DNA of 64,000 nucleotides from Candidatus Latescibacterota bacterium (GTDB lineage: Bacteria; Latescibacterota; UBA2968), in NCBI GenBank assembly GCA_965232265.1, contig CBDDPH010000002.1, positions 350,216 through 414,215 on the forward strand. The letters are read 5' to 3'. Shown piece after piece: positions 1-64,000 of this stretch. The translations under genes were made by a program, and so were the position numbers. The stretch's first letter is position 1. Every line of letters starts with the position of its first letter. Under the pieces are notes generated by a model. The model searched no databases and was not told the origin of the DNA. It saw only the letters and a program-made list of their open reading frames with translations.

Positions 1-149
1 GAAAAGGATCGCCGGGTTTCCATCGCCCATTCACCTCTTTGATCCGATAGCTCAAATCGGGATATCGGATCAAATAAGCCGCGCCCGGATACTACTCCCC
101 TGCGACCCGCCAGAAAATTACACATCCAGGACTGCGTATCTATCCGCCT

Positions 150-380
150 CTAATCGAGATGCAAGCGATAGTGTCTGGGGCCGATCTTTTCTAATCTACC
201 GTCTTCCAACCACTGCGCTCGGCGTTTCAATGCCAACTGAATCAGACCCCGGCGTGCCTCCGCGTCACGGGGACGACGACGGGGTAGGCGCTGGCGTCGC
301 TGTGTGCGTTGCTCGAGTTGATAGCGTCGTGCACGCGGTCGTATTTCTCGAACGTGTTGATCAAAATTTACAGTTTTCAA
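150..380 (-). CDS. small basic hypothetical protein, coupled to upstream nucleotidyltransferase (possible TA partner)
   Basis: 76-aa Arg-rich ORF whose start overlaps the stop of 377..952 (4-nt overlap), with GAGG just upstream. Confidence 0.45.
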   Translation of the reverse strand: MKTVNFDQHVREIRPRARRYQLEQRTQRRQRLPRRRPRDAEARRGLIQLALKRRAQWLEDGRLEKIGPRHYRLHLD

Positions 381-952
381 CCTCTATCCTCCTCAGCCCG
401 ATCTCTGAACGCAATCAATGCCTCCATCACGCCTTCAGTTTGCGCGCGGGTTTTGAGATATGTCCAATCAATATCTTGTTGGTATAGTGCCAGGAGTTCC
501 TGCGCCCAATTTCCATCATCGGTTGAATCCCAATGCACATAAGCACCCAACCGATCAACAATGAGATCTTCCACACCGATGATATAGACAGTCAAATCCT
601 CAATCTCGACCTGTGTCACCTTATCTTCAGATCCCGCGAGAACATCATCGGGAATCTCAATCGCAATATCCAGCCCCACATGATGCCAGTGCCTGCCCAT
701 CTGATCAAACCCCCAGCTTTCCAACAAATTGCCAATCTCGGTTCGCCTTGCACTCACGAGATCGACATCCACAGTGGCATAAGCACCAAGCGTATAGAAC
801 TCCAGGGCATTGCCACCCACAATGACATAAGGAAATTTTTTCGCTTGCGGCAATGCGGCGGCCACAAGCGCGCAAACATAGAGCCGACGGCGCAATGGAT
901 CGGCAATTGTTTTCGCATAATCGAGTTTTGTACACCATTCTGTTTTTGACAT
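377..952 (-). CDS. nucleotidyltransferase (Pol-beta superfamily, DUF6036/AbiEii-like)
   Basis: VIVGGNAL..YATVDVDLV motif (GG + DxD) and EDLIVDRL helix; ATG at 952 (TTG 958 alternative). Confidence 0.7.
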   Translation of the reverse strand: MSKTEWCTKLDYAKTIADPLRRRLYVCALVAAALPQAKKFPYVIVGGNALEFYTLGAYATVDVDLVSARRTEIGNLLESWGFDQMGRHWHHVGLDIAIEIPDDVLAGSEDKVTQVEIEDLTVYIIGVEDLIVDRLGAYVHWDSTDDGNWAQELLALYQQDIDWTYLKTRAQTEGVMEALIAFRDRAEEDRG

Positions 953-997
953 ACGCAATAAAACCTTTGCTTTTTACCACATCCTCACCGCGAACCA

Positions 998-1588
998 TCA
1001 CTTCACCGGTATGGGATTGACAGAAAGGGACAGCGCGCGATCGCACTCGCTGCGATAAACAGCCTGGGACAAAAAACCGCGCGTGAACAAATCGGACAAA
1101 AGCGCATCGCGGCGCTCCAGCGCGGCAATCGGATTATTCATCGGAACATCCGCGCCCTGCGCGAGATCACACAGCAGCAAAACCTCGCCAGCCGTGAGCT
1201 TTAAATGGTGAATATCAAAATGATACAGGGAAGCCCGCTCAATACCGCGCACGGGACCAAACTGCGCGTAATGCAAAAACGCCGCAACCCGCCTCTCCTG
1301 TGGTGTGTACGCCAGAAAAAGCGCAAAAACCAGACGGCGAATCGGCTGGTCGGGCGCAAGCATTTCGGAAAGAATCCACGCTATATCTGACACATCCGAC
1401 CGCGTGTAATACGCCGTAACCAAATTGGGTATATCAGCGGCATAATGCGAAGTTGGCGGCACATTGAGCGTGCCGTCAAAATCATCTCGGTAATCCAGAA
1501 AAACCACAAAAACGCAGATCCCCAAAACGATTGCAACAATTGGTAGAAAAATATATCTCGCCTTAAACGTCACACAACCTCCACTCAC
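998..1588 (-). CDS. membrane-anchored degenerate transglycosylase (GT51)-like protein
   Basis: N-terminal TM; FGPVRGIERASLYHF..LTAGEVLLL..NPIAALERRDALL resembles the GT51 C-terminal half; catalytic EDxxF motif not seen. Confidence 0.5.
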   Translation of the reverse strand: MSGGCVTFKARYIFLPIVAIVLGICVFVVFLDYRDDFDGTLNVPPTSHYAADIPNLVTAYYTRSDVSDIAWILSEMLAPDQPIRRLVFALFLAYTPQERRVAAFLHYAQFGPVRGIERASLYHFDIHHLKLTAGEVLLLCDLAQGADVPMNNPIAALERRDALLSDLFTRGFLSQAVYRSECDRALSLSVNPIPVK

Positions 1589-2298
1589 AGGGTATATTCA
1601 GTCTGTGTAATATTCGTACCCGCAATCTCATACACGCGAAAGGGATGGGGTGGCTCTCGAAAAGCACGCGCTGTCGCAAAAGATACAGGGCCTTCTGTCA
1701 CGAGATCCTCCCCCTCGTGATAATGCCCACTCAGCACGAGTTTGCGGCGCGAATCTGCAAGCAATGCGCCTTTCAACGCCGCCGCATCGCCATAATTAAA
1801 TGGATATCCTCCGCTATGCTCGGGAAATATCATATAGTGTTGCAAATGAATTTGCGGCCGCGGATCGCCATCTGACAACACAGATTGAAACCGCGCTCGC
1901 TCCGCCCCAACGCGCTGCGGCACATGGTGATCCCCCTCCTCATCGAAAAAAGTAATCACGCGAAAACCCCGCACATCAAAATCAAAAGGCTGATCGCAAA
2001 AGACGCGGCGAAAAGACCTGAGATGGTCGTGATTCCCAGGCAGATATGCAACGGGACAGGAAAGACCGTCAAAACATTCGCGCACGAGATGGAGGTCTTT
2101 TTCCCCCAGCGCAACCGTATCGGGATCGTCCAATGCATCGAGCGGATAATCGACCAGATCACCCGTCACAGCGACCAAATCGGGCGCATGCGCGGCAATA
2201 CGACGCACACCTTCGGCTATCAGATCAGGCCCACACTTGATATTCTCGCCCTTGAGATGGTGGCGAAGATGGAAATCGGAAATATGTGCAATTTTCAT
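1585..2298 (-). CDS. metallophosphoesterase (calcineurin-like, CpdA/Icc type)
   Basis: HISDFH, TGDLVD, PGNHD, SGHYH motifs. Confidence 0.85.
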   Translation of the reverse strand: MKIAHISDFHLRHHLKGENIKCGPDLIAEGVRRIAAHAPDLVAVTGDLVDYPLDALDDPDTVALGEKDLHLVRECFDGLSCPVAYLPGNHDHLRSFRRVFCDQPFDFDVRGFRVITFFDEEGDHHVPQRVGAERARFQSVLSDGDPRPQIHLQHYMIFPEHSGGYPFNYGDAAALKGALLADSRRKLVLSGHYHEGEDLVTEGPVSFATARAFREPPHPFRVYEIAGTNITQTEYTL

Positions 2299-2309
2299 AA
2301 ATCAGTCCT

Positions 2310-2600
2310 CAGTTATCAGTTGTCGGTTGCCAGTTGTCAGTTGTCAGTCCCTACCATCCAACTCAGGTAGAGTGGTGTGGGGTAACTGGCTACTCTTGAT
2401 CCCAAGATACACAGATCAGGGAATGCGGTAAAGGCTTGTTTCGGCATTCCGTTCCCCGCCCAACCAAAGGCAATACCTGGCTTGATGCACATGGGGCGAA
2501 AGATTTTTCGCCCCTACACATTTGCGTTCATCCCTGTTTTCACAGAGCCTGCCCCGTAGTGCTTTAATAGGGGGGACAGGCCTGCGGATCACACTTTCAC
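2310..2600. repeat. composite intergenic repeat cluster (7-bp tandem, GTAG-type REP, nested hairpins)
   Basis: cagttat/cagttgt/cggttgc heptamers ~2310-2349; ggggcgaaagatttttcgcccctac 2493-2517; catttgcgttcatc...cctgcggatc interrupted by hairpins 2519-2590. Confidence 0.7.
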
Positions 2601-2673
2601 ACTGGATTTACACATCCTGTTTGCCTATATTGCCACCGTCTTTCAACACTTCAATTTTTCTCAGGAGGTCTAA

Positions 2674-3111
2674 ATGCTCGCAGTAGGTGATATCGCGCCT
2701 GATTTTCTGGTCAAAGACCACACAGGCAGTGACGTAAAACTCAGTGATTATCGCGGCAAGAACGTCGTACTCTGGTTTTATCCCAGAGCAAGCACGGGTG
2801 GCTGAACGGCTGAAGGTGTGGGATTCCAGGAGCGAATCCGTGACTATGAAGTCAAAAATGTGCAAATTCTGGGCGTCAGCACAGACGGCGTTGCCGCCAA
2901 TGCCAAATTTGCCAAAACACAAAAATTTGAATATCCCTTATTGTGCGACACAGAACGCGAAATCTGTCTGTCTTACGGGGCTTGTCAATCGGCATCGGAC
3001 CGCGCTGCCAAACGCATGACATACCTCATTGCTCCCGACGGAACAATCGCACAAATCCATACCAATGTGGATGCGCGAAAACATCCCGAGGCATTGTTGC
3101 CCACAATATAG
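2674..3111 (+). CDS. bcp: peroxiredoxin BCP/PrxQ, selenocysteine-containing (TGA at 2803-2805 = Sec44)
   Basis: AGGAGG RBS, ATG 2674, [50 protein letters not shown], then continues in frame into ORF 2818..3111 ([23 protein letters not shown]). TGA occupies the Cys of the PxxxTxxC motif. Confidence 0.9.
2821..2839 (+). promoter_or_regulatory. putative bacterial SECIS hairpin
   Basis: GGATTC-caggagc-GAATCC stem-loop starting 15 nt after the in-frame UGA, with a G-containing apical loop. Confidence 0.6.
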
Positions 3112-3127
3112 GGATGCACTGACACCG

Positions 3128-3157
3128 CGGCAGACGGATTGTATCGTCTGCCGTTTT
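3128..3157 (+). terminator. intrinsic terminator after bcp
   Basis: cggcagacg..cgtctgccg followed by tttt. Confidence 0.6.
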
Positions 3158-3179
3158 ACTTGAAGTACACAAATTGTGT

Positions 3180-5156
3180 ATGAATTATACTTTACCCAAA
3201 GAAAACGAAATAACTTTGTTCCGCTACAGAAATCGGCTCATGGCGGGCGTGTGTGTCAACATCTCACATACCAGAGCCAGATTTGCGGTATCGGCGCGTA
3301 CATCGCACAATGTACCCATAGAAAATATACTTCAAACAACCGGACATATCGGAAATGACAAAACCGCTGGCGCGACATGGCTCAATCGTGCAGAAGCCAC
3401 AAGCACCGACATTGACCTTTGCGACCTGTGGGAACTCGTCGTAGAAGAAGATGAAATTTGGTACTTAAACGAACTGGCCGAACTGTATTACAATAACCCG
3501 CCGACATCGGAATACCTGTCGGCATTTTTAGTCGCCTTGGAAACAAGTGCCTACTTCGACGCCGAAGGACGGGGATTTCGCGCAGCAGATCGGACAGAAG
3601 TCCGCCACAGACTGGACATAGTCGCCCGCGGCAAAGCGCGAGAAGCGGAACGAGAGACATTTGTGAAATGGCTTGCGTTTCAGGGCACCGGCAAAGACGA
3701 ATGGGTTGACCGGCTAAAAGACGTCGCAATATATGGCGACCAGAGCAAACACGCACACTGGCTGGAACGCATGGCAGGCGAAACCGTCTCTGCGCGGAAA
3801 GCTTTTGACCGCATAGTCGCCGAAGGCATACTGGATCGGCATGCCTTTGTCGAATTGATGCGCGAAGACGTCCCTCTGAATTTTCCCGATCCATTGATCA
3901 AAGAAGCGGACGCGATTCAAGCAATGTATAAATCGCTATTTGCAAATCGCCAGGACCTGACATATCTGGATACCGTAACCATTGACGACGCATCGACAAC
4001 AGATATGGACGATGCGGTATCGGTTCAATTTCGGGAAGACGGCAGCCATCAAATCGGCGTGCACATTACCGATGTCTCCGCGTTGATCCCCGCGCATTCA
4101 GCCCTCGACGAAGAAGCCAAAAACCGCGGCGCAAGCCTCTACTTTCCAGAGGCAAAATACCCCATGTTGCCGCCCGTCTTATCCGAACACCTCGGCAGTC
4201 TCATCCCGTATGAAAATCGGTTGGCCGTCAGCCTCTTGTGGGGTGTGGGACCAGATGGCGCGATGGAAACCCCGACCTGGACGCTTTCCGTCATCCGATG
4301 TTGTGAAAAGCTGAGTTACGACGAAGCCGACGCAATACTCGACGATGCGACACATCCCAGGCACGCGATCTTATCAGCCCTATTTGACGCGGCAGAATCG
4401 CTTTTGATACAGCGCGTGGAAGCCGGTGCTATCGCGGTAGATCAGGTTGACCGCCGCGTGGATATCTCGACAGATGGGACCGTGAACATCGAAATAAAAA
4501 AACGCGACTCCAGGGCTGATTTACTGATCAGTGAATTGATGGTCAAAGCCAATGTCGAAGCCGCAAAATTGTGCGTAGAACACAACGCCCCCGCGATCTT
4601 TCGCGTACAGGACACGCCCGACCTCTCCGATTTAGAACCCACGGATAGCGAACAAGTACACCGTTATCGGACACTGACGCGCATGCGCGCAGCGGCAATC
4701 TCACTCCAACCCGGCCTGCACGGTGGGCTGGGGGTAGAACCCTATTGCCAGACCACATCTCCCCTGAGGCGATTCATAGATCTGGTATCACAGCGACAAC
4801 TCGCCGCCATCATCGACAACAGAGCCTTGCCCTATTCTCTGGACGACCTATCAGACCTCTGTCCCTACGTCGAAGAACGCCTCCGCCTGATCAATCGCCT
4901 GGAACAGCGACGAGAGCGCTACTGGATATACCACCATCTCTCGCAATACAGAGGACGGGTATTTGACGCACTCGTATTAAATACATGGGACCAGCGCGCC
5001 CGGATCGAAATCCTGGATTACGCTTTACAAGTTGACACGCGCCTATCCGGACAAATTCGTGCGGGGGAACGCATAAGCGTGCGCCTGACGCGGGTAGATC
5101 CCTGGGCGGATGATATTCAATTTGTAATGGCGCAACCACAGAAAAAACGCGAGTAA
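3180..5156 (+). CDS. RNB-domain exoribonuclease (RNase II/R family)
   Basis: TIDDASTTDMDDAVS catalytic motif, HITDVS, TSPLRRFIDL, C-terminal S1-like domain. Confidence 0.9.
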   Translation: MNYTLPKENEITLFRYRNRLMAGVCVNISHTRARFAVSARTSHNVPIENILQTTGHIGNDKTAGATWLNRAEATSTDIDLCDLWELVVEEDEIWYLNELAELYYNNPPTSEYLSAFLVALETSAYFDAEGRGFRAADRTEVRHRLDIVARGKAREAERETFVKWLAFQGTGKDEWVDRLKDVAIYGDQSKHAHWLERMAGETVSARKAFDRIVAEGILDRHAFVELMREDVPLNFPDPLIKEADAIQAMYKSLFANRQDLTYLDTVTIDDASTTDMDDAVSVQFREDGSHQIGVHITDVSALIPAHSALDEEAKNRGASLYFPEAKYPMLPPVLSEHLGSLIPYENRLAVSLLWGVGPDGAMETPTWTLSVIRCCEKLSYDEADAILDDATHPRHAILSALFDAAESLLIQRVEAGAIAVDQVDRRVDISTDGTVNIEIKKRDSRADLLISELMVKANVEAAKLCVEHNAPAIFRVQDTPDLSDLEPTDSEQVHRYRTLTRMRAAAISLQPGLHGGLGVEPYCQTTSPLRRFIDLVSQRQLAAIIDNRALPYSLDDLSDLCPYVEERLRLINRLEQRRERYWIYHHLSQYRGRVFDALVLNTWDQRARIEILDYALQVDTRLSGQIRAGERISVRLTRVDPWADDIQFVMAQPQKKRE

Positions 5157-5164
5157 TTCGAGTG

Positions 5165-5365
5165 TTTTACACAGATAAACACAGATTAACGGCATCAGGG
5201 GCGAGGCATGCCTCGCCCCTACATGGCATTGCCGGTGGGCGAAAAATCTTTCGCCCCTACCTCTCAAAAAAGGGCGACCACAAGCCCCTGCGATCCCTTC
5301 GTGTCGTGAACTGGCCTGAGAAGCGGCCAGTTGTACCCCATTCCGTGTCCTTCGTGGATTTCGCG
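5165..5365. repeat. composite repeat cluster (two GTAG-type REPs, AACTGG hairpin, TTCGTG repeat)
   Basis: aggggcgaggcatgcctcgcccctac 5197-5222; gggcgaaaaatctttcgcccctac 5237-5260; tgaactggcc..ggccagttgtaccc 5307-5338 inside ttcgtg repeats. Confidence 0.75.
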
Positions 5366-7582
5366 TCTCACCTCTTACCGCTTTTCTTTTTTCTTTCTCT
5401 TGCCGCACACCTCTGGGCGGACGTGTCCAACGGGGGGTTTGAACAAATCACAGCATCGCAGATACCTGTAAATTGGTCTCCCTTACCCGATTCTACACGG
5501 GTCATGGTCGAACGCGAACGCGCCCACAGCGGCAAAATCTCAGTCCTCATGTTAGGTGGCCCGCGAGGCGAACCCACCGCACTGATCAGCGATCCTATTG
5601 GTATTCAGCCAGGTGCCGTTTATGTCTTAACCGGATGGGCGCGTGCCGACAGCGCAAGGGCTTTCGCACGCATCCGATGGCTGTCAGAAGATCAGACTGC
5701 GGTGGACGAAAGCAGCACAACAACAGAAGTAACAAGCGCGTCGTGGACACAATGGGCCGGAACTTTTTTAGCACCCACAAAAGCCGTATCTGCGCGTGTG
5801 CTTTGTCTCACACACGGAAAAGAAGCGGCTTTTGACAATGTGCGTCTGCACAAAATCGCACCGCGAATGCCCCTTGGCCTTCAATTAAAAGCAACGGATT
5901 TTCCCACGCAAGGCGTGCGCGTCTCAAGGGTGCACGCGACCATACAAGACAGCGTTGTCGCGCGACCTCACCATATAGAACAGGGCAGTGCGGTTTCTCA
6001 TAATGGCGCCGTGGTTATTTTTGAAGCGAGTCGCGGACAAATAACCCCCTGGGCAACAATAAGAAATGGCACAGCGACAGCCATATTGCGCGACACCGAA
6101 GAAAATGTGGGCGGCGTCTATGTGCGGGCGAGGTTGGCCCACCTCAGCCCCCGGATCTATGTCGGCGACAAAAAAGCGGTCCGATTGCGCGGTCGTCTTT
6201 TCAATGCCGAAACCGGACACCCCCTATCGGGCCGGGTAATCGTCGCCGATTCTGTGGGTACTGTTTTACAAACGGGATTTGCAGAACGCGGCTTTGTTGC
6301 CGACAGTGAATTTGCCATTGATCTGCCACCCCAAACAATCACCGTATCCGCAATGCGGGGTTTGGCGCACCTGCCGCCAGAACCACAGGTCTTGCACCTC
6401 ATACCCGGTCGTGAACACATGGTAGAATTACCCTTCAAACCCTGGGGAGATCTCCATGCGCGGGGATGGGTGGCAGGTGATTTTCTCAACAGCAATGACG
6501 CACGGGCACACGGACTGGCCTGGGCAGCCTTGCCAGTGAATGCGAATGGAAATTCCATACTGACACTACCCGGCAAATATGTTGAAACCCGCAGGGGAAA
6601 ACAGTGGGTGTTGGGCACCACGGGGCTATTTACCCCTGAAAAAGCCGGATTTGAAGTACACGCCCAGGCGCGTCTATATCGCGGAATTACTGGCCATGCA
6701 GATATTTTGGGCACATCGTTATTCGATATTCTCGCTGGCCCGGCTTTTGACGCACTCGATGTCGCGCATCCCGATATGCGAGCACTGTGGTTTGTACTGC
6801 TCAATCGGGGCTATCGCATTGCGGGCACAGCTTTTTCCGACGAACATTTTCACACCTACACACACGTGCCCGGCGACCTGACCGCCGATAAACTGATGCG
6901 CGCAATTGCCAACGGCCAAAATATGATCACCAACGGGCCTCTGATCTCGCTATCCGTCTTTGCAGCCGGCCCCGGTGACCAATTGCCCACAGGCCGCAAA
7001 AGACGGGCAACAATTCAAGCCTGGGCAGCCGCAAAACCCGATGCGTATTTGACGCGCATTGAACTCATTCGCAATGCACGGGTAATCCAGCGTTGGGACT
7101 TAAAAGAACAGCCGCGAAAATATCGGCTATCAACAGCACTCGAAGATACTGTCACCTGCTGGTATCTCGCCCGGTGCTACGGTGCAGACACATCGCGCGT
7201 GGCATTGACGAACCCAATCTATTTCCAAACAGAGGATTTCGCGCCTCCCCAACCCGTTCGGGCTATTGTGCGAGGCAAAATTGAAACGGCCGACAATTCT
7301 CCTGTGCCCCAGGCCATTATTCGAGCTGTTGATCCCACAGGCAGAACAGTCCTGGAAACAGTAGCCCGACGCGGAACATTTCAAATTTGGGTACCTGCGA
7401 CCAGCCAGATACACATAGAAGCAAAAGGCTACGAAACACTGCCGCAACGCATCTTTGACCAGCCGGATATTCAGCGCCTATTGCAAACACCTGTCAACCC
7501 GTCTGAACTGAACGCCCTGGATACGCTGACCGAACAATTACAAGCCCTTGACATGGTGTTTGTTCTCAAACGCTCACAATAA
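5354..7582 (+). CDS. secreted protein with carbohydrate-binding-like N-domain and CehA/McbA (PHP-like) metallohydrolase-like region
   Basis: signal peptide LLPLFFFLSLAAHLWA; VSNGGFE..AHSG..FDNVRL (CBM4/9-like); GWVAGD, TNGPL, IELIRN, WYLAR, ALTNPIYF. Start uncertain: the track start 5162 runs through repeats, GTG 5354 chosen. Confidence 0.6.
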   Translation: MDFASHLLPLFFFLSLAAHLWADVSNGGFEQITASQIPVNWSPLPDSTRVMVERERAHSGKISVLMLGGPRGEPTALISDPIGIQPGAVYVLTGWARADSARAFARIRWLSEDQTAVDESSTTTEVTSASWTQWAGTFLAPTKAVSARVLCLTHGKEAAFDNVRLHKIAPRMPLGLQLKATDFPTQGVRVSRVHATIQDSVVARPHHIEQGSAVSHNGAVVIFEASRGQITPWATIRNGTATAILRDTEENVGGVYVRARLAHLSPRIYVGDKKAVRLRGRLFNAETGHPLSGRVIVADSVGTVLQTGFAERGFVADSEFAIDLPPQTITVSAMRGLAHLPPEPQVLHLIPGREHMVELPFKPWGDLHARGWVAGDFLNSNDARAHGLAWAALPVNANGNSILTLPGKYVETRRGKQWVLGTTGLFTPEKAGFEVHAQARLYRGITGHADILGTSLFDILAGPAFDALDVAHPDMRALWFVLLNRGYRIAGTAFSDEHFHTYTHVPGDLTADKLMRAIANGQNMITNGPLISLSVFAAGPGDQLPTGRKRRATIQAWAAAKPDAYLTRIELIRNARVIQRWDLKEQPRKYRLSTALEDTVTCWYLARCYGADTSRVALTNPIYFQTEDFAPPQPVRAIVRGKIETADNSPVPQAIIRAVDPTGRTVLETVARRGTFQIWVPATSQIHIEAKGYETLPQRIFDQPDIQRLLQTPVNPSELNALDTLTEQLQALDMVFVLKRSQ

Positions 7583-7644
7583 TTTGACCACTGTATTATA
7601 CTGTAGAAATATGTACATTTTCATTTTTATACCAGGAAAATAAA

Positions 7645-8337
7645 ATGAATAAAATTTTGGTGGTTGAAGACGAACCTGATATTTTGGAAATGGTGCGCTA
7701 CAATCTCGATCAGGCTGGGTTAGATGTTGAAACAGCAGAAGATGCCGAGCGTGCCCTCCAGAGCGTTCAGGAGGTTCTGCCAGATTTGATCATACTGGAC
7801 CTGATGCTGCCTGGCATCGATGGGCTGGATATGTGCAGGCAACTAAAACAAGAGGCGCGAACCCGTCACATACCCATCTTGATGTTGACCGCGCGCAAAG
7901 AGGAAGTAGATCGCATTGTGGGATTGGAATTGGGAGCCGATGACTACGTCGTCAAACCCTTTTCCCCGCGCGAGCTCGTCTTGAGGGCGCAGGCGATTCT
8001 GCGGCGCAGTCAGGGCAGTTTGCAAGCAACCACGGATACCTGGTTACATCTGGGACCGATATCTATCGATAAAACCGCACACCAAGCCCTCTTAAACGGT
8101 GCCCCATTGGAATTGACGGGCACAGAATTTAAGCTGCTCATAACCTTGATCCAACGCCGCGGGCGCGTGCAAACGCGCGACGACTTACTCGACACAGTAT
8201 GGGGTTATGAATACAGTGGTTATGGGCGCACGGTCGATACGCACATCAGGCGGTTGCGCGAGAAACTCGGCGAAGCAAGCGAATGGATCGAAACCGTGCG
8301 GGGCGTGGGTTATCGCTTCCGCCGAGAGAGAGCATAG
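7645..8337 (+). CDS. phoB: OmpR-family response regulator, PhoB-like
   Basis: ILVVEDE, LDLMLPG, GADDYVVKPF, RTVDTHIRRLR, IETVRGVGY. Confidence 0.8.
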   Translation: MNKILVVEDEPDILEMVRYNLDQAGLDVETAEDAERALQSVQEVLPDLIILDLMLPGIDGLDMCRQLKQEARTRHIPILMLTARKEEVDRIVGLELGADDYVVKPFSPRELVLRAQAILRRSQGSLQATTDTWLHLGPISIDKTAHQALLNGAPLELTGTEFKLLITLIQRRGRVQTRDDLLDTVWGYEYSGYGRTVDTHIRRLREKLGEASEWIETVRGVGYRFRRERA

Positions 8338-8338
8338 C

Positions 8339-10162
8339 ATGCGTTTGCACTGGAAATGGATGCTCGCCTGTCTCTCTGTACTGCTCCTGGTACTGGCATC
8401 TGTATTTATATATCTGGATCACGCCATACGCGACTTTTGGGTTTATCATCTCGAACAGAGACTTTTGCGCGAGGTGCGTTTTGCCCGCGTGCATCTCAGC
8501 GAAGTGGCAAATACCGATGAAGTACTCGTCCCGCTCGTCAACGAAGTGGGATTGCGTTTGGGCGTGCGTGCAACGCTGATCAACGGTCAAGGCCGCGTAT
8601 TGGCCGATTCGGAAACCGACCTTTATGATCTGGGTGCTCTGGAAAATCACGCCGATCATCCAGAAATCAGCGCCGCACGTCAACAGGGGCGGGGAAGCAG
8701 CTTGCGTTATAGCAATACGCGGGATACCGAAATATTGTATGTCGCAACGACAGTACCGGAAATTGGCGATGGGCATTATGTCCTGAGATTGGCCCTGCCC
8801 CTGCGCGATATGGGGCGGATAAAACAACTGATTTTACAGGCGATATGGATCGTATCGATACTGGGATTATGCCTCGCCCTGTTATTGGCTTATGCCACCT
8901 CGCGGTATATCTCGCGCCCCATTTTGGACGCCATCTGGTTCGTCAAAAACATTGCTTCGGGAAGATTAAAACACCGCTCACTCCGCGTTGGATCCACGCG
9001 AGAATTGCGCGAACTGGGCACGGCATTAGACAACATGCGCCGGCAGGTCCAGACGCACATCGGACAAATCACACTTGAAAAATCGCGTTTAGAAGCCGTC
9101 TTGACGAGCATTACAGAAGCCATTCTGGTCACGGACCAAAGTGGTCGCATCCTGATGGGCAATCAGACCTTTGAAAAGCTATTTGGGGTGTCTGAAGCCA
9201 TGGAAGGGCGCATGCCTATTGAGCTTGTGCGCCATTGGAATGTGCAAAATGCAATTGATCAAACCCTGAAAACCGGAGAAGCGGTATTTTTAGATCTCAC
9301 CCGCTCAGACGACCGAGAACGCCATTTCGATGTGCAGATTGCACCTATTTTGCAAGACGATCATATCGCGGGTTCTGTAAGTATTTTTTACGACATCACG
9401 GAACTGCGCCGCCTGGAGCGCATTCGAAAAGATTTTGTCGCCAATGTTTCCCATGAATTGCGCACCCCGCTCACGACCATTAAAGGATGTGCCGCCACGC
9501 TGGCAGACGGTGCCTTAGGCGACCAGGAAGCCTCACAGCGATTCGTGCAAATGATCAACACCCATGCGGATCGCCTGCACAATCTGGTCGAAAATATTCT
9601 GGATCTGTCGCGTATCGAATCGGGTGCTCTGCCCCTTGAGACCGGCGTTTATACCGTACTTGAGATAGTCAATTCCGCCGTTGGACAAATACGCCCACTG
9701 GCAAAAGAGAAAACCCTTACCATCGAGATAGACATAAAAGAAAACGTGCAGGTGCAGTGCGATCGCAAGCTCATCGAACAGGCATTGCTCAATCTGCTCG
9801 ACAACGCCGTAAAATACACGCCTGAAGAAGGTAAAATCTGGATTCAGACGCGGGATTTCAAGCCTGTGGAAAATGATCGAGAAAGCCGTCGCAATAGACC
9901 TGAGGAAATTGAAAATCAGACCCGCACGCGTCGCATTGCACTTGAAGTAAAGGACACGGGTATTGGGGTACCGCTTTCAGATATGGATCGCATTTTTGAG
10001 CGATTTTATCGGGTCGATAAAGGGCGGTCGCGGGCAATGGGCGGGACGGGCCTGGGCTTGTCAATTGTTCGGCACATCATGGATGCACACGGCGAGCGGG
10101 TTTATGTCGAAAGCGAACAGGGCAAGGGATCGACATTTGGACTGACATTGCCGAGGGCATAA
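8339..10162 (+). CDS. phoR: sensor histidine kinase, PhoR-like (TM-HAMP-PAS-HisKA-HATPase)
   Basis: RKDFVANVSHELRTPLT H-box, NLLDNAVKY, DTGIG, RIFERFYRVDKGRSR..GGTGLGL; ATG 8339 directly after the phoB stop. Confidence 0.8.
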   Translation: MRLHWKWMLACLSVLLLVLASVFIYLDHAIRDFWVYHLEQRLLREVRFARVHLSEVANTDEVLVPLVNEVGLRLGVRATLINGQGRVLADSETDLYDLGALENHADHPEISAARQQGRGSSLRYSNTRDTEILYVATTVPEIGDGHYVLRLALPLRDMGRIKQLILQAIWIVSILGLCLALLLAYATSRYISRPILDAIWFVKNIASGRLKHRSLRVGSTRELRELGTALDNMRRQVQTHIGQITLEKSRLEAVLTSITEAILVTDQSGRILMGNQTFEKLFGVSEAMEGRMPIELVRHWNVQNAIDQTLKTGEAVFLDLTRSDDRERHFDVQIAPILQDDHIAGSVSIFYDITELRRLERIRKDFVANVSHELRTPLTTIKGCAATLADGALGDQEASQRFVQMINTHADRLHNLVENILDLSRIESGALPLETGVYTVLEIVNSAVGQIRPLAKEKTLTIEIDIKENVQVQCDRKLIEQALLNLLDNAVKYTPEEGKIWIQTRDFKPVENDRESRRNRPEEIENQTRTRRIALEVKDTGIGVPLSDMDRIFERFYRVDKGRSRAMGGTGLGLSIVRHIMDAHGERVYVESEQGKGSTFGLTLPRA

Positions 10163-10194
10163 AAAAAGGGTCGCGTTAAATAACGCGACCCCTT
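10161..10194 (-). terminator. intrinsic terminator between phoR and tRNA-Pro
   Basis: gggtcgcgtta-aa-taacgcgaccc hairpin next to an A7 tract (U-tract on the minus strand). Confidence 0.7.
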
Positions 10195-10202
10195 AAATCT
10201 AT

Positions 10203-10279
10203 TGGTCGGGGCGAGAGGATTTGAACCTCCGGCCTCCTGCTCCCGAAGCAGGCGCTCTACCGGGCTGAGCCACGCCCCG
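10203..10279 (-). tRNA. tRNA-Pro(CGG)
   Basis: reverse complement CGGGGCG TGGCTCAGCCCGGTAGAGC..CCTGC-TTCGGGA-GCAGG..GGTTCAAATCC..CGCCCCG ACCA; 77 nt, encoded CCA. Confidence 0.95.
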
Positions 10280-10332
10280 TTTGCTATTTGTCTAAAAAAT
10301 ACCACAATTTCATTCTTGGGCAAGAAAAAGAT

Positions 10333-10677
10333 TCACTCCGCCTGAAATGCCGCAACAGCCTCATCTACGGAATCGTGCAGATCGAAAATTTTAATCAACT
10401 GCGTCTGTACAAAAACACTGATCACATGATCGTGGGCATTGGCGAGTTTCAAATCGCCATTGGCCTGGCGCAAACGCTGCAAAAGTGCGGTCAAAACCCC
10501 AAATGCCATGCTGTTTAACCACCGCACCTGTCCCAAATCCAAAACCACTTTCATCCCATTATTCTCTTCGAGAAATTCAGTTACATAATCGGCCAACTCC
10601 GACATCTCGCGGTCCGTCACCTGACCGTCGAGCTTTATAACGCGGATATTTCCCTGCATAGTTTCTTCAAAAGCCAT
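10333..10677 (-). CDS. STAS-domain anti-sigma factor antagonist
   Basis: VVLDLGQVRWLNSMAFGVL (phosphorylatable Ser), GDLKLAN; ATG 10677 after an AGGAAGGG RBS. Confidence 0.85.
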   Translation of the reverse strand: MAFEETMQGNIRVIKLDGQVTDREMSELADYVTEFLEENNGMKVVLDLGQVRWLNSMAFGVLTALLQRLRQANGDLKLANAHDHVISVFVQTQLIKIFDLHDSVDEAVAAFQAE

Positions 10678-10690
10678 CTTGTTTCCCTTC

Positions 10691-13585
10691 CTATTTGTGA
10701 ACCAAATCTCCTTGCGCCTCGAGCGCGGCTGCAAGAGATTCCACACGCGCTCTCAAATCTGCCACAAAGCACTCAGCACCTGACCAATTTTCATCCTTTG
10801 CCAACTCTTCAATTGTCGCGGCAACCTCCCTCATATTATCAGCGTAAAACAATTCGGCATTTTCTTTTAATTCACGCGCCCCCTGGCGAAGCGTTTCTGT
10901 GTCGTCAAGAAGGCTTAACAAATCGCCCCTCGTTTGTAGAAACATCTCGGATAGCCGCACGAGAAGCACCTCATCCCCGCCAACATGTTGCAATGACGCC
11001 TCCCAGTTGAGTGCCTGCTGCCCGGCGGGCCCCGTCGCTTCTATCGCATCGTAAAGGAGGCGAGATCGAAGCGGCTTGGCTACAAATCCATCCATACCAG
11101 CCGCTATGCAAAGCTCGCGGTCGCCCTTCATCACATCGGCCGTCATCGCAACAATTCGAATATGCCCTCCCGATTCCTTCTCGCGCTTGCGAATTTCTTT
11201 GGTGGCTTCAAGCCCATCCATTTCGGGCATTTGTACATCCATCAACACCAGATCAAAGGAATCGTCTTTGTCAAGTGCTTCCAGAGCCTCCACACCATTA
11301 TTTGCCACAACGACTGTGTGACCGCGCTGGTGCAGCATATCAATGGCAACGCGCTGGTTGACCAGACCGTCTTCGGCCAATAAAATGCACAGAGATTTTT
11401 GCGTCTTCTCAGTTATAACATCATCTGTCCCCAAAGCATCTGGTGCAGATTCCTCAAATATGTCAGCAATCAAATTAAAAAGATCGGATTGCTTGATGGG
11501 TTTGGACAGGTGCCCGGCCAGCATTTCGCTGGTAGAAGCCACCTCTGGACGACCAGCAGAAGTCAACACCACCACGCGCGTGTATTTTAGCGTTGCGTCA
11601 GCGGCAATCTGCCTTGCGAGCGCGTAACCGTCCATAACGGGCATTTCCGCGTCGAGCAGAACCAGTGGATATGGACTACCCGCCCGTTGTGCGCGCAACA
11701 ACTCTTCCAATGCTATCTGACCATTCTCAGCCAGAGCGGGTTTCAAACCATGGCAGGACAACATCTCCTCAAAAATCACCCGATTGGTATTGTTATCGTC
11801 AACGACCAATACCGGCATGCCGTGCAGTGTATCGGGCAAAACATCTCGGTACGACACACCGTTGGTACGACGCGAAAAACGGGCTTCAAAAAAGAAAATA
11901 CTCCCCTTGTCCGGCTTGCTTTTCACATCGAGTTTTCCACCCATCAGCTCGACCAATTGGGCGGAAATCGTCAAACCAAGCCCCGTGCCGCCATATTGCC
12001 GTGTCATTGAACTGTCGGCCTGATCAAAAGCGCTGAATATCTGTTGTTGCACCTGTCGTGGAATACCAATACCCGTATCGCGCACCTCAAATCGCAATTT
12101 TGCGTCCTCCTCGCGCACCACTACCAGGTCAACATCGATATCCACAGCCCCATGATCTGTAAACTTGATGGCATTGCCCACCAGATTGACGACGACCTGT
12201 CTCAGGCGAATGGGATCGCCTATCAAGTCGTCGGGGACCTCTGGCGCAATCCGATAGGTCAACTCAAGCCCCTTCTCACTCGCCCGAACAGCCAGTGTTT
12301 GCAACGTATCGCCAAGCGTATCTCTCAGCGCGAACGGAATGCTTTCCAATTCGAGCTTGCCGGCTTCCACCTTGGACAGGTCGAGAATATCGTTGAGCAA
12401 CACGAGCAACGTATCTGCCGAATTATAAGCGAGATCGGCGTATTCCTTTTGCCGCGCCGTCAACTCGGTATTGCCCAGCAACTCGATCATCCCCATAATC
12501 CCGTTCATCGGCGTGCGAATCTCGTGGCTCATATTAGCCAAAAATTGGCTCTTGGCCTGATTGGCTGCTTCGGCTGCTATACGGGCATTTTCAAGCTCTT
12601 TGTTCTGCGCCTCAAGGCGCTCGAGGTCGTCTAAACGGGTAATACCCATCGAGACCTGTTCTGCAATACTCTCCAAAAACAAAACCTCGGCCTCTGAAAA
12701 AGCAGAGACCGCATCACTCATCAAAGCCATTGTGCCCCGCGCATGGGGAATATCGAGAATACACCGCACCTCAACCCCGTATCGCGCAGCGATCCCCTTG
12801 AAACCTACCTCTGTCAACCCGCCCATATTTTTTACCAGATTCTCGCGGTAAATTGTCTTTTGCTGTTGCCACATGCGATAAACATTCGGTATCTGGCGCA
12901 CCATGCGATGGATCTGCCCCGAAGGCATCACCTCGTGCGTTTCAAAAGTATGCGTTTCGGGATCGAGCAATCGATGAACGGCAATGGCGACAACGGAGAC
13001 ATCGAGCGTCAGCAACTGTTCTCTACACACGCGAACAACCACCTCGAGATGCTCTGGCCGCGTCATCTGTTGCACGGCGCGACTGACCTGTATGAGCGCG
13101 TTCTGAAAAGTCACCTGCTCGCCGAGCGCACCTTCTGCCCGCTTTTGTCCGGTAATATCGGCCACTGCACCAATCATGCGAACCGGCACTTCTTCACCCG
13201 CATCAAAAAATACTTTGGCTTTGCTGCTGACCCATCTCACCTCGCCATTGGCATGCACAATTCTATATTCGGTATCATAAGGCGCACGGCCTTCAAGGGC
13301 TTGTCTGACCTCCTTCTGGGCGCGATCGCGATCATCCGGATGAACACACGCCAACCACTCGGCCTCAGAGACCATCGTATCCCGTGGGGGAAAACTAAAA
13401 AGTTCGAAATACCGGTCTGTACACACGGCACTATCGTTTTGGATATCCCAATCAAACAGACCAATCCCACCGGCTTCAAGCGCGTGTGTTAGACGCTCCT
13501 CACTCCGCTGCAAGGCGTCTAACGCATCCCGAATCTGTTGAAATCCACCCGTAGAATCAATCGTATGTGTATTGCGTTTACCCAT
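10691..13585 (-). CDS. cytoplasmic hybrid histidine kinase (PAS-GAF-like-HisKA-HATPase-REC-REC-degenerate HPt)
   Basis: VHPDDR PAS/PAC; FLANMSHEIRTPMNG; NLVGNAIKFT; DTGIG; GGTGLGL; two receivers (LLDAEMP, LMDVQMP); HPt-like tail ARELKE. Confidence 0.9.
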   Translation of the reverse strand: MGKRNTHTIDSTGGFQQIRDALDALQRSEERLTHALEAGGIGLFDWDIQNDSAVCTDRYFELFSFPPRDTMVSEAEWLACVHPDDRDRAQKEVRQALEGRAPYDTEYRIVHANGEVRWVSSKAKVFFDAGEEVPVRMIGAVADITGQKRAEGALGEQVTFQNALIQVSRAVQQMTRPEHLEVVVRVCREQLLTLDVSVVAIAVHRLLDPETHTFETHEVMPSGQIHRMVRQIPNVYRMWQQQKTIYRENLVKNMGGLTEVGFKGIAARYGVEVRCILDIPHARGTMALMSDAVSAFSEAEVLFLESIAEQVSMGITRLDDLERLEAQNKELENARIAAEAANQAKSQFLANMSHEIRTPMNGIMGMIELLGNTELTARQKEYADLAYNSADTLLVLLNDILDLSKVEAGKLELESIPFALRDTLGDTLQTLAVRASEKGLELTYRIAPEVPDDLIGDPIRLRQVVVNLVGNAIKFTDHGAVDIDVDLVVVREEDAKLRFEVRDTGIGIPRQVQQQIFSAFDQADSSMTRQYGGTGLGLTISAQLVELMGGKLDVKSKPDKGSIFFFEARFSRRTNGVSYRDVLPDTLHGMPVLVVDDNNTNRVIFEEMLSCHGLKPALAENGQIALEELLRAQRAGSPYPLVLLDAEMPVMDGYALARQIAADATLKYTRVVVLTSAGRPEVASTSEMLAGHLSKPIKQSDLFNLIADIFEESAPDALGTDDVITEKTQKSLCILLAEDGLVNQRVAIDMLHQRGHTVVVANNGVEALEALDKDDSFDLVLMDVQMPEMDGLEATKEIRKREKESGGHIRIVAMTADVMKGDRELCIAAGMDGFVAKPLRSRLLYDAIEATGPAGQQALNWEASLQHVGGDEVLLVRLSEMFLQTRGDLLSLLDDTETLRQGARELKENAELFYADNMREVAATIEELAKDENWSGAECFVADLRARVESLAAALEAQGDLVHK

Positions 13586-13594
13586 GGTAAAATT

Positions 13595-13834
13595 TTATTC
13601 CACCTCTGTACCCCGGGGCGTTACTTGTTCTACCGGGTCTCCGCCCGGAATAGATTCAAAGAGAAAATTCATTTCTTTCAAGCCGTAAATCACAATGACC
13701 AGAACAATCACAATGGCAATGACAATAAACCCATTTCTCAAATTATTCCCTTCTTCAAAACGACGGAGAATGCTGCTGAACTTTTGTCTTTCTGCCTGTT
13801 CCTTGTGGATACGGTCCAAATCTTTGAGATCCAT
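13595..13834 (-). CDS. small single-pass membrane protein
   Basis: AGGAGG RBS before ATG 13834; hydrophobic FIVIAIVIVLVIVIYGL. Confidence 0.65.
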   Translation of the reverse strand: MDLKDLDRIHKEQAERQKFSSILRRFEEGNNLRNGFIVIAIVIVLVIVIYGLKEMNFLFESIPGGDPVEQVTPRGTEVE

Positions 13835-14106
13835 AAACACCTCCTGATACCAGTCGGAATAGCGATTGTGGAGAATCATTTCACCATTAAGATTGCAAAC
13901 ACCCAAACAGAAGTCAATCAAAAATCTACTTCTCCGCTGCGAATAGACGAATATGCGAATAGACGAACCCCGCTCCGCTGATTCGTCTGCTTCTCCACAA
14001 CCTCAAACAATTATGGTTGACATAAACCGCCAATCCGTTGTACCTATTATGTCGTGGTTTTCTTATGCGTTACCTGCCTGCGGATACATTCCCGGAGTCG
14101 GATTCG

Positions 14107-14811
14107 ATGGCCCATCTCCCAACTTCTTGTGACGCGCTCATTATCGACCGCAACCCCATCCATCGCCACCTGCTCTACGCGCTTCTCGAGCAAAAGGGCT
14201 ATGAGGTCGTGGCGGTGTCCGAACCACCCGAGCAAGCCATATCTCATCGTTTCACAATGATCGACATAGATGAGTGTGAAAATATTGAACAACAAATTGC
14301 GCGGGCGCAATCGGACCTGCCCGTTATTGGTCTCGTATCACACAAAAAACACGATCACCCCTGTCTCAGTGCAGGTGTCACAGCAACGCTAATCCGTCCT
14401 GTCCGCGCAGACCAGCTCATAGCCATCCTGCAAAATCTGAATATACAGCCCCAAAACGCCGCTTTCCAAACACCTTCTATTGACATTGATGGTATCATGA
14501 CACGGGTAAGTGGAAGAAAGCAAATTCTCAAAAAAATGGTAGATATCTTCCTGGAAGAATTACCCGACCAGATCGCCGCATTGCACCGGGCAATTGACCA
14601 GCAATCGCCCGAAGACCTGCGACAGGCAGCCCACGCGCTGAAGGGTTCCGTGGCCAATTTTGACGCCAACGCAGCATACCAAACAGCTTTCGCACTCGAG
14701 CAGATGGGCAAATCGAACAACCTGAGCCAGGCCTCCGCAACCTGTCAAACGCTCGAACGCGAATTATCCACTGTACAAAAAGCACTCAAAGAACTCACCT
14801 CTTCCCCTTAA
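14107..14811 (+). CDS. pseudo-receiver + HPt domain protein
   Basis: degenerate REC (IIDRNP, MIDID, IRP) followed by HPt AAHALKGSVANF; start uncertain (14065 or 14107). Confidence 0.75.
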   Translation: MAHLPTSCDALIIDRNPIHRHLLYALLEQKGYEVVAVSEPPEQAISHRFTMIDIDECENIEQQIARAQSDLPVIGLVSHKKHDHPCLSAGVTATLIRPVRADQLIAILQNLNIQPQNAAFQTPSIDIDGIMTRVSGRKQILKKMVDIFLEELPDQIAALHRAIDQQSPEDLRQAAHALKGSVANFDANAAYQTAFALEQMGKSNNLSQASATCQTLERELSTVQKALKELTSSP

Positions 14812-14825
14812 ACCGAGCGCCAGAC

Positions 14826-15677
14826 ATGTCCAAAATACTGATTGCCGAAGACGATGGCCCAACCAGAGTGCTGGTAGAAGCCATACTCGAAGACGCCGGG
14901 TACACAACAGAAACTGTTACCGATGGAAAAAAGGCTTATGACCGAATCGCCACAACGCCATTCGACTTGCTCCTTACAGATATATGGATGCCCGGACTCA
15001 ACGGTTTGGAATTGTTGTCAAAAGTAAAAACCCTGCCCTCACCGCCGCCAGTCATTGTCATGACCTCCGATGACACCTCAGACACCCTCCTCAAAGCAAT
15101 CCGTGAACAGGCATATCACTATATTCCAAAACCCATAGATCCCCAGGAATTGACACGCCTCGTCCAAGATGGCCTCAGTGCAAGCCCCCAGGAAACAATT
15201 ATCGAAGTGACATCGGCAACCCCAAACTGGGTTGAACTTCTGGTGCCCTGCGATCAAAAATCAGCGGGACGGATGCGCAATTTCGTGATGCAACTGGAAG
15301 CCGACTTGCCCGAAGATCTCCGCGAAACCATAGCGATGTCATTCTACGAACTCCTCGCCAATGCCATTGAATGGGGCGGAAAGCTCGACCCGAGCAAAAA
15401 GGTCCGAATCGCATTTCTCCACTTTGAACGCATGCTCATGTTCCGCATCGCAGACCCCGGATCGGGCTTTGACATGGATGAACTCGAACACGCGGCTCTC
15501 AACAACCCCGATGATCCCATCGCCCACATGAGCGTCAGAGAAAACCAGGGGTTGCGTCCGGGCGGCTTTGGCCTGTTAATGGTCAAAACCAGCGCAGACG
15601 AATTGATCTACAACGAAGCGCGCAATGAAGTGGTCTTCGTCAAATACCTCGACCTCCCAAAAGACACCAACAGATAA
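14826..15677 (+). CDS. response regulator with RsbW/SpoIIAB-like anti-sigma kinase (HATPase_c) output
   Basis: REC (IAEDD, TDIWMP, IPKP) plus ELLANAIEWG, IADPGSGFD, GGFGL. Confidence 0.85.
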   Translation: MSKILIAEDDGPTRVLVEAILEDAGYTTETVTDGKKAYDRIATTPFDLLLTDIWMPGLNGLELLSKVKTLPSPPPVIVMTSDDTSDTLLKAIREQAYHYIPKPIDPQELTRLVQDGLSASPQETIIEVTSATPNWVELLVPCDQKSAGRMRNFVMQLEADLPEDLRETIAMSFYELLANAIEWGGKLDPSKKVRIAFLHFERMLMFRIADPGSGFDMDELEHAALNNPDDPIAHMSVRENQGLRPGGFGLLMVKTSADELIYNEARNEVVFVKYLDLPKDTNR

Positions 15678-15689
15678 CAACAAAAAGCA

Positions 15690-15722
15690 AAAGGGCCGCA
15701 CATTGAGATGCACAGCCCTTTT
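15690..15722. terminator. probable bidirectional terminator
   Basis: aaagggc..gcccttt imperfect hairpin with A/T tracts between convergent genes. Confidence 0.5.
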
Positions 15723-15747
15723 GTCTTTTGTACGGAGCGTTAAACCT

Positions 15748-16938
15748 CTATCCCTCCTCGCCTACAAGACCACAATAATCAACCGCAGCCAATGCGTACA
15801 CTTGCGCGGCCTTCTCCAACCGATCCACCTCTACCCACTCCACATCTGCGTGTGCCGTCTCATTCGAAGGTCCATAGTAAAAGGTCTGCACTCCCGTCCC
15901 ATGCACGTATAAATTGGCATCCCCCACAATCCGCATCCCCACCAGCTCTGCATCTTGGCCCGTCACCTGTGTATGCGCTCGGGCAACCGCCTGCACTGCC
16001 GCATCGTCAGCACGGGTATCGAAAGGCTCGCGCTCGTGCGCCATCTCAACCCGCAAGCGCAACGCTCCGGCCTCGGCAAATGGCCGCGCCAGGTCTTCCA
16101 GCTCCGTCAAAACCTGTGGCGCAGTGCGCCCCGGCGACCAGCGTCGGGTCCCGGTCAACGTGCAACACAAAGGCGTGCGATTAAAATAGTCGCCCCCGGT
16201 GACCATGCCCAGATCAATCCGCTCTGCACCGGCAAGCGCGTGGACCGATCCGTTGTCGAGTTCGAGCTGATATTGGTGGATCCGCTCAATAAGCGCACCC
16301 ACAAAACGGATCGGATTCTCCGCAAAAGGCACGTACTGCGTGTGCTTGCCGCCAGCATCCGATTCGAGCGTAATGGTAAAAACCATTGACCCCATGCTCA
16401 TCACCCACAGCGCGTCCCGGCCCTCGACAATCAAAATCCGGTCTCCGCCAATCCTGCCGCTATTGCGATCGGCAATCAGCGCCCACGGCCCGTCCTTTTG
16501 TGCCTCTATCTCCTCGTGTCCCACAACTGCCGTCAGCCACAAATCGCCCTGCAACGCCACGCCACTTTCCATGAGTGCCTTGACCGCACCCAAAGCCGCA
16601 GCCATCCCCCCCTTCATATCGGTCGCCCCCCGTCCGTACACGCGGTTGCCCTCGCGACGAGCGGGCGGACAGTCCCCCACGGGAATCGTATCGAGATGCC
16701 CATTGAGCATCAGAGAGGGGCCATCCCCCTTCCCCGCGATACGCGCATAGAGATTATTCCGCCCCGGCGTGACCTCCCGCACATCCACTTCCAACCCAAC
16801 CCCGCGCATCATATCGCAATATGCGCGGCAGACTTCGGCTTCGTCCATCGTAACACTGTATATATCGACCAATTCCAGCGTCCGTTCCGCCACCCATTCC
16901 CGGTCAATAGCCGCTATGAGATCTCGTGTCTGCATCAC
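15748..16938 (-). CDS. M20 family metallopeptidase/deacylase (ArgE/DapE-like)
   Basis: LNGHLDT, GRGATDMKGG, GHEE, AHADVE. Confidence 0.85.
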   Translation of the reverse strand: MMQTRDLIAAIDREWVAERTLELVDIYSVTMDEAEVCRAYCDMMRGVGLEVDVREVTPGRNNLYARIAGKGDGPSLMLNGHLDTIPVGDCPPARREGNRVYGRGATDMKGGMAAALGAVKALMESGVALQGDLWLTAVVGHEEIEAQKDGPWALIADRNSGRIGGDRILIVEGRDALWVMSMGSMVFTITLESDAGGKHTQYVPFAENPIRFVGALIERIHQYQLELDNGSVHALAGAERIDLGMVTGGDYFNRTPLCCTLTGTRRWSPGRTAPQVLTELEDLARPFAEAGALRLRVEMAHEREPFDTRADDAAVQAVARAHTQVTGQDAELVGMRIVGDANLYVHGTGVQTFYYGPSNETAHADVEWVEVDRLEKAAQVYALAAVDYCGLVGEEG

Positions 16939-17832
16939 CTAATCATCCCGCCCGGGGAAAGTCAACTCGGCAACACCCGATTTGTCCAGATCGCCCTTGC
17001 CCTTCTCCTTCAAAAGCTCAAACTGCGCTTTTGTCGCCTCTGCCAATGGCAGATTGACACCCGCGTCATAAGCGAGCGAAAGCGCAATCCCCGAATCTTT
17101 CGCCGCATGATCGGCGGAAAAATAACACTCGTGGTCGCGGATGACCATATCTTCCCCATCGGTCTCCAGCACGCGGGAATTTGCCCCCGTTTGTGAAAAC
17201 ACCTCCATGAGCATATTCAAATCCAAACCGAGCGCGGCACCCAACCCCAGCCCCTCTGCCAGACCAGCGGTATTGATATTCATAACCATATTGACGAGTG
17301 CCTTGACCTGCGCGGCCTGCCCCGCTTCGCCGATATAGATCAAATTTGTACTCATAGACTCGAGAATCGGACTCGCCTGGTCAAAAACAGCGCGCTTACC
17401 GCCACACATCAAATAAAGCGTACCCTCACGCGCCTGTGTAATACTACTCGCCATGCACCCCTCCAGACTATTGGCCCCCGCCTGCTCTACAAGACCCTCG
17501 ACATCCACGTGAATCTGTGGCGTAATCGTCGCGCAATTGATAAAAACCTTGCCCTGAGCACCTTGCAACAAACTATCGCCAGACTCGGCATAAATAGTCC
17601 CCATCGCAGCGTCATCTGTCACCACCGTAATGATATAATCCGCAGCAGCCGTCACACCCGCGAGTTCGGTATGTGCCTCACAACCCAACTCACTGGCAAG
17701 CTCCGATGCGACCTCTGCGCGAATATCGTACACCGCCTCGACCGAAAACCCCTCGTCATTGAGATGACGCGCAATATTCGCACCCATTCGACCAACGCCA
17801 ACCACGCCAATTGTGTAATCTGAATTTGCCAT
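16939..17832 (-). CDS. NAD(P)-dependent oxidoreductase, 3-hydroxyisobutyrate dehydrogenase family
   Basis: GVVGVGRMG Rossmann motif, catalytic VKALVN, AAKDSGIA. Confidence 0.85.
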   Translation of the reverse strand: MANSDYTIGVVGVGRMGANIARHLNDEGFSVEAVYDIRAEVASELASELGCEAHTELAGVTAAADYIITVVTDDAAMGTIYAESGDSLLQGAQGKVFINCATITPQIHVDVEGLVEQAGANSLEGCMASSITQAREGTLYLMCGGKRAVFDQASPILESMSTNLIYIGEAGQAAQVKALVNMVMNINTAGLAEGLGLGAALGLDLNMLMEVFSQTGANSRVLETDGEDMVIRDHECYFSADHAAKDSGIALSLAYDAGVNLPLAEATKAQFELLKEKGKGDLDKSGVAELTFPGRDD

Positions 17833-17873
17833 ATCTACCTCGATAGATTAAGGATGAAAAAAATTCTCGTGAT

Positions 17874-17903
17874 AATGTATTTTCCAAAACGCACGCCTGT
17901 CAA
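17874..17903 (-). promoter_or_regulatory. possible sigma70 promoter
   Basis: TTGACA-N18-TACATT on the minus strand upstream of 17832. Confidence 0.3.
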
Positions 17904-17918
17904 GAAAAAATCAGAATC

Positions 17919-18854
17919 TCACGCCCTGCGCCCGGCCAAACGCTCGAGAACGAGCACCAAACCCAGCCCCAAAAGCGCGAGTCCCATTGCCCCCACCACC
18001 TCGCCCGACCACACCTCGGGCAACGCATTCACCTGAACGAGCGGCACCACCTCGCCGTGCCCATTGACCATCGTCTCTATCGTCTCTTTCCACGGCCAGA
18101 TCTTCCTGAGCGACCCCAGCATCAACCCGGTCAACAGCGCAATCGTCAAATTGTGATAATGCCGAAAAAACCAGTTCACAACGCGCGAAAAAGCCATCAG
18201 CCCCACCACTGCACCTGCACCAAACAGTGCAATTGTAAACAGATCTCGCGTATTGATCGCGTTGAGAAGATACGGATATTGCCCCAGCAGAACCAGCACA
18301 AAGGACCCTGAAATACCGGGCAAAATCATCGCGCAAATCGCAACCACAGCAGAACAAAAAATATACGGCGGGCTATGCGGCATTTCAACCGGCACCAACC
18401 CGACCAAAAAATACGCGCACAGCGTTGCCCCAAAAGCACCCAAAAACATTCTCAAATGCCACTGCGGGACGCGCCTTCCCACCGCAAAAACAGATGCCAG
18501 CACCAAACCAAAAAAAAATGACCACAGGAAAACAGGCTCATTATCCAGCAAATAAGTAATCGCGCGCGACAGTGAAAAAAACGCAACGAGAATCCCTACG
18601 ACCAGCGCGCACAAAAAAGGCCATCGCACATAATCGAGCCATTCTCTTATCCGCAACCCCATCAGAAGCCGCGCAGATCGCGCATCAAAAGAACGGATCG
18701 AAAAAATCAGCTCTTCATAAATCCCCGTAATCAGCGCCATGGTGCCCCCCGACACGCCGGGCACAACATCGGCAGCCCCCATGCACACGCCCCTCAGTGC
18801 AATACCGAAATAACTTCTCAAAGACCGCTTTGGCCGGTGCGCCATCTCTTCCAT
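17919..18854 (-). CDS. DUF368 family membrane protein (undecaprenyl-phosphate translocase family)
   Basis: MGAADVVPGVSGGTMA and AMILPGISGS duplicated motifs, LRKIWPW; start trimmed from 19094, which runs through repeats. Confidence 0.85.
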   Translation of the reverse strand: MEEMAHRPKRSLRSYFGIALRGVCMGAADVVPGVSGGTMALITGIYEELIFSIRSFDARSARLLMGLRIREWLDYVRWPFLCALVVGILVAFFSLSRAITYLLDNEPVFLWSFFFGLVLASVFAVGRRVPQWHLRMFLGAFGATLCAYFLVGLVPVEMPHSPPYIFCSAVVAICAMILPGISGSFVLVLLGQYPYLLNAINTRDLFTIALFGAGAVVGLMAFSRVVNWFFRHYHNLTIALLTGLMLGSLRKIWPWKETIETMVNGHGEVVPLVQVNALPEVWSGEVVGAMGLALLGLGLVLVLERLAGRRA

Positions 18855-18872
18855 TTTACACCCTCTCTTTTT

Positions 18873-19008
18873 CATCTGCGTCCATCTGCGGGTGGGTTTC
18901 GAGCGGTGTACAACTGATTCAGGCCAGTTGTACCCGCCCCTACATTTCACATCAATCTGTCCCCAGTCCTTCTTTTCATCTGCGTCCATCTGCGTCCATC
19001 TGCGGATC
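18873..19008. repeat. CATCTGCG tandem repeats flanking a GTAG-type REP with an internal AACTG hairpin
   Basis: catctgcgtccatctgcgg 18873-18891; gggtgggtttcgagc[ggtgtacaactgattcaggccagttgt]acccgcccctac 18890-18943; (catctgcgtc)x2 catctgcggatc ~18977-19008. Confidence 0.75.
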
Positions 19009-19141
19009 AAAATATAGAACGAGAACCCACTACACACAACAGTTTGTCCTTGACAACACAATAATTCCCTTTTTATTGTTCGCACGCGAAACACAACTGT
19101 TCCGCTTTGACCGACCTTTGACGTTTTGACAGGAGATTTTT

Positions 19142-19651
19142 ATGTGGCGCACATCTATAACACTCGTCTTTTGTGCCTTACTGATTGGTTGTGGCGACGA
19201 CATCAAATACCAGGCAGAACTTCGCGGCACCTGGCTGTTGGACTCTCGCAAACCCGCACAGGGTGAAATCATCCAAAGCCCGCAAATCAGCGGCCTCATC
19301 GAATGGTTTCCAACCGCACCCGCCCAGGCTAAGGTGCATCTTTCCGTAACCGACGACAGACAGAGCATCAGAGTCATCGATCGTTTATACGATCTTCAGG
19401 ACATGGCATTTACATATCGATCCAAACTCAGAATCGGCTCGGTAGAAACAGACAGCTCAGATGCACTTTATGACACAACCACCCAAAATGGCACGGGACA
19501 AATCTCCTCTGACGATGCGCGCGTCACACTCACCCACGACAACGGGACAAAATTTGAGTTTATCGGCACACAACTCACCGTAACATATTCAAACGGCGTG
19601 GTCGATACGTGGACACTCAACAAAGATCAAAAAGGTGCTTTGGCAAAATAA
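19142..19651 (+). CDS. hypothetical lipoprotein (beta-rich, lipocalin-like)
   Basis: AGGAG RBS; lipobox LLIGC; LRGTWLL motif. Confidence 0.7.
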   Translation: MWRTSITLVFCALLIGCGDDIKYQAELRGTWLLDSRKPAQGEIIQSPQISGLIEWFPTAPAQAKVHLSVTDDRQSIRVIDRLYDLQDMAFTYRSKLRIGSVETDSSDALYDTTTQNGTGQISSDDARVTLTHDNGTKFEFIGTQLTVTYSNGVVDTWTLNKDQKGALAK

Positions 19652-19672
19652 ATGACCATACCGATGCGCTGA

Positions 19673-19760
19673 TAAACTGGCTTGAACCAGTTGTCCCCCT
19701 TTCCGTCTATGAACTGGCCTGAACCAGTTGTACACCGTTCCGTTGATTCGTCTATTCGTT
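19673..19760. repeat. two AACTGG-hairpin repeats plus ATTCGTCT repeat
   Basis: taaactggcttgaaccagttgtcccc 19673-19698; tgaactggcctgaaccagttgtacaccg 19710-19737; gattcgtctattcg (a related motif occurs at ~13939-13990). Confidence 0.75.
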
Positions 19761-19838
19761 TAACGCGGTTCAGATCGCGCCAGCACCTCCCCAATCATTC
19801 GCGTGCTGGTCGATGAACCCCATTCAAAGGAGTAAGAA

Positions 19839-20279
19839 ATGGCAGGAACAATCCCCCTCATCAGTTCAGGTGTTGCAGGACCAGCAGGCGTACTCCATCT
19901 ACCTCGCCTGTGGAGCAAAGTCCTGTTGGGCGCCACGGGCAACCTCGAAGAAGGATATGACCAGTGTGGACTGGGCTACGACCAGATGGTCCTCGATGGC
20001 CTGGGCCTTGACCGCGATGCCACCGTCGCCTATCTCACTGAAAATCTACCTTCTTATCCGGAATTCGAAGCATGGGTAATCGAACAGAGCGGCGGCAGCC
20101 TCGACAGCAATGCCGTTGCAGAACTCAACGCCGCAATCGAGGGTTATAATCACGCAGACGATGTCCGCGAGGCCATCCTCGGTGCAGCGGGCATTGACGA
20201 CGACGGCAGCATTCTCGACGCCGTCAACCTGAACAACCTCGATGACTGGACGGAGTTTCACGCACAACTAACGGGATAG
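19839..20279 (+). CDS. DUF5069-like acidic protein
   Basis: AAGGAG RBS; PLISSGVAGPAGVLHLPRLWSK..GYDQMVL..LDDWTEFH. Confidence 0.65.
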   Translation: MAGTIPLISSGVAGPAGVLHLPRLWSKVLLGATGNLEEGYDQCGLGYDQMVLDGLGLDRDATVAYLTENLPSYPEFEAWVIEQSGGSLDSNAVAELNAAIEGYNHADDVREAILGAAGIDDDGSILDAVNLNNLDDWTEFHAQLTG

Positions 20280-20299
20280 ACACCCGTCCATCTCGCACA

Positions 20300-20338
20300 A
20301 AAAATCCCAGGATGTTTTTTATATTCTGGGATTTTCTT
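20300..20338 (+). terminator. probable intrinsic terminator
   Basis: aaaatcccaggat..attctgggatttt hairpin. Confidence 0.5.
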
Positions 20339-20366
20339 TATACCGCCTTAAGACGACGCGGCCAGC

Positions 20367-20581
20367 GGCGAAAATTTTTCGCCCCTACAATCGGGCAACC
20401 ACGAGGGCGGGCGGGTTGAACTGGCCTGAACCAGTTGTACACCGCTCGAAACCCGTCCCTACAACACCAGGGTGCGATGACAAGCACGCATGCCTCGCCC
20501 CTACGAGAAATCACACTTCATCCTTTTGCGGTTTGAAACCGCAAACTACTTCTTCCTTCAAACTTCATCCTTCAAACTTCT
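20367..20581. repeat. REP cluster (several GTAG-type REPs, one with an internal AACTGG hairpin) and CTTCA heptamer tract
   Basis: ggcgaaaatttttcgcccctac 20367-20388; gggcgggt[tgaactggcctgaaccagttgtacacc]gctcgaaacccgtccctac 20409-20462; gcatgcctcgcccctac ending 20504; tttgcggtttgaaaccgcaaactac 20525-20549 within cttcatc/cttcaaa repeats. Confidence 0.75.
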
Positions 20582-22248
20582 CATGTCGCGTCTGTCTGTT
20601 GGTGCTGGCCTATAAAACCAATAACAACGCGCTCCTTGCTCTTATCCCAATCAAAAGCGACCCGAATGGTGTAGCGTGCATCCTTACTGCTCCCCGTTCC
20701 AATGTGCTTTTTTAGCCAATGGATCTTGTTCTCAACTTTGGTGGTGTACCACTCCTCGTACTTGTTCATCGTCATATCGCTCTGATGCCCCCTGTACCAC
20801 CACTTACACGCTTCGCGGATTGACACGTCGAGGTCGAGGCTCGATAAATTGCTCTCACCCGTGCGAAATCCGTAATACGTGGTCGCCAGCCATTGCAGCG
20901 CGTCCCACACGGCTTTGGGATGTCTAAAAGGATTATCTTCAACGCGCGATTTCCCATTGAGCTGGAAGATGAGTTTATCGTCAAATTTTTCTTTTGCGAG
21001 CGCCACAGCATCATTCACGCTCTCAATGGACAAATCCTCATCTTCACCCGCTGTTGCCGCCTCCTTTCTCGCCGCCTCAATATAGTGCCTTCGCCACCTT
21101 TCGGTCTCCTTCTGCCACTTTTCTATCTCATCCTGACGCTCGTGCAACTGGCTTTGTAGCGATTCGACCTCTTTTTCATGCGCTGATTTCAACGCGATAT
21201 AATCCGCCTCTGATTGGTTATCGGGTTCTTGCACGGGTTCTTGCGCGTCTGGAACATCGGATTCTTGTTCCTCCTCTATTGACGGTGTGGGAGATTCATA
21301 CATGAGCCGATCTATGCGGTCTATAATCGGCAAGATGCGATTCTCCAACTTTGCTCGCCTGGGCCTTCTCTCGCGTTCCTCCTCCAGTATAGGCGCGGGT
21401 TTGTGAATCGGTTGGTACTCAATCAGCAAAGACCGCACGTTTTGGGTATCCTGAAGGACTCTTGACAGGTCGGCATCGGGCGATAGGTGTGCCGCAGACC
21501 AGGACGCGATGTCTTTTTGGAAAAATTCCAGTTCCAATGAGAAAACATCCCGTAGCTCGGCAATTAAAGCATCGAGATCATTGGCTTGCTCGTATTGCGC
21601 CTTCTTTGTTTCTACAATAGCCTGTATCGATTCGACAAAGCCCGGAATTGCCTCCCCCCATTCTGGCGCATTGGGCGGCAGAGATCTCAAATATTCGAGT
21701 CCTTGCGACAGAACATCGTCTTTTGTTTTTTCAGACCCGGGTATTTTACCCGATACATAGCACAGCATCAGCGCAACATCATCTTTATCAAACTCGCCGT
21801 AACGTTCGAGAATTTTATCCGTCTCGCGCGTCCATACATCACTGAACCAGAAACCTCGGAATCGATCATCTGAGAAATCTGGATATTCAGCCGGCATTGC
21901 CAGATTATCGAGATGTTTAACAACCACATCGCCGAGCGCGTCATGGGACTCTGCCCAGACCTTCAAAACCGCGCCAGTTAGCTTGTCTAATACGGTCACG
22001 GCTTTCAGGGTCTGCTTCATGAGATAAGGCGTTGGTGCTTTAGCGGGTTCTTTTGGAAACTGCGGTACTTTCACTGTGCTGTTTATAGCCGAGTTGAGCA
22101 ATCCCCGCGCTTCTTTTGACACCTTATCCCTCGAATCAAGCGCGCGTTTGACCACAGCCTCGTGATATTCATGATTCATAAATCCAAAGATCGCACTGAG
22201 TTGCAAACGCTCTACATTCGTTATATCGCCTGAAAACATATCTGACAT
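20581..22248 (-). CDS. 555-aa hypothetical protein: helical N-domain, coiled coil, C-terminal RelE-like putative RNase domain
   Basis: AGGAG RBS before ATG 22248 (track start 22380 lies inside the tRNA); coiled coil EKEVESLQSQLHERQDEIEKWQKE; C-terminal HIGTG..RVAFDWD..VVIGFIGQH. Confidence 0.7.
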   Translation of the reverse strand: MSDMFSGDITNVERLQLSAIFGFMNHEYHEAVVKRALDSRDKVSKEARGLLNSAINSTVKVPQFPKEPAKAPTPYLMKQTLKAVTVLDKLTGAVLKVWAESHDALGDVVVKHLDNLAMPAEYPDFSDDRFRGFWFSDVWTRETDKILERYGEFDKDDVALMLCYVSGKIPGSEKTKDDVLSQGLEYLRSLPPNAPEWGEAIPGFVESIQAIVETKKAQYEQANDLDALIAELRDVFSLELEFFQKDIASWSAAHLSPDADLSRVLQDTQNVRSLLIEYQPIHKPAPILEEERERRPRRAKLENRILPIIDRIDRLMYESPTPSIEEEQESDVPDAQEPVQEPDNQSEADYIALKSAHEKEVESLQSQLHERQDEIEKWQKETERWRRHYIEAARKEAATAGEDEDLSIESVNDAVALAKEKFDDKLIFQLNGKSRVEDNPFRHPKAVWDALQWLATTYYGFRTGESNLSSLDLDVSIREACKWWYRGHQSDMTMNKYEEWYTTKVENKIHWLKKHIGTGSSKDARYTIRVAFDWDKSKERVVIGFIGQHQQTDAT

Positions 22249-22301
22249 TGCACAACTCCTCTCGCCGCTATTTACCATCCGTCTAACAGTTATAAATATA
22301 A

Positions 22302-22339
22302 AATAAGGGGTTATGCTTTGATTGCATAACCCCGTTATT
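22302..22339. terminator. hairpin 3' of tRNA-Pro(GGG)
   Basis: ggggttatgc..gcataacccc with AT-rich flanks. Confidence 0.55.
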
Positions 22340-22340
22340 A

Positions 22341-22417
22341 TGGTCGGAGCGACTGGATTTGAACCAGCGACCCCCATCACCCCAAGATGGTGCGCTACCG
22401 AGCTGCGCTACGCTCCG
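22341..22417 (-). tRNA. tRNA-Pro(GGG)
   Basis: reverse complement CGGAGCG TAGCGCAGCTCGGTAGCGC..CCATC-TTGGGGT-GATGG..GGTTCAAATCC..CGCTCCG ACCA; 77 nt. Confidence 0.95.
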
Positions 22418-22551
22418 ACAACTTGTTCGTGAATGAATCTACCCATTTTGCCAGAAACCGTCAAGATAAACAAGCGACCAGCGAAAATCTTCTGGATTGC
22501 GGCTCAAAATCATGCCGCAATGACAATCGCTATTCCTATCGTCACGCCTGC

Positions 22552-22595
22552 TGCTCTTCACACTTCCTACTTCACACTTCACACTTCTACCTACC
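22552..22595. repeat. 7-bp tandem repeat (CTTCACA-like)
   Basis: cttcaca cttccta cttcaca cttcaca cttctac. Confidence 0.65.
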
Positions 22596-23459
22596 AGAAC
22601 TCAAAAAACTCTCGGATTGCAGATCCACATCAAAAATGCGAATCAATCGGCGGGGCTTTGTCGTCTCGCCGATCAATTCGGGTATGCCATCGCCATCGAG
22701 GTCTGCGTATCCAATTTTCTCACCAAAACCATCGCGGTATTCCCACTCAACGCGCTGATAAGTCGCGCCAATAACAAACCCCGTATTGAGTACAATCTCG
22801 AGCTCACCGTCATCGTCGAGATCGCCAACAGCCATACTCTGTGCCCACAACCCCTGCTCACTGCTCCATTCTAAAAACAGATTTTTGCAATCGAACACAA
22901 ACAAGCGCCCAACCTGTGCGGCGCGATCCTGATCGGACTTATCGCGCGATCCGGGCGGCGGCCGATAGTTCCGACTCTCTGCAGCATCCTCGCCGCAAAA
23001 TACCAGTTCGAGCTGCGGATCGTCGTCAATATTTTCAATCACCATAGCCGAAACCGATGCAAATTCATCGTCCGTGCTTCGCCATATCTCACGGAAATCG
23101 CTGGCGCGATACAACGCAATACCCCCAGACTGGGTATATGCAACGATCTCGAGATTGTCATCGACATCGATATCCAGAACAAAAACTTCTGCGATCTCCC
23201 CTCTCAGCGTGGGACTTCTCCACACCTCTCGAAAGCGCTCCTCTTGCATTTCCAACACATAGACTGACCCATGCCGGTCGCCATACACAATGCGCGGTGC
23301 CTCATCACCTGTACCCACAATTGCTTTTACGGCTCTCATCTCGGGTACAAACCCGCCAAAAGAGATCGCGTCATTGTCCTTCCAATGAAACCACGCCAGA
23401 TCGGTCGCTGAAATCGTAGCTGTAAGGGCAAAGAGCCAGAGCAGTATCCTTATGACCAT
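22587..23459 (-). CDS. secreted FG-GAP/VCBS-repeat (beta-propeller-like) protein
   Basis: signal peptide; repeated DIDVDDNLEIV, NIDDDPQLELV, DLDDDGELEIV, DLDGDGIPELI. Confidence 0.75.
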   Translation of the reverse strand: MVIRILLWLFALTATISATDLAWFHWKDNDAISFGGFVPEMRAVKAIVGTGDEAPRIVYGDRHGSVYVLEMQEERFREVWRSPTLRGEIAEVFVLDIDVDDNLEIVAYTQSGGIALYRASDFREIWRSTDDEFASVSAMVIENIDDDPQLELVFCGEDAAESRNYRPPPGSRDKSDQDRAAQVGRLFVFDCKNLFLEWSSEQGLWAQSMAVGDLDDDGELEIVLNTGFVIGATYQRVEWEYRDGFGEKIGYADLDGDGIPELIGETTKPRRLIRIFDVDLQSESFLSSGR

Positions 23460-23469
23460 AGTGAACTCC

Positions 23470-24381
23470 TCAGAATATACTAATATGGAGGTAGCGTTTG
23501 GGATTCCGCTGGATATCTGCAATAAGACTATCCATCGACGTCAGGGTGCGATCCAGATGCTCGTACACCGCTTCGTCCTTAACCAAACGCCCGACCGTAC
23601 CGCGTCCATCTCGTATCCCTTTGGAAATATCATCGAGATTGGCAAATGTATTCTGCATGGCAACCGAAGTCGATTCCATCTGTGCCGAAATCCGCGCAAG
23701 GCGTTCCATAATCACAGTTATATTGGTCACGGCAATGGTCAAATTTTCGCGATTATCCCGCATCAGACCACTCGCATCGCCCGTCGCCATCGCCAAACTG
23801 TCCAGCATCTTATCGACCTTACCCAGATTATCGTCATTCAATAATCGGTTGAGATAGTACGTGGTCGTGTCAATACGCGAAAGAACGCTTTCCAGATGCG
23901 CGAGATTGTTATTGCTGGCTACGCCATCTACAGCGCCGCGAATTTTTTCGATCATAAGCCTGCTTTCAGACACCATCGCATCGAGATCCGAAGCAGAAGT
24001 TCCCTGTACAACAGCGCCATCTGGCAGACGCTGTTCCGACTCACCCAACTGAATCTCGATCATCTGCCCACCCAGCAGACCATCGGATTTGAGTAAAAAA
24101 CGCGAATCCACAGGCAAATCTCTCACCGCGGCAAATCCAAGTGCGACAAAAGGCAACCCATCCTCAAGGGTAATAGACAGCACCTTTCCCACCCGCACCC
24201 CACGAAATGTCACCGGATTGCCCACTTGAAGCCCCGGCACACTGTCGAACCTGACATGGATGCGATATCCACCAGCCGCACCTGCATAGCGCTCCGAAAG
24301 CCACACCGTGCCGACCACCAGAATAACGGCTGCAAAAAATACAACTGCGCCCAGAATAATTTCTTGCCGACGATTTCTCAT
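23470..24381 (-). CDS. mlaD: MCE/MlaD family protein
   Basis: N-terminal TM, GLQVGNPVTFRGVRVGKV, GLLGG, GTVGRLV..DIQRNPKRY. Confidence 0.85.
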   Translation of the reverse strand: MRNRRQEIILGAVVFFAAVILVVGTVWLSERYAGAAGGYRIHVRFDSVPGLQVGNPVTFRGVRVGKVLSITLEDGLPFVALGFAAVRDLPVDSRFLLKSDGLLGGQMIEIQLGESEQRLPDGAVVQGTSASDLDAMVSESRLMIEKIRGAVDGVASNNNLAHLESVLSRIDTTTYYLNRLLNDDNLGKVDKMLDSLAMATGDASGLMRDNRENLTIAVTNITVIMERLARISAQMESTSVAMQNTFANLDDISKGIRDGRGTVGRLVKDEAVYEHLDRTLTSMDSLIADIQRNPKRYLHISIF

Positions 24382-24384
24382 ACG

Positions 24385-25128
24385 CTATCCCAACCTGCCT
24401 TGAATAAACAATTCGAAGATCTCATTGCCAGAATCCTCGACATCTTCCATCGCGCCTTGAACCACTGCTTTGCCGTCGTAGAGCAGGGCAACCCGATCTG
24501 AAACGCGCCGGGCAAGGGGCATATCGTGGGTGACGACCACCGATGTTACATTGAGTTCCGATTGCAATTTCAGTATGTAGTCGCCCACAACACTGGATGT
24601 ATTTGGATCCAGACCCGTTGTGGGTTCATCATACAGAATAAAATCGGGTTCCATCGCAATCGCCCGCGCAAGTGCCGCGCGTTTTCTCATTCCCCCCGAC
24701 AACTCAACCGGCATCTTGGCCTCTGTACCCGCCAACCGCACGGCATCGAGGCAGACATGCACGCGCTCTGAAATTTCTTCTTCGGACATCTTGGTGTGCA
24801 TACGCAACCCAAAAGCCACATTTTCTTTCACCGTCATAGAATCAAAAAGTGCCGAAGACTGAAACAAAACACCAATGCGCTTGCGCAACTCGAGCAACGC
24901 GCTGTGGCGAATCCGCGCCATGTCATAACCGGCAACGACGACCTTTCCCACATCTGCCCGCTCAATCCCAATCACATGCTTTAAAGTCACACTTTTGCCG
25001 CATCCACTCGGTCCCAAAATAGTCGTAATCTCAGACCGGGGAATCCACAGATCAAGCCCTTTTAGCACGGATTGCGCTTCAAAAGACTTAAACACCTCGA
25101 CAAACTCAATAGCCGTTTCATTTGCCAT
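24385..25128 (-). CDS. mlaF: MlaF-type ABC ATPase
   Basis: GPSGCGKS, LFQSSALFDS, LSGGMRKR, LYDEPTTGLD. Confidence 0.9.
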   Translation of the reverse strand: MANETAIEFVEVFKSFEAQSVLKGLDLWIPRSEITTILGPSGCGKSVTLKHVIGIERADVGKVVVAGYDMARIRHSALLELRKRIGVLFQSSALFDSMTVKENVAFGLRMHTKMSEEEISERVHVCLDAVRLAGTEAKMPVELSGGMRKRAALARAIAMEPDFILYDEPTTGLDPNTSSVVGDYILKLQSELNVTSVVVTHDMPLARRVSDRVALLYDGKAVVQGAMEDVEDSGNEIFELFIQGRLG

Positions 25129-25131
25129 AGT

Positions 25132-25905
25132 TTAATACAACAACGCGTGTGTTAAAAAATAATCGAGAATGAGAACGAGCGCAGAAGATATCACAACTGC
25201 AGCCGTAGCAGCCCGCCCAACGCCCTGTGCGCCGCCTGCAGTGCAAAGCCCCTTGTAAGACCCCATAAACGTCAGCAACCCACCATAAACAACGGATTTG
25301 ACCAACCCGACAAAAACATCGTACACCTCAAAATAGAGCTTCATACCTTTGACCAACTCTGTAGGCGTAATCGCCATCTTGATCATCGACATACCAAACC
25401 CACAGAGAATCGCGACCAAAAAAGAGTAAATCACGAGAATTGGAACCATAATCGCGCCAGCGAGCATTCGGGGCAACATGAGATACCCCACGGGATCGAC
25501 AGCCATCGACGCGAGGGCATCCACTTGCTCTGAGACTTTCATCGTGCCGAGTTCAGACGCAACGCCCGCCCCCACCCTGCCCGCGAGCACGAGACCCAAC
25601 AAAATAGGCGACAGCACGAGTATCACAGAGCGCACCATAAGCGCACCGACCATATAGTCGGGCACGTAAGCTTCCATCTGATAAGCCGTCTGAATAGCGA
25701 CCGCCATCCCACTAAAAGCCGAAATCAGGCAGACCAGAGGCAGAGAGCTAACACCGACAGCATAACACTGTTCGATAATCTGATGTCGGTAGAGGTAGAG
25801 ATGCCGCATTTCTGTCACGCACTGGACGCCATAGCAGAACATCTGGAAAACTTGGATAAAAAATGCGGCGAGTTGCCCACCGAGAAATGCAAATAATCGG
25901 CCCAT
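25132..25905 (-). CDS. mlaE: MlaE-type ABC permease
   Basis: AGRVGAGVASELGTMKVSEQVDAL, GAQGVGRA. Confidence 0.9.
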   Translation of the reverse strand: MGRLFAFLGGQLAAFFIQVFQMFCYGVQCVTEMRHLYLYRHQIIEQCYAVGVSSLPLVCLISAFSGMAVAIQTAYQMEAYVPDYMVGALMVRSVILVLSPILLGLVLAGRVGAGVASELGTMKVSEQVDALASMAVDPVGYLMLPRMLAGAIMVPILVIYSFLVAILCGFGMSMIKMAITPTELVKGMKLYFEVYDVFVGLVKSVVYGGLLTFMGSYKGLCTAGGAQGVGRAATAAVVISSALVLILDYFLTHALLY

Positions 25906-26124
25906 AGCGAGTGGAAGCTCAAAAGTGAGGCGGGTTAAAAGGATCCAGAAAGCGTTTAGAATCTACACTCCATTTTTCAATAAATCAACTGTTATATAAC
26001 CCTTTTTGGTGAAAGAACCCACACGACAAAGGCGGCCCTGGAAAAACCAGAACCGCCTTTATTATTTCGAAGCTGAGATGATAGCTGCCTGTGCGTGCCT
26101 CTGTTTGTGCCGAAGGCAGACAGG

Positions 26125-27087
26125 TCACACCAGATCTTCCACTTTTCCACCCGGAACATTTCTCCGAAAATATCGCTGCAACTTGTCGAGCGCGCGGTTG
26201 CGAATCTGGCGCACGCGCTCTCGGGTAACACCCAGAGAACAGCCAATATCACTCAACGTGCGGCGCTCACCTCCGTCGAGACCAAAATAAGCGCGAATAA
26301 CCTCTCGCTCCCGCAGGTCTAAAGAATCATTGAGAGACCGCAATATAAGCTCGGACTGATCCCGGTATATCACGAGTTGATCTGGATCATCTTCATCGGC
26401 CTCGAGTATATTCTGGAGCGACTGCTCGCCCGCCGTGTCTATGGGTGCAGACAAAGACAGATCTGGACGCACACAGCGCAACGCCCGCTCTGCGCGTTTG
26501 TTGCTGATCTGCATATCGCTGGCGACCTCGTCCAGCGTGGGCACGCGCCCCAATTCCTGCGTCATCTGCCCCCAGCGACGCGCCAACCGGTCCATATCCT
26601 CCTGGCGATTTGCAGGCATAACCACATTAGACGTGCGCTTGAGCGCATTGAGAATGCACTGCCGAATCCACCACACCGCATAGCTGATAAACTTAAACCC
26701 GCGTTTCTCGTCAAATCGCTTGAGGGCTTCCATCAAACCCATATTGCCCTCGGCAATCAAATCGGCAAGGGGCACGCCCCGTCCCTGATATTCGAGTGCA
26801 ACACTGACGACAAAACGCAAGTTTGACGTGATGATCTTGTCAATCGCCGCTCGATTTCCCCGCTTGGCCTTGCGAAGGATTTTTTGTTCCTCTTCTCGGC
26901 TCAATGGGGGGTACTTGCGTAGTTCCTTGAGATAGCTCTGAACAGAAGCTTCGCGCGCATACTGTGTCTCTTGTTGCGTGTATTCCATTGTATCTCCTAC
27001 CACATGTTCCTTCTTACCCGACTCAGTGCTTGCCTGCGCGTGGCGCGCAAGCAGGCGGAATTTTGGTGCAACAGTTGGCGTCTCCAT
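26125..27087 (-). CDS. RNA polymerase sigma-70 factor, RpoD/RpoS family lacking region 1.1
   Basis: SYLKEL, NLRFVVSVA, DLIAEGNMGL, FISYAVWWIRQ, TRERVRQI; alternative start 26988 with AGGAG RBS. Confidence 0.9.
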   Translation of the reverse strand: METPTVAPKFRLLARHAQASTESGKKEHVVGDTMEYTQQETQYAREASVQSYLKELRKYPPLSREEEQKILRKAKRGNRAAIDKIITSNLRFVVSVALEYQGRGVPLADLIAEGNMGLMEALKRFDEKRGFKFISYAVWWIRQCILNALKRTSNVVMPANRQEDMDRLARRWGQMTQELGRVPTLDEVASDMQISNKRAERALRCVRPDLSLSAPIDTAGEQSLQNILEADEDDPDQLVIYRDQSELILRSLNDSLDLREREVIRAYFGLDGGERRTLSDIGCSLGVTRERVRQIRNRALDKLQRYFRRNVPGGKVEDLV

Positions 27088-27333
27088 TTTTGATCGTCAC
27101 CCCCTCCCAGAAGTGCGTTATTTGTTTGATATTTAAACGCACGTAACATTGACAAAGTTTCGCATATAATCTCTATACAACACCCATCCCCTGTTACATC
27201 TTAGATACACGCCATACATCTAAAGGTTTCAAAATAGTGCATACGCGGAAGGAGATCCCGAATTGCTTGCGGGACCAGTGCCGAAAGGCTATCTTGCCCA
27301 CACCTGGCAATTTTATAAACGAAAGGAAAAACA

Positions 27334-28674
27334 ATGCCCCGACATAAAGATCACATTTTTCACAGAACCCTCAAAAAAGAATGGTCGAAAATATCACACG
27401 GAGAAGGCATTTACCTGTTCGATACGGAAGGAAAGCGCTATCTCGACGCCTGTGCGGGCGTGCATGTCGTCAGTATTGGCCACGGGGTCAAAGAGATCGC
27501 AGAGGTCATGGCCGAACAGGCGGAGAAGGTCTGTTTCACCTACGCCCGGTTCCTCACTCAGCCCCAAATCGACCTGGCGAACAAGATCGCCGACCTCACG
27601 CCGGAAGACCTGAACCGGGTCTTTTTTGTTTCCGGAGGCTCCGAAGCCACAGAGTCGGCCATGAAAATCGCCCGGAAATACCATATCGCAACCGGCAACC
27701 CCGGAAAGTACAGGGTCATCTCCCGGTGGCAGGCCTGGCACGGGAATACGGTTGGCGCCCTCTCCATGTCCGGGCGGTCGCCCTGGCGCGAGGACTATAT
27801 CCCCTACCTGCTGAATTTCCCCCATATCCCGCCGCCCTACCCCTACCGATGCGCCTACTGTAAGGACCACTCGGAATGCCAACTCCACTGTGCAGAGGAA
27901 CTGGAGCGGGTCATCAAACAGGAGGGAAGCGATTCGATCTCCGCCTTTATCGCCGAACCGATCCTCGGCACCTCCGCCGCCGGTGTGACCCCTCCTCAGG
28001 GCTACTACCCGCTCATTCGGGAAATCTGTGACCGGCACAATATCCTGATGATCGTGGATGAGGTCGTCACCGGCTTTGGCAGGACAGGCCGCAACTTCGG
28101 CATCGAACATTGGGATGTGGTACCCGATATTATGGCGACCGGAAAGGGATTGAGCAGCGGCTACACACCCATTGCCGCAACCGTCGTCCACGAAAAGATC
28201 TACAACGCCATCTACAAAGAATCCGTCTCGTTTGCACACGGACACACCTACGGCGGAAACCCCCTTTCCTGCGCCACAGCTCTGGCCGTGCAAAACCACA
28301 TCCAGACGCATGATCTGGTATCGAACTGCGCCCGGATGGGCGACCTGATGCTGGAAAAACTCATGCCCCTGCAGGACCTGCCGATCGTCGGGGGCATACG
28401 CGGGAAGGGCCTGCTGACCGGCATCGAATTTGTGGCCGACAAATCCACCCGTGCCCCCTTCGACCTCTCAAAAGGAGTAACCGCAAGGATCGTGGATTTG
28501 GCTCTCGAAAAAGGAGTACTGGTCATGCCCGGCGCCCCCGGCCTGGTCGATGGTGTCGAAGGCGACCATATCGCCATCAGTCCCCCCTTCACCATCACCG
28601 AATCTGAAGTACAGCACGTTGTCGATGTGATAAGTGAAACCATTGTGGAGGTCTCCGCACAGCTGAGTAAGTAA
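27334..28674 (+). CDS. class III PLP-dependent aminotransferase
   Basis: GEGIYL, SGGSEA, FIAEP, DEVVTGFGRTG, DIMATGKGLSSG, GHTY. Confidence 0.9.
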   Translation: MPRHKDHIFHRTLKKEWSKISHGEGIYLFDTEGKRYLDACAGVHVVSIGHGVKEIAEVMAEQAEKVCFTYARFLTQPQIDLANKIADLTPEDLNRVFFVSGGSEATESAMKIARKYHIATGNPGKYRVISRWQAWHGNTVGALSMSGRSPWREDYIPYLLNFPHIPPPYPYRCAYCKDHSECQLHCAEELERVIKQEGSDSISAFIAEPILGTSAAGVTPPQGYYPLIREICDRHNILMIVDEVVTGFGRTGRNFGIEHWDVVPDIMATGKGLSSGYTPIAATVVHEKIYNAIYKESVSFAHGHTYGGNPLSCATALAVQNHIQTHDLVSNCARMGDLMLEKLMPLQDLPIVGGIRGKGLLTGIEFVADKSTRAPFDLSKGVTARIVDLALEKGVLVMPGAPGLVDGVEGDHIAISPPFTITESEVQHVVDVISETIVEVSAQLSK

Positions 28675-28695
28675 TTCTCGGCATGGAGAGGGAAC

Positions 28696-30297
28696 ATGAC
28701 AGAAAAAGCCCATCGGATCCTCTATGTGAGCGACCCATCCACCATCTCGCGCACGGTATTGCCCGATCCAGTAAGAGAAGCAGACCTCCGCAAATGGGTG
28801 GATATGGTCGCGGACAGCGGGATAGATATATTCAATCAGGAAATATTCTCTCAAGGATGGACGGCCTACTGGCAATCCGAACACTATGAATACGACCAGC
28901 GGCCTCAGCACCAGCGATTCAGACCATTGATCGAAGCGGGCACACAACCACTGGACATCCTCATCGACCAATCGCACCGGCGCGGCATGCAATTTATCGC
29001 TGGCTTCCGCATGAATGACGGCCATGCCGCACACAACCGCAAACAGGGCGTCGGCATTGCCGAATATATCGAATCCAATCCACATCTGCGATTGCACGAC
29101 CCGCGCCCCGGGCAGAACTACCAGGAACCAGAAGCCCTTGACTTCACACATCGAGAAGTTCGAGCATTCACCTATGGCGTCGTAGAAGAAGCCGCCTGCG
29201 GATTTGACATCGACGGCATAGAACTCTGCTTTCGAGACACGGCCTACTTCCCCCCGCACCACGCTGCCGAACGCGCACACCTCATGACAAATCTCATACA
29301 AAATATCCGCACGCGACTGAATGAACGCGGCAAAGAAATCGGCAAAAAACTCATGCTTGGTGCGCGCATATACGCAACGCCAGCCGAATGCGCGAGTCAG
29401 GGCCTGGATATATGCAATTGGATCCAGAATGGATTGCTCGACTACATCAGCCCGCAAGACACGATGTATGCCGACCACAATTTGCCCTATTCGGAATGGG
29501 CGGCACTAACCCGGGAAACAGAGTGTCTGCTCTACCCCGGTTTGCTTCCGTGGAACAGCTACCGCGCGCGCTACCGCCTCGGACGCATCCCCTTGTGCCA
29601 CGCCACCTGCCGCGCACTCGCGCACACCATGTACGGCGCCGGTGCAAATGGCATATCGATCTACAACCATTTTGTACCTTCCGTGTGGCAACCGCCTTTT
29701 TACCCTCAGGGCATGCAAGTCTTCCACCAACTCCGCGACCCCGAGCGCGTCGCGCGCGGCGAACGGCACTACATCTTCGATCCCACCTGGGACGGATTCA
29801 GCGGTTTTGGAGCCAATGGCAGATGCAGCACTGGCGTAACCAACGCACAACAACTTCGACTATCGCGCAGCGAACAGTGCCCCACGGGTGAATTTCGCTT
29901 TCAACTCTTCGAAAACCTGCAACACGCGCACTGCGCGACCCTCCTCTTTCGGGGATTTGGCCTGACCGCGGGCGATGAATTAGACGTGCGTCTCAACGGC
30001 CATGCCATCCCCGACGAAGCCATTGGTCGCACCGCATCCTCTGATCGCGTCACAACCGTAGATTCGACACGGGAAAAAGACGACAGAAACATACCCTGTA
30101 CCGCGCAGGGCGGGCGGATCGAATTTCGCGCACTCGCGGAAAAACCCGTTTTTTCCACGCGCTGGTTTGTCCTATCGGACCCGCTCGTCGAACGCGGCGA
30201 CAACGACCTGTCCATCGCACTCACCAAAAGCGACCCCGAAGCCACATCCCCCACAATTGTAATCGACGAAGTAGAGATATTCGTCGAACCGCAATAA
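28696..30297 (+). CDS. glycoside hydrolase family 10-like (GHL10) TIM-barrel hypothetical protein
   Basis: GFRMNDGH, LDFTHREVR, DIDGIEL, GLDICNWIQNGLLDYI, GANGISIYN. Confidence 0.6.
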   Translation: MTEKAHRILYVSDPSTISRTVLPDPVREADLRKWVDMVADSGIDIFNQEIFSQGWTAYWQSEHYEYDQRPQHQRFRPLIEAGTQPLDILIDQSHRRGMQFIAGFRMNDGHAAHNRKQGVGIAEYIESNPHLRLHDPRPGQNYQEPEALDFTHREVRAFTYGVVEEAACGFDIDGIELCFRDTAYFPPHHAAERAHLMTNLIQNIRTRLNERGKEIGKKLMLGARIYATPAECASQGLDICNWIQNGLLDYISPQDTMYADHNLPYSEWAALTRETECLLYPGLLPWNSYRARYRLGRIPLCHATCRALAHTMYGAGANGISIYNHFVPSVWQPPFYPQGMQVFHQLRDPERVARGERHYIFDPTWDGFSGFGANGRCSTGVTNAQQLRLSRSEQCPTGEFRFQLFENLQHAHCATLLFRGFGLTAGDELDVRLNGHAIPDEAIGRTASSDRVTTVDSTREKDDRNIPCTAQGGRIEFRALAEKPVFSTRWFVLSDPLVERGDNDLSIALTKSDPEATSPTIVIDEVEIFVEPQ

Positions 30298-30332
30298 AAA
30301 ACAGGCCATCAGCTATAGCAGATGGCTCTGTG

Positions 30333-30443
30333 ATGCCAGATTCGGATGTAAAACAACATTTTCCCAATTCTGAATCTGTGAATAAAGCACTCCGATCATT
30401 GCTTGAGAATGATTTGATCTGGATCGCTGAGACATGTGCCTAA
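30333..30443 (+). pseudogene. antitoxin-like C-terminal fragment
   Basis: 36-aa MPDSDVKQHFPNSESVNKALRSLL.. resembles the 'DPDVxxxFPxxxxVNxALR' motif of BrnA-like antitoxins; no N-terminus and no toxin nearby. Confidence 0.45.
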
Positions 30444-30450
30444 CAAGATG

Positions 30451-30482
30451 AAGGGACACTACAAATTGTAGTGTCCCTTTTT
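30451..30482. terminator. intrinsic terminator between convergent units
   Basis: perfect inverted repeat aagggacactacaa-a-ttgtagtgtccctt followed by a T run. Confidence 0.75.
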
Positions 30483-30509
30483 GTATTCAAACCTCACAGT
30501 TGGGATGAC

Positions 30510-31835
30510 CTATCCACCCGCAACCTCATCGAGGGCGTTTCCAACCGCTACAATCAAACCATCGATGTGATCGTCCTGCGTCGGCAAACTAATCGCACAC
30601 ATCGTCAATCCCTGCCCGCAGAAATAGCCCTGATTGAGCAGAGACAGGAACACAGCGTGTGCCATTGCCTTATCCGACTGGGTCAAATCGCGATAATCGT
30701 GCAACCGATCAATACCAAAGTGAATACCGAACACCGACCCCGTCACAACAACCTGCGCCATAACACTCCGTTCGGCAAACAACTCTTCCAGACCGGTCTT
30801 CAGCCGATTCCCCAGACGATTCAGATGCGCGTAAGCCTCGTCCGTCATAGACTCGAGCGTAGCGACCCCCGCAGCCATCGCCACCGCGTGACTGCTGTGG
30901 GTACCACTCTGAAAAACAGGTGCAGCCCTACTGGAATTATCCACCAGATCCATAATATCCGCTCGCCCGCCAAAAGCCCCGACGGGAAACCCACCGCCGA
31001 TCATCTTGCCAAAACACGTCAAATCGGGCTTGACCCCCACATGACTCTGCAAACCGCCCTTCGCCTGACGAAAACCGACAATCTCATCGAGAATCAGCAA
31101 AATGCCGAGTTCCTCGGTAATCGCGCGCACACGCTGAATAAAATCGTGCCGAATCGGAATAATGCCCGCCTTTGGATCGAGAATCACACACGCCAGTTCG
31201 TCCCGGTGGCGCGACAAAAGCCGCTCGACACTCTCCTCATCGTCATAAGGCAAAACAATCATATCCTCAAGCGCGTGCAACGCCATACCCCCCGCGCTGG
31301 GAACGGCATTGGGCGCAGAGGCTTCACCCGCGGATTCCAGGGGCGGAGCAGTACTGATCTCCACAGCATCGTGACTCCCGTGGTAACCGCCCTCAAACTT
31401 CGCGATCTTCGGCCTGCCGCTGAAACACCTCGCCAGCCGGACAGCGTGCAATGTGGCTTCGGTCCCGGAACTGACAAACCGGATGCGATCAACCGAAGAT
31501 ATGCGCTCGCACATCATCCGAGCCAACCGGGTCTCGACACCCGTTGCAGCGCCAAGCGCGATACCATCGACCAACTGCCTCTCCACCGCTTCTACGATCG
31601 CAGGATGGTTATGCCCCAGAACCTGCGCGGTATGGTGATTCGAGAAATCGACATAGGACCTGCCGTCAACATCTTCGAGCACACATCCCTTTCCCCGACG
31701 CAGCGCGATCGGATACGGCGCAAAAAAATAGGCACCCTTGGCGGCGCCGGCATTCACCGATCGACCATCCTCAAACATCTGACGGGACATCGGCGTCAAT
31801 TCGCGGTATCTAACTTCAATAGTCTCTTGCGACAT
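30510..31835 (-). CDS. class III aminotransferase, glutamate-1-semialdehyde aminomutase-like
   Basis: SSGTEAT, FEGGYHG, DEIVGFR, FGKMIGGGFPVGAFGG; catabolic operon context, so not called hemL. Confidence 0.85.
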   Translation of the reverse strand: MSQETIEVRYRELTPMSRQMFEDGRSVNAGAAKGAYFFAPYPIALRRGKGCVLEDVDGRSYVDFSNHHTAQVLGHNHPAIVEAVERQLVDGIALGAATGVETRLARMMCERISSVDRIRFVSSGTEATLHAVRLARCFSGRPKIAKFEGGYHGSHDAVEISTAPPLESAGEASAPNAVPSAGGMALHALEDMIVLPYDDEESVERLLSRHRDELACVILDPKAGIIPIRHDFIQRVRAITEELGILLILDEIVGFRQAKGGLQSHVGVKPDLTCFGKMIGGGFPVGAFGGRADIMDLVDNSSRAAPVFQSGTHSSHAVAMAAGVATLESMTDEAYAHLNRLGNRLKTGLEELFAERSVMAQVVVTGSVFGIHFGIDRLHDYRDLTQSDKAMAHAVFLSLLNQGYFCGQGLTMCAISLPTQDDHIDGLIVAVGNALDEVAGG

Positions 31836-31848
31836 TGCATAACCTCCA

Positions 31849-32598
31849 TCACAATTTCAACAGGCGTCTCGCATTTTCTCCAAGCACCAGGCGCTTTTCG
31901 CAATCGCCAATCCTCGCGGTAATAATCTTCCCCAGTTGTGTTCGCGGATCCATAAGCGGAACATCCGAACCGAAAAGTACGCGATCGGCACCCGCTTCGG
32001 CCACCAGTCTTTCGATCACACCAGGCTCGCGGAAAGTGGAACACGTCTCGACATAAACATTCGAAAACCGCTGCGCCGCCCGGATCGCCTGACTCCTGTA
32101 CGGCTCGGAATTGCCCGCATGCGCGATCACAAAATTCGCATTCGGATAGCGCCCGGCAATATCCTCAACATAAACGGGCCAACACGTCTCTTCCCCACCC
32201 GTGTGCGAAATAATCGCCAGACCGCGATCATCCGCGAACTGATAGACCGGATCCCACACCGGATCGTTCAACAGCCAGCGGGAATAGGGCGGGTAGATCT
32301 TAATCGCCAAAAATCCGAGCGCGTCAATCGCCCGTTCCAACTCCGGCACCATAAATTCGGGCATCAGGGGAGAAACATAGGCAAAACCGATAAACCTCTC
32401 CGGATAGCGACTCACAAAAGCCGCAGTCTGGTCGTTACCCGTCGCGCCATCTGGATGAAAGATATTGAACATACAACAGCGATCAATGCCCACGGCATCC
32501 ATCGCGTGGAGAATCTCGTCGGCATCATCGCCCATCTCAAAAATATCCCATCGACCGACGTGCCCGTGAAAATCGATAATTTCCCAACCGTCAATCAT
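31849..32598 (-). CDS. amidohydrolase family 2 protein
   Basis: IIDFHGH, IKIYP, SHTG, AHAG, LFGSDVP, GENARRL. Confidence 0.85.
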   Translation of the reverse strand: MIDGWEIIDFHGHVGRWDIFEMGDDADEILHAMDAVGIDRCCMFNIFHPDGATGNDQTAAFVSRYPERFIGFAYVSPLMPEFMVPELERAIDALGFLAIKIYPPYSRWLLNDPVWDPVYQFADDRGLAIISHTGGEETCWPVYVEDIAGRYPNANFVIAHAGNSEPYRSQAIRAAQRFSNVYVETCSTFREPGVIERLVAEAGADRVLFGSDVPLMDPRTQLGKIITARIGDCEKRLVLGENARRLLKL

Positions 32599-33337
32599 AG
32601 AGAATCCGCTCCAGATTCGTCGCACAAATCAACCTGAGATCATCTTCTGATATCTCCAGATGATGGAGCGCGAACAGCATCGGACCCATCGCATACCGCG
32701 GAAAAAACGACCCGTACATCAGGCGACTTGCACCAAGCTCCCGAACGAGCTTCTCAATCCCGCAGATATTCTCATAACGGCTGAGTTCGAGAAACGCATT
32801 GGGCAACACCCGCATCATCGGACGGATCATCATCGAATGCGTATAATGCGCGCCGACCAACACAACAGTCAGATCCGGATACCCACCCAGCGTATCGACA
32901 ATCTCTGACGGCGGCGTATCCGCCAGCGAGACCCAGAGGGGAATACCCTCAGCACTCAGCCATGTGAGCAAATCACCATAGAGCCACGAAACAAATGGCA
33001 GCCTGCATTCCTCGGTATTGTGCAGCCGAACGCTCGAAACGACGCCATCCCGATGGAAATCGCACAACTGCCTCAGCGAACCGGAATCGCACCCGGCGAC
33101 CAACTGGGGAACCAGCGCGTCGTTTTGCCCCGTCACCCCTGCGAGCGAATCATTTCCCTGCATCGGACTAATCCATTCGCCTTGAACGGAATAGACAAGC
33201 GCGCGATCAACCCCGTGACGCCCCATCTCTTCGAGCAACTGATCGGATGAATCGACTGGAGATCGCCGGTCGTGGCGATGACCGATCCCGACATTGGCAT
33301 CGAATACGGGAACGCGAGATCTAAAAGACAAAGACAA
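32591..33337 (-). CDS. amidohydrolase-fold protein lacking canonical metal ligands
   Basis: FDANVGIG in place of DxHxH; MYGSFFP in place of FGSD; NLERIL. Confidence 0.7.
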   Translation of the reverse strand: MSLSFRSRVPVFDANVGIGHRHDRRSPVDSSDQLLEEMGRHGVDRALVYSVQGEWISPMQGNDSLAGVTGQNDALVPQLVAGCDSGSLRQLCDFHRDGVVSSVRLHNTEECRLPFVSWLYGDLLTWLSAEGIPLWVSLADTPPSEIVDTLGGYPDLTVVLVGAHYTHSMMIRPMMRVLPNAFLELSRYENICGIEKLVRELGASRLMYGSFFPRYAMGPMLFALHHLEISEDDLRLICATNLERILYD

Positions 33338-33351
33338 ATCGGGTCATCTCC

Positions 33352-33768
33352 TCATTTTCGCGTTACCCGCAACACGCCCTCATCGGCATTCACCACCACG
33401 TGGTCGCCCGTGGCGATCAGCTCAAACGGATCTCGTTCCAACTCTGTCATCATCGGAATCTCATTGACAATACATCCGAGCGCAGCCAATCCATCCACCT
33501 CCACATTGACAAAAGCCGCAGGCGCATTGCCCTCCAACTGTGCCAAATTTAAAACCATAGGCGTACCCGAAGAACCTTTGGTCGAGCGGATAACCAGCAC
33601 GCGCCCCCCCAGAGAAATCCCCTCCAGAGGATGCCCCACGCCGATCACCTTGCCCGTAACTGCATCCACCTCGCCCCAAAACGACAGCGTCGTATCAGCC
33701 ACCAGCGCCTCTCCCTCCGCGTATCCCTTAACCACGCCGTGTCCTCTAATATCAATAGTATCAGCCAT
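33352..33768 (-). CDS. aconitase X small (swivel) subunit, DUF126
   Basis: LSFWGEVD..GHPLEG..KGSSG..GDHVVVNA. Confidence 0.85.
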   Translation of the reverse strand: MADTIDIRGHGVVKGYAEGEALVADTTLSFWGEVDAVTGKVIGVGHPLEGISLGGRVLVIRSTKGSSGTPMVLNLAQLEGNAPAAFVNVEVDGLAALGCIVNEIPMMTELERDPFELIATGDHVVVNADEGVLRVTRK

Positions 33769-35011
33769 CTCCGAGCCACCTCCCGGCAACTGCTGCGCGT
33801 ATGCAATCATCCGTCTTGGCAATAATCACCTCCGCCCCCACCATCCCCCGCGCGTAGTGCGCCTGCTTAAAACCGTGGGTCACAATGCGCTTCGCCGGAA
33901 TCCGCATATTTGTCGGACAGGTATCGCAGAGAATGCGCCCACCAGCCGCCTCGATAATCTCCGTATAGCCCATCCTATCCGCATTCCCCTTCGTACCCCG
34001 CGCCGTATCGATCCACAAGCGCACGCCTTCCGCCACCTTTTTCCCCTTCAACAGCGCGGCAATTTTCGACAATTCATTAATAGACGCATGCGGGCAACCC
34101 AGAATTACCGAATCGATTTCATCTCCCGTGCGCACCCGCAAAGACGCATACGTCTCCCTCAGCGTCTTTGCATCAAACGTCAGATAATCCTCGGGAACAT
34201 CCCCCTGAAAAGCCGCATCTATCGTGGGTGCTTCTGGCGTAACACCCGCGATATGACACATCGTCACCCCGCCCGAAGTCGCCAGCGCCGCACACAGTTG
34301 CTTGGCCTCGTCCTGAGAGGGTCGTCGTATGCCATTGAACACCGGAATACCCAGGCCCGCGGCTTTCCCCGCAAAATAGCCCAGCGCACCCCAATCCGGC
34401 GGATCCTCCAACTCCGCCGTCACCTCTATCCGAAGCGTACCCTTGCGATTCTCATCCAGCAACACGCCAAACTCCGGAACCAGACCCAAAAGCGAGGCGG
34501 CAATCGCGCTCTCCGTACCGTGCCGCGTCGTCCGCGCGCCCAGGATAGAATTGGCATAAACCACCGCAGACGACTCTGTCCACGCCAGAATCTCGTCCTT
34601 GAGCGGCACATTGCCCACCAGATACGGCGCGCAGGTAAAAGTGGGAATAAACCCCGCATCCGCAGCCAGAACCGCCAGATCCTTCTGCATCTGCACCTGT
34701 TCGGGATCATTCTCGGGCACATCCACATCGTCCAGGGTCACAAACGCCGCATGCACCGTACAGGTACATCCGGGATGCGTCCCGTGGGAACACGCTTCCA
34801 CGAGATCCGCCATATATCGGTCCATCGTCTCTTTGGACGCCCCCTGAGCCATCAAATTGGGCACCGGCAGCAAAGCGTGTGTATTATCCACCTTAATCAG
34901 CCGTTTTGCCCCCATCACCTTGCCCCATTCGACCAGCCAGCGCATGCACTTTGCCAGATAATCCCCCCGCGACCCATCCAGAACAGCCTGCTGTTCTCCT
35001 GTCAGTTCCAT
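33761..35011 (-). CDS. aconitase X catalytic subunit, DUF521
   Basis: TFTCAPY, WTESSAVVYANSILGART, GCPH, DTC; ATG 35011 after GAGGAGG. Confidence 0.85.
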   Translation of the reverse strand: MELTGEQQAVLDGSRGDYLAKCMRWLVEWGKVMGAKRLIKVDNTHALLPVPNLMAQGASKETMDRYMADLVEACSHGTHPGCTCTVHAAFVTLDDVDVPENDPEQVQMQKDLAVLAADAGFIPTFTCAPYLVGNVPLKDEILAWTESSAVVYANSILGARTTRHGTESAIAASLLGLVPEFGVLLDENRKGTLRIEVTAELEDPPDWGALGYFAGKAAGLGIPVFNGIRRPSQDEAKQLCAALATSGGVTMCHIAGVTPEAPTIDAAFQGDVPEDYLTFDAKTLRETYASLRVRTGDEIDSVILGCPHASINELSKIAALLKGKKVAEGVRLWIDTARGTKGNADRMGYTEIIEAAGGRILCDTCPTNMRIPAKRIVTHGFKQAHYARGMVGAEVIIAKTDDCIRAAVAGRWLGDG

Positions 35012-35021
35012 AAAACCCTCC

Positions 35022-35897
35022 TCAATTACCGACCGGATCGACACCCGCCATCTCGTAATTCCTGAGCCAGTCGTGGTGGGACCTCGCCACGCTCTCCGGA
35101 TTGACCCGACTTCGAGCGATAAAACCCGGCACATTCTCACGGCCAGTCGGAAGCCCAATGCGGTTATAGCGAACATCCAGACTCCACCTGACGGATTTTG
35201 TCGTATGCGGGGTTGATCGATGCAAAACGCGCTCCATCGTCAACAATACATCGCCCACATCGACCTCGCAGGTCACGACCTCAAAATCCGGAAGATCGCT
35301 TTCAAAGACCCCTTTGAAGTGGGGCGTCCGATAATCATGCGGCAAAAGACCGACCCGATGGGAGCCGCGAAGCACCTGCAAACACCCATTATCCGCCGTC
35401 GCCCTAACCAGTGGGATCCAGAAATTGACGAACAGCGTCTCTCCCGCATCCTCCGGTATGAGATACGCCAGGTCCTGATGCCAAGGTACCACGGTCGCTT
35501 CCAGATCTGGCAATTTGGCGCGCAGATTGGACTGCGGATGGGCAAAAATTTCAGGCCCGATCAGAGATTCCGTCGCATCCAGTATCGCGGGATGCGTCCT
35601 GAGCGCGAACATCCCGGGCGTCTTAAATCTCTTCCCCTGAAAATTCTTCCAGATCCGCCCTGGCTCCGAACAGGCATTTGACACCAGAGCCAATCGGGTC
35701 TCAAAAGACGCCTCGGGAAACGTATCCCCCGGATCGAGCAATCCCTCATCCACCGCCGCACCCACCACCCCGTCAATTTTAGCCACAACTTCATCGACAA
35801 ACGGCTGGTACGCTTCTTTGGGAAGCTGATCGCGGACGATCAAAAAACCATCGTCGTGGAACTGCGCTACCTGTTCCACACTCAGTCCATATTCCAT
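35022..35897 (-). CDS. PhyH-family Fe(II)/2OG dioxygenase
   Basis: FHDDGF, WHQD, NFWIPL, NGCLQVLRGSH, LHRS, RWSLDVRY. Confidence 0.9.
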   Translation of the reverse strand: MEYGLSVEQVAQFHDDGFLIVRDQLPKEAYQPFVDEVVAKIDGVVGAAVDEGLLDPGDTFPEASFETRLALVSNACSEPGRIWKNFQGKRFKTPGMFALRTHPAILDATESLIGPEIFAHPQSNLRAKLPDLEATVVPWHQDLAYLIPEDAGETLFVNFWIPLVRATADNGCLQVLRGSHRVGLLPHDYRTPHFKGVFESDLPDFEVVTCEVDVGDVLLTMERVLHRSTPHTTKSVRWSLDVRYNRIGLPTGRENVPGFIARSRVNPESVARSHHDWLRNYEMAGVDPVGN

Positions 35898-36035
35898 GGG
35901 AAATCCTCCAATAAATTTTTATCCACCGCACCTGATAGCCATTCCAACATTATCCGTTGTTGCTGAGGATCAGAATACTGTGTCAGATAGAGACATCGTT
36001 TTTCTCATCTACCATAACATTGAGTAAAAAGTGTA

Positions 36036-37493
36036 TCACAACAACGCCAATATTTTCCCCACCTCATCCTCAAAAATCATCTGCCACTCAGGCGCCAGCA
36101 TACAATCGCTATCTTCTTGCGCCCCGCCCCGATTTTTGAGTTGTTCTGCCGTTGGCGTATAATAGATATAGCCATTTGTAACACCCGCGACAAAAGTGAA
36201 CTTATGCGGAGACCTTTTCTTAATATTCAGACCGATCTGAACTGACAACTCACCCGGAAACGTCACCAGAACAAAATCCCCAACTCTCAAACCCATCATC
36301 TCAACTTCGATTGTACCCTCTCCAGCAGCCACATTCCGCGCCTGATGTTTTTTGAGCAAATTCAGATTGATCTGGATCCTCGTCAGTTGCTCCATCGCGT
36401 AAATATTCTCAATATACCGGTCCATATTCGCTCTATTTTCGGCATCCAGTTTCTTCAAACCATCTCTCCCCATCATCTCCTCATGCAAATAACGATGAGA
36501 ATAATAAGAAGGAAAATCCCGGGAAAGATGGTATTTCACATACAGAGGAATAAACGCCTTCAAATTGAGACTCGTCCCCTTCAGAGCTTGAAGCAATTGT
36601 ATCTGTTCGGCCTGTAGTGATTCGATATGCCCCGCGAGATCGGCCCTCGGAAGTTCAATGGTCTCACGGATAACCTTCAACTTCCCGCCTTCACCACTGC
36701 GGATCTTTCTCACCCCCTGCAACGTACTGAGACCCAGCATATTCCCCAAAATCTCGGCATCCCGCGGATTATTGACATCCTTGTACAAAATCGGATTGAC
36801 ATCGCCCCCACAACCCTGCAAAAACAGCGCAATCGTATCCTCGCTCAAATTATCCTCAATCACCTTTGACGCAAATCCCGCAATATCCGCCGTATTTTCT
36901 CTGCTCGGCACCTCCAGAATCGGATGACACGCAAAATTGAAAACAATCGCCAGCGTCTCACCATCCTCCCGGTCCAGCCGAAGAATGCCGATCTCCGGAT
37001 CGACTGGCCCAACCGAAGCGACCTCCTCATCGGGCGGAAGCGAATACGCGTGGCGGACATCGGCTTCCTGTCCATTCTTCAGCACGAGCCTGCGATTCTC
37101 CATAATCCTGTCCTCGCAGCCCGTGCCAACACCGATACGTACGGGGACCATATTTTGCCACGCCTCCACAACCGCCTGCACTGTTCGCGCTTCCACATCT
37201 ACACAGACCTTGCCGTGACAATGACTGGCATTGATCAGAATACGCGCGGGATCGAGATTTAACTCCCTGTTCAATTGCGAACGCACATTACCCAGATAGT
37301 CATTTCTGATAGAACCGATCTCAGCTATAGCCACCGCATCTACAGTCACAATAACGGCTGTCTCATCACCAGACCTCAGAACCAGAGCTTTGACATAAAG
37401 GGGATCATTGGCCGGTCCTGCCTCCGGATCGGTTATCACTACCTTTGCAACACCCGCCAGGAGATTTCTCAATGTATTCTCTTTTTGTTTCAT
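36036..37493 (-). CDS. neutral/alkaline ceramidase-like hydrolase
   Basis: DPLYVKAL, NASHCH, NFACHP, LQGCGGD, PGEL, NGYIYYTP; start uncertain (37493 or 37511). Confidence 0.7.
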   Translation of the reverse strand: MKQKENTLRNLLAGVAKVVITDPEAGPANDPLYVKALVLRSGDETAVIVTVDAVAIAEIGSIRNDYLGNVRSQLNRELNLDPARILINASHCHGKVCVDVEARTVQAVVEAWQNMVPVRIGVGTGCEDRIMENRRLVLKNGQEADVRHAYSLPPDEEVASVGPVDPEIGILRLDREDGETLAIVFNFACHPILEVPSRENTADIAGFASKVIEDNLSEDTIALFLQGCGGDVNPILYKDVNNPRDAEILGNMLGLSTLQGVRKIRSGEGGKLKVIRETIELPRADLAGHIESLQAEQIQLLQALKGTSLNLKAFIPLYVKYHLSRDFPSYYSHRYLHEEMMGRDGLKKLDAENRANMDRYIENIYAMEQLTRIQINLNLLKKHQARNVAAGEGTIEVEMMGLRVGDFVLVTFPGELSVQIGLNIKKRSPHKFTFVAGVTNGYIYYTPTAEQLKNRGGAQEDSDCMLAPEWQMIFEDEVGKILALL

Positions 37494-37523
37494 GTCTATA
37501 TTTATTTTCATGTCTATATTTAT
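37488..37523. repeat. perfect 18-bp tandem duplication
   Basis: tttcatgtctatatttat x2. Confidence 0.85.
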
Positions 37524-37741
37524 ATTGAAGCATCTGGTATATTGCCTACGACCATCTCGATTTCCACCCAATCCAGTACCCGAAGATCAGGCAGTTCAGG
37601 AATAAATGTCCTGCCTCTGTCGATCTCATCGACAACAGACATTGGGACCCTTATTTGCCCGAGTAGTTTATGCAAAACATCTAACAACCCGAGCCGGGCA
37701 AAATAACAAATAGGCGAAGTATCACTGATCCAGATCGGCAC
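37520..37741 (-). pseudogene. truncated DUF3368/PIN-domain toxin
   Basis: ISDTSPI..LLDVLHKL..VPMSVVDEI N-terminal PIN half only; stop falls in the tandem duplication. Confidence 0.65.
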
Positions 37742-37991
37742 GTAGTCCTTTAACCTCAGCCTTTAACTCTTCGGGAGTAATCTGAAAAGGCGACACATTG
37801 TAATGGCCTAATTCATTGAGAAATTCAACCCGCGAAATTCCCGCAAATTCGGCTGCCCGACCGCTGGAAATGCGCCCGAGTTCATAAAGCTTAACAGCCG
37901 CCAACATCCGAATCTCTCCAGTGAGTTCATCATCCGTCAATTCTACATCTCCGAGCGGCTGGTCGGGAAGCGAGAGCGTAATAGTTCTCAT
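37722..37991 (-). CDS. UPF0175 family antitoxin
   Basis: AAVKLYELGRISSGRAAEFAGISRVEFL. Confidence 0.85.
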   Translation of the reverse strand: MRTITLSLPDQPLGDVELTDDELTGEIRMLAAVKLYELGRISSGRAAEFAGISRVEFLNELGHYNVSPFQITPEELKAEVKGLRADLDQ

Positions 37992-38035
37992 AGATAGCTC
38001 TCCTCGTTTTATTGGTGTCATTATTTGTCCCTGCC

Positions 38036-39169
38036 TTAGAGGCCGAGATCATTGAGATTGTAGTTTTTCAAAATACTCTCCCGCGTCTCCTCATTCCAGC
38101 GGTTGGCGTCCTCCTCTCCAATCAGAGGCTGATAAACATAGCGAAATTCATCTGGAAATCGCTGCTGCCGCGCATCAATCCCCAAAGCGATCAAACGAGA
38201 ACGCTCATAGATACGCTCCTCATCGTAAATCACCTCCTCATCCCCACGCCTCACCCGCGCATTCAGAACAGAAGACCGACGATGAAAGCCAAAATTGATC
38301 GTCATCCGCTTATCCGGCGACGTATTGGCAAAAGAAGCGTGCAGAGCCTGACGGTTGGACATAACCACATCGCCGGGCTCACACACCATGGGAACCGCCC
38401 CCGGCAAACGGTCAGAACCACCGTTATCCGCAATCATCGCTTTAATATCCAGCTTGCCCCGCTTGTGCGAACCGGGAATCACCCACACCCCGTTAGCCGC
38501 CGTACTCCCGAAAAGCTGAGCCATAAAATTAAACCCATGCGTACCCTCATCCCAATCGGGCCTGTCCCACTGCGTGGTACCGTCCTGATGCCAGGCCACT
38601 GATGCCCCCAGCCCCGGCTGCTTGACAATAATAGACTCCGTAAACGGCGTAAAATCCGGCCCATTAATCTGCTCTGCAACAGACAGCAGTTGGGGATGAC
38701 CATAAAGCCGCAAACAAGAATCCATAATTTGCAGTGGCGCAGCGATATTGGAAATCACATAAGCCGGCGCATCAGCCGGAGGCTCTGGCTCCGACATCCT
38801 GGCCGGATGCCGCCCATTATTGCTCGACGTACCCCCCACGGGATCACTCAGCGGTTTGACAAAGCGAAATGGCTGTCGCGCCAAATCCGCCCCGAGCGCT
38901 TTGCGACCCATTGAATCGACCAGCGCATCTTTCGTATGCGGCGCCCGCGCAAATGCATGCGCCAGATCCGCCTGCAAATCTTCGAGCTCCTCATCGCCCA
39001 GCGCACCCTCAAACACATAGAACCCCACGCGCCAATACGCCTCTGCAATATCCTCATCCAGCGTACCATCCGCATTAAACTTGATAGTACCGCGATTCCC
39101 AAGCGCGAACGCCATCTCCTCGCCCTCGCGGACATAAGCATCCTCTGATTTATCTATATCGCTCATCAT
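38036..39169 (-). CDS. PhyH-family Fe(II)/2OG dioxygenase (long form)
   Basis: WHQDG, NGVWVIPGSH, LHASFAN, RMTINFGF. Confidence 0.85.
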   Translation of the reverse strand: MMSDIDKSEDAYVREGEEMAFALGNRGTIKFNADGTLDEDIAEAYWRVGFYVFEGALGDEELEDLQADLAHAFARAPHTKDALVDSMGRKALGADLARQPFRFVKPLSDPVGGTSSNNGRHPARMSEPEPPADAPAYVISNIAAPLQIMDSCLRLYGHPQLLSVAEQINGPDFTPFTESIIVKQPGLGASVAWHQDGTTQWDRPDWDEGTHGFNFMAQLFGSTAANGVWVIPGSHKRGKLDIKAMIADNGGSDRLPGAVPMVCEPGDVVMSNRQALHASFANTSPDKRMTINFGFHRRSSVLNARVRRGDEEVIYDEERIYERSRLIALGIDARQQRFPDEFRYVYQPLIGEEDANRWNEETRESILKNYNLNDLGL

Positions 39170-39335
39170 AATCCTCCGTATTCACTTTAAGGGTGTTTCA
39201 ATACCTGTTAAACCAAAAGTACTGACACCTTTGAACACTTGTCAAGACAGAACGGGCTATTTTTATTGACGTATTGAGAAATTGGTAGTTATTTCTTAAC
39301 CTCAAAATCATATTCACGGATGAAAGGAGCGTATT

Positions 39336-40337
39336 ATGTCAAACAAAATTCGGGTAGCGGTCATTGGCACAGGACAGCGCGGACCGTCGCATGCGCGTGA
39401 GCTATTGGGATGCGATGAAGCCGAACTCGCACTCGTGTGCGACCTCGATGAAGAACGCGCCAAAAACGCGGCTGAAAATTTCAACGTAAAATACGAACTC
39501 GACCATCGGGAAGTCATCGCGCGGGACGACATTGACGCCCTGGCAATTGCGACGCACACGCGACACCACGCAGGCGTCATGCGCGATGCCGCCGCGGCAG
39601 GCAAACCATTTCTGGTCGAAAAACCATACTGCGACAGCGTTGAATCGGGCGTAGAAATCTGTGAAATAGCAGAAAAAAACAACGTCGTAGCAATGGTGGG
39701 CTATCAATCTCGCTTTACGGCTTTTGCCCAGGAAATGAAAGCACTCGCCTCACAGATCGACCTGATCCAAACCAACGTAACACTTCAACGCGGATTTTTT
39801 AACCCGCAGTATTTCTTCCCCGAACACTACAGCGGCATCCTCGACGCGCTCTCACACACCATGGACCTCGCTTTGTGGTGGACCGGCTCTTTGCCCGTAG
39901 AAGTCATGGGACACGAGCAATGCGGCCTGTTCAAACCCGACAAAGACGCCGTAGAATTTGTCAACATCACAACCCGGTGCGAAAACGGGCAAATCGTGTG
40001 TATGACGGGCAGCATGGCGGGCATCCAGATGCAGAACATCTATCAGATGGCGGGCTTGCGGGGAAATATTTCGTCGGTAGAACGCAATCGAATCCGATAC
40101 GTCACACATCTCGGATTTAACGAAGACAAAACACCGATAGATCTAAAAGCGGGAGAATGGACGGGATCGGGACAGCCGCCGACCGACATGTGGACGCACT
40201 TCGCGCAATGCGTGAAAGAAGGGCGAACAGATGTATCGCCCGGAGCGAGCCTGCGAGATGGACTCGCACAAGTAGCGGTAAGTGAAGGCGCGTACTTCTC
40301 TTCCCGCGAAGGAAAAGCCATCACAGTCTCGCTTTAG
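39336..40337 (+). CDS. Gfo/Idh/MocA oxidoreductase
   Basis: VIGTGQRG, VEKP, GYQSRF, DALSH. Confidence 0.85.
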   Translation: MSNKIRVAVIGTGQRGPSHARELLGCDEAELALVCDLDEERAKNAAENFNVKYELDHREVIARDDIDALAIATHTRHHAGVMRDAAAAGKPFLVEKPYCDSVESGVEICEIAEKNNVVAMVGYQSRFTAFAQEMKALASQIDLIQTNVTLQRGFFNPQYFFPEHYSGILDALSHTMDLALWWTGSLPVEVMGHEQCGLFKPDKDAVEFVNITTRCENGQIVCMTGSMAGIQMQNIYQMAGLRGNISSVERNRIRYVTHLGFNEDKTPIDLKAGEWTGSGQPPTDMWTHFAQCVKEGRTDVSPGASLRDGLAQVAVSEGAYFSSREGKAITVSL

Positions 40338-40352
40338 CCAGAGGAAAACAAA

Positions 40353-41136
40353 ATGAAACTCGGATGTCAGGCGAGATCTTATGGCAAAGGAATATACCCC
40401 AGCGAAGCGGACTTCCTCTCAGTTGTTCGCCAGATCGGAAACCTGTGTTTCAAGGGACTGGAAGCAAATTGGAAAAATCTGGAGCGACTATTTTCAAGAC
40501 CCCGAAGCATTCAAACGCATCCTATCCGAAACCAATCTCGAACTGATTGGCGCGCATTACGGTGCTGCACACTGGGATGAATCCTCGCGCAAACAAATCA
40601 GAACCGAAGGAAGTCAGATCGCCGACTTTGTATCCGCTGTTGGCGGACAGTACATAGTCTGCAGCGGACGGCGTCCAACACAGGGAACTGTATCAGACGA
40701 ACTGTGGGAAAAAACCGCAGAAGGCCTGAATCTGTTAGGCGAACACTGCGCGCCCAAAGGCGTCCAACTCGCCTATCACAACCACTGGTGGGAATCTGAA
40801 CAAGAGGGACTGGTCAAACTCGCATCATATACCGATCCGGTATATGTGGGATTCGCCTTTGACACCGGGCACCACATACGGGCGGGCAAAGACGCAATCG
40901 CATTGGTCAGAGAACTCTCAGACAGGCTACACATCATCCACCTCGCAGACCATTCAGAAGACGCCAAAGGCAATGCCCTTCGACCACAATTGGGCACAGG
41001 CGTATTAGACCTATCAACCTTGCGAAACGCACTACAAGGATTCACGGGCTGGCTTGTTTTAGAAGAAGAAAACAACGCCCCATCCCCAGAGGTACAGGTG
41101 GCCGAATGCATCGAAGTAATGAGGACAATGACTTAA
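40353..41136 (+). pseudogene. sugar-phosphate isomerase/epimerase (xylose isomerase-like TIM barrel) with a +1 frameshift near 40485-40488
   Basis: RBS and MKLGCQ..FKGLEANWKNLE in one frame; YFQDPEAFK..YHNH..FDTGH..IHLAD..LVLEEE in the next frame. Confidence 0.7.
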
Positions 41137-41166
41137 AATCCTCTGAATCCACGCGAAAGGAAAATT

Positions 41167-41691
41167 ATGGAATTCGTCCAAAAAGATGTGCAAATAATAT
41201 CGCACTATTTTCAAGACGACGGAGTGGTTCCAAATAGCGCATTCCCACTCATCGTCTATCAAGCTGCCCTATCACTACCCGAAGACGACCCTGCGCGGGC
41301 TTATGAGCAGGTATTTGCCGCCAATCGCTGGGCGCGTTCGTGGCGCAACGGCATTTATTCCTTTCACCACTACCACGCCACAGCGCACGAAGTACTGGGC
41401 ATAGCGCGGGGAAGTGCCAAAGTGTGCATGGGCGGTGAACAGGGCGTGCGCTTGACAATCGCACCGGGCGATGTCATGGTCATTCCCGCGGGCGTAGGAC
41501 ACAAAAATCTGGGCGCGAGTTCAGACTTACTGGTCGTAGGCGCGTATCCCGATGGACAGCAGCCGGACCTGTGTCGAGAAAGTGCCCGTGAACACAAACA
41601 GGCGCTGGAAAACATCCCCAAAGTACCGATGCCCGCTTCCGATCCGGTCTTTGGAACAAATGGTGCTGTAATGAATTTATGGAAAAAATGA
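41167..41691 (+). CDS. cupin-domain protein (YjlB-like)
   Basis: HHYHATAHEVL, PAGVGH, VVGAYP, DPVFG. Confidence 0.85.
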   Translation: MEFVQKDVQIISHYFQDDGVVPNSAFPLIVYQAALSLPEDDPARAYEQVFAANRWARSWRNGIYSFHHYHATAHEVLGIARGSAKVCMGGEQGVRLTIAPGDVMVIPAGVGHKNLGASSDLLVVGAYPDGQQPDLCRESAREHKQALENIPKVPMPASDPVFGTNGAVMNLWKK

Positions 41692-41698
41692 GGTTTTT

Positions 41699-43150
41699 AT
41701 GCAACCGACAAACATGCTCTACATCATATCCGATCAACACAATCGCAACCTGCTCGGGTGTTATGGTCACCCGATGGTACAAACCCCCAACCTGGATCGG
41801 CTATCCGAACAGGGCACGCGGTTTACCAATGCCTACACCAACTGTCCAATTTGCGTACCGGCGCGTGCATCTCTGGCCACGGGCCGCTACGTACATCAAA
41901 TTGGCAACTGGGATAATGGACATCCATACACCGGAAACGCGCCAAGCTGGCACCACCGCTTGCGCGAGCAGGGTCTTAACGCCACATCAATAGGCAAATT
42001 GCACTTTAAGGGCCAGGGCACAGATCACGGATTCACCGAAGAAATCGAACCCTTAAACGTCGTCGATGGCATAGGCGACGTACTCGGCTGCATCCGAGAA
42101 CAACCGCCCTTTCGCAACAAGCGACCGGGTATCCGGGAAGCGGGACCGGGCGACTCCACGTATTTGCAATACGACCAGCGCAACGCGGACAATGCGATAA
42201 AATGGTTACAAGAACATCGAGATGACGAAAAACCCTGGTGCCTGTTCCTGTCTTATGTGTGCCCACATCCCCCGTATATTTCGCCGCCAGACTTATATGA
42301 CATCTACGACCCGGACGAATTGCCCATGCCGCCGCAATGGCGAACCCAGGACTGGCCCGACCATCCCGCAATGGACTACTTCAGGCGATTCTTCACATTT
42401 GATCCCCAATTCCCCGAAGCCATCATACGACAACTAAACGCGGCGTACTACGGCGTATGCACATATCTGGACAGCCAAATTGGTCGGGTGCTAAACACCC
42501 TGGACGAACTGGAACTAACCGACACAACCCGCATCATCTACACAACAGACCACGGTGAACACCTGGGCGGACGCGGCATATACGGCAAATTTACCATGTA
42601 TGAAGAATCGGCCGCCGTACCCTTTCTGATGGCAGGTCCCGATGTCCCCACAGGCAAAGTCGTGGAAACACCTGTATCGCTCGTCGATAGCTACCCGACA
42701 ATTTTGGAAGCCGTGGGCGCGCAACAAACCGAAGCAGACGCAGACTTGCCCGGCGAATCGCTGTGGACCATTGCACAGGAAGAAAACCGCGACCGCACGG
42801 TATTTAGCGAATACCACGCGATAGGCGCACAAAATGGCGCGTATATGTTGCGCAACCGGCAATACAAATACATATATCACGTCAATAATCCGCCGCAACT
42901 ATTCGATACAACAGACGACCCCGAAGAGTGCCGCGACCTCGCGCAGTCGCCCGAACATCGGGAAATCATGGAAAATTTCGAACGCGAATTGCACGACCTC
43001 ATCGATCCCGAAACTGTGGATGCTCAAGCCAAAACCTCGCAACGAGAAATGATTGAATCTCTGGGCGGCAAAGAAGCCATCATCCATCGGGGCGCATTTG
43101 ACAACTCGCCCGTACCCGGTGAAGCACCAAAATTTCGACAACACGGATGA
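41699..43150 (+). CDS. sulfatase (choline-sulfatase-like)
   Basis: SDQH, CVPAR (formylglycine motif), GKLH, PHPP, DHGE. Confidence 0.9.
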   Translation: MQPTNMLYIISDQHNRNLLGCYGHPMVQTPNLDRLSEQGTRFTNAYTNCPICVPARASLATGRYVHQIGNWDNGHPYTGNAPSWHHRLREQGLNATSIGKLHFKGQGTDHGFTEEIEPLNVVDGIGDVLGCIREQPPFRNKRPGIREAGPGDSTYLQYDQRNADNAIKWLQEHRDDEKPWCLFLSYVCPHPPYISPPDLYDIYDPDELPMPPQWRTQDWPDHPAMDYFRRFFTFDPQFPEAIIRQLNAAYYGVCTYLDSQIGRVLNTLDELELTDTTRIIYTTDHGEHLGGRGIYGKFTMYEESAAVPFLMAGPDVPTGKVVETPVSLVDSYPTILEAVGAQQTEADADLPGESLWTIAQEENRDRTVFSEYHAIGAQNGAYMLRNRQYKYIYHVNNPPQLFDTTDDPEECRDLAQSPEHREIMENFERELHDLIDPETVDAQAKTSQREMIESLGGKEAIIHRGAFDNSPVPGEAPKFRQHG

Positions 43151-43260
43151 GAATTAGGAATTGGGAGTAAGGCGCACGCTTGGGGGTTGGTTAGGCTGAT
43201 CGCTTAGGGACTGGAGCTGGGTGGTCGTCTCACTTCTCACCTTATAGACCGGAGATCATC

Positions 43261-44736
43261 ATGGCCGAAACAGTCAAATTATTCCTCAATGGCGAATGGG
43301 TGGCATCCGAAGCAACGGAAACAGTACCGGTTTACAACCCATCGGACGGAACGGAAATAGCCGCAACACCCTTGTGTGGCGCATCAGAAATAGATCGCGT
43401 AGTGCAATCAGCCGCAGACGCATTTCCCGAATGGGCGAACACACCCGCCGTTGATCGCGCCCGCGTGATGTTCCGGCTCGTCGCGCTCATGGAAACCCAC
43501 TTTGAAGAACTGGCCCAACTCGTAACCCGCGAAAACGGCAAAACCATAGAAGATGCGCGAGGCGAAATTCGGCGCGGGATCGAAGTCGCAGAATTTGCCT
43601 GCGGTGCGCCCGCGCTCTTGATGGGCGACTCGCTGGAAAATATCGCACAGGGGATTGATTGCGACACCATCCGACAACCCATAGGCGTATCCGTGGGCAT
43701 CACGCCATTCAACTTTCCATCTATGGTACCCATGTGGACATTGCCCATTGCCCTCGTATGTGGCAACACCTACGTATTAAAGCCATCGGAGCGCGTGCCC
43801 TTAAGTGCGATTAAAATTGGCGAATTATTGGCCGAAGCCGGATTGCCGCCCGGCGCATTCAACATCGCACACGGCGGAAAAGACGCGGTAAATGCCCTGC
43901 TCGCCCATCCCGAAGTCAAAACCGTTTCATTCGTCGGTTCAACACCCGTGGCGCGCTATGTCTATGAAACAGCCACCCGCAATGGCAAACGCGTACAATC
44001 AGCCGGTGGCGCGAAAAATTACTTGATCGTATTGCCCGACGCCGACCTAGATTCAACCGTAGCTGCCGTCATGGGATCTGCTTATGGCTGCGCCGGAGAA
44101 CGGTGCATGGCCGGCAGTGTACTCGTCTGTGCCGAAGGTGCAGGCGACCGTTTCTTGGAACCGCTCAGTGAAACCGCACGCGAATTTCGGGTGGGACCAA
44201 CCGACCGCGATCCCAATGCGGATATGGGACCCGTCGTGACCAAAACGCACCTGCACCGCATCCATCAACATATCGAAAACGGGCTGCGAGAAGGCGCAGA
44301 ACTAATCGTGGATGGCCGCGATGTACACGTCGAAGAAACGCCGCACGGCTTCTATCTGGGCGCGACAATCTTCGACCGGGTAAAACCCCAGATGTCCATT
44401 GCGCGGGAAGAAATCTTCGGACCCGTATTATCGACCATGCACACAGATGACCTGAGCGGAGCCATTGCCCGGTGCAATGCCAGCGGATACGGCAACGCAG
44501 CCGTACTATTCACATCCAGTGGCGGAGCCGCGCGCAAATTTCGCCACGAAGTAAACGCCGGCATGGTCGGCATCAACATCGGCGTCCCCGCGCCCATGGC
44601 ATTCTTCCCATTTTCCGGGTGGAACAATTCCTTCTTCGGCGATTTACATGTACAGGGCACCGAAGGCATATCGTTCTTCACCCGACAAAAAGTAACAATC
44701 AGCCGGTGGATTGACACAAAGCGGCAATTCTTTTAG
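43261..44736 (+). CDS. mmsA: CoA-acylating methylmalonate-semialdehyde dehydrogenase
   Basis: ITPFNFP, LKPSERVP, GGAKN, GCAGERCMA, EIFGP, PAPMAFFPFSGW. Confidence 0.9.
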   Translation: MAETVKLFLNGEWVASEATETVPVYNPSDGTEIAATPLCGASEIDRVVQSAADAFPEWANTPAVDRARVMFRLVALMETHFEELAQLVTRENGKTIEDARGEIRRGIEVAEFACGAPALLMGDSLENIAQGIDCDTIRQPIGVSVGITPFNFPSMVPMWTLPIALVCGNTYVLKPSERVPLSAIKIGELLAEAGLPPGAFNIAHGGKDAVNALLAHPEVKTVSFVGSTPVARYVYETATRNGKRVQSAGGAKNYLIVLPDADLDSTVAAVMGSAYGCAGERCMAGSVLVCAEGAGDRFLEPLSETAREFRVGPTDRDPNADMGPVVTKTHLHRIHQHIENGLREGAELIVDGRDVHVEETPHGFYLGATIFDRVKPQMSIAREEIFGPVLSTMHTDDLSGAIARCNASGYGNAAVLFTSSGGAARKFRHEVNAGMVGINIGVPAPMAFFPFSGWNNSFFGDLHVQGTEGISFFTRQKVTISRWIDTKRQFF

Positions 44737-44763
44737 CATAGAGAGGCTCTTGTATCTTAAAAA

Positions 44764-44862
44764 CGGGCGACCACGGGCGGTGTACAACTGGTCACAGACC
44801 AGTTCACGGATCGCCCCTACGGTATATCCCTTCGTGTTTCTTCGTGTACCTTCGTGGATTTC
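44764..44862. repeat. GTAG-type REP with internal AACTGG hairpin, followed by TTCGTG repeats
   Basis: gggcgaccacgggc[ggtgtacaactggtcacagaccagttca]cggatcgcccctac 44765-44820; ttcgtgtttcttcgtgtaccttcgtggat 44831-44859. Confidence 0.75.
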
Positions 44863-44903
44863 ATATCTCACGCTTTCCCGCGGAGATGTGGTTGGGTGGC
44901 CTT

Positions 44904-45425
44904 ATGCACGCACTCGATTTTTGGAAAACAGTGACAATGGATCACAGCCGTTTTTTAGAGAAACTGATCGCTTTATTGGCAGAGCACGACATTGCGTATT
45001 GCGTAATTGGTGGTCAAGCTGTCAATGCTTATGCAGAGCCAGTGGTCAGCCTGGATCTCGATCTGGTTGTCGCTATTGCACACTTTGACCAGGTCGTAGC
45101 CCTGTTGGAAGCGAACTTTGAGGTAAAGCAATTTCCACATAGCCTCAACGTATATCAAAAAGGGTCGGACTTGCGCGTGCAGATACAAACAGATGCGCGA
45201 TATTTTGATTTTCCAAATCGCGCTGCACCACGCGAAATACTCGGCCTTGAACTGCCTGTTGCACGCCTTGAAGATACATTACAGGGCAAAATATGGGCTG
45301 CGATGGATACGGACCGACGCAGCAGCAAACGGCAAAAAGATCTGGCCGACATTGCTCGCCTCATTGAAACTTATCCTTTTCTACAATCGAGCGTTCCATC
45401 AGAAATCCTTTCAAAACTGGTGTAG
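44904..45425 (+). CDS. stand-alone nucleotidyltransferase (AbiEii-like)
   Basis: CVIGGQAVNAY..SLDLDLV; GKIWA..RSSKRQKDLADI. Confidence 0.7.
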   Translation: MHALDFWKTVTMDHSRFLEKLIALLAEHDIAYCVIGGQAVNAYAEPVVSLDLDLVVAIAHFDQVVALLEANFEVKQFPHSLNVYQKGSDLRVQIQTDARYFDFPNRAAPREILGLELPVARLEDTLQGKIWAAMDTDRRSSKRQKDLADIARLIETYPFLQSSVPSEILSKLV

Positions 45426-45449
45426 CGACCAGGCCAATCAGGAGGAAAC

Positions 45450-46793
45450 ATGGCAGACGATATCAAAGCTGCGGCGAAAACTGCGCGGCAAGCTGCACTT
45501 GCATTGAGTCAGGCAACGGAAAAACAGCGCAATGCCGCGCTCGAAACCATAGCACAGGCATTGCATACTAATCGCGATCGCGTTTTGGAAGCCAACAAAC
45601 GCGATCAGGCAGCAGCGGAAAAAATGCTGGCACAGGGGGAAATCACCCTCCCGCTGATCAAACGCCTAAAAGTAGATGATGAAAAGCTGGACAGTGAAAT
45701 AATCGTTGGCGTCCGCAGTGTCGCAGCCCAGGAAGACCCCATTGGCAAAACACAGGCCGCGACCGAATTGGACGAAGGCCTCAACCTCTATCGCGTAACC
45801 GTCCCAATCGGCGTCATCGGCGTGGTCTTTGAATCGCGCCCCGACGCACTGGTGCAAATCGCGACCCTGTGTCTAAAATCGGGCAATGCCGTCATGCTCA
45901 AAGGCGGCAGCGAAGCATTTCACACCAATCGCGCACTGGCTCAGGTTATGATCGCTGCAACGGCTGGCCTGGACGGCATCCCCGAAGGGTGGATGCACCT
46001 TCTGGAAGCACGAGAAGAAGTCGCGGGCATTCTCGAATTACACGACCTCATCGACCTGATCATCCCGCGCGGCGGTAATGAACTCGTGCAACACATCATG
46101 AACAACACCAAAATCCCCGTCATGGGACATGCCGACGGCATCTGCCATGTGTACGTGGATAAAGACGCCGATCTCGAAAAAGCCGTGCGCATCGCCATCG
46201 ACTCCAAAACGCAGTACGTGGCCGTCTGCAACGCCGCCGAAACCCTGCTGGTACACGCCGAAATTGCCAGAAACTTCTTCGCCACGGCAATACAACAACT
46301 CACCGACGAGGGCGTTCTAATCCGCGGCGACGCCCGCACCATGGCCCTCGCCGCCAGCGCAGATGCCCTGACCCCGGCCAGTGACAGCGACTGGTCAACC
46401 GAATACCTCGACTATGTCCTATCCGTCAAAGTCGTGGATTCGGTCGAAGAAGCAATCGCCCACATCAACGAATACAGCAGCCACCACACCGACTCGATCA
46501 TAACCGAAAACCAACAAGCCGCGAAGAGATTTTTGCAAGCCGTAGATTCGGCATCCGTCATACACAATGCTTCCACGCGATTTGCCGATGGATTTCGCTA
46601 TGGCCTCGGTGCCGAAGTGGGCATCAGCACCAACCGCCTGCACAGCCGTGGACCCGTAGGCCTGGAAGGTCTCGTCATCTACAAATACGTGGTGACAGGT
46701 AACGGACATATTGCGGGCGATTACATCGGCGAAAATGCCAGAACTTTTACACATCGCAAACTTGATCGCGGATTAGACGGATGGCGCAGATGA
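45450..46793 (+). CDS. proA: glutamate-5-semialdehyde dehydrogenase
   Basis: FESRP, LKGGSEA, IPRGG, CNAAETLL, NASTRFADG, HSRGPVGL. Confidence 0.95.
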   Translation: MADDIKAAAKTARQAALALSQATEKQRNAALETIAQALHTNRDRVLEANKRDQAAAEKMLAQGEITLPLIKRLKVDDEKLDSEIIVGVRSVAAQEDPIGKTQAATELDEGLNLYRVTVPIGVIGVVFESRPDALVQIATLCLKSGNAVMLKGGSEAFHTNRALAQVMIAATAGLDGIPEGWMHLLEAREEVAGILELHDLIDLIIPRGGNELVQHIMNNTKIPVMGHADGICHVYVDKDADLEKAVRIAIDSKTQYVAVCNAAETLLVHAEIARNFFATAIQQLTDEGVLIRGDARTMALAASADALTPASDSDWSTEYLDYVLSVKVVDSVEEAIAHINEYSSHHTDSIITENQQAAKRFLQAVDSASVIHNASTRFADGFRYGLGAEVGISTNRLHSRGPVGLEGLVIYKYVVTGNGHIAGDYIGENARTFTHRKLDRGLDGWRR

Positions 46794-46926
46794 ACGCGGA
46801 AAAAGCAACCATTGATGAACACCGATGGACACAGAGTAAAGGCTAACAGGCAGCCACCAGCTTGTACCCAGGTCCGGTGTGGCGGTGTGGGTAACTGACC
46901 ACTGACTACTGGCTACCGACTACTTC
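46775..46926. repeat. CGCAGATG-type repeats plus GGTGTGGG-TAACTG heptamer tract
   Basis: acggatggcgcagatgaacgcgga; gatgaacaccgatggacacaga; ggtgtgggtaactgaccactgactactggctaccgactac (compare 2374-2393). Confidence 0.6.
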
Positions 46927-46938
46927 TATGGAGATATC

Positions 46939-49791
46939 ATGATCAGGAACTGCTTTATCTTCCTTTGTTGCGCGTGCATTATAACCTCGTGTGCAACAAC
47001 GCAGACAGAAATTGAAACACCTCCGCCACCGGCGCCCCAACCGCCATCACCTACCCTGCCCATCGATCCTGCAGTGCGAACGGGCAAACTGGCAAATGGG
47101 CTTCGCTACGTAATCCGGGAAAACAAACGACCGGAAAACCGCGCCGAATTGCGCCTCGTAGTCAATGCGGGATCCATTCTGGAAGACGAAGACCAGCAGG
47201 GACTGGCGCACTTTGCCGAACACATGGCATTTAATGGCACGGCCAACTTTCCCAAACAGGAAATCATCGACTTCCTCGAAAGCATTGGCATGCGCTTTGG
47301 CGCACACTTAAATGCCTACACGAGTTTTGACGAGACCGTCTATATGCTTCGCGTGCCCACAGACAGCACCGAAGTCGTGGAAAAAGCATTTCGCATCCTG
47401 GGCGACTGGGCGCATCGGGTAAAATTTGACCCCGAAGAAGTCGAAAAAGAAAGAGGTGTGGTCATCGAAGAATGGCGTTCGGGGCGCGGAGCCAACGCGC
47501 GCATGCGCGACAAACAATTGCCAGTCTTGCTCAAAGACTCGCGTTATGCCGAGCGTTTGCCCATCGGCAAAAAAGCATTGCTCGACACATTCAAGCACGA
47601 ATCCCTCACGCGCTTTTACCGCGACTGGTATCGCCCCGACCTCATGGCAGTCATTGCAGTGGGAGACTTTGAAACGGACGCGATTGAAACCCTGATCAAA
47701 AAGACCTTTGACCCAATACCAACAGCAGAGAACCCGCGAGCTCGAACCGCCTATACAGTTCCCGACCACGGTGAAACCCTGTTTGCGATTACAACCGACC
47801 CGGAAAATTCTCAATCTTCCATCGCTATCTATTTCATGCAAGATGTCGCGCCCGAAGGAACAGCAGAAGATTATCGCGGCATGCTCATTCGCAACATGTT
47901 CAACAGCATGCTCAATCAGCGATTTAGAGAAATAACCAAAAAACCCGATCCGCCATTTTTGGGCGCGGGATCCAGCCGTGGCAACCTCGTCAGAACCAAA
48001 GCGGCGTACATCCTGGGCGCAGGCGTCAAAGAAGGGGGAATTGAACGCGGACTGGAAGCCGTCTTAACCGAAGCCATTCGCGTCCAACGCCACGGATTTA
48101 CGCAACCCGAAGTAGATCGCTTAAAAACCAACATGTTGCGCAGCATCGAACAATCTTATCGCGAACGCGACAGACGCCGTTCGCGCGGTTTTGCATCGGA
48201 ATACATCCGTCACATCTTGACAGGCGAACCCATTCCGGGCATTGAAATCGAACGGGATTTATTTCAAAAATTACTCCCCGGCATTCAAGTCGAAGAAATC
48301 AACCGCCTCGTCGGCGAATGGATCACCGACAAGAACCGCGTCATCGTCGTCAGCGCACCCGAAAAAGATGGCCTGATTGTTCCCTCCGAAGCCGACCTGC
48401 TGAACATAATCAACGAAGTCCAGCAAAAAGACGTGGAACCATACCGGGAAGATGTATCCGACGACCCCCTCATTGCCGATATCCCAACGCCTGGAAAGGT
48501 CGTGCGCGAAACCACCATTGATACCTTAGACGTCACCGAGTGGACATTGAGCAATGGGGTAAAAGTCGTCATGAAGCCCACGGACTTCAAAAACGACGAA
48601 ATCCTGTTCACATCCTTCAGCCCAGGCGGGCATTCTCTATCAAGCGATGAAAATTACATGGCGGCATCCACAGCGACATCAGCCATCATGGAAAGCGGTC
48701 TGGGCAAATTCAATCAAATTGAACTCAATAAAAAACTCGCCGGCAAAGTCGTGCGCGTGTCGCCCCGCATCAGCAGCCTCAGCGAAGGCGTATCGGGCAG
48801 CGCGTCTCCCGAAGACATAGAAACCATGTTTCAACTCATCTATCTCATCTTCACGGAACCGCGTGCAGACTCACTGGCATTTCAAGCACTCCTGGACCGC
48901 TATCGAGGCATGTTGCAAAATCGGGACATGAGGCCAACGACTGCTTATTCCGATACAATTCAAGTTACCATGTCTCAATACCACGTCAGATCGCGCCCGC
49001 TATCAAACGAAATACTGGGAGAAATGGACCTGCAAAAATCGCTGGCATTTTACAAAGACCGATTTGCCGACGCCAGTGACTTCACATTCGTATTTGTCGG
49101 CAACTTTGAGCCAAAAAAAATAAAACCGCTAATAGAAACCTATCTGGGAGGCCTACCCGCACTCAACCGCGGAGAAACCTGGCGCGACACGGGTGTCAGA
49201 GCGCCAAAAGGCGTCATTGAAAAAACCGTGAAACGGGGACAGGAACCCAAAAGTCAGACGCGCCTGATCTTCACGGGACCTTTTGATTACAACGATCGAT
49301 TTAAGCGATATGTCTATGGCTCAATGGGTGATGTCTTGCAGATAAAACTTCGGGAAGTACTCCGAGAAGACGAAGGCGGCACGTACGGCGTAGGCGTCCG
49401 CACATCTCGCTCGCGTTGGCCCGAAGGCCGATACAGCATCTCAATCAGCTTTGGATGCGATCCCGAGCGGTTGGAAGAACTGACGCAACTCGTCTTCGCC
49501 CAAATTGACAGCATGAAGCAAAAACCCGTCGATCAATCCTACATCGACAAAGTGACCGAAATGGATCTGCGGGGCAGGGAGACCAACAAAAAAGAAAACG
49601 GATACTGGCGCAATACGCTGAGTACGTATTACCAGAATGAGATCGACCTGATGGCGTGGCTGACGTATGAAGACGAAGTCATCAAAAAACTCACAGCAGA
49701 ACACGTACAAAAAGCAACACAGCAATACTTCAACATGGAAAACTACGCGCGATTTGTCTTGCTTCCAGAAGAAGGGGTGACGGCAAAATGA
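46939..49791 (+). CDS. M16 (insulinase/PqqL-like) zinc protease lipoprotein
   Basis: lipobox ITSC, Pro linker, AHFAEHMAF (HxxEH), NAYTSFDET, LREDEGGTY. Confidence 0.9.
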   Translation: MIRNCFIFLCCACIITSCATTQTEIETPPPPAPQPPSPTLPIDPAVRTGKLANGLRYVIRENKRPENRAELRLVVNAGSILEDEDQQGLAHFAEHMAFNGTANFPKQEIIDFLESIGMRFGAHLNAYTSFDETVYMLRVPTDSTEVVEKAFRILGDWAHRVKFDPEEVEKERGVVIEEWRSGRGANARMRDKQLPVLLKDSRYAERLPIGKKALLDTFKHESLTRFYRDWYRPDLMAVIAVGDFETDAIETLIKKTFDPIPTAENPRARTAYTVPDHGETLFAITTDPENSQSSIAIYFMQDVAPEGTAEDYRGMLIRNMFNSMLNQRFREITKKPDPPFLGAGSSRGNLVRTKAAYILGAGVKEGGIERGLEAVLTEAIRVQRHGFTQPEVDRLKTNMLRSIEQSYRERDRRRSRGFASEYIRHILTGEPIPGIEIERDLFQKLLPGIQVEEINRLVGEWITDKNRVIVVSAPEKDGLIVPSEADLLNIINEVQQKDVEPYREDVSDDPLIADIPTPGKVVRETTIDTLDVTEWTLSNGVKVVMKPTDFKNDEILFTSFSPGGHSLSSDENYMAASTATSAIMESGLGKFNQIELNKKLAGKVVRVSPRISSLSEGVSGSASPEDIETMFQLIYLIFTEPRADSLAFQALLDRYRGMLQNRDMRPTTAYSDTIQVTMSQYHVRSRPLSNEILGEMDLQKSLAFYKDRFADASDFTFVFVGNFEPKKIKPLIETYLGGLPALNRGETWRDTGVRAPKGVIEKTVKRGQEPKSQTRLIFTGPFDYNDRFKRYVYGSMGDVLQIKLREVLREDEGGTYGVGVRTSRSRWPEGRYSISISFGCDPERLEELTQLVFAQIDSMKQKPVDQSYIDKVTEMDLRGRETNKKENGYWRNTLSTYYQNEIDLMAWLTYEDEVIKKLTAEHVQKATQQYFNMENYARFVLLPEEGVTAK

Positions 49792-50495
49792 CCATAGACG
49801 CCGACCTGAACCGCTTAAAAAACGCCACCTATCCCGGTCGTGGTATCGTAATAGGACAAACGCCCGATGGCGCATGTATGGTTCAGATCTACTGGATCAT
49901 GGGCCGCAGTCCCAGCAGCCGCAACCGCGTATTTGTGCGCGAAGGCGATGCGGTAAAAACCGACACCGTGGATAAATCCCATGACATTGATCCGCTGACC
50001 ATGTACTATCCCATCCGCGTACTGGGCAACGCGCATATCGTCACAAATGGCGACCAGACCGACACAATCGCCCACGCCTTGCAAACCGGCGGCTCGTTCG
50101 AATCCGCCCTGAAAACGCGCACTTATGAACCCGACGCCCCCAATTTTACACCGCGCATCTCTGGCCTTACCGACCTGGGCGACCCACACGCCTATCGACT
50201 CTCAATCTTAAAAACCGTTGGCGGCGATGCGCGCTATTGTTCGCGCCAATTCTTCCACTATGAAACCGCGATCCCCGGCACGGGCCACTGTATCACAACA
50301 TACACAGACGACGGCAATCCCCTGCCTTCATTCAAAGGGGAGCCATACCCCGTTGAATTATTCGACGACATACATCAAACCGCCGACATATTCTGGAACC
50401 TGTTGGACGAAGACAATCGCGTCTCGCTACTCGTAAAATTCATCCATCCCGATATTTCTGATCTGGTCATCGTGAACAAATACGGATCAGGATGA
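49788..50495 (+). CDS. IMP cyclohydrolase, PurO-like
   Basis: YPGRGIV, GRSPSSRNR, TNGDQTD, YEPDAPNFTPRISG. Confidence 0.8.
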   Translation: MTIDADLNRLKNATYPGRGIVIGQTPDGACMVQIYWIMGRSPSSRNRVFVREGDAVKTDTVDKSHDIDPLTMYYPIRVLGNAHIVTNGDQTDTIAHALQTGGSFESALKTRTYEPDAPNFTPRISGLTDLGDPHAYRLSILKTVGGDARYCSRQFFHYETAIPGTGHCITTYTDDGNPLPSFKGEPYPVELFDDIHQTADIFWNLLDEDNRVSLLVKFIHPDISDLVIVNKYGSG

Positions 50496-50544
50496 AAGGA
50501 TGAAAGGATTTTCAGGATAAAAACCCGCAGGAAGGAGCACCGCT

Positions 50545-51642
50545 ATGGAACCCATCAAATACGGTATGTTCATCATGCCCTTCCACGCCCCGGACAAACC
50601 GTTGAGTCAGGGATTTGACGAGGACTTGGAACTCGTTGTCAAAGCCGAGGAACTGGGCTTTGATGAATTTTGGATCGGCGAACACCACACCATGAAATAC
50701 GAGACCATTGTCACGCCCGAAATTTTCATCGGACGCGCCCTGGGCGAAACCCAGCGCATCCGCTTGGGACCGGCACCGGTCTGCTTGAATCTGCACCACC
50801 CCGCCTATGTCGCCAGTCGCCTGTCTTTTTTGGATCACCTATCCAAAGGCCGACTCAATCTGTGCTTTGGCCCGGGCAGTGTCACCTCAGATCAGGAATT
50901 GTACGGCCTGGATCCCAAATCGGGCGGCGCAATGACCGGGGAAGCCATTGACGCCATCCTCAACTTGTGGACATCGGATCCCCCCTACGAGCACCGGGGG
51001 AAATACTGGCAATTCCAGCTCAAAGACAATATTGACGAAGAAACCCAGATCGGCTTCATCCACAAGCCCTTTCAACAGCCCCACCCGCCCATTTCTATGC
51101 CGGGAATGAGCCGCAACTCACACAGCATGCAAACCGCTGGCGAGCGCGGCTTCCAGCCCTTTTCCGCCTGCCTGATATCGGGCAACGTGGTGGCCGACAA
51201 CTGGCAGATCTATGAGCAGAGCGCCCTGCAGGCGGGACGACAACCACAGCGAACCGACTGGAAAATCGCCCGCTCAATATTTCTCGCTGACACCACGGCC
51301 GAAGCCGTGAAAAAGGCACGACACAATTCCCTGGCAAAAAATTACGAATACATCGGGCGCCTATTCGACAAGGGCCTGGGGCGCCAGGTGTACAAGCGCG
51401 ACCTGGACATGCCCGACTCCGAGTGCAATCTGGACTATTTGATGACCGAACAGATCATTGCGGGCGACGTCAATGAAGCACTGCGTCGCTTGCTGGACCT
51501 GTTCGAGGAAACCGGACCCTTTGGCACGCTTGTGCTAATGGGCTACGACTGGGACGACAAAGACAGTTGGATTTACAGCATGGAATTATTCGCCCGTGAA
51601 CTAATGCCAGCTTTGAACAAAGCAGTGGGCGCAGTACCTTAG
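50545..51642 (+). CDS. LLM-class flavin-dependent monooxygenase
   Basis: FIMPFH, GFDEFWIGEHH, LDHLSKGR, FARELMP. Confidence 0.9.
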   Translation: MEPIKYGMFIMPFHAPDKPLSQGFDEDLELVVKAEELGFDEFWIGEHHTMKYETIVTPEIFIGRALGETQRIRLGPAPVCLNLHHPAYVASRLSFLDHLSKGRLNLCFGPGSVTSDQELYGLDPKSGGAMTGEAIDAILNLWTSDPPYEHRGKYWQFQLKDNIDEETQIGFIHKPFQQPHPPISMPGMSRNSHSMQTAGERGFQPFSACLISGNVVADNWQIYEQSALQAGRQPQRTDWKIARSIFLADTTAEAVKKARHNSLAKNYEYIGRLFDKGLGRQVYKRDLDMPDSECNLDYLMTEQIIAGDVNEALRRLLDLFEETGPFGTLVLMGYDWDDKDSWIYSMELFARELMPALNKAVGAVP

Positions 51643-51651
51643 GGGTCAAAA

Positions 51652-52359
51652 ATGACACTCAAAGCATTGACATTTGACGTATTCGGCACAGTGGTCGATT
51701 GGCGCAGTTCCGTCATCCGCGACGGCGAGCGATTGGGCGAGCGCAAGGGATTGGACATAGATTGGGCTGCATTTGCCGATGCGTGGCGCGGGGGCTATGG
51801 CCCATCCATGAACCGCGTCCGCACGGGCGAATTGCCCTGGACAAAAATCGACGACCTGCACCGCATGATCCTGGACGAACTCCTGAAAGAATACGGCATC
51901 TCGGGATTATCCGAAGAAGAAATCTCGGACTTCAATCGCGTCTGGCATCGCCTCGACCCCTGGCCCGATGCCGCAGGCGGCTTGTGGCGGTTAAAATCGC
52001 GGTACCTGATCGCCACATTATCCAATGGCAACGTATCGCTACTCGCCAACATGGCGAAATACGGCGGATTGCCCTGGGATTGCATCTTATCCGCCGAATT
52101 GGCCGGGCATTACAAACCCGATGCCGAGACCTATTTGAAAGCCATCGAACTGCTCAGTTGTAAACCCCGGGAAGTCATGATGGTCGCCGCCCATCAAGGC
52201 GACCTGCACCACGCAGCGCGCGTCGGCATGAAAACGGCTTATGTATTCCGCCCCCTCGAACGGGGACTCAACGCCCAAAAAGATCTGCCTCCCGATCTGG
52301 ACTTCGACATCATAGCCCATGATTTTCACGACCTCGCCGATCAACTGGGATGTCATTAA
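51652..52359 (+). CDS. haloacid dehalogenase type II
   Basis: FDVFGTVVDW, LSNGN, YKP, VAAHQGDL. Confidence 0.9.
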   Translation: MTLKALTFDVFGTVVDWRSSVIRDGERLGERKGLDIDWAAFADAWRGGYGPSMNRVRTGELPWTKIDDLHRMILDELLKEYGISGLSEEEISDFNRVWHRLDPWPDAAGGLWRLKSRYLIATLSNGNVSLLANMAKYGGLPWDCILSAELAGHYKPDAETYLKAIELLSCKPREVMMVAAHQGDLHHAARVGMKTAYVFRPLERGLNAQKDLPPDLDFDIIAHDFHDLADQLGCH

Positions 52360-53081
52360 CAAAAATGAAACTCACCGATTTCAAAGCACTGACATTCGAC
52401 TGCTATGGCACCCTTATCGATTGGGAAACCGGGATGATCAACGGGCTGGAGCCGCTTCTATCAAAGGTCGAACGCAAACTGTCGCGCAATGAAATTCTCC
52501 AAGCGCACGCACGACACGAATCAACACAACAAACCTGGACGCCGGGAACGCGCTATTCCGAACTCCTCGCCATCGTATATAAACGCCTCGCCGAAGAATG
52601 GGGCGTCGCGGTCACGCCCGATGAATGCGCCGCTTATGGTCAATCGATAAAACAATGGCCAGCGTTTTCCGATTCTCCCCACGCGCTGCAATATCTCAAA
52701 AAACACTACAAACTCGCAATCCTGTCCAACGTCGATAACCACAGCTTCAAATACAGCAACGACCGCCTCGGTGTTGAATTTGACGCCATATACACGGCTG
52801 AAGACATAGGATCGTACAAACCTGCGGATCGAAACTTCAAATACATGCTGGCACACTTGAAATCACTCGGCATTGAAAAATCGGAAATACTACACACCGC
52901 AGAAAGCTTATTCCACGACCACATACCCGCGAACAAAAACGGCCTCGCCTCCTGCTGGATCTACAGACGCGCCAATGAAGAAGGCTTCGGCGCAACAATA
53001 GACCCGGGCGCAATGCCGAACTACAATTTTCGATTCAACAGCATGGAGGATCTCGTCAAGGCGCACCAGGAGGCTTTTTGA
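52350..53081 (+). CDS. haloacid dehalogenase type II
   Basis: FDCYGTLIDWE, LSNVD, SYKP, HTAESLFHDH; alternative start 52365. Confidence 0.9.
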   Translation: MSLTKMKLTDFKALTFDCYGTLIDWETGMINGLEPLLSKVERKLSRNEILQAHARHESTQQTWTPGTRYSELLAIVYKRLAEEWGVAVTPDECAAYGQSIKQWPAFSDSPHALQYLKKHYKLAILSNVDNHSFKYSNDRLGVEFDAIYTAEDIGSYKPADRNFKYMLAHLKSLGIEKSEILHTAESLFHDHIPANKNGLASCWIYRRANEEGFGATIDPGAMPNYNFRFNSMEDLVKAHQEAF

Positions 53082-53217
53082 TACTGAGTGATCTGAAGCA
53101 AATAAAGATTTAAAAAATGACATAGGCAATGCCTCATCCGCGATCCGCAGCACAACATCACATAAAATTGAGCCAATAAACGGAAAAATCCTTTGGGAAT
53201 TGGTTTACTTGATACAC

Positions 53218-53258
53218 AAAAACGCCCCGGCACAACAATGCTGGGGCGTTTTCTTTTT
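53218..53258. terminator. bidirectional intrinsic terminator
   Basis: aaaaacgccccggca..tgctggggcgtttt. Confidence 0.7.
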
Positions 53259-53295
53259 ATTCTTACACTTAAATTGGAATTTGAGAGGAAAAGAT

Positions 53296-53607
53296 TCACG
53301 TTTTTTGAATCGCGCTCTCTTCTTTAGACACGATGTCAATTTGCACAACTGCATCCAGGGCTGCGGCGACTTTTTTTAAGGTGCTGATGGTACAGTTTCC
53401 CCGGTTTTCCAATCGGCTAATGACCGGTGTACTGGTATCCAATTTCGCTGCCAATTGCGCTTGCGTCAATCCACGTTGCTTGCGCAGTTGGGCAATTTTA
53501 ACTGCAAGCCGCAGTTCATCAAGGCCCTGGTAGAATGATTCCGCGACTTCTCGATCTTTCAACTGTTCTTCGAGAAATATCCGAACATTTGTCTTTTCAC
53601 TGGTCAT
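53296..53607 (-). CDS. XRE-family HTH antitoxin (HigA-like)
   Basis: LRKQRGLTQAQLA..ISRLE..TISTLKKVA. Confidence 0.85.
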   Translation of the reverse strand: MTSEKTNVRIFLEEQLKDREVAESFYQGLDELRLAVKIAQLRKQRGLTQAQLAAKLDTSTPVISRLENRGNCTISTLKKVAAALDAVVQIDIVSKEESAIQKT

Positions 53608-53609
53608 CT

Positions 53610-53957
53610 TTATCCCTCTTTTCTCTCTCGATCAGCGTTCAGGCGTTCCATTGCAATCCGAATTTCTCTTTGCGGAAGTTTCTGGCTTCGCTTTTCAAAT
53701 GCGTGCAACAGGACAAAAATTCGATTCGCATCACCGTAGTACAAAACGCGATATTGATTTTTCCCATAACGCGCTCGCAGTTCTCTCAACCTTCCCTCAA
53801 CCTGACTCGAATAGGGAAAGGGGAGATTGATACCAAACTCTGAAAGAATTTGAATCACCTGCAAGATCTTTCCTCTCGGCTTTGGTTGAAGTGAGAGCAA
53901 AAAGCCTCTGACAGGCTCTTGTCCATTTTCATTTTGGTAAAATTCAACAGGCCACAT
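53610..53957 (-). CDS. RelE/ParE-family toxin (HigB/gp49-like)
   Basis: VEFY..PVRGFL..LRELR..YRVLY..LLHAFEKRSQK; toxin-first gene order. Confidence 0.85.
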   Translation of the reverse strand: MWPVEFYQNENGQEPVRGFLLSLQPKPRGKILQVIQILSEFGINLPFPYSSQVEGRLRELRARYGKNQYRVLYYGDANRIFVLLHAFEKRSQKLPQREIRIAMERLNADRERKEG

Positions 53958-54114
53958 ACCTATTATTCATGGCTAAAATCCTTGCTACTTTCCGCTTGAT
54001 AATGGGCTGTAGCCCACCACTATCCTCACCTCGCGCTTTCCAAATCGCAACGAGATTTTTGAGATATTGTATTCGATCTTCAGGCAATCCTGCCACATCA
54101 AGCGTCGTTTCCAT
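53944..54114 (-). CDS. small hypothetical protein (antitoxin-like remnant?)
   Basis: GGAGAGG RBS before METTLDVAGLPEDRIQYLKNLV; overlaps the toxin start. Confidence 0.35.
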   Translation of the reverse strand: METTLDVAGLPEDRIQYLKNLVAIWKARGEDSGGLQPIIKRKVARILAMNNRYVAC

Positions 54115-54321
54115 TGTCCTCTCCACTGGTACGTATTTCAAACAGTCATAGATTGATATTTCAAAATTACTGTGTTATACTACAAAAGTCAATATCGCAG
54201 AACTCCAGTTGAAGAGGGTCATTCTCAACCTGATTTTTAATTGTTTTCACATAATTCAGTAGCTATTATGAGACGCGGTTGGAAAGGGTCAAGTATTTCA
54301 TTTGTCAGAGAGGAATTAAAA

Positions 54322-55074
54322 ATGCATTTGCGAGAAATCCATTTGGTGACAGGCGATTTAGAAGAGTCGGTCAAATTCTACACCCAGACTCTGGGGCTGA
54401 AGGAAATAGAGCGTTCACCTGACACAGTGGCTTTGCAGGGAAAAGATATAAGTGGTTGTTTGATACTCGGGAAGGGAGAGATAGATGATGGTTTCGACAG
54501 CATACATTTTGAAGTGGACAACTTGTACAGCACCATCCAGAAACTTGAGGCCGAGGGCGTAGATGTCGATCTCGAAGACTCTATTCTAGAAGGGTATCTT
54601 TACGCATCCTTCAATGGCCCCGACAACGTGAAGATAGGATTGCTCGGGCTTGATCAGGCCATATCAGACGAGGAAATAGAAAGTCCAGATGAAAATACGG
54701 AAACACCGAGTATCGGAGAAAAAGTGCGTTTCTGGGAGGAACAGGATCGAATCAACCAGGAGCTAATTCCCCGAGTCATTCGCCAGAACGAACTCCTAAC
54801 CCAGCACATAGCCGAGCACGACAACTTGCAGCAAATATTCAGCGACACCATGCAAAAGGCTCTATCTGAGCAAGCTCAACAGTATGAATCAGCCCTGGAT
54901 ACTGCTCAAAAACAGCTAAACGAAACCCATGAACAAATCACTCAAAAGGCCCTGTCTGAGCAAGTGGAGAATCTACGCCAAGAGGCACGTCAGACCCGAA
55001 ACAGACTTACCGCCATAGCTGCTGGCAGTGCTATCATCGCAATAACCGCGCTAATCGTCGCGGTTCTCTTTTAG
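54322..55074 (+). CDS. VOC/glyoxalase domain + coiled coil + C-terminal TM protein
   Basis: IHLVTGDLEESVKFYTQTLGL..IHFEVDNL..FNGPD; QKALSEQ repeats; terminal AIIAITALIVAVLF; GAGG RBS. Confidence 0.7.
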   Translation: MHLREIHLVTGDLEESVKFYTQTLGLKEIERSPDTVALQGKDISGCLILGKGEIDDGFDSIHFEVDNLYSTIQKLEAEGVDVDLEDSILEGYLYASFNGPDNVKIGLLGLDQAISDEEIESPDENTETPSIGEKVRFWEEQDRINQELIPRVIRQNELLTQHIAEHDNLQQIFSDTMQKALSEQAQQYESALDTAQKQLNETHEQITQKALSEQVENLRQEARQTRNRLTAIAAGSAIIAITALIVAVLF

Positions 55075-55086
55075 GAGGGTGAGACC

Positions 55087-56208
55087 ATGGCCATGCAGTC
55101 TCTAAACCTGTTACCAGAACTACAGAAACTCCCCGATCCGGAATCCGATCAACGCAAATCCTTTCGGGATATAATGACCGACCTGCTGAGTATGGACCGA
55201 GGGCTTTATGCGGCAGAAATAACGGCAGCGACCTCGTTCGCAATGTGGGGCATTTTTGATACCGTCAACGTAGATGGCAAACTGGACCAAGCCTACAAAT
55301 GGGCATATCCCAGAGAATCTGACCAGTATTCACTTTATGAAAAGTGGCAACAGATATCGGAAGACAGCCAGGAATCCATGACCGGATTCATAAATGGTCT
55401 CAAAGGCAAAGTAGCCGAATTCAACTTTAAAGAATCTCTTGAGGCACAAGGATACACCAACGTAAACATACCCGATGATCCTACCCAACCTGTCTGGGAT
55501 ATATCTGCTATCACGCCTGATGGCGAACCCATCCTCTGGCAGGTCAAAACCGGCAACATAGATTACGCCGGTGATGTACAACAAATCATGCAGACCTACC
55601 CGGACATTAGCTACGCAGTGAGTACCGAGATATACGACAAAATCGCTGAGCGTAGCCCGGAACTCATTGACCAAATGACCTATATAGGATACGACTACGA
55701 ACTGGTAGACGGGATAGGGGATGGTCTCGAAACTCTCAGTGCCAATCAGGGCTTTGACCTGCCCGACAGTGTCGGAGAGATAGTCCCTTATGCAGGCGCA
55801 ATTATTATGGGTGCTCGTCTGATATACAATGTCATTAAAACCGAGAAGGAATTCAGCACGGCTGATCGTACTACCAAAAACAAAATGCAAGTCGTGCAAG
55901 CCCTAACTACAATGTCCCGGTTCGGCATCTCAACCGCCCTCTCGACTGCTGGTGGTTTTGGCGGGACTGCCGCAGGCTCATTTGTCCCAGGGATTGGCAA
56001 TCTGGTCGGCGGACTTGTCGGTATGGGAACCGGGGCCGTAATAGGAATGTATCTGAACAAGCACCTCCAACCCCATATGCTGGACTTGGCTCTGAACATC
56101 ACGGGACTCACTCACGATGATCTGTTCTACTACAAGAACAAGCCTCATATTGACAGCCTGGCCCTGTCCTTCCGGCAAAACGCTGGTCTGCTGACCGCTG
56201 CCTCCTGA
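55087..56208 (+). CDS. hypothetical protein with PD-(D/E)XK-like region and glycine zipper
   Basis: LKGKVAE..WD..WQVKTG; GGFGGTAAGSFVPGIGNLVGGLVGMGTGAVIG; AGGAGG RBS, 12-nt gap after the upstream gene. Confidence 0.7.
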   Translation: MAMQSLNLLPELQKLPDPESDQRKSFRDIMTDLLSMDRGLYAAEITAATSFAMWGIFDTVNVDGKLDQAYKWAYPRESDQYSLYEKWQQISEDSQESMTGFINGLKGKVAEFNFKESLEAQGYTNVNIPDDPTQPVWDISAITPDGEPILWQVKTGNIDYAGDVQQIMQTYPDISYAVSTEIYDKIAERSPELIDQMTYIGYDYELVDGIGDGLETLSANQGFDLPDSVGEIVPYAGAIIMGARLIYNVIKTEKEFSTADRTTKNKMQVVQALTTMSRFGISTALSTAGGFGGTAAGSFVPGIGNLVGGLVGMGTGAVIGMYLNKHLQPHMLDLALNITGLTHDDLFYYKNKPHIDSLALSFRQNAGLLTAAS

Positions 56209-56297
56209 TTCTGCCCTATAAGTGGACAGATGCGGATTACTTGGCGTGGTGCTGCGCATAGGGATCAAAACCAAGCCCATATGACCACCAAAACCAC

Positions 56298-56329
56298 TGG
56301 ATTGCGGCTCAGAAGCATGCCGCAATGAC
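56298..56329. repeat. GTCA-type REP-like palindrome
   Basis: tggattgcggc-tcagaagcat-gccgcaatgac. Confidence 0.5.
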
Positions 56330-56401
56330 GGCCTGGTTGATAGAGTTGATTGATTCGTAAGATTGATTTTTTGATTCCGCTTCATGATTCCGGAAAGTGC
56401 G

Positions 56402-57325
56402 TCACACATCATCTAACATACTTTCGAATGCTTCGAGACTGGTGGCTTGAATTGCTGCACGAAGCAACTGCTTGAGGCGTTGTAAATCGTCAATATCGGC
56501 AATGCGGCCAGATAGAGGGTCTGCTTCCTGCAGACCAAAGCGAATCTCCAGCACCTCGAGGATATCTGCGATCGTGCTTTTTTTCTCCCCTTGCTCAATG
56601 CCCTGCTTGAGCCATTGTTCTTTGTTTTCCTCTATCTCTTGCTCAAGCAGGTACTGGGCAAAAGATGATTCCCGAATGAGATCCATCAACCCCTCCTTTG
56701 AAAGAAGATTAGAAATCAGGTCACGATCATGTACCAACCCACCCAAAACCGACAGACCAGCAAGAAAATCGCGCTTGGCTGATTCATCCAGCGGCAGGTC
56801 TCGCGCATGGTCAACACACGCACCAAACCACGCATCAGAACCCATCCCTTCGGGCGGCTTCATCAAGGATGCAAATGGGATCAAGCCCGAATGACCCGCA
56901 TTGAGGACGCGCTGTCCTTCTACCTCTATTAGTCTGATCACCTGATATTGAATCACAATCTGACAGCCATAACGCGACTGGATGTGGTGCCCCGGATCGT
57001 TGTGCCCGGCATCGGGACGCAAGTAAATGACAGCGGAATGGATGGGCAAATCATATTGCTCAATCGCGCGACCAATATAACCCGCCATGCGACGCGGCAT
57101 GGGGGGATCGGTACTGTCGGTGGTTTGAAACTCATAGTGAAGCAATACTTCTTCATCGCCGATTCGCGCATGGATAAAGCTATCTGCCCGGTGTGCGTCA
57201 ATGGTGGGTTGCTCTGTATCGAGGAGCGCGAGAAACTCGACATCGTCCCGTTGGAGCGTGAAGCGTATAAAATCCTGCGGATAGGTCTGGATGAGACGTT
57301 TGGAGATGGTATCGTATTTTCCCAT
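56402..57325 (-). CDS. Rpn/YhgA-like PD-(D/E)XK putative transposase/nuclease
   Basis: YDTISK, RADSFI..LHYEFQT, RMAGY, VIYL, C-terminal QGIEQGE..LEIRFG. Confidence 0.8.
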   Translation of the reverse strand: MGKYDTISKRLIQTYPQDFIRFTLQRDDVEFLALLDTEQPTIDAHRADSFIHARIGDEEVLLHYEFQTTDSTDPPMPRRMAGYIGRAIEQYDLPIHSAVIYLRPDAGHNDPGHHIQSRYGCQIVIQYQVIRLIEVEGQRVLNAGHSGLIPFASLMKPPEGMGSDAWFGACVDHARDLPLDESAKRDFLAGLSVLGGLVHDRDLISNLLSKEGLMDLIRESSFAQYLLEQEIEENKEQWLKQGIEQGEKKSTIADILEVLEIRFGLQEADPLSGRIADIDDLQRLKQLLRAAIQATSLEAFESMLDDV

Positions 57326-57684
57326 GCTGGCTGCCTTGGATCTGAGGGTGGGTGTGTTTTAGACTACACATAACACTCAGACCTTTAGCAAATAGCGAGC
57401 CAGAAAACGCCATCATCCAAAAATTGATCCACATATTCCAGCAAAAGTAGCTCAAGCACCTCCTTTTGCTTAAAATATGTGGTATTGCGCTCGTATCCAC
57501 AACCCGAATTTAAGCACCACCTCAAAAAACAAAGACGAATCAGAATGCGCCGGGTACGCAAAAGTGAACATGTTGATCCATTGTCAATTGAGATTTGAAA
57601 ACATTACGCCCTACAAAGGAGATTGCGCGAAACGCGATTCTGAGATACATTTAAAAAATTAACTTCCTATTCAGGAGACCCACC

Positions 57685-58950
57685 ATGATCCAGAGCGGCG
57701 TTGCAAGCGGAGACATCACCCCCGAACCCGGCCCAGTACTTCAGGGGCATTGGAACACCAACCCATCGCATTCCGTACTATACCCTCTTGAAGTGCGGGC
57801 GGTCGTATTTGCCGACGGAGACGTGCAAATAGCCATCGCCACACTCGACGTCATCGGCATAACCAGAGCCACCACTGACCGAATCCGGGCGAAAGTGGCA
57901 AATATCATTCCGGGAGACAACGTAATGGTAGCGTGTAGCCACACGCACTGCGCCCTCCCCACATTGCCGTGTTTGGGCATGACGCCCGACCCCGAATATA
58001 TGGATCGCATTGTCGAAACCACCGCCACCTGCATAGCCGAAGCAGCCGCAAATCTCCAGCCCGCAACCCTTGGCCTGGGATGTGGATCCGCGCATTTCAA
58101 CATCAACCGCCGCCCGCTCCCCGGAGCCTCGAGCATGACCTTGAACTACGGCGGAATCGTGGATCGTCGCGTAAGAGTCTTACACGTAACAGGAGAAACC
58201 GGCACCCCCCTCGCCACATTATTCCACTACGCCTGTCACCCGACCACACTCAGCGGCTCCAACGGCATCATCTCGCCCGATTACCCCGGCATTGCCCGCA
58301 ACCGAATTGAACAAACCCTCGGTAGCAAAGCCCTCTTCTTACCCGGATGCTTCGGCAACATCCGCCCCGCCATCCTGAGCGAAACCGGGGGATTTGCCTC
58401 CGCCACCAGAGAACAATTGGACGCTTGCGGCCACGAACTCGGCGATGAAGTATGCCGCGTAGCGACCGGACTGAATACCCAACCAGCAAAAGGCATATCT
58501 GCCCGCCGCACCGACATCGCAATACCTTATGGCGACCTCATGCCCGAAGAAGAACTGAAAAAAATGGTAACAGACAAAAGCGAACGCGGACAATTATTGA
58601 CAGGAACCTGGGCGAGAAATGTACTGGACATGGCGGCATCGGGCACCGTCCCATCCGAAAAACCCACCGAAATGCAACTGATGCAGGTAGGACCACTATC
58701 ACTAATCACCATACCGGGCGAACCCGTGCAGGAAATTGGACATGCAATGGAAAAAAGGCTGCGGAATATCAGCGAGGACCTGTGGCCCGTGGGCTATGCC
58801 AATGACGAAGTGGGATATTTGTGTACAGAGCGGCAATACGAAGAAGGCGGTTACGAACCCAATGCCTATCCGTATTACGGGGAACCCGCGCCATATCAGG
58901 GCGAAGAAGAAATCATCCTGCAAACAGCAGACGCTTTAGCACGGGACTAA
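57685..58950 (+). CDS. neutral/alkaline ceramidase-like hydrolase
   Basis: CSHTHC, NINRR, HYACHPT, SPDYPG, PGEP, GYAND, GGYE. Confidence 0.75.
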   Translation: MIQSGVASGDITPEPGPVLQGHWNTNPSHSVLYPLEVRAVVFADGDVQIAIATLDVIGITRATTDRIRAKVANIIPGDNVMVACSHTHCALPTLPCLGMTPDPEYMDRIVETTATCIAEAAANLQPATLGLGCGSAHFNINRRPLPGASSMTLNYGGIVDRRVRVLHVTGETGTPLATLFHYACHPTTLSGSNGIISPDYPGIARNRIEQTLGSKALFLPGCFGNIRPAILSETGGFASATREQLDACGHELGDEVCRVATGLNTQPAKGISARRTDIAIPYGDLMPEEELKKMVTDKSERGQLLTGTWARNVLDMAASGTVPSEKPTEMQLMQVGPLSLITIPGEPVQEIGHAMEKRLRNISEDLWPVGYANDEVGYLCTERQYEEGGYEPNAYPYYGEPAPYQGEEEIILQTADALARD

Positions 58951-58952
58951 AA

Positions 58953-60215
58953 ATGAAACAAATCGACATACCTTATGGCCGGGGTGCCGTATCTGTCCAA
59001 ACAGATCCTACACGCGCGCACTGGGATGTAATCCGCCCCGCATTTGAACCTGCACTTGAAGGCCCCAAACAGCTATTTCACAAAGCCGTGCGCGACCCCA
59101 TCGGGACAAAACCGCTCACTGAAATCGTCACGCCTTCAGACCGGGTCCTAATCGCAACATCTGACGGCACCCGTCCCGTCCCCAACAAACAACTGATCCC
59201 ATGGCTACTCGAAGAACTGCCCGTATCCCCCGACCAGGTAACCGTATTGATCGGCACGGGCACGCACAGGCCAAACACAAAGCGCGAAATTGTCGAAATG
59301 TTTGGCGAAGATCTGGTCCGCCGCGTACGCATCGTCAATCACGACGCCTTTGACGAAACGCAAAACGAACGGGTGGGTAAAACTGCGGATGGAACAACCG
59401 TATTTTTGAACCGAGAATACCTCAATGCAGATGTCCGCATTGCCCTCGGATTTATCGAACCGCACTTCTTTGCGGGCTTCTCCGGTGGCCCAAAAGCCGT
59501 CGCGCCCGGCGTGGCGGGAATTGAAACCATTTTTCGACTGCATCGCGCCGAACTCATCGCCGACCCAAACAGCACATGGGGCGTACTCTACGAAAATCCC
59601 CTACACCGGGAAATTCGCGAATGCGTCGCGCTATGTCCCCCGGATTTTTTGATCAACGTGACACTCAATGCAGAAAAGAAAATCTCGGGATACTACGCGG
59701 GCGACCTCTCCCTCGCTCATACAAAAGGGTGCGCCGATGTAAAAGCCTCGGCAATGGTACCCGTCAAAACACCCTTCCCGCTGGTGGTCACATCCAACAG
59801 CGGCTTTCCCCTGGATCAAAACCTGTATCAAACCGTAAAAGGCATCTCAGCCGCAGCGCGTATCGTAACCGACGGCGGAACAATCCTCGTAGCCAGTGCG
59901 TGCAGCGATGGCGTACCCGACCACGGCAATTTTGCGGCATTGATGCGCGAAGGCCACACACCTGCAGACGTGATAGAATCGGTTTATGCACGCGAACCGA
60001 TCCTCGACCAGTGGCAGGCGCAAATTCTATCGGGCATCTTAGACCGCGTAGATGTAAAAGTCTATACCGAAATGGACAGCGGCGAGGTCTGCGCCTGCAA
60101 ACTACAGGTCATATCCGACCTCAATAACGCGATACACGATCACCTGAACGCCCGAGATACGCACGTCGCCCTATTGCCCGATGGCCCACTTGTAATTCCC
60201 TACCTTGAGGACTGA
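58953..60215 (+). CDS. larA: nickel-pincer-dependent lactate racemase family protein
   Basis: SDGTRP, GTHR, EPHFFAGFSGGPK, DQNLYQTVKG, DQWQ; ATG 58953. Confidence 0.85.
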   Translation: MKQIDIPYGRGAVSVQTDPTRAHWDVIRPAFEPALEGPKQLFHKAVRDPIGTKPLTEIVTPSDRVLIATSDGTRPVPNKQLIPWLLEELPVSPDQVTVLIGTGTHRPNTKREIVEMFGEDLVRRVRIVNHDAFDETQNERVGKTADGTTVFLNREYLNADVRIALGFIEPHFFAGFSGGPKAVAPGVAGIETIFRLHRAELIADPNSTWGVLYENPLHREIRECVALCPPDFLINVTLNAEKKISGYYAGDLSLAHTKGCADVKASAMVPVKTPFPLVVTSNSGFPLDQNLYQTVKGISAAARIVTDGGTILVASACSDGVPDHGNFAALMREGHTPADVIESVYAREPILDQWQAQILSGILDRVDVKVYTEMDSGEVCACKLQVISDLNNAIHDHLNARDTHVALLPDGPLVIPYLED

Positions 60216-60429
60216 TCCTTCATCTTCGCCCATCTGCGGATCCTCAAACGGGCCCCGCCTCTATAATCTCATCGCTGACCCCATCTTCAAATTGCTTGAA
60301 ATTCTCCTTAAAACAACCGCATATCAAACAAAACACGCCAAACCAAATATTACTCCGCGCCCAAAAATTCCTTCATTTTAAAAAAATAGTCATTATATTT
60401 CGCGCCTGACCATCAGTCAGGAGGAAGAC

Positions 60430-61296
60430 ATGTCCAAAAAATGGTTGCGCGTTGCCGCATGTCAGATGCATGCCAATGAGAACATCGAAAAAAACACATG
60501 TGAGATTATCGACCGTCTGAACACCTGTGCGCGTGAAAAAGTAGATATAGCTGCATTTCACGAAGGGGTTTTATACGGCTATACCAGTTGCCCCGACTTC
60601 TGGTCAAGCCTAGATCAAACGCGCATTGAAAAAGCCGAACAACAAATCATACAGGTATGCCGTAAAAAGGGCATTGCCGCAATCGTCGGCTCAACTCATC
60701 TCGAAAACGGACACCGCTACAACAGCCTGCTCGTCATAGATCGCGATGGCACCGTGCAGGGACGCTATGGCAAAATACATCTGGCGGGAGAAAAATGGTG
60801 TGAACCCGCGCAACACCTGCCCATTTATCACTTGTGCGGCGTACCCTGTTGTTTTTTAATCTGCCACGACATTCGATATCCCGAACTCGTGAGATTGCCC
60901 GCCGCAGCCGGTGCAAAAATTTGCTTCTTCGCCAGTTGTGAAAGCTCTGTCACCTCAGAGCACAAATTGTCGGCCTATCGCGCCATGCCCATCAGCCGCG
61001 CAACCGAAAATGACATCTACGTCGTCATGGCAAACGCCCCTGCCGACCCCCTGGACATCAACCGCGCGGGATCTTCCCACGGCGAATCAAAAATCATCCA
61101 CCCAAATGGCAATGTCATAACCGAAGCTGGCATATTCACAGACGAAATCATAATCCGCAAATTAGACCTCCATCAGGCATCGCGCAACATCGCGTTGCGA
61201 GCCGTGAATGACACAACGCGCCTGCGCGAATGGATGAAAAAAGGCGTAAAATTAGTAGATCGCGTAGGGGCGAAACACGTTTCGCCCAATACTTAA
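60430..61296 (+). CDS. carbon-nitrogen hydrolase (nitrilase superfamily)
   Basis: E-K-C triad: FHEG, YGKIHL, ICHDIRYPE. Confidence 0.85.
   Translation: MSKKWLRVAACQMHANENIEKNTCEIIDRLNTCAREKVDIAAFHEGVLYGYTSCPDFWSSLDQTRIEKAEQQIIQVCRKKGIAAIVGSTHLENGHRYNSLLVIDRDGTVQGRYGKIHLAGEKWCEPAQHLPIYHLCGVPCCFLICHDIRYPELVRLPAAAGAKICFFASCESSVTSEHKLSAYRAMPISRATENDIYVVMANAPADPLDINRAGSSHGESKIIHPNGNVITEAGIFTDEIIIRKLDLHQASRNIALRAVNDTTRLREWMKKGVKLVDRVGAKHVSPNT
61264..61287. repeat. GTAG-type REP inside the nitrilase 3' end
   Basis: gtag-gggcgaaac-ac-gtttcgccc. Confidence 0.7.
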
Positions 61297-61306
61297 AGGA
61301 GCATGC

Positions 61307-62764
61307 ATGAAAGGAACCAGACCAAACATCCTGTGGATCTGTACAGACCAGCAGCGATATGACACCATTGGCGCATTGGGCAATCCCCATGTGGATACCC
61401 CCAATATCGACCGCCTGATCGCCGAAGGATTTGCATTTACCCATGCGTATTGCCAGAGTCCGATTTGCACACCCAGTCGGACGAGTTTTTTGACCGGACA
61501 ATACGCCAGTGCCGTACACGTAAACGGCAATGGCAACTCGCATTTCCCAGACGCGCCGCCGCTGGTCACCAAAATACTCGCAGACAACGGATACGACTGC
61601 GGACTAATCGGCAAATTGCACCTGTCGAGCGCGCATGGACGCATAGAAAAAAGAACAGATGACGGATACCGCTACTGGCAATACAGCCACGCGCCCCGGG
61701 ACGACTGGGAAACCGGACACGATTATGCGGACTGGGTGCGATCCAAAGGCGAAATCCTGGGCGAACTCATCAAAAGTCCCGATGGCGTACCCGCAGAACT
61801 GCACCAGACAACGTGGTGTGCGGAAAAAACCATCGAATTTTTGAGCGAACAGCGCGATGGACCCTGGTTGGCCTCTGTAAACATCTACGACCCCCATCCG
61901 CCATTTAACCCGCCCAAAACGTACCGCGAAATGTTCGATCCCGAACAGGTAAACAGCCCCCTATTCCGAGAAAGTGACCTCGCGCAACAAGAAAAACTAC
62001 AAGCCATTGACTTTCAGTCCAAAGGGCGGCATCCCGATGAATTGGATATACGAAGCCCCGTAATCCCCAGGACACCGACGCGCGGATTGCACGAATCTGA
62101 GTCAGCCGGAAAACGCGACGCAAAAACACTCATTGCCGCCTATTACGCCATGATCAAACTGATTGACGACCAACTTGGGCGCGTAATAACCGCATTGGAA
62201 GAAACTGGACAGCGCGACAACACCTTGATTATCTTCACCAGCGACCACGGCGAAACCCTGGGAGACCACGGACTGATTCAAAAGGGGTGCCGTTTTTACG
62301 AAGGACTCGTGCGCGTACCACTCATTTTCTCATGGCCGGGTCACGTAAAATCGGAACAGAAAAGCCACGCACTCGTCGAACTGCGCGACATAGCCCCCCT
62401 CTTGCTGGACCTCGCTGGCATAGAAGTGCCCGAGCGCATGCAACCGCATCCTCTATTGCCCCTGCTCAGCGGTGATCAACCCCCCGACGAACACCGCGAT
62501 TTTGTGCGCTGTGAATATTACGATGCACTCGATCAAGCCGACGGAACTTATGCCACAATGTATCGCAACCGTCGGTACAAACTCGTGGTCTATCACGGAC
62601 ACGGCCTGGGCGAACTCTACGACTTACAGGAGGATCCAGACGAATTTGACAATCTGTGGGACAGTCCCGATCATGCAGATGTAAAACTCGACTTAATGCA
62701 ACACAGTTTTGATGCGTCAATGCTCGCAATGGACAGAGGCCCAGAACGCATTGGACCGATGTAA
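61307..62764 (+). CDS. sulfatase
   Basis: TDQQR, CTPSR, GKLH, DPHPP, SDHGE. Confidence 0.9.
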   Translation: MKGTRPNILWICTDQQRYDTIGALGNPHVDTPNIDRLIAEGFAFTHAYCQSPICTPSRTSFLTGQYASAVHVNGNGNSHFPDAPPLVTKILADNGYDCGLIGKLHLSSAHGRIEKRTDDGYRYWQYSHAPRDDWETGHDYADWVRSKGEILGELIKSPDGVPAELHQTTWCAEKTIEFLSEQRDGPWLASVNIYDPHPPFNPPKTYREMFDPEQVNSPLFRESDLAQQEKLQAIDFQSKGRHPDELDIRSPVIPRTPTRGLHESESAGKRDAKTLIAAYYAMIKLIDDQLGRVITALEETGQRDNTLIIFTSDHGETLGDHGLIQKGCRFYEGLVRVPLIFSWPGHVKSEQKSHALVELRDIAPLLLDLAGIEVPERMQPHPLLPLLSGDQPPDEHRDFVRCEYYDALDQADGTYATMYRNRRYKLVVYHGHGLGELYDLQEDPDEFDNLWDSPDHADVKLDLMQHSFDASMLAMDRGPERIGPM

Positions 62765-62884
62765 CAATGCCAATAAAGTGCTATCATCTGCGCGTCACTC
62801 GAGCCGTTGTGCGTATATCGTGCAAATCGGTGGCAGGGGGCAATTCTTAATTCTTAATTCCCATCATCGTCGCGGAGGTATTAC

Positions 62885-63751
62885 ATGACAAAAAAACCCG
62901 TTCAAAAACCAAAAATTAAAATCATGGCCGCAGACTGGTCCTTGAGAGATTACCCATCTGCAAGAAATCCCTGGACTATTCAGACCAAAGTGCGAAAAGT
63001 CAAAGAAGCGGGATTTCACGGCATGTCGGCGGGAGCCGATGCAGAATTGGCCGCCGAACTGCACAAAAATAGATTGGAAATGGTCGGTGGGGTAGATGTC
63101 GGCAGCAAAAAAGAAGCCGACACAAAAATGAAAGCATTTGCCGACATAGGCGTGGTTCACATCAACGTACAATTGTGCGATCACGACACAAAAACAAAAG
63201 ACGCGGTAAAAGTCGCGCGTGCAGTCGTAAAAGCCGGAAAAAAGCACAACGTCAAACCCGCAATCGAGATCCATCGCGACACCTGCACAGAAACACCGGA
63301 AAAAGCCTTTGCACTCGCCGATGCGTACCGAAAAAAACACAAGAAGAAACTGCGAATGAACTTCGACCACTCGCACCCAGCAATCATCAAACAACTCCGC
63401 CCGCACGAATACTGGGCGCGGCTATCGGAGCGCACCGACCTCTTGCAAATGCACGAACTCATCCACTTTCGCCCCTTTACGGGCAGCCATTGCCAGACCC
63501 CGGTGACAAATGGCAAAGGGCGATTGGATCGCGATTTCAAAATCTGGTTGACAAATTATCTCGAACCCGCCCTCGAAGCGTGGTTACAGGGCGCGAAATC
63601 GGGCAAAATACTCCATATCGTACCCGAACTGGGGCCCCAAGGCTCTGGATACGCACTCGCCTGTTTCCCCGACATCTGGGAGGATGCCATTCGGGAAAAA
63701 AACGAGATTATAAAAGTCTGGCGCAAGCTGATGAGAAATTGGAACAAATAA
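62885..63751 (+). CDS. xylose isomerase-like TIM-barrel protein
   Basis: EAGFHG, IEIHRD, NFDHSH, HFR, PELGP. Confidence 0.7.
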   Translation: MTKKPVQKPKIKIMAADWSLRDYPSARNPWTIQTKVRKVKEAGFHGMSAGADAELAAELHKNRLEMVGGVDVGSKKEADTKMKAFADIGVVHINVQLCDHDTKTKDAVKVARAVVKAGKKHNVKPAIEIHRDTCTETPEKAFALADAYRKKHKKKLRMNFDHSHPAIIKQLRPHEYWARLSERTDLLQMHELIHFRPFTGSHCQTPVTNGKGRLDRDFKIWLTNYLEPALEAWLQGAKSGKILHIVPELGPQGSGYALACFPDIWEDAIREKNEIIKVWRKLMRNWNK

Positions 63752-63764
63752 CTGGAGATATAAC

Positions 63765-64000
63765 ATGTCAAATCGCAATGGAGAAATTTTAATCGGCTCT
63801 ATACTCCTCGACCTCAACCGCTGGGGCAATCCCAAAACACCGACCTACGAAGTAAGCGATTGGACTGACCGCTTTCGGGAAGCTGGATTTGACGGAATGG
63901 AACTGTGGGAATATCACGCCACCCTGTGTTCAGACGCCGAACGCGAAAAACTGCTGTCCTCTCATTTTCCCGCAACGATCTACAACACCTATTGCGACTT
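63765..64000 (+). CDS. sugar-phosphate isomerase/epimerase family protein (partial, runs off window)
   Basis: GGAG RBS, MSNRNGEILIGSILLDLNRWG..EAGFDGMELWEYH; open to the window end. Confidence 0.65.
   Translation, partial: MSNRNGEILIGSILLDLNRWGNPKTPTYEVSDWTDRFREAGFDGMELWEYHATLCSDAEREKLLSSHFPATIYNTYCD

Follow-up and report, generated by a model that had tools for sequence, protein, structure and literature searches.

Positions 2674-3111 of the window, that is, the whole 64,000-nucleotide stretch of Candidatus Latescibacterota DNA that was analysed, very probably constitute one genuine gene of the Latescibacterota lineage. As judged from sequence comparison, it encodes a peroxiredoxin with selenocysteine (Sec) specified by an in-frame UGA codon. 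The gene and the adjacent candidate signals are as follows.

2660..2665, forward strand: Shine-Dalgarno-like AGGAGG, 8 nt ahead of the ATG (direct sequence reading)
2674..3111, forward strand: predicted Sec-peroxiredoxin coding sequence, 145 codons and TAG (translated with TGA as U)
2803..2805, forward strand: in-frame TGA, predicted to encode the peroxidatic Sec of PxxxTxxU (position shared by all 25 orthologues)
2818..3111, forward strand: 97-residue GTG ORF, the C-terminal two thirds of the coding frame (from the ORF list)
2821..2839, forward strand: SECIS-like hairpin, GGAUUC, loop CAGGAGC, GAAUCC (stem intact in all 25 orthologues)
3127..3154, forward strand: terminator-like hairpin, 11-bp stem followed by TTTT (consensus scan; a consensus match only)

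This structure agrees with the earlier note, made from the letters of the window, which had proposed a ribosome-binding site and an ATG at 2674, a TGA at 2803-2805 in frame with this ATG at the codon for the C of FYPxxxTxxC, and continuation of the frame into the separately listed 97-residue ORF. The AGGAGG at 2660-2665 and the ATG are in place, the TGA is in frame, and the ORF at 2818-3111 is the tail of the frame that begins at 2674. The full-length frame ends with the TAG at 3109-3111, and the terminator-like hairpin follows 16 nt past this stop. The frame is open on both sides of the TGA, and no other disabling changes were found in the coding sequence. In the alignment of orthologues both sides have conserved amino acids together with synonymous changes, that is, purifying selection. 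The private substitutions in the gene (3 synonymous and 5 non-synonymous, compared to 25 and 21 in the relatives) are too few to show constraint or relaxation.

According to profile and structure matches, the 145-residue product is an AhpC/TSA peroxiredoxin, probably of the BCP/PrxQ type. It matches PF00578 (AhpC/TSA) at 118.2 bits with a cut-off of 26 (E 2.7e-34), residues 4-127 corresponding to positions 1-123 of the 124 profile positions, and the alignment runs unbroken across the TGA. The top PDB matches are BCP/PrxQ-type chains, with E down to 5e-20. The best NCBIfam matches are BCP (95.8 bits, equivalog cut-off 140) and PrxQ (86.5 bits, cut-off 260), both under the cut-off. The active-site residues are P37, T41, U44 and R114. 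The active site P37-R-A-S-T41-G-G-U44 is invariant as FYP[RK]A[SGN]TGG-TGA in 24 orthologues, and R114 in AKRMTYLI pairs with the arginine of IERSTFLI in the PDB chains.

Exactly one TGA, always at the same codon, is present in each of the 25 orthologues (63-99% identity). All of them belong to Candidatus Latescibacterota and comprise the source genome, 20 genomes of the same genus and four genomes of other genera. The checks named in the earlier note for its reading included conservation of the UGA in related genomes and alignment of the UGA with cysteine in homologues. The former is seen in every one of the 25 orthologues, even at 63% identity. As for the latter, 73 loci of the wider family, among them loci of Acidobacteriota, Myxococcota and Planctomycetota, divide at this codon into 59 with TGA and 14 with TGC or TGT. 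Sec predominates in the wider family, a few reversions to Cys being nested within it on a poorly resolved tree.

The SECIS-like hairpin is under constraint at the RNA level, to judge from frozen synonymous sites and compensatory changes across phyla. It has the 6-bp stem described in the earlier note (GGATTC at 2821-2826 and GAATCC at 2834-2839) and a 7-nt loop. The stem begins 15 nt and the loop 21 nt past the UGA, and the loop contains GG. The fold energy of 2803-2870 is no better than that of shuffled sequences (z = -0.39; an equal or better fold in 55 of 200 shuffles), and it is the comparison with relatives, not the fold energy, that makes us take the hairpin as more than chance. None of the 25 orthologues has a broken stem, which within Latescibacterota is invariant apart from one G-U. 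Codons 50-56 have a synonymous entropy of 0.13 bit, as opposed to 0.64 bit in codons 1-43 and 0.70 bit in codons 57-145 (24 sequences). The stem pairing holds in 162 of 162 cells from 27 distinct sequences of several phyla, and two of the six pairs change on both sides, GGAUUC/GAAUCC being replaced across phyla by GGGCUC/GAGCCC. None of 500 shuffles reached the covariation score, and slid registers fail; this covariation comes only from other phyla, in rows chosen for forming the stem, and the eight compensatory rows represent one clade. The hairpin occurs in one of three registers, defined after inspection of the TGA forms, in 43 of 50 distinct TGA forms and in none of 12 distinct Cys forms, ten of the latter coming from 12 Corallococcus/Citreicoccus loci, that is, one clade. 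The alternation of TGA and Cys, the conservation in the orthologues and the constrained hairpin all support the central claim of the earlier note, a BCP/PrxQ-type peroxiredoxin with candidate Sec at the peroxidatic site.

TGA is not reassigned in the source genome. It is the commonest stop of open frames of at least 300 codons (TGA 1180, TAA 937, TAG 590; n = 2707), the RF2 gene prfB is present (522 bits), and ARAGORN finds in the assembly no tRNA with the anticodon UCA, the sole tRNA-Trp having CCA. An organism-wide reading of TGA as an ordinary amino acid (Trp or Gly, the assignments of NCBI codes 4 and 25) would account for the W at this position in the relatives' entries P0001, P0002, P0006 and P0013, which is the output expected of a gene caller using such a code. 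However, stop usage, RF2 and the tRNA set speak against it, as does the fact that homologues have Cys, not Trp, at the catalytic position, and the probability left to it is negligible. Just as improbable is a pseudogene or a sequencing error, with the TGA being a nonsense mutation or a miscalled TGC or TGT. Gene callers do stop at the TGA, and the tails are stored in public protein collections as separate proteins, P0004 (97 residues, 36 members) and P0021 (91 residues, "redoxin domain-containing protein"). However, the TGA recurs in 25 of 25 independent assemblies and in 59 of the 73 wider loci, and selection is purifying on both sides of it. The earlier note had itself listed a read error at the TGA and additional disabling mutations as grounds against Sec; both were looked for, and neither was found. 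It is also scarcely believable that the region is translated into a peptide of 43 residues and, from GTG 2818, a separate protein of 97 residues. This GTG does open the 97-residue ORF, but the resulting protein would have neither P37 and T41 nor the peroxidatic residue, and thus would be devoid of the whole active-site loop. Moreover, the codon in question, codon 49, encodes Val in 62.5% of 24 orthologues and I, A, M, Q or N in the others, so the start is unconserved, and the Pfam match over residues 4-127 spans the TGA without a break.

The earlier note had implied that selA, selB, selC and selD would be present elsewhere in the genome. This proved correct for selA and selB, whereas selC and selD were not found in the assembly. 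The selA (580 bits) and selB (394 bits) genes, both above the cut-off, are adjacent and have intact frames, and SelB has the winged-helix domains. Private substitutions in the two genes together number 33 synonymous to 19 non-synonymous, and in fifteen relatives 337 to 206. The best match of the selD model in the 4.73-Mb assembly is ThiL-like and scores 68.6 bits with a cut-off of 125. The AIRS_C profile has four matches in three frames, two in a PurL-like frame of 1331 residues, one in a PurM-like frame of 353 residues and one in the ThiL-like frame, and the only tblastn match of SelD from three relatives is at 26-30% identity. ARAGORN finds no tRNA-Sec in the assembly, and blastn-short with the selC of a relative yields only matches of 13-18 nt. 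In the relatives, selD is present in 40 of 40 genomes, and tRNA-Sec (selC) in all 24 genomes searched.

In line with the expectation of other mis-annotated selenoproteins, the genome contains at least one more TGA-interrupted redoxin gene, with intact frame and hairpin. A search for PF13905 (Thioredoxin_8) in the source genome and eight relatives gave no TGA-bearing matches and is uninformative on the size of the selenoproteome. A scan for TGA-interrupted ORFs, combining codon-usage scores with redox motifs and a local test of the frame, was too unspecific, with 596 candidates at first and 219 later, and it dropped the Sec-peroxiredoxin gene itself.

In this single-contig metagenome-assembled genome, 98% "complete", the lack of selC and selD coincides with a contig break. 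The first gene of the contig is without about 180-240 codons that are found in its orthologues (95-97% identical). Thus the contig starts inside a gene, and the assembly is incomplete at this edge. In four relatives, selD lies 105-127 kb upstream of the counterpart of this first gene. In the close relative G002, a 163-kb block holding selC and selD has no counterpart in the assembly, while both flanks are syntenic (91-96%). To see this, a 200-kb comparison with G002 was needed; selD loci of 4 kb and 20 kb were insufficient, having only an msrP-like paralogue (about 60% identity) in common with the assembly in blastn and tblastn searches, and no deletion junction could be defined. Circular closure of the contig found no overlap of its ends, and the open frame that spans the joined ends lacks a plausible start. 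Three sequencing runs of the same study contain low-depth contigs over the selC-selD locus of G002 at about 94-95% identity, which is the level of the source genome relative to G002 in syntenic blocks. These contigs may belong to this organism or to a co-resident relative. The run that best covers the source window has no contig cover of selC or selD, a hole in contigs being no proof. Taken together, selC and selD probably lie upstream of the contig start, in DNA that was left unassembled.

Another possibility is a real loss of the selC-selD block from this strain, together with more than 100 kb around it. In that case the UGA would terminate translation, codon 44 would be the end of the gene here, and the gene, selA and selB would be recent, undecayed relics. 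This concerns decoding in this strain only and does not conflict with the gene being a true Sec-peroxiredoxin gene in the lineage. We consider such a loss unlikely, though by no means negligible, as it is consistent with several observations. Neither selC nor selD nor their remnants were found in the 4.73 Mb, the selD-bearing block of G002 is missing here, and the assembly is 4.7 Mb long compared to 5.5-6.3 Mb in close relatives. Further, a selenoprotein with the motif WAxxUGC, encoded beside selD in the relative G005, has no orthologue here (the same kind of ORF neighbours selD in G017). On the other hand, the gene cut by the contig start lies precisely at the border of the selC-selD block, and selA and selB are not relaxed on this branch, as seen from the substitution counts above. 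There are also two TGA-interrupted redoxin genes with intact frames and hairpins, and contigs of the same study cover the selC-selD locus, even if a co-resident relative could be their source. Thus an assembly gap is likelier than loss of selC and selD. Sec decoding in this very strain depends on the assembly gap and is, like it, probable. More generally, missing Sec machinery in a metagenome-assembled genome should not count as a refutation of a predicted selenoprotein.

We infer that Sec is actually inserted at the UGA at 2803-2805. By analogy with the E. coli model, SelB with Sec-tRNA(Sec) would bind the hairpin 2821-2839 inside the coding sequence and would deliver Sec at the UGA in place of termination by RF2. 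As in other members of the family, the selenolate would then reduce a hydroperoxide, itself becoming a selenenic acid, and thioredoxin or some other thiol would most likely reduce the oxidised Sec directly. Direct reduction by an external thiol is favoured because the clade lacks Cys at both known resolving positions of PrxQ. Alternatively, the oxidised Sec may be resolved by C91 or C98, the cysteines that are invariant in the clade.

The resolving cysteine of PrxQ is known at position +5 from the peroxidatic residue, in helix alpha2, or in helix alpha3. The earlier note had pointed out that the +5 cysteine is absent; indeed, V49 occupies position +5 after U, and the 25 Latescibacterota orthologues have V, I, A, M, Q or N there, so the absence is clade-wide. 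The segment that aligns with helix alpha3 (akfakt) is likewise free of Cys. Thus neither feature of an atypical 2-Cys BCP/PrxQ protein, a resolving Cys at +5 or in helix alpha3, was found. In the wider family, the +5 cysteine is retained in 30 of 66 distinct Sec forms and in 14 of 14 Cys forms. It is gone from the other 36 Sec forms, at about six places on the poorly resolved tree, and from none of the Cys forms. This pattern suggests that Sec is linked to loss of the resolving cysteine. A tentative explanation, to which we give somewhat less than even weight, is that selenium made the resolving cysteine dispensable, and that the Latescibacterota enzymes are "1-Sec" peroxiredoxins whose selenenic acid would be reduced by an external thiol. 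If this holds after correction for kinship, it would be a natural experiment in which Sec alters the catalytic cycle and not only its rate.

The same mis-annotation probably affects all related genomes searched. Correction of the gene model is routine; with it, the gene set of this uncultured group regains an antioxidant enzyme, and Candidatus Latescibacterota joins the users of Sec-peroxiredoxins. Labels of sequencing runs link the group to sponge samples, with small shares only.

Among known structures, the product is most readily compared with 5enu_A, 5epf_A, 5iiz_A and 3gkk_A, the last two named "Bacterioferritin comigratory protein". These BCP/PrxQ proteins are of similar length (about 150-160 residues), are collinear with it over residues 8-142, and share the FYP...T..C loop and the arginine of the R-x-T-[FY] strand. 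However, they have Cys at the peroxidatic position, whereas the Latescibacterota product is predicted to have Sec there, Val at +5 and no Cys in the alpha3-aligned akfakt. PrxU is a longer, 2-Cys/Prx6-like protein, and its equivalog model NF040737 matches the product at only 51.2 bits with a cut-off of 270, covering a part of its 233 positions. The PrxU of Eubacterium acidaminophilum, an experimentally shown Sec-peroxiredoxin (reference 83 in PMC13188914), also has Sec as the peroxidatic residue, but belongs to a different subfamily.

Twelve Sec-Prx genes, defined by the T/SxxU/C site, are listed in PMC1794560 (2006), and PMC13188914, a 2026 review, has an entry "Peroxiredoxin (Prx) PF00578 TxxU" and the motif PxxxTxxU; the main text of this review contains zero occurrences of "Latescibacter" or "sponge". 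The earlier note had called the selenoprotein hidden. It is hidden from annotation, but the family type is not, as TxxU forms have been catalogued since 2001-2006. The Latescibacterota clade is without the +5 cysteine, the comparison with catalogued Sec-Prx being at the level of the family and not of the Prx subfamily. Like the catalogued Sec-Prx (PF00578, T/SxxU), the gene has the same Pfam domain, the PxxxTxxU motif, homologues with Cys elsewhere and a candidate SECIS inside the coding sequence 3' of the UGA. Thus, as far as these entries and motifs go, the predicted Latescibacterota gene is an addition to the long-known TxxU Sec-peroxiredoxin family (PMC1794560, PMC13188914).

The start codon at 2674, the TGA at 2803-2805, the continuation of the frame into a 97-aa ORF and a hairpin 15 nt downstream are all present in the sequence as described in the earlier note.

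2660-2665, + strand: Shine-Dalgarno-like AGGAGG (read from the sequence)
2674-3111, + strand: Sec-peroxiredoxin CDS, with ATG at 2674, 43 sense codons, TGA, 101 sense codons and TAG at 3109-3111 (translation)
2803-2805, + strand: in-frame TGA, the Sec codon (read from the sequence)
from GTG at 2818, + strand: 97-aa ORF, the tail of the same frame as the full CDS (ORF list)
2821-2826 and 2834-2839, + strand: stem GGATTC/GAATCC with loop CAGGAGC, starting 15 nt past the TGA (read from the sequence)
3127-3154: terminator-like hairpin after the full-length stop (consensus match)

The gene stands alone; its neighbours are a metallophosphoesterase gene upstream on the opposite strand and an RNase II gene downstream. 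Translation with U at the TGA gives a product of 145 residues, which matches AhpC/TSA (PF00578) end to end (E 2.7e-34). The top NCBIfam models, BCP thiol peroxidase (95.8 bits, cut-off 140) and PrxQ (86.5 bits, cut-off 260), both score below their cut-offs. The best structural relatives are solved BCP/PrxQ-type chains, with E down to 5e-20 and collinear across residues 8-142; R114 aligns to the conserved Arg of these enzymes, and U44 is the final residue of the catalytic motif P37-xxx-T41-xx-U44. The PF00578 match and these chains agree with the proposed BCP/PrxQ-type peroxiredoxin with TGA at the peroxidatic site.

Orthologues were sought by a six-frame search in 40 related genomes, 24 from the same family and 16 from the sister family. 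Each of the 24 (20 of the same genus, 4 of other genera) contains one orthologue, 63-94% identical and with exactly one internal TGA. The TGA is therefore kept in all 25 family genomes, including G000, the genome of the window. The codon context FYP[RK]A[SGN]TGG-TGA-TAE was read directly in 24 of them, and the TGA of the remaining genome, G022, was confirmed separately. The same search of the 16 sister-family genomes found no TGA-bearing orthologue, only a paralogue about 35% identical and without the stop.

A wider scan, of species-representative genomes, yielded 73 loci coding for relatives (taxa are those of the record titles). The catalytic codon is TGA in 59 of them, from Acidobacteriota, Myxococcota, Planctomycetota, Binatia, Geobacteraceae and others, and TGC or TGT in 14 (11 Corallococcus, one Citreicoccus, one Blastocatellia and one other Acidobacteriota). 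Thus the UGA does align to Cys in homologues, as was expected. On a quick and poorly resolved tree of 78 distinct proteins (rows shorter than 120 residues and G022 left out) the Cys forms fall at three places within the Sec forms, and Latescibacterota group in a single clade (99% support). The presence of the TGA in 25 of 25 family genomes and 59 of 73 wider loci rules out that it stems from a read error or a private nonsense mutation.

Reassignment of TGA to an ordinary sense codon in G000 is rejected on stop usage, RF2 and the tRNA set. Of 2707 open frames with 300 or more codons, 1180 end in TGA, 937 in TAA and 590 in TAG. RF2 is present (522 bits), and the tRNAs called by ARAGORN include tRNA-Trp(CCA) and none whose anticodon is UCA. 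Database entries P0001, P0002, P0006 and P0013, all of them relatives, have 'W' printed at the Sec position; we infer that this most likely stems from the gene caller's choice of genetic code.

By itself the hairpin carries little weight: 2803-2870 folds with z = -0.39, and 55 of 200 shuffles do equally well or better. Its significance comes wholly from comparison. In all 25 Latescibacterota orthologues the six stem pairs are intact, with a single A-to-G change leading to G-U, and the loop contains GG; there is no covariation in the stem within this clade. The mean synonymous entropy over 24 sequences (G022 left out) is 0.13 bit in the hairpin codons 50-56 and 0.27 bit in codons 45-56, compared to 0.64 bit in codons 1-43 and 0.70 bit in codons 57-145. 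The synonymous sites of the hairpin are frozen in Latescibacterota, and the codons GGC, ACG and GCT around the UGA are also invariant.

The cross-phylum set comprises 54 distinct 45-nt stretches following a TGA. A perfect 6-bp stem at columns 19-24/32-37 is present in 27 of them, a 7-8-bp stem at columns 13-20/24-31 in 16, and a stem at columns 19-24/30-35 in four; seven have no stem in any of these registers. In the 27 rows with the first stem all 162 cells pair (10-62% in slid registers), two of the six pairs change on both sides (GGAUUC/GAAUCC vs GGGCUC/GAGCCC, 8 rows), and the covariation score is reached by none of 500 shuffles, a count that is biased because the rows were chosen for forming the stem. 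All eight compensatory rows belong to one Myxococcota clade and perhaps reflect a single event. The contrast between TGA and Cys forms is a fairer test: a hairpin occupies one of these three registers, which were defined after the fact, in 43 of 50 distinct TGA forms and in none of 12 distinct Cys forms, ten of the latter coming from 12 Corallococcus/Citreicoccus loci of a single clade. The Cys forms fold elsewhere about as stably (mean -13.1 vs -14.9 kcal/mol). The hairpin loop begins 21 nt past the UGA; the bSECISearch distance range is 16-37 nt. The intact stem, the frozen synonymous sites and the contrast with the Cys forms speak for the suggested SECIS-like element, and a conserved RNA structure placed like bacterial SECIS elements is well supported by sequence comparison. 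The hairpin would be bound by SelB. We consider it very probable that 2674-3111 is a genuine Sec-peroxiredoxin gene of this lineage.

The earlier note implied selA, selB, selC and selD elsewhere in the genome, which holds for the first two. The selA (580 bits) and selB (394 bits) genes lie side by side on the chromosome with intact frames, and the winged-helix domains of SelB are present. Neither selC (tRNA-Sec) nor selD was found in this assembly, though both occur in relatives. The best selD profile match, 68.6 bits, is to a ThiL-like ORF; AIRS_C matches four times, twice in a PurL-like open frame of 1331 aa and once each in a PurM-like open frame of 353 aa and the ThiL-like one. The top matches of the tRNA-Sec model (48 bits) are tRNA-Ser genes according to ARAGORN, and tblastn with SelD of three relatives and blastn-short with selC of one found nothing. 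Among the relatives, selD is present in 40 of 40 and itself contains an in-frame TGA; all 24 searched have tRNA-Sec (68-75 bits), which follows selD by about 100 nt in those genomes where the positions of both were determined, and ARAGORN calls tRNA-SeC(tca) at six of six selD-linked loci. For G000 specifically, the absence of selC and selD is the single finding that might weaken the Sec reading.

Other mis-annotated selenoproteins were also anticipated, and a second TGA-interrupted redoxin gene indeed lies outside the window, at about 2898230-2898800 (+) of the chromosome contig C2, with TGA at C2:2898459 and an intact frame. It has a signal-peptide-like N-terminus, the motif YRGYW-U-PHC and its own hairpin GCAGUUG-GGA-CAACUGC starting 17 nt past the TGA. 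In relatives, a paralogue about 33% identical has TGA at the same motif. The UxxC motif fits the 'Prx-like thiol:disulfide oxidoreductase, UxxC' named in a 2026 review (PMC13188914). A gene for a thioredoxin-fold selenoprotein of the WAxxUGC type ('WASW-U-GCRAQ') is located between selD and an msrP-like gene in G005 (extracted locus L060:2439-3270, - strand) and apparently in G017 (L061). This makes at least four selenoprotein families in the genus: the Sec-peroxiredoxin, the UxxC redoxin, the WAxxUGC protein and the TGA-bearing SelD.

One explanation of the missing genes is a real and recent loss of the selC-selD block in G000, which we regard as rather unlikely. It would account for the failure of the profile, tblastn, blastn-short and tRNA searches, and the WAxxUGC gene beside selD likewise has no orthologue in G000. 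On the other hand, the second redoxin gene is intact, and selA and selB show no sign of relaxed constraint among 16 close genomes (four more distant genomes and one partial genome left out): private codons of G000 are 20 synonymous and 7 non-synonymous in selA (146/102 pooled over the other 15 genomes, Fisher p = 0.15) and 13 and 12 in selB (191/104, p = 0.28). Moreover, C2 begins inside a gene at the edge of the block. Its first 1899 bases (C2:1-1899) correspond to 633 C-terminal codons of a gene; the orthologues, 95-97% identical, have frames of 814-870 codons, so that about 180-240 N-terminal codons are missing; joining the end of C2 to its start yields a frame with no plausible start codon. 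In four relatives the orthologue of the gene at the other end (C2:4714433-4716604) lies more than 1 Mb from that of the first gene. The 4.72-Mb contig is open, despite 98% marker completeness.

The distance from selD to the downstream ortholog of the first gene of C2 is 105-127 kb in G002, G017, G005 and G004; it is 158 kb in G006 and 306-514 kb in G001, G015 and G019. A 200-kb stretch of G002 is syntenic with G000 at 91-96% on both flanks (G002 5,086,000-5,118,506 = C2 285,881-255,070; G002 5,281,687-5,285,226 = C2 1-3611), and the intervening 163 kb, which includes selC-selD, has no counterpart in G000 except one 606-nt match. Therefore the assembly stops exactly at the edge of the selC-selD block of the nearest relatives. 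We favour, with fair confidence and as likelier than loss, the reading that selC and selD are missing because this stretch is unassembled; half of the Sec machinery is most likely absent through incompleteness there.

Short dispersed repeats of about 40-130 nt, 80-97% identical, occur in dozens of copies across C2. They resemble MITE or REP-type elements, lie on either side of the relatives' selC-selD locus (L060/L061 about 50-190 and 1090-1245), and drew most sequencing-run contigs aligned to it. The small second contig C1 (11,007 bases, GC 48%), with a 2.1-kb direct repeat 99.5% identical and 657-codon open frames, contains nothing relevant here. It resembles a eukaryotic retroelement-type repeat more than a part of the bacterial genome, and therefore is probably host contamination of the bin.

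A tRNA-like gene at C2:3694902-3695006 (+), outside the window (L063:1501-1605), combines an 8-bp acceptor stem and an encoded CCA with a very long variable arm; its anticodon loop (CUUCCAAA) has 8 nt. The sole Rfam match is tRNA-Sec, at 34.6 bits and below the gathering score of 47; the gene has one extra C in the tRNA-Sec loop CUUCAAA and is not called by ARAGORN. It is found in 12 of 20 genus genomes, is 100% identical in five genus genomes besides G000, and has compensatory changes in the D stem and variable arm; some genomes have 5' partial copies 2-6 kb off. Relatives with this gene also carry canonical selC. An allo-tRNA-like gene, quadruplet decoding and a mobile-element relic are candidate explanations.

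We take the resolving Cys of PrxQ to be at +5 or in helix alpha3. The product has Val at +5, in agreement with the reported absence of the +5 Cys, and no Cys in the stretch aligned to helix alpha3; therefore both usual places are empty. All 14 distinct Cys forms have the +5 Cys, as do 30 of 66 distinct Sec forms. In the remaining 36 Sec forms, which occupy about six places on the same poorly resolved tree, the residue is V, N, I, A, R, M, Q or S. The link between Sec and loss of the +5 Cys is a lead, not a result, because related sequences do not count as independent and the few Cys forms sampled come mostly from a single clade. The Latescibacterota clade lacks the +5 Cys. C91 and C98 are present in 25 of 25 of its sequences and C104 in 24. 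C98 aligns to Cys also in Cys-type PrxQ structures, C91 to their Ser; these two invariant residues are candidates for the resolving role.

The gene was hidden from annotation by its TGA, as proposed. The 97-aa ORF is the tail of a longer frame, and in public collections the gene appears as fragments of 83-97 residues, e.g. P0004 (97 aa, with 36 members) and P0021 (91 aa), the latter under the name 'redoxin domain-containing protein [Candidatus Latescibacteria bacterium]'; P0003, a Cys relative of full length, is named 'peroxiredoxin'. Among the papers listed by a full-text literature search for Sec-PrxQ, none is by title and abstract on a bacterial enzyme of this type, and 'Latescibacter', 'sponge' and 'BCP' do not occur in the main text of the 2026 review (PMC13188914). 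BCP-type members may be in the supplements of that review and of a 2006 paper (PMC1794560). Sec-containing peroxiredoxins as such are indeed catalogued: the 2006 paper counts 12 genes with a T/SxxU site, and the review has an entry 'Peroxiredoxin (Prx), PF00578, TxxU' and gives the PxxxTxxU motif. Peroxiredoxins with the T/SxxU site are among the oldest bacterial selenoprotein families. The gene at 2674-3111 is a selenoprotein gene of a known kind, new for the phylum Latescibacterota and mis-annotated as a fragment. It differs from the experimentally known Sec-peroxiredoxin PrxU, whose NCBIfam model gives the product only 51 of 270 bits, and shares PF00578 and PxxxTxxU with the Prx family as catalogued in PMC13188914.

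Follow-up and report, generated by a model that had tools for sequence, protein, structure and literature searches.

Hairpin copies in the window and their host repeats

The analysed window of 64,000 nucleotides lies in a Latescibacterota genome (labelled G000; other genomes of its genus carry G0xx labels and comparison loci L-numbers). It contains six copies of a short hairpin, all of them where the initial annotation had placed them and in both orientations as claimed, four on the plus strand and two on the minus strand. Five are exact matches to AACTGG-N2-14-CCAGTT, of which 0.01 would be expected from 100 shuffles. The sixth, with its stem at 18912-18929 on the minus strand, has one stem mismatch. 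The copies and the repeats around them are:

5236..5262, plus strand: GTAG REP without an interruption, from another subfamily (GGGCGAAAAATCTTTCGCCCCTAC); further ones at 2493-2518 and 20367-20388
5307..5341, plus strand: type A copy of 35 nt, consisting of TGAAC, a 24-nt hairpin and the tail GTACCCCAT, within CTTCGTG short tandem repeats
18890..18943, minus strand: host REP (GTAGGGGCGGGT..AAACCCACCC), split by the copy at 18903..18931
18903..18931, minus strand: short type A copy with an 18-nt hairpin and one mismatch, in the loop of the GTAG REP
19673..19701, plus strand: degenerate short type A copy (TAAAC.., tail GTCCCCCTT)
19710..19738, plus strand: short type A copy with an 18-nt hairpin and the tail GTACACCGT, among TTCCGTC/ATTCGTCT repeats
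20405..20462, plus strand: host REP (GGGCGGGCGGGT..TCGAAACCCGTCCCTAC), split by the copy at 20417..20445
20417..20445, plus strand: short type A copy that occupies the loop of the GTAG REP
44765..44820, minus strand: host REP (GTAGGGGCGATCCG..CCGTGGTCGCCC), split by the copy at 44777..44806
44777..44806, minus strand: type A copy (19-nt hairpin) within the loop of the GGGCGAYC..GGTCGCCC REP

Three copies thus split GTAG-type REP palindromes, as had been proposed, and the copy at 5307 does interrupt a TTCGTG repeat. The copy at 19710 was rightly described as lying among TTCCGT-type repeats, which also surround the copy at 19673. Uninterrupted REPs exist at 2493, 5237 and 20367 but belong to another REP subfamily than the interrupted ones (GGGGCGAAA..TTTCGCCCCTAC); genuine empty versions of the interrupted subfamilies are present elsewhere in the G000 genome. 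None of the six copies lies inside a convincing coding sequence, in line with the annotation. One extra pattern match at 24006-24036, inside a 303-aa ORF and lacking the unit ends, we take as chance and not as a family member. Folded as DNA, the copy at 5307..5341 reaches -8.0 kcal/mol (z -4.1) and the composite of REP and hairpin at 44765..44820 reaches -13.7 kcal/mol (z -3.3). In the copy at 18903..18931 the 5' TG is replaced by AC, which lengthens the palindrome.

Anatomy and subfamilies of the unit

A genome-wide motif search returned a family of 125 profile matches in G000, counting those that span at least 26 of 41 model positions, and 154 copies when related subfamilies were included. 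Each unit consists of TGAAC, a hairpin of variable sequence and GTTGTAC(A/C)CCGC, and is 35 nt long in type A and 27-29 nt in types B and D, in addition to the short type A copies of the window. The stem always starts with AAC/GTT, and the inner hairpin differs between subfamilies in sequence and length (16-24 nt). The description as a hairpin of about 28 bp with a conserved end therefore stood with regard to the end, and the size had to be replaced by a range of 27-35 nt, with at least four hairpin subfamilies between fixed termini. The conserved GG(T/G)G reported for that end is real and is the complement of C(A/C)CC in the tail.

Type A (AACTGG) accounted for 72 copies, type B (AACTGC) for 28 and type C (AACGAG) for five. 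Stem position 7 of type A was T:A in 32 of 58 copies, C:G in 26 and unpaired in none, so the stem covaries. A scan for AAC, a stem of at least 6 bp and GTT followed by GTA gave 133 matches in G000 vs 33 in the reversed genome, and nine other three-base tails gave 5-40 matches in the same scan. The copies are singlets, with only seven neighbouring pairs within 150 nt (six direct, one inverted) among the 154.

Genomic placement and distribution

Fully intergenic positions were occupied by 104 of the 125 copies, though only about 10% of the genome is intergenic; gene calls were crude and ORFs start-extended for these counts. Twelve copies inside ORFs were listed together with the ORF, and 11 of them lie no further than 161 nt from its end. 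Practically all copies are intergenic. The general pattern was present in all 21 genomes of one Latescibacterota genus (G000 and 20 others) with 7-238 copies each, and did not rise above chance in 147 genomes elsewhere in the phylum. By group, it was seen in none of 10 genomes from the family's other genera, in none of 22 from the sister family and in 2 of 76 from a further family (1-2 matches each), with reversed sequence giving 0-1 matches as a control. Exact patterns were found in Latescibacterota records only, among the matches listed. The family is confined to this one genus.

Strictly intergenic placement, invariant ends and compensatory stem changes across the genus would also be expected of a motif kept by selection, either the binding site of a protein or an RNA hairpin with a role in stabilising or terminating transcripts. 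We regard this explanation as very improbable, since orientation relative to the flanking genes is random (36 same, 37 opposite), conservation between species holds at only 2 of the 50 comparable sites and no window copy is kept genus-wide. There is also no run of T 3' of the hairpin, and no Rfam family matches it.

Filled and empty sites

Empty-site alleles in relatives had been set beforehand as a test, and they were found. Comparison of orthologous sites covered 108 copies of relatives, 50 of which had collinear flanks in G000. Seven of these sites showed clean gaps of 33-35 nt with the host repeat kept. Larger blocks were absent at 23, other sequence was present at 17, two were filled in both genomes and one was ambiguous.

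The window gave the same picture. Missing from the orthologous spacer in 17 of 17 relatives' loci with both anchors was the copy at 5307..5341, and that at 18903..18931 was never found in the orthologous spacer of 17 relatives' loci, which held other repeats or none. Among 15 relatives' loci, the copy at 19673..19701 was shared with G017 alone and the copy at 19710..19738 occurred in G000 only. Their spacer (19653-19763) is 16-18 nt long in 12 of the 15 loci, and contains short repeats without a hairpin in G005, one hairpin in G017 and two in G000. For the copy at 44777..44806, the spacer contained neither REP nor hairpin in 10 relatives' loci.

Empty and filled copies of one host repeat also coexist in G000, with 16 empty and 10 filled for the repeat termed host c, about 43 empty and about 30 filled for the GGGTT REP (the subfamily split at 18890..18943) and 16 empty and five filled by a family member for the GGGCGAYC REP (the subfamily split at 44765..44820).

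Target choice and junctions

Flanking sequences were repeated much more frequently than random intergenic DNA. For 75 of 92 copies the genome contained a flanking 14-mer at least three times, vs 28.5% of about 20,000 random intergenic sites, which, together with the empty and filled sites, supports the earlier proposal of a non-autonomous micro-element lodging in other repeats. At least 12 unrelated host contexts carried the unit with identical ends. Different subfamilies also occupy an identical host position: one position of the GGGT REP held type A four times, short type A twice and type B 18 times, host c held type A nine times and type B twice at one position, and a long-form segment held type A once and type B five times. 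At L100 the orthologous REP holds type A in one species and type B in opposite orientation in G000. The composite is hence not always inherited as one unit, and all the refuting conditions set beforehand turned out in favour of the proposal. Copies are also nested, as at G000:C2:1787366, where a type C copy occupies the loop of a type A copy and L039 and L108 have type A alone.

At the junction type A added a net 35 nt and type B a net 27 nt, and the target was not duplicated. Over 66 distinct flank pairs, position -1 was A in 62% and never C, +1 was T in 77% and +2 was C in 76%. This amounts to a bias for R-A ahead of the unit and T-C after it, with no fixed tetranucleotide. A change from TT in the empty to TC in the filled site was seen in host c, the GGGTT REP, a MITE of about 200 nt, a heptamer array and L033. 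At L016 the gain was 34 nt without the C, so that the junction is inexact to the base.

From the clean gaps, the empty and filled hosts, the shared positions and the nesting we therefore conclude that the unit is a mobile micro-element that prefers palindrome loops and short tandem repeats. The apparent mobility is read from site differences between genomes and not from insertion polymorphism within populations, and gain can be told from precise loss only where many relatives are empty.

The 23 block differences, set against seven clean gaps, and the correlation of hairpin variants with host class indicate that much of the copy number reflects amplification of composites and not separate insertions. 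A block of about 125 nt with REP, hairpin and heptamers around 44777..44806 has a paralog at G000:C2:174756-174883 and is also present in G017, and the type B copies of G010, G016 and G018 lie mostly within one MITE-like element that drives their counts. Taken further, the hairpin might be immobile alone, having entered a few repeats once and spreading in composites, with insert-only differences arising by gene conversion or template switching; because every host seen is a repeat, a homologous donor would always be available. This reading seems unlikely to us. It would need as many non-homologous entries as there are unrelated contexts with identical unit ends, several hosts carry two or three subfamilies at one base, copies lie within other copies, and host arms of just 6-15 nt are short for homologous exchange.

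Search for an enzyme

The initial annotation had suggested a RAYT or other HUH enzyme as driver. The analysis gave no support for this, and G000 has no recognisable Y1/RAYT transposase that could be the enzyme. The sole Y1 match in this genome was a truncated fragment of 88 aa (model positions 49-113), and tblastn with three RAYT-like proteins gave a best E of 0.43. Within the genus, 9 of 21 genomes encoded RAYT-like genes with YDYS..YFVT, MPNHIHG and WQRSFYDH motifs and 13 of 21 had Y1 matches, and copy number bore no relation to either. Neither was detected in G004, G007, G010, G016 and G017, which carry 30, 14, 208, 106 and 29 copies, respectively. An enzyme gene flanked by the same hairpin, as had been proposed, was not recovered: ordinary GTAG REPs, and not the unit, lie on either side of the RAYT-like genes in G014 and G019, the unit flanked none of six Y1 loci examined, and the Y1 elements of the genus have ends unrelated to it. 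Only in G011 is a RAYT-like gene followed within about 25 nt by a REP filled with a type A copy. The search for an integron integrase gave a best TIGR02249 score of 88 bits vs a cut-off of 265.

These results bear on whether the unit is a subclass of REPs moved by a RAYT or IS200-type HUH tyrosine transposase that was recently lost from G000. The opposite strand indeed reads a short head (..GTAC) beside a palindrome, much like GTAG and its palindrome, and REP-like size and anatomy, loop insertion without target duplication and extragenic sites fit as well, as do the RAYT-like genes in nine genomes and the arrangement in G011. REP families that outlived their RAYT have been described (PMC3733652, excerpt). 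Against this stand the lack of a RAYT-like gene and of more than a Y1 fragment in G000, the five genomes with 14-208 copies and neither gene, the GTAG REPs beside the genes of G014 and G019, the unflanked Y1 loci, and a unit that occurs as singlets without a GTAG/CGTC tag or a strand bias. We therefore give this explanation a low probability.

Comparison with known repeats and insertion systems

The nearest known kinds are REPs and the small dispersed repeats (SDRs) of cyanobacteria. That the hairpin is not a described family held for the literature searched; as a kind it has precedents in REPs inside palindromes and SDR5 inside HIP1. We know of no enzyme identified for cyanobacterial SDRs. 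Elhai et al. (2008, in Genome Res 18:1484) reportedly described SDRs of 21-27 nt that are associated with heptamer tandem repeats and nested. Like them, the unit is a module of less than 40 nt placed precisely inside other repeats. It differs in occurring in another phylum, with apparently unrelated sequence; the unit has fixed ends and a variable, covarying hairpin and measures 27-35 nt in all. In heterocyst-forming cyanobacteria, SDRs are repeat modules of less than 40 nt inserted precisely in other repeats (PMC4390886, excerpt).

With REPs and REPINs the unit shares the traits of an extragenic hairpin of 20-40 nt, a short conserved tag beside the stem, high copy number and variability among relatives. 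The tag is different: a 9-nt 3' tail GTAC(A/C)CCGC plus 5' TGAAC takes the place of GTAG/CGTC, and GTAG belongs to the host REPs. REPINs are mostly inverted doublets in contrast to the singlets seen here, and no cognate RAYT lies beside the unit in G000, the gene of G011 being the only one to adjoin a filled REP. REPs within other palindromes occur in Anabaena variabilis, Thermomicrobium roseum and Halothiobacillus neapolitanus (PMC3733652, excerpt).

Ordinary GTAG REPs in the same genomes serve as hosts of the unit.

IS200/IS605 elements and their miniature derivatives with hairpin ends resemble the unit in hairpin dependence and in that no target duplication was seen; the insertion point is sequence-biased in both, in the unit with no fixed tetranucleotide. 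They differ by having two subterminal hairpins instead of one; G000 also lacks a TnpA apart from the Y1 fragment, and the unit has no lagging-strand bias. Insertion sequences may target REP loops, an example being IS1397, and Tobes and Pareja are said to have described such elements in 2006. Both favour the loops of palindromic repeats, but those elements are full-length, protein-coding and cause target duplications, whereas the unit is non-coding and 27-35 nt long. Integron attC sites are recognised as a folded single strand in which sequence is constant only at the AAC..GTT of the stem base and all else is preserved at the level of structure. The unit likewise has a fixed AAC..GTT stem base and an otherwise variable hairpin, but is far shorter, dispersed in both orientations and without integron integrase or cassette arrays. 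The work of Tobes and Pareja is cited in PMC3116915 and PMC3733652 (excerpts).

Proposed mechanism and significance

Taken together, the family probably represents non-autonomous, ultra-small mobile DNA elements of one Latescibacterota genus, with invariant ends and placement in repeat loops. Most likely, an enzyme acting in trans would transfer the unit as a folded single strand, recognising both the hairpin and the fixed ends, and join it into transiently single-stranded DNA such as extruded hairpin loops and slipped repeats. Insertion would occur without target duplication at a T-rich point, usually between RA and T(T/C), and most commonly at the apical loop of a palindromic repeat, the boundary of a tandem-repeat unit or the loop of another family member. 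Once filled, a host repeat would also spread as a composite block. We infer the single-strand intermediate, the enzyme and, with the exception of one spacer, the direction of events. The distribution over replication strands (53 leading vs 55 lagging copies, p 0.92) counts against this mechanism, because the IS608-type single-strand model predicts a bias; the strand test was rough, as the replichores differ in length and cumulative GC skew was used to place origin and terminus.

More tentatively, and with less confidence than in mobility itself, the units of 27-35 nt could form a class of mobile DNA in their own right, which an enzyme family new to transposition would move with no need for Y1 or RAYT, in the same kind of process as cyanobacterial SDRs. 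The enzyme would then recognise any hairpin together with the two short fixed ends, and joining would take place at a T-T step and leave a T-to-C change as its signature. If so, the 21 genomes of the genus, most of them closed, would be the first data set for finding the agent by association.

How such short units move has, to our knowledge, been a standing question since REPs and cyanobacterial SDRs were described. The family offers clean material on how DNA too short for a double-stranded circle or two transposase binding sites moves, with sharp ends, covarying hairpins, base-for-base comparison of filled and empty sites, nesting in repeats and in each other, and a genus in which genomes may hold hundreds of copies without a recognisable HUH transposase. 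The family also shows that intergenic spacers in these uncultured bacteria turn over quickly as small repeats build up in layers, which bears on genome assembly, strain typing and the reading of regulatory regions.

Anatomy of the hairpin family

All six AACTGG..CCAGTT hairpins that the initial annotation had reported are present in the window, four on the + and two on the - strand. Five match AACTGG-N2-14-CCAGTT exactly, versus 0.01 matches expected from shuffled sequences, and the sixth carries a single stem mismatch. Three copies split REP palindromes of the GTAG type by occupying their loops, as had been claimed, and the other three are set in short tandem repeats. Uninterrupted REPs do exist at 2493, 5237 and 20367, but they belong to another REP subfamily.

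Repeats in the window
18890-18943, REP palindrome with a hairpin copy in its loop
20405-20462, REP palindrome with a hairpin copy in its loop
44765-44820, REP palindrome with a hairpin copy in its loop
5307, hairpin copy in CTTCGTG repeats
19673 and 19710, hairpin copies in TTCCGTC/ATTCGTCT repeats
2493-2518, 5196-5223, 5236-5262 and 20367-20388, ordinary GTAG REPs, a type also found genome-wide

When folded as single strands of DNA, the full-length copy at position 5307 reached -8.0 kcal/mol (z -4.1) and the composites of REP and hairpin roughly -13 to -14 kcal/mol (z -1.8 to -3.6). On their own, the window's short 18-nt hairpins folded weakly (z about -1.5). They resemble deletion products; at the orthologous site L062 a relative has the 24-nt form and the source genome (G000) a form 6 nt shorter. 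In copy 18903-18931 the 5' TG reads AC, so that GTTGTAC and the hairpin form a longer perfect palindrome (GTACAACTG..CAGTTGTAC), apparently a quasi-palindrome that template switching has corrected. An Rfam search found two tRNAs and no other known RNA family in the window, and no match in six relatives' loci.

The source genome consists of a 4.72-Mb chromosome (C2), of which the window is the segment G000:C2:350216-414215, and an 11-kb contig (C1). The chromosome contains the simple hairpin pattern 82 times. With a profile made from 55 exact-form copies we obtained 191 matches at E values up to 10, and 125 of them cover 26 or more of the 41 model positions. The conserved order of the unit is TGAAC, hairpin, GTTGTAC(A/C)CCGC. 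A scan for AAC-stem-GTT (stem of at least 6 bp) followed by GTA returned 133 matches, compared to 33 in the reversed genome and 5-40 for nine other three-base tails. The same scan revealed subfamilies with common ends and different hairpins; combined with the profile matches it brought the total to 154 copies. At stem position 7 of 58 type A hairpins we found T:A in 32, C:G in 26 and no unpaired bases.

Subfamilies of the hairpin unit
Type A, AACTGGYC..GRCCAGTT, 35-nt unit, 72 copies
Type B, AACTGC-4 nt-GCAGTT, 27-nt unit, 28 copies
Type C, AACGAGCC..GGCTCGTT, 5 copies
Type D, TGAACTGGC-4 nt-GCCAGTT, 29 nt, found in relatives G018, G010 and G016

The family also nests within itself, the type C copies being located in type A loops. 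Another small hairpin, CCCCACATTACCCACTTGTGGGG, lies within the 5' stem of three type A copies (G000:C2 653252, 1526175 and 3515716) and may be a second nested micro-element family. About 20 copies in the source genome have a "long form", with CATGCTCGATTTACTCGCCTTCATACCCCGCTC after the hairpin in place of the usual tail (for example G000:C2 22875, 1133372, 1329311, 2474979, 3867660, 3869268 and 3877382); this extra segment itself receives further insertions in both orientations.

Genomic placement and host repeats

Compared with crude gene calls, which assigned 90% of the genome to 3,910 ORFs, 104 of 125 copies were wholly intergenic, two partly intergenic and 19 within ORFs. Among 12 in-ORF copies listed with their ORF, 11 lay at most 161 nt from an ORF end, which fits an over-extension of start codons in the crude ORFs, and the twelfth was a weak 10-bit match. 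Orientation was random with respect to both replication (53 vs 55) and the flanking genes (36 vs 37). The only structural RNA genes examined, those for RNase P RNA (372 nt) and 23S rRNA, contained no listed family copy within their coordinates in a by-eye comparison. The 23S rRNA match (G000:C2:303150-306180) spans 3,031 nt against a model of 2,925 positions, an excess that may reflect about 100 nt of inserted sequence.

The proposed preference for other repeats over intergenic background was borne out, as the flanks of the copies are themselves repeats. In 75 of 92 copies the 25-nt flank contained a 14-mer present at least three times in the genome, compared to 28.5% of about 20,000 random intergenic positions. 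Under a stricter test (perfect stem of at least 6 or strong tandem repeat) the values were 23 of 92 copies and 4.1%. For three host repeats, both empty and filled states occur in the source genome. Filled hosts showed a net gain of 35 nt with type A and 27 nt with type B, without target duplication, and different subfamilies occupy the identical host position.

Empty and filled host repeats in the source genome
Host c (AACGCTCRA..CTCRCG), 16 empty (4-nt centre), 10 filled
GGGTT..AACCC REP, about 43 empty (1-4-nt loop), about 30 filled, twelve of them by type B
GGGCGAYC..GGTCGCCC REP, 16 empty, 5 filled

Subfamilies at each host position (rough table of 121 matches, about 8 of them artefacts)
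GGGT REP, A 4, A-short 2, B 18
Host c, A 9, B 2
"Long-form" segment, A 1, B 5
CTTCGTG repeats, A 3, A-short 1, B 1

The junctions were biased in composition. Over 66 distinct flank pairs, A made up 62% of position -1, where C never occurred, position -2 was G or A in 79%, and the unit was followed by T (77%), C (76%) and C (65%) at positions +1 to +3. An empty TT corresponded to a filled TC in host c, the GGGTT REP, the MITE-like element, heptamer repeats of G020/G014 and locus L033, five contexts independent of one another. Therefore the transferred piece probably overlaps one or two target T's, and its ends are fixed to within one or two bases. Locus L016 was an exception, with 34 nt gained and the C absent.

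Filled and empty sites among relatives

We searched the source genome for 108 copies of relatives with their 150-nt flanks, and 50 had collinear flanks there. Clean differences of the insert alone, as predicted for empty-site alleles, were found between species: seven of the 50 sites (L007, L011, L016, L033, L043, L048 and L078) showed a clean 33-35-nt gap with the host retained. A larger block of host and insert differed at 23 sites; the rest held other sequence (17), were filled in both genomes (2) or were ambiguous (1). In the reverse case, a type C copy lies inside type A in the source genome and type A stands alone in two relatives (L039, L108). At L100, an orthologous REP carries type A in the relative and type B on the opposite strand in the source genome. 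Passive spread with conversion between paralogues, a main alternative to mobility of the unit, explains part of the evidence and fails on other points.

Spacers between well-conserved genes (86-95% identical) were remade in nearly every species. Their contents were REPs, small hairpins and heptamer or octamer tandem repeats (CATCTGCGT, CTTCGTG, TTAATTC, ATTCGTCT, CACGTCT), and the length at one site ranged from 16 to 254 nt. The rebuilt spacers 18857-19008, 5130-5402 and 44737-44903 (loci L121-L139, L297-L317 and L319-L339) varied in almost every species, and none of the relatives' loci held the copy of the source genome. In spacer 5130-5402, a type B unit of G020 is lodged in CACGAAG repeats, and G014 has the repeats alone. 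Spacer 19653-19763 measured 16-18 nt in 12 of 15 relatives' loci; that of G005 contained short repeats alone, that of G017 one hairpin and that of the source genome two.

Variants were also present in contigs from four sequencing runs (X18-X21; two samples of one study), a comparison of contigs alone, which cannot show within-strain polymorphism. A contig in all four runs joined 5130 to 5402 by 59 other letters, and the single long piece (X20, record 17) shared about 90-91% identity with the window. In X19, one contig omitted 19653-19761. Most simply, these are alleles of co-occurring relatives that repeat the cross-species result.

Distribution and larger composite repeats

Of the 20 other genus genomes, 19 contained the exact type A pattern, which was absent from 20 genomes representing other genera of the order. 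In a species-representative collection it matched at least 80 records, and all matches listed were Latescibacterota MAGs. The general pattern TGAAC-N10-26-GTTGTACMCCGC occurred in all 20 other genus genomes with 7 to 238 copies each, and in none of 10 genomes of the family's other genera or 22 of the sister family. In another family, 2 of 76 genomes had 1-2 matches each (reversed control 0-1). A phage origin was rejected, as among 98 matches in viral contigs only two had a stem of at least 5 bp, and these matches were attributed to chance. That the hairpin is a selected motif is another main alternative, which likewise accounts for some of the evidence and fails elsewhere.

G018, G010 and G016 nearly lack type A and have the highest copy counts (types B and D), many of them in one ~200-nt MITE-like element or in TTTGTGCC repeats, sometimes in tandem. 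This structured repeat (..GCGCTGTGCAAGCCCCTCGGCG.., then a T-rich stem-loop and GTCGCCGAAGGCATGAAAAG) was the commonest type B host in 30 sampled loci of these genomes (L158-L187), with the hairpin at one or two fixed points. Its seven copies in the source genome (near G000:C2 783295, 1230295, 1606369, 4125455, 4408809, 1048518 and 617735) are all empty, and it had no match in Rfam. Nine copies of the unit are set in a conserved 72-171-nt repeat (..GTTACTYGG[unit]..GCGTTGTAGGCTTCGCCTGTGC..) at G000:C2 80248, 425818, 461332, 1067450, 1171107, 1385765, 2187098, 3564033 and 3769653. Sharing among these is limited to 72-171 nt, pointing to a MITE-like composite rather than an insertion sequence end.

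Search for the mobilizing enzyme

The initial annotation had suggested a RAYT/HUH-type driver, which our searches did not support. The single Pfam Y1_Tnp match of the source genome is an 88-aa fragment (model positions 49-113), and by eye the residue aligned with the catalytic tyrosine is not a tyrosine. Y1 matches were found in 13 of 21 genus genomes (full-length in eight of the 13) and RAYT-like proteins in nine of 21, the source genome not among the latter. Five genomes, G004, G007, G010, G016 and G017, encode neither and still carry 30, 14, 208, 106 and 29 copies, respectively. At six Y1 loci the ends were unrelated to the hairpin unit, and in G014 and G019 ordinary GTAG REPs flank a RAYT-like gene in a REPtron-like arrangement. 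HUH-driven, REP-like transposition by a recently lost enzyme is the remaining main alternative; it too explains part of the evidence and fails on other points.

Ordinary GTAG REPs (GGGGCGAAA..TTTCGCCCCTAC and GGGGCGAGGCATGCCTCGCCCCTAC) are abundant in the source genome despite its lack of a RAYT-like gene. At L109 (G000:C2:3582559-3585747) the truncated Y1 fragment, of an IS200-type transposase, adjoins an ORF with a GIY-YIG-like motif (by eye), together with fragments of a DDE-type integrase-like ORF; this looks like a decayed mobile-element patch.

Other candidates were also rejected. Copies bracketed no transposon-like gene in the source genome or in G010: genes between paired copies in the former were housekeeping genes (response regulator, glycosyltransferase, cytidylate kinase, BacA, oxidoreductase and others), and pairs about 2.2 kb apart in the latter have only a 280-390-nt MITE in common. 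Three G014 regions with close copies held no candidate enzyme gene. A link to integrons through AAC..GTT was dismissed, as no IntI was found. Contig C1 (11,007 nt; GC 48% vs 52%) encodes two tandem near-identical ORFs of about 640 aa (L188, 3167-5086 and 5254-7188), which match a reverse-transcriptase domain only weakly (RVT_1, about 30 bits). The 40 related genomes searched yielded neither ORF, which excludes this reverse transcriptase as a family-wide agent; the contig may be strain-specific or mis-binned.

Relation to known elements

REPs within other palindromes are known from a few species (PMC3733652), the cyanobacterial module SDR5 is described as inserting precisely within the HIP1 palindrome (PMC4390886), and REPINs with their RAYTs are the best-understood small mobile hairpins (PMC3116915). 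The family may resemble the cyanobacterial SDRs, judging from one sentence on SDR5 (PMC4390886) and from their general features. At the level of titles and abstracts, the literature on Latescibacter palindromes and nested REP/RAYT systems held no earlier description of this family. It differs from the REPs, SDR5 and the REPINs in several respects: its tag is another one, each unit is one hairpin whose ends are fixed and whose interior varies, copies nest within each other, and it has no link to RAYTs. It also belongs to an uncultured phylum. The data fit a mobile, non-autonomous micro-element, of which the unit would enter single-strand-prone spots of other repeats and the resulting composites of host and unit would afterwards amplify as blocks.
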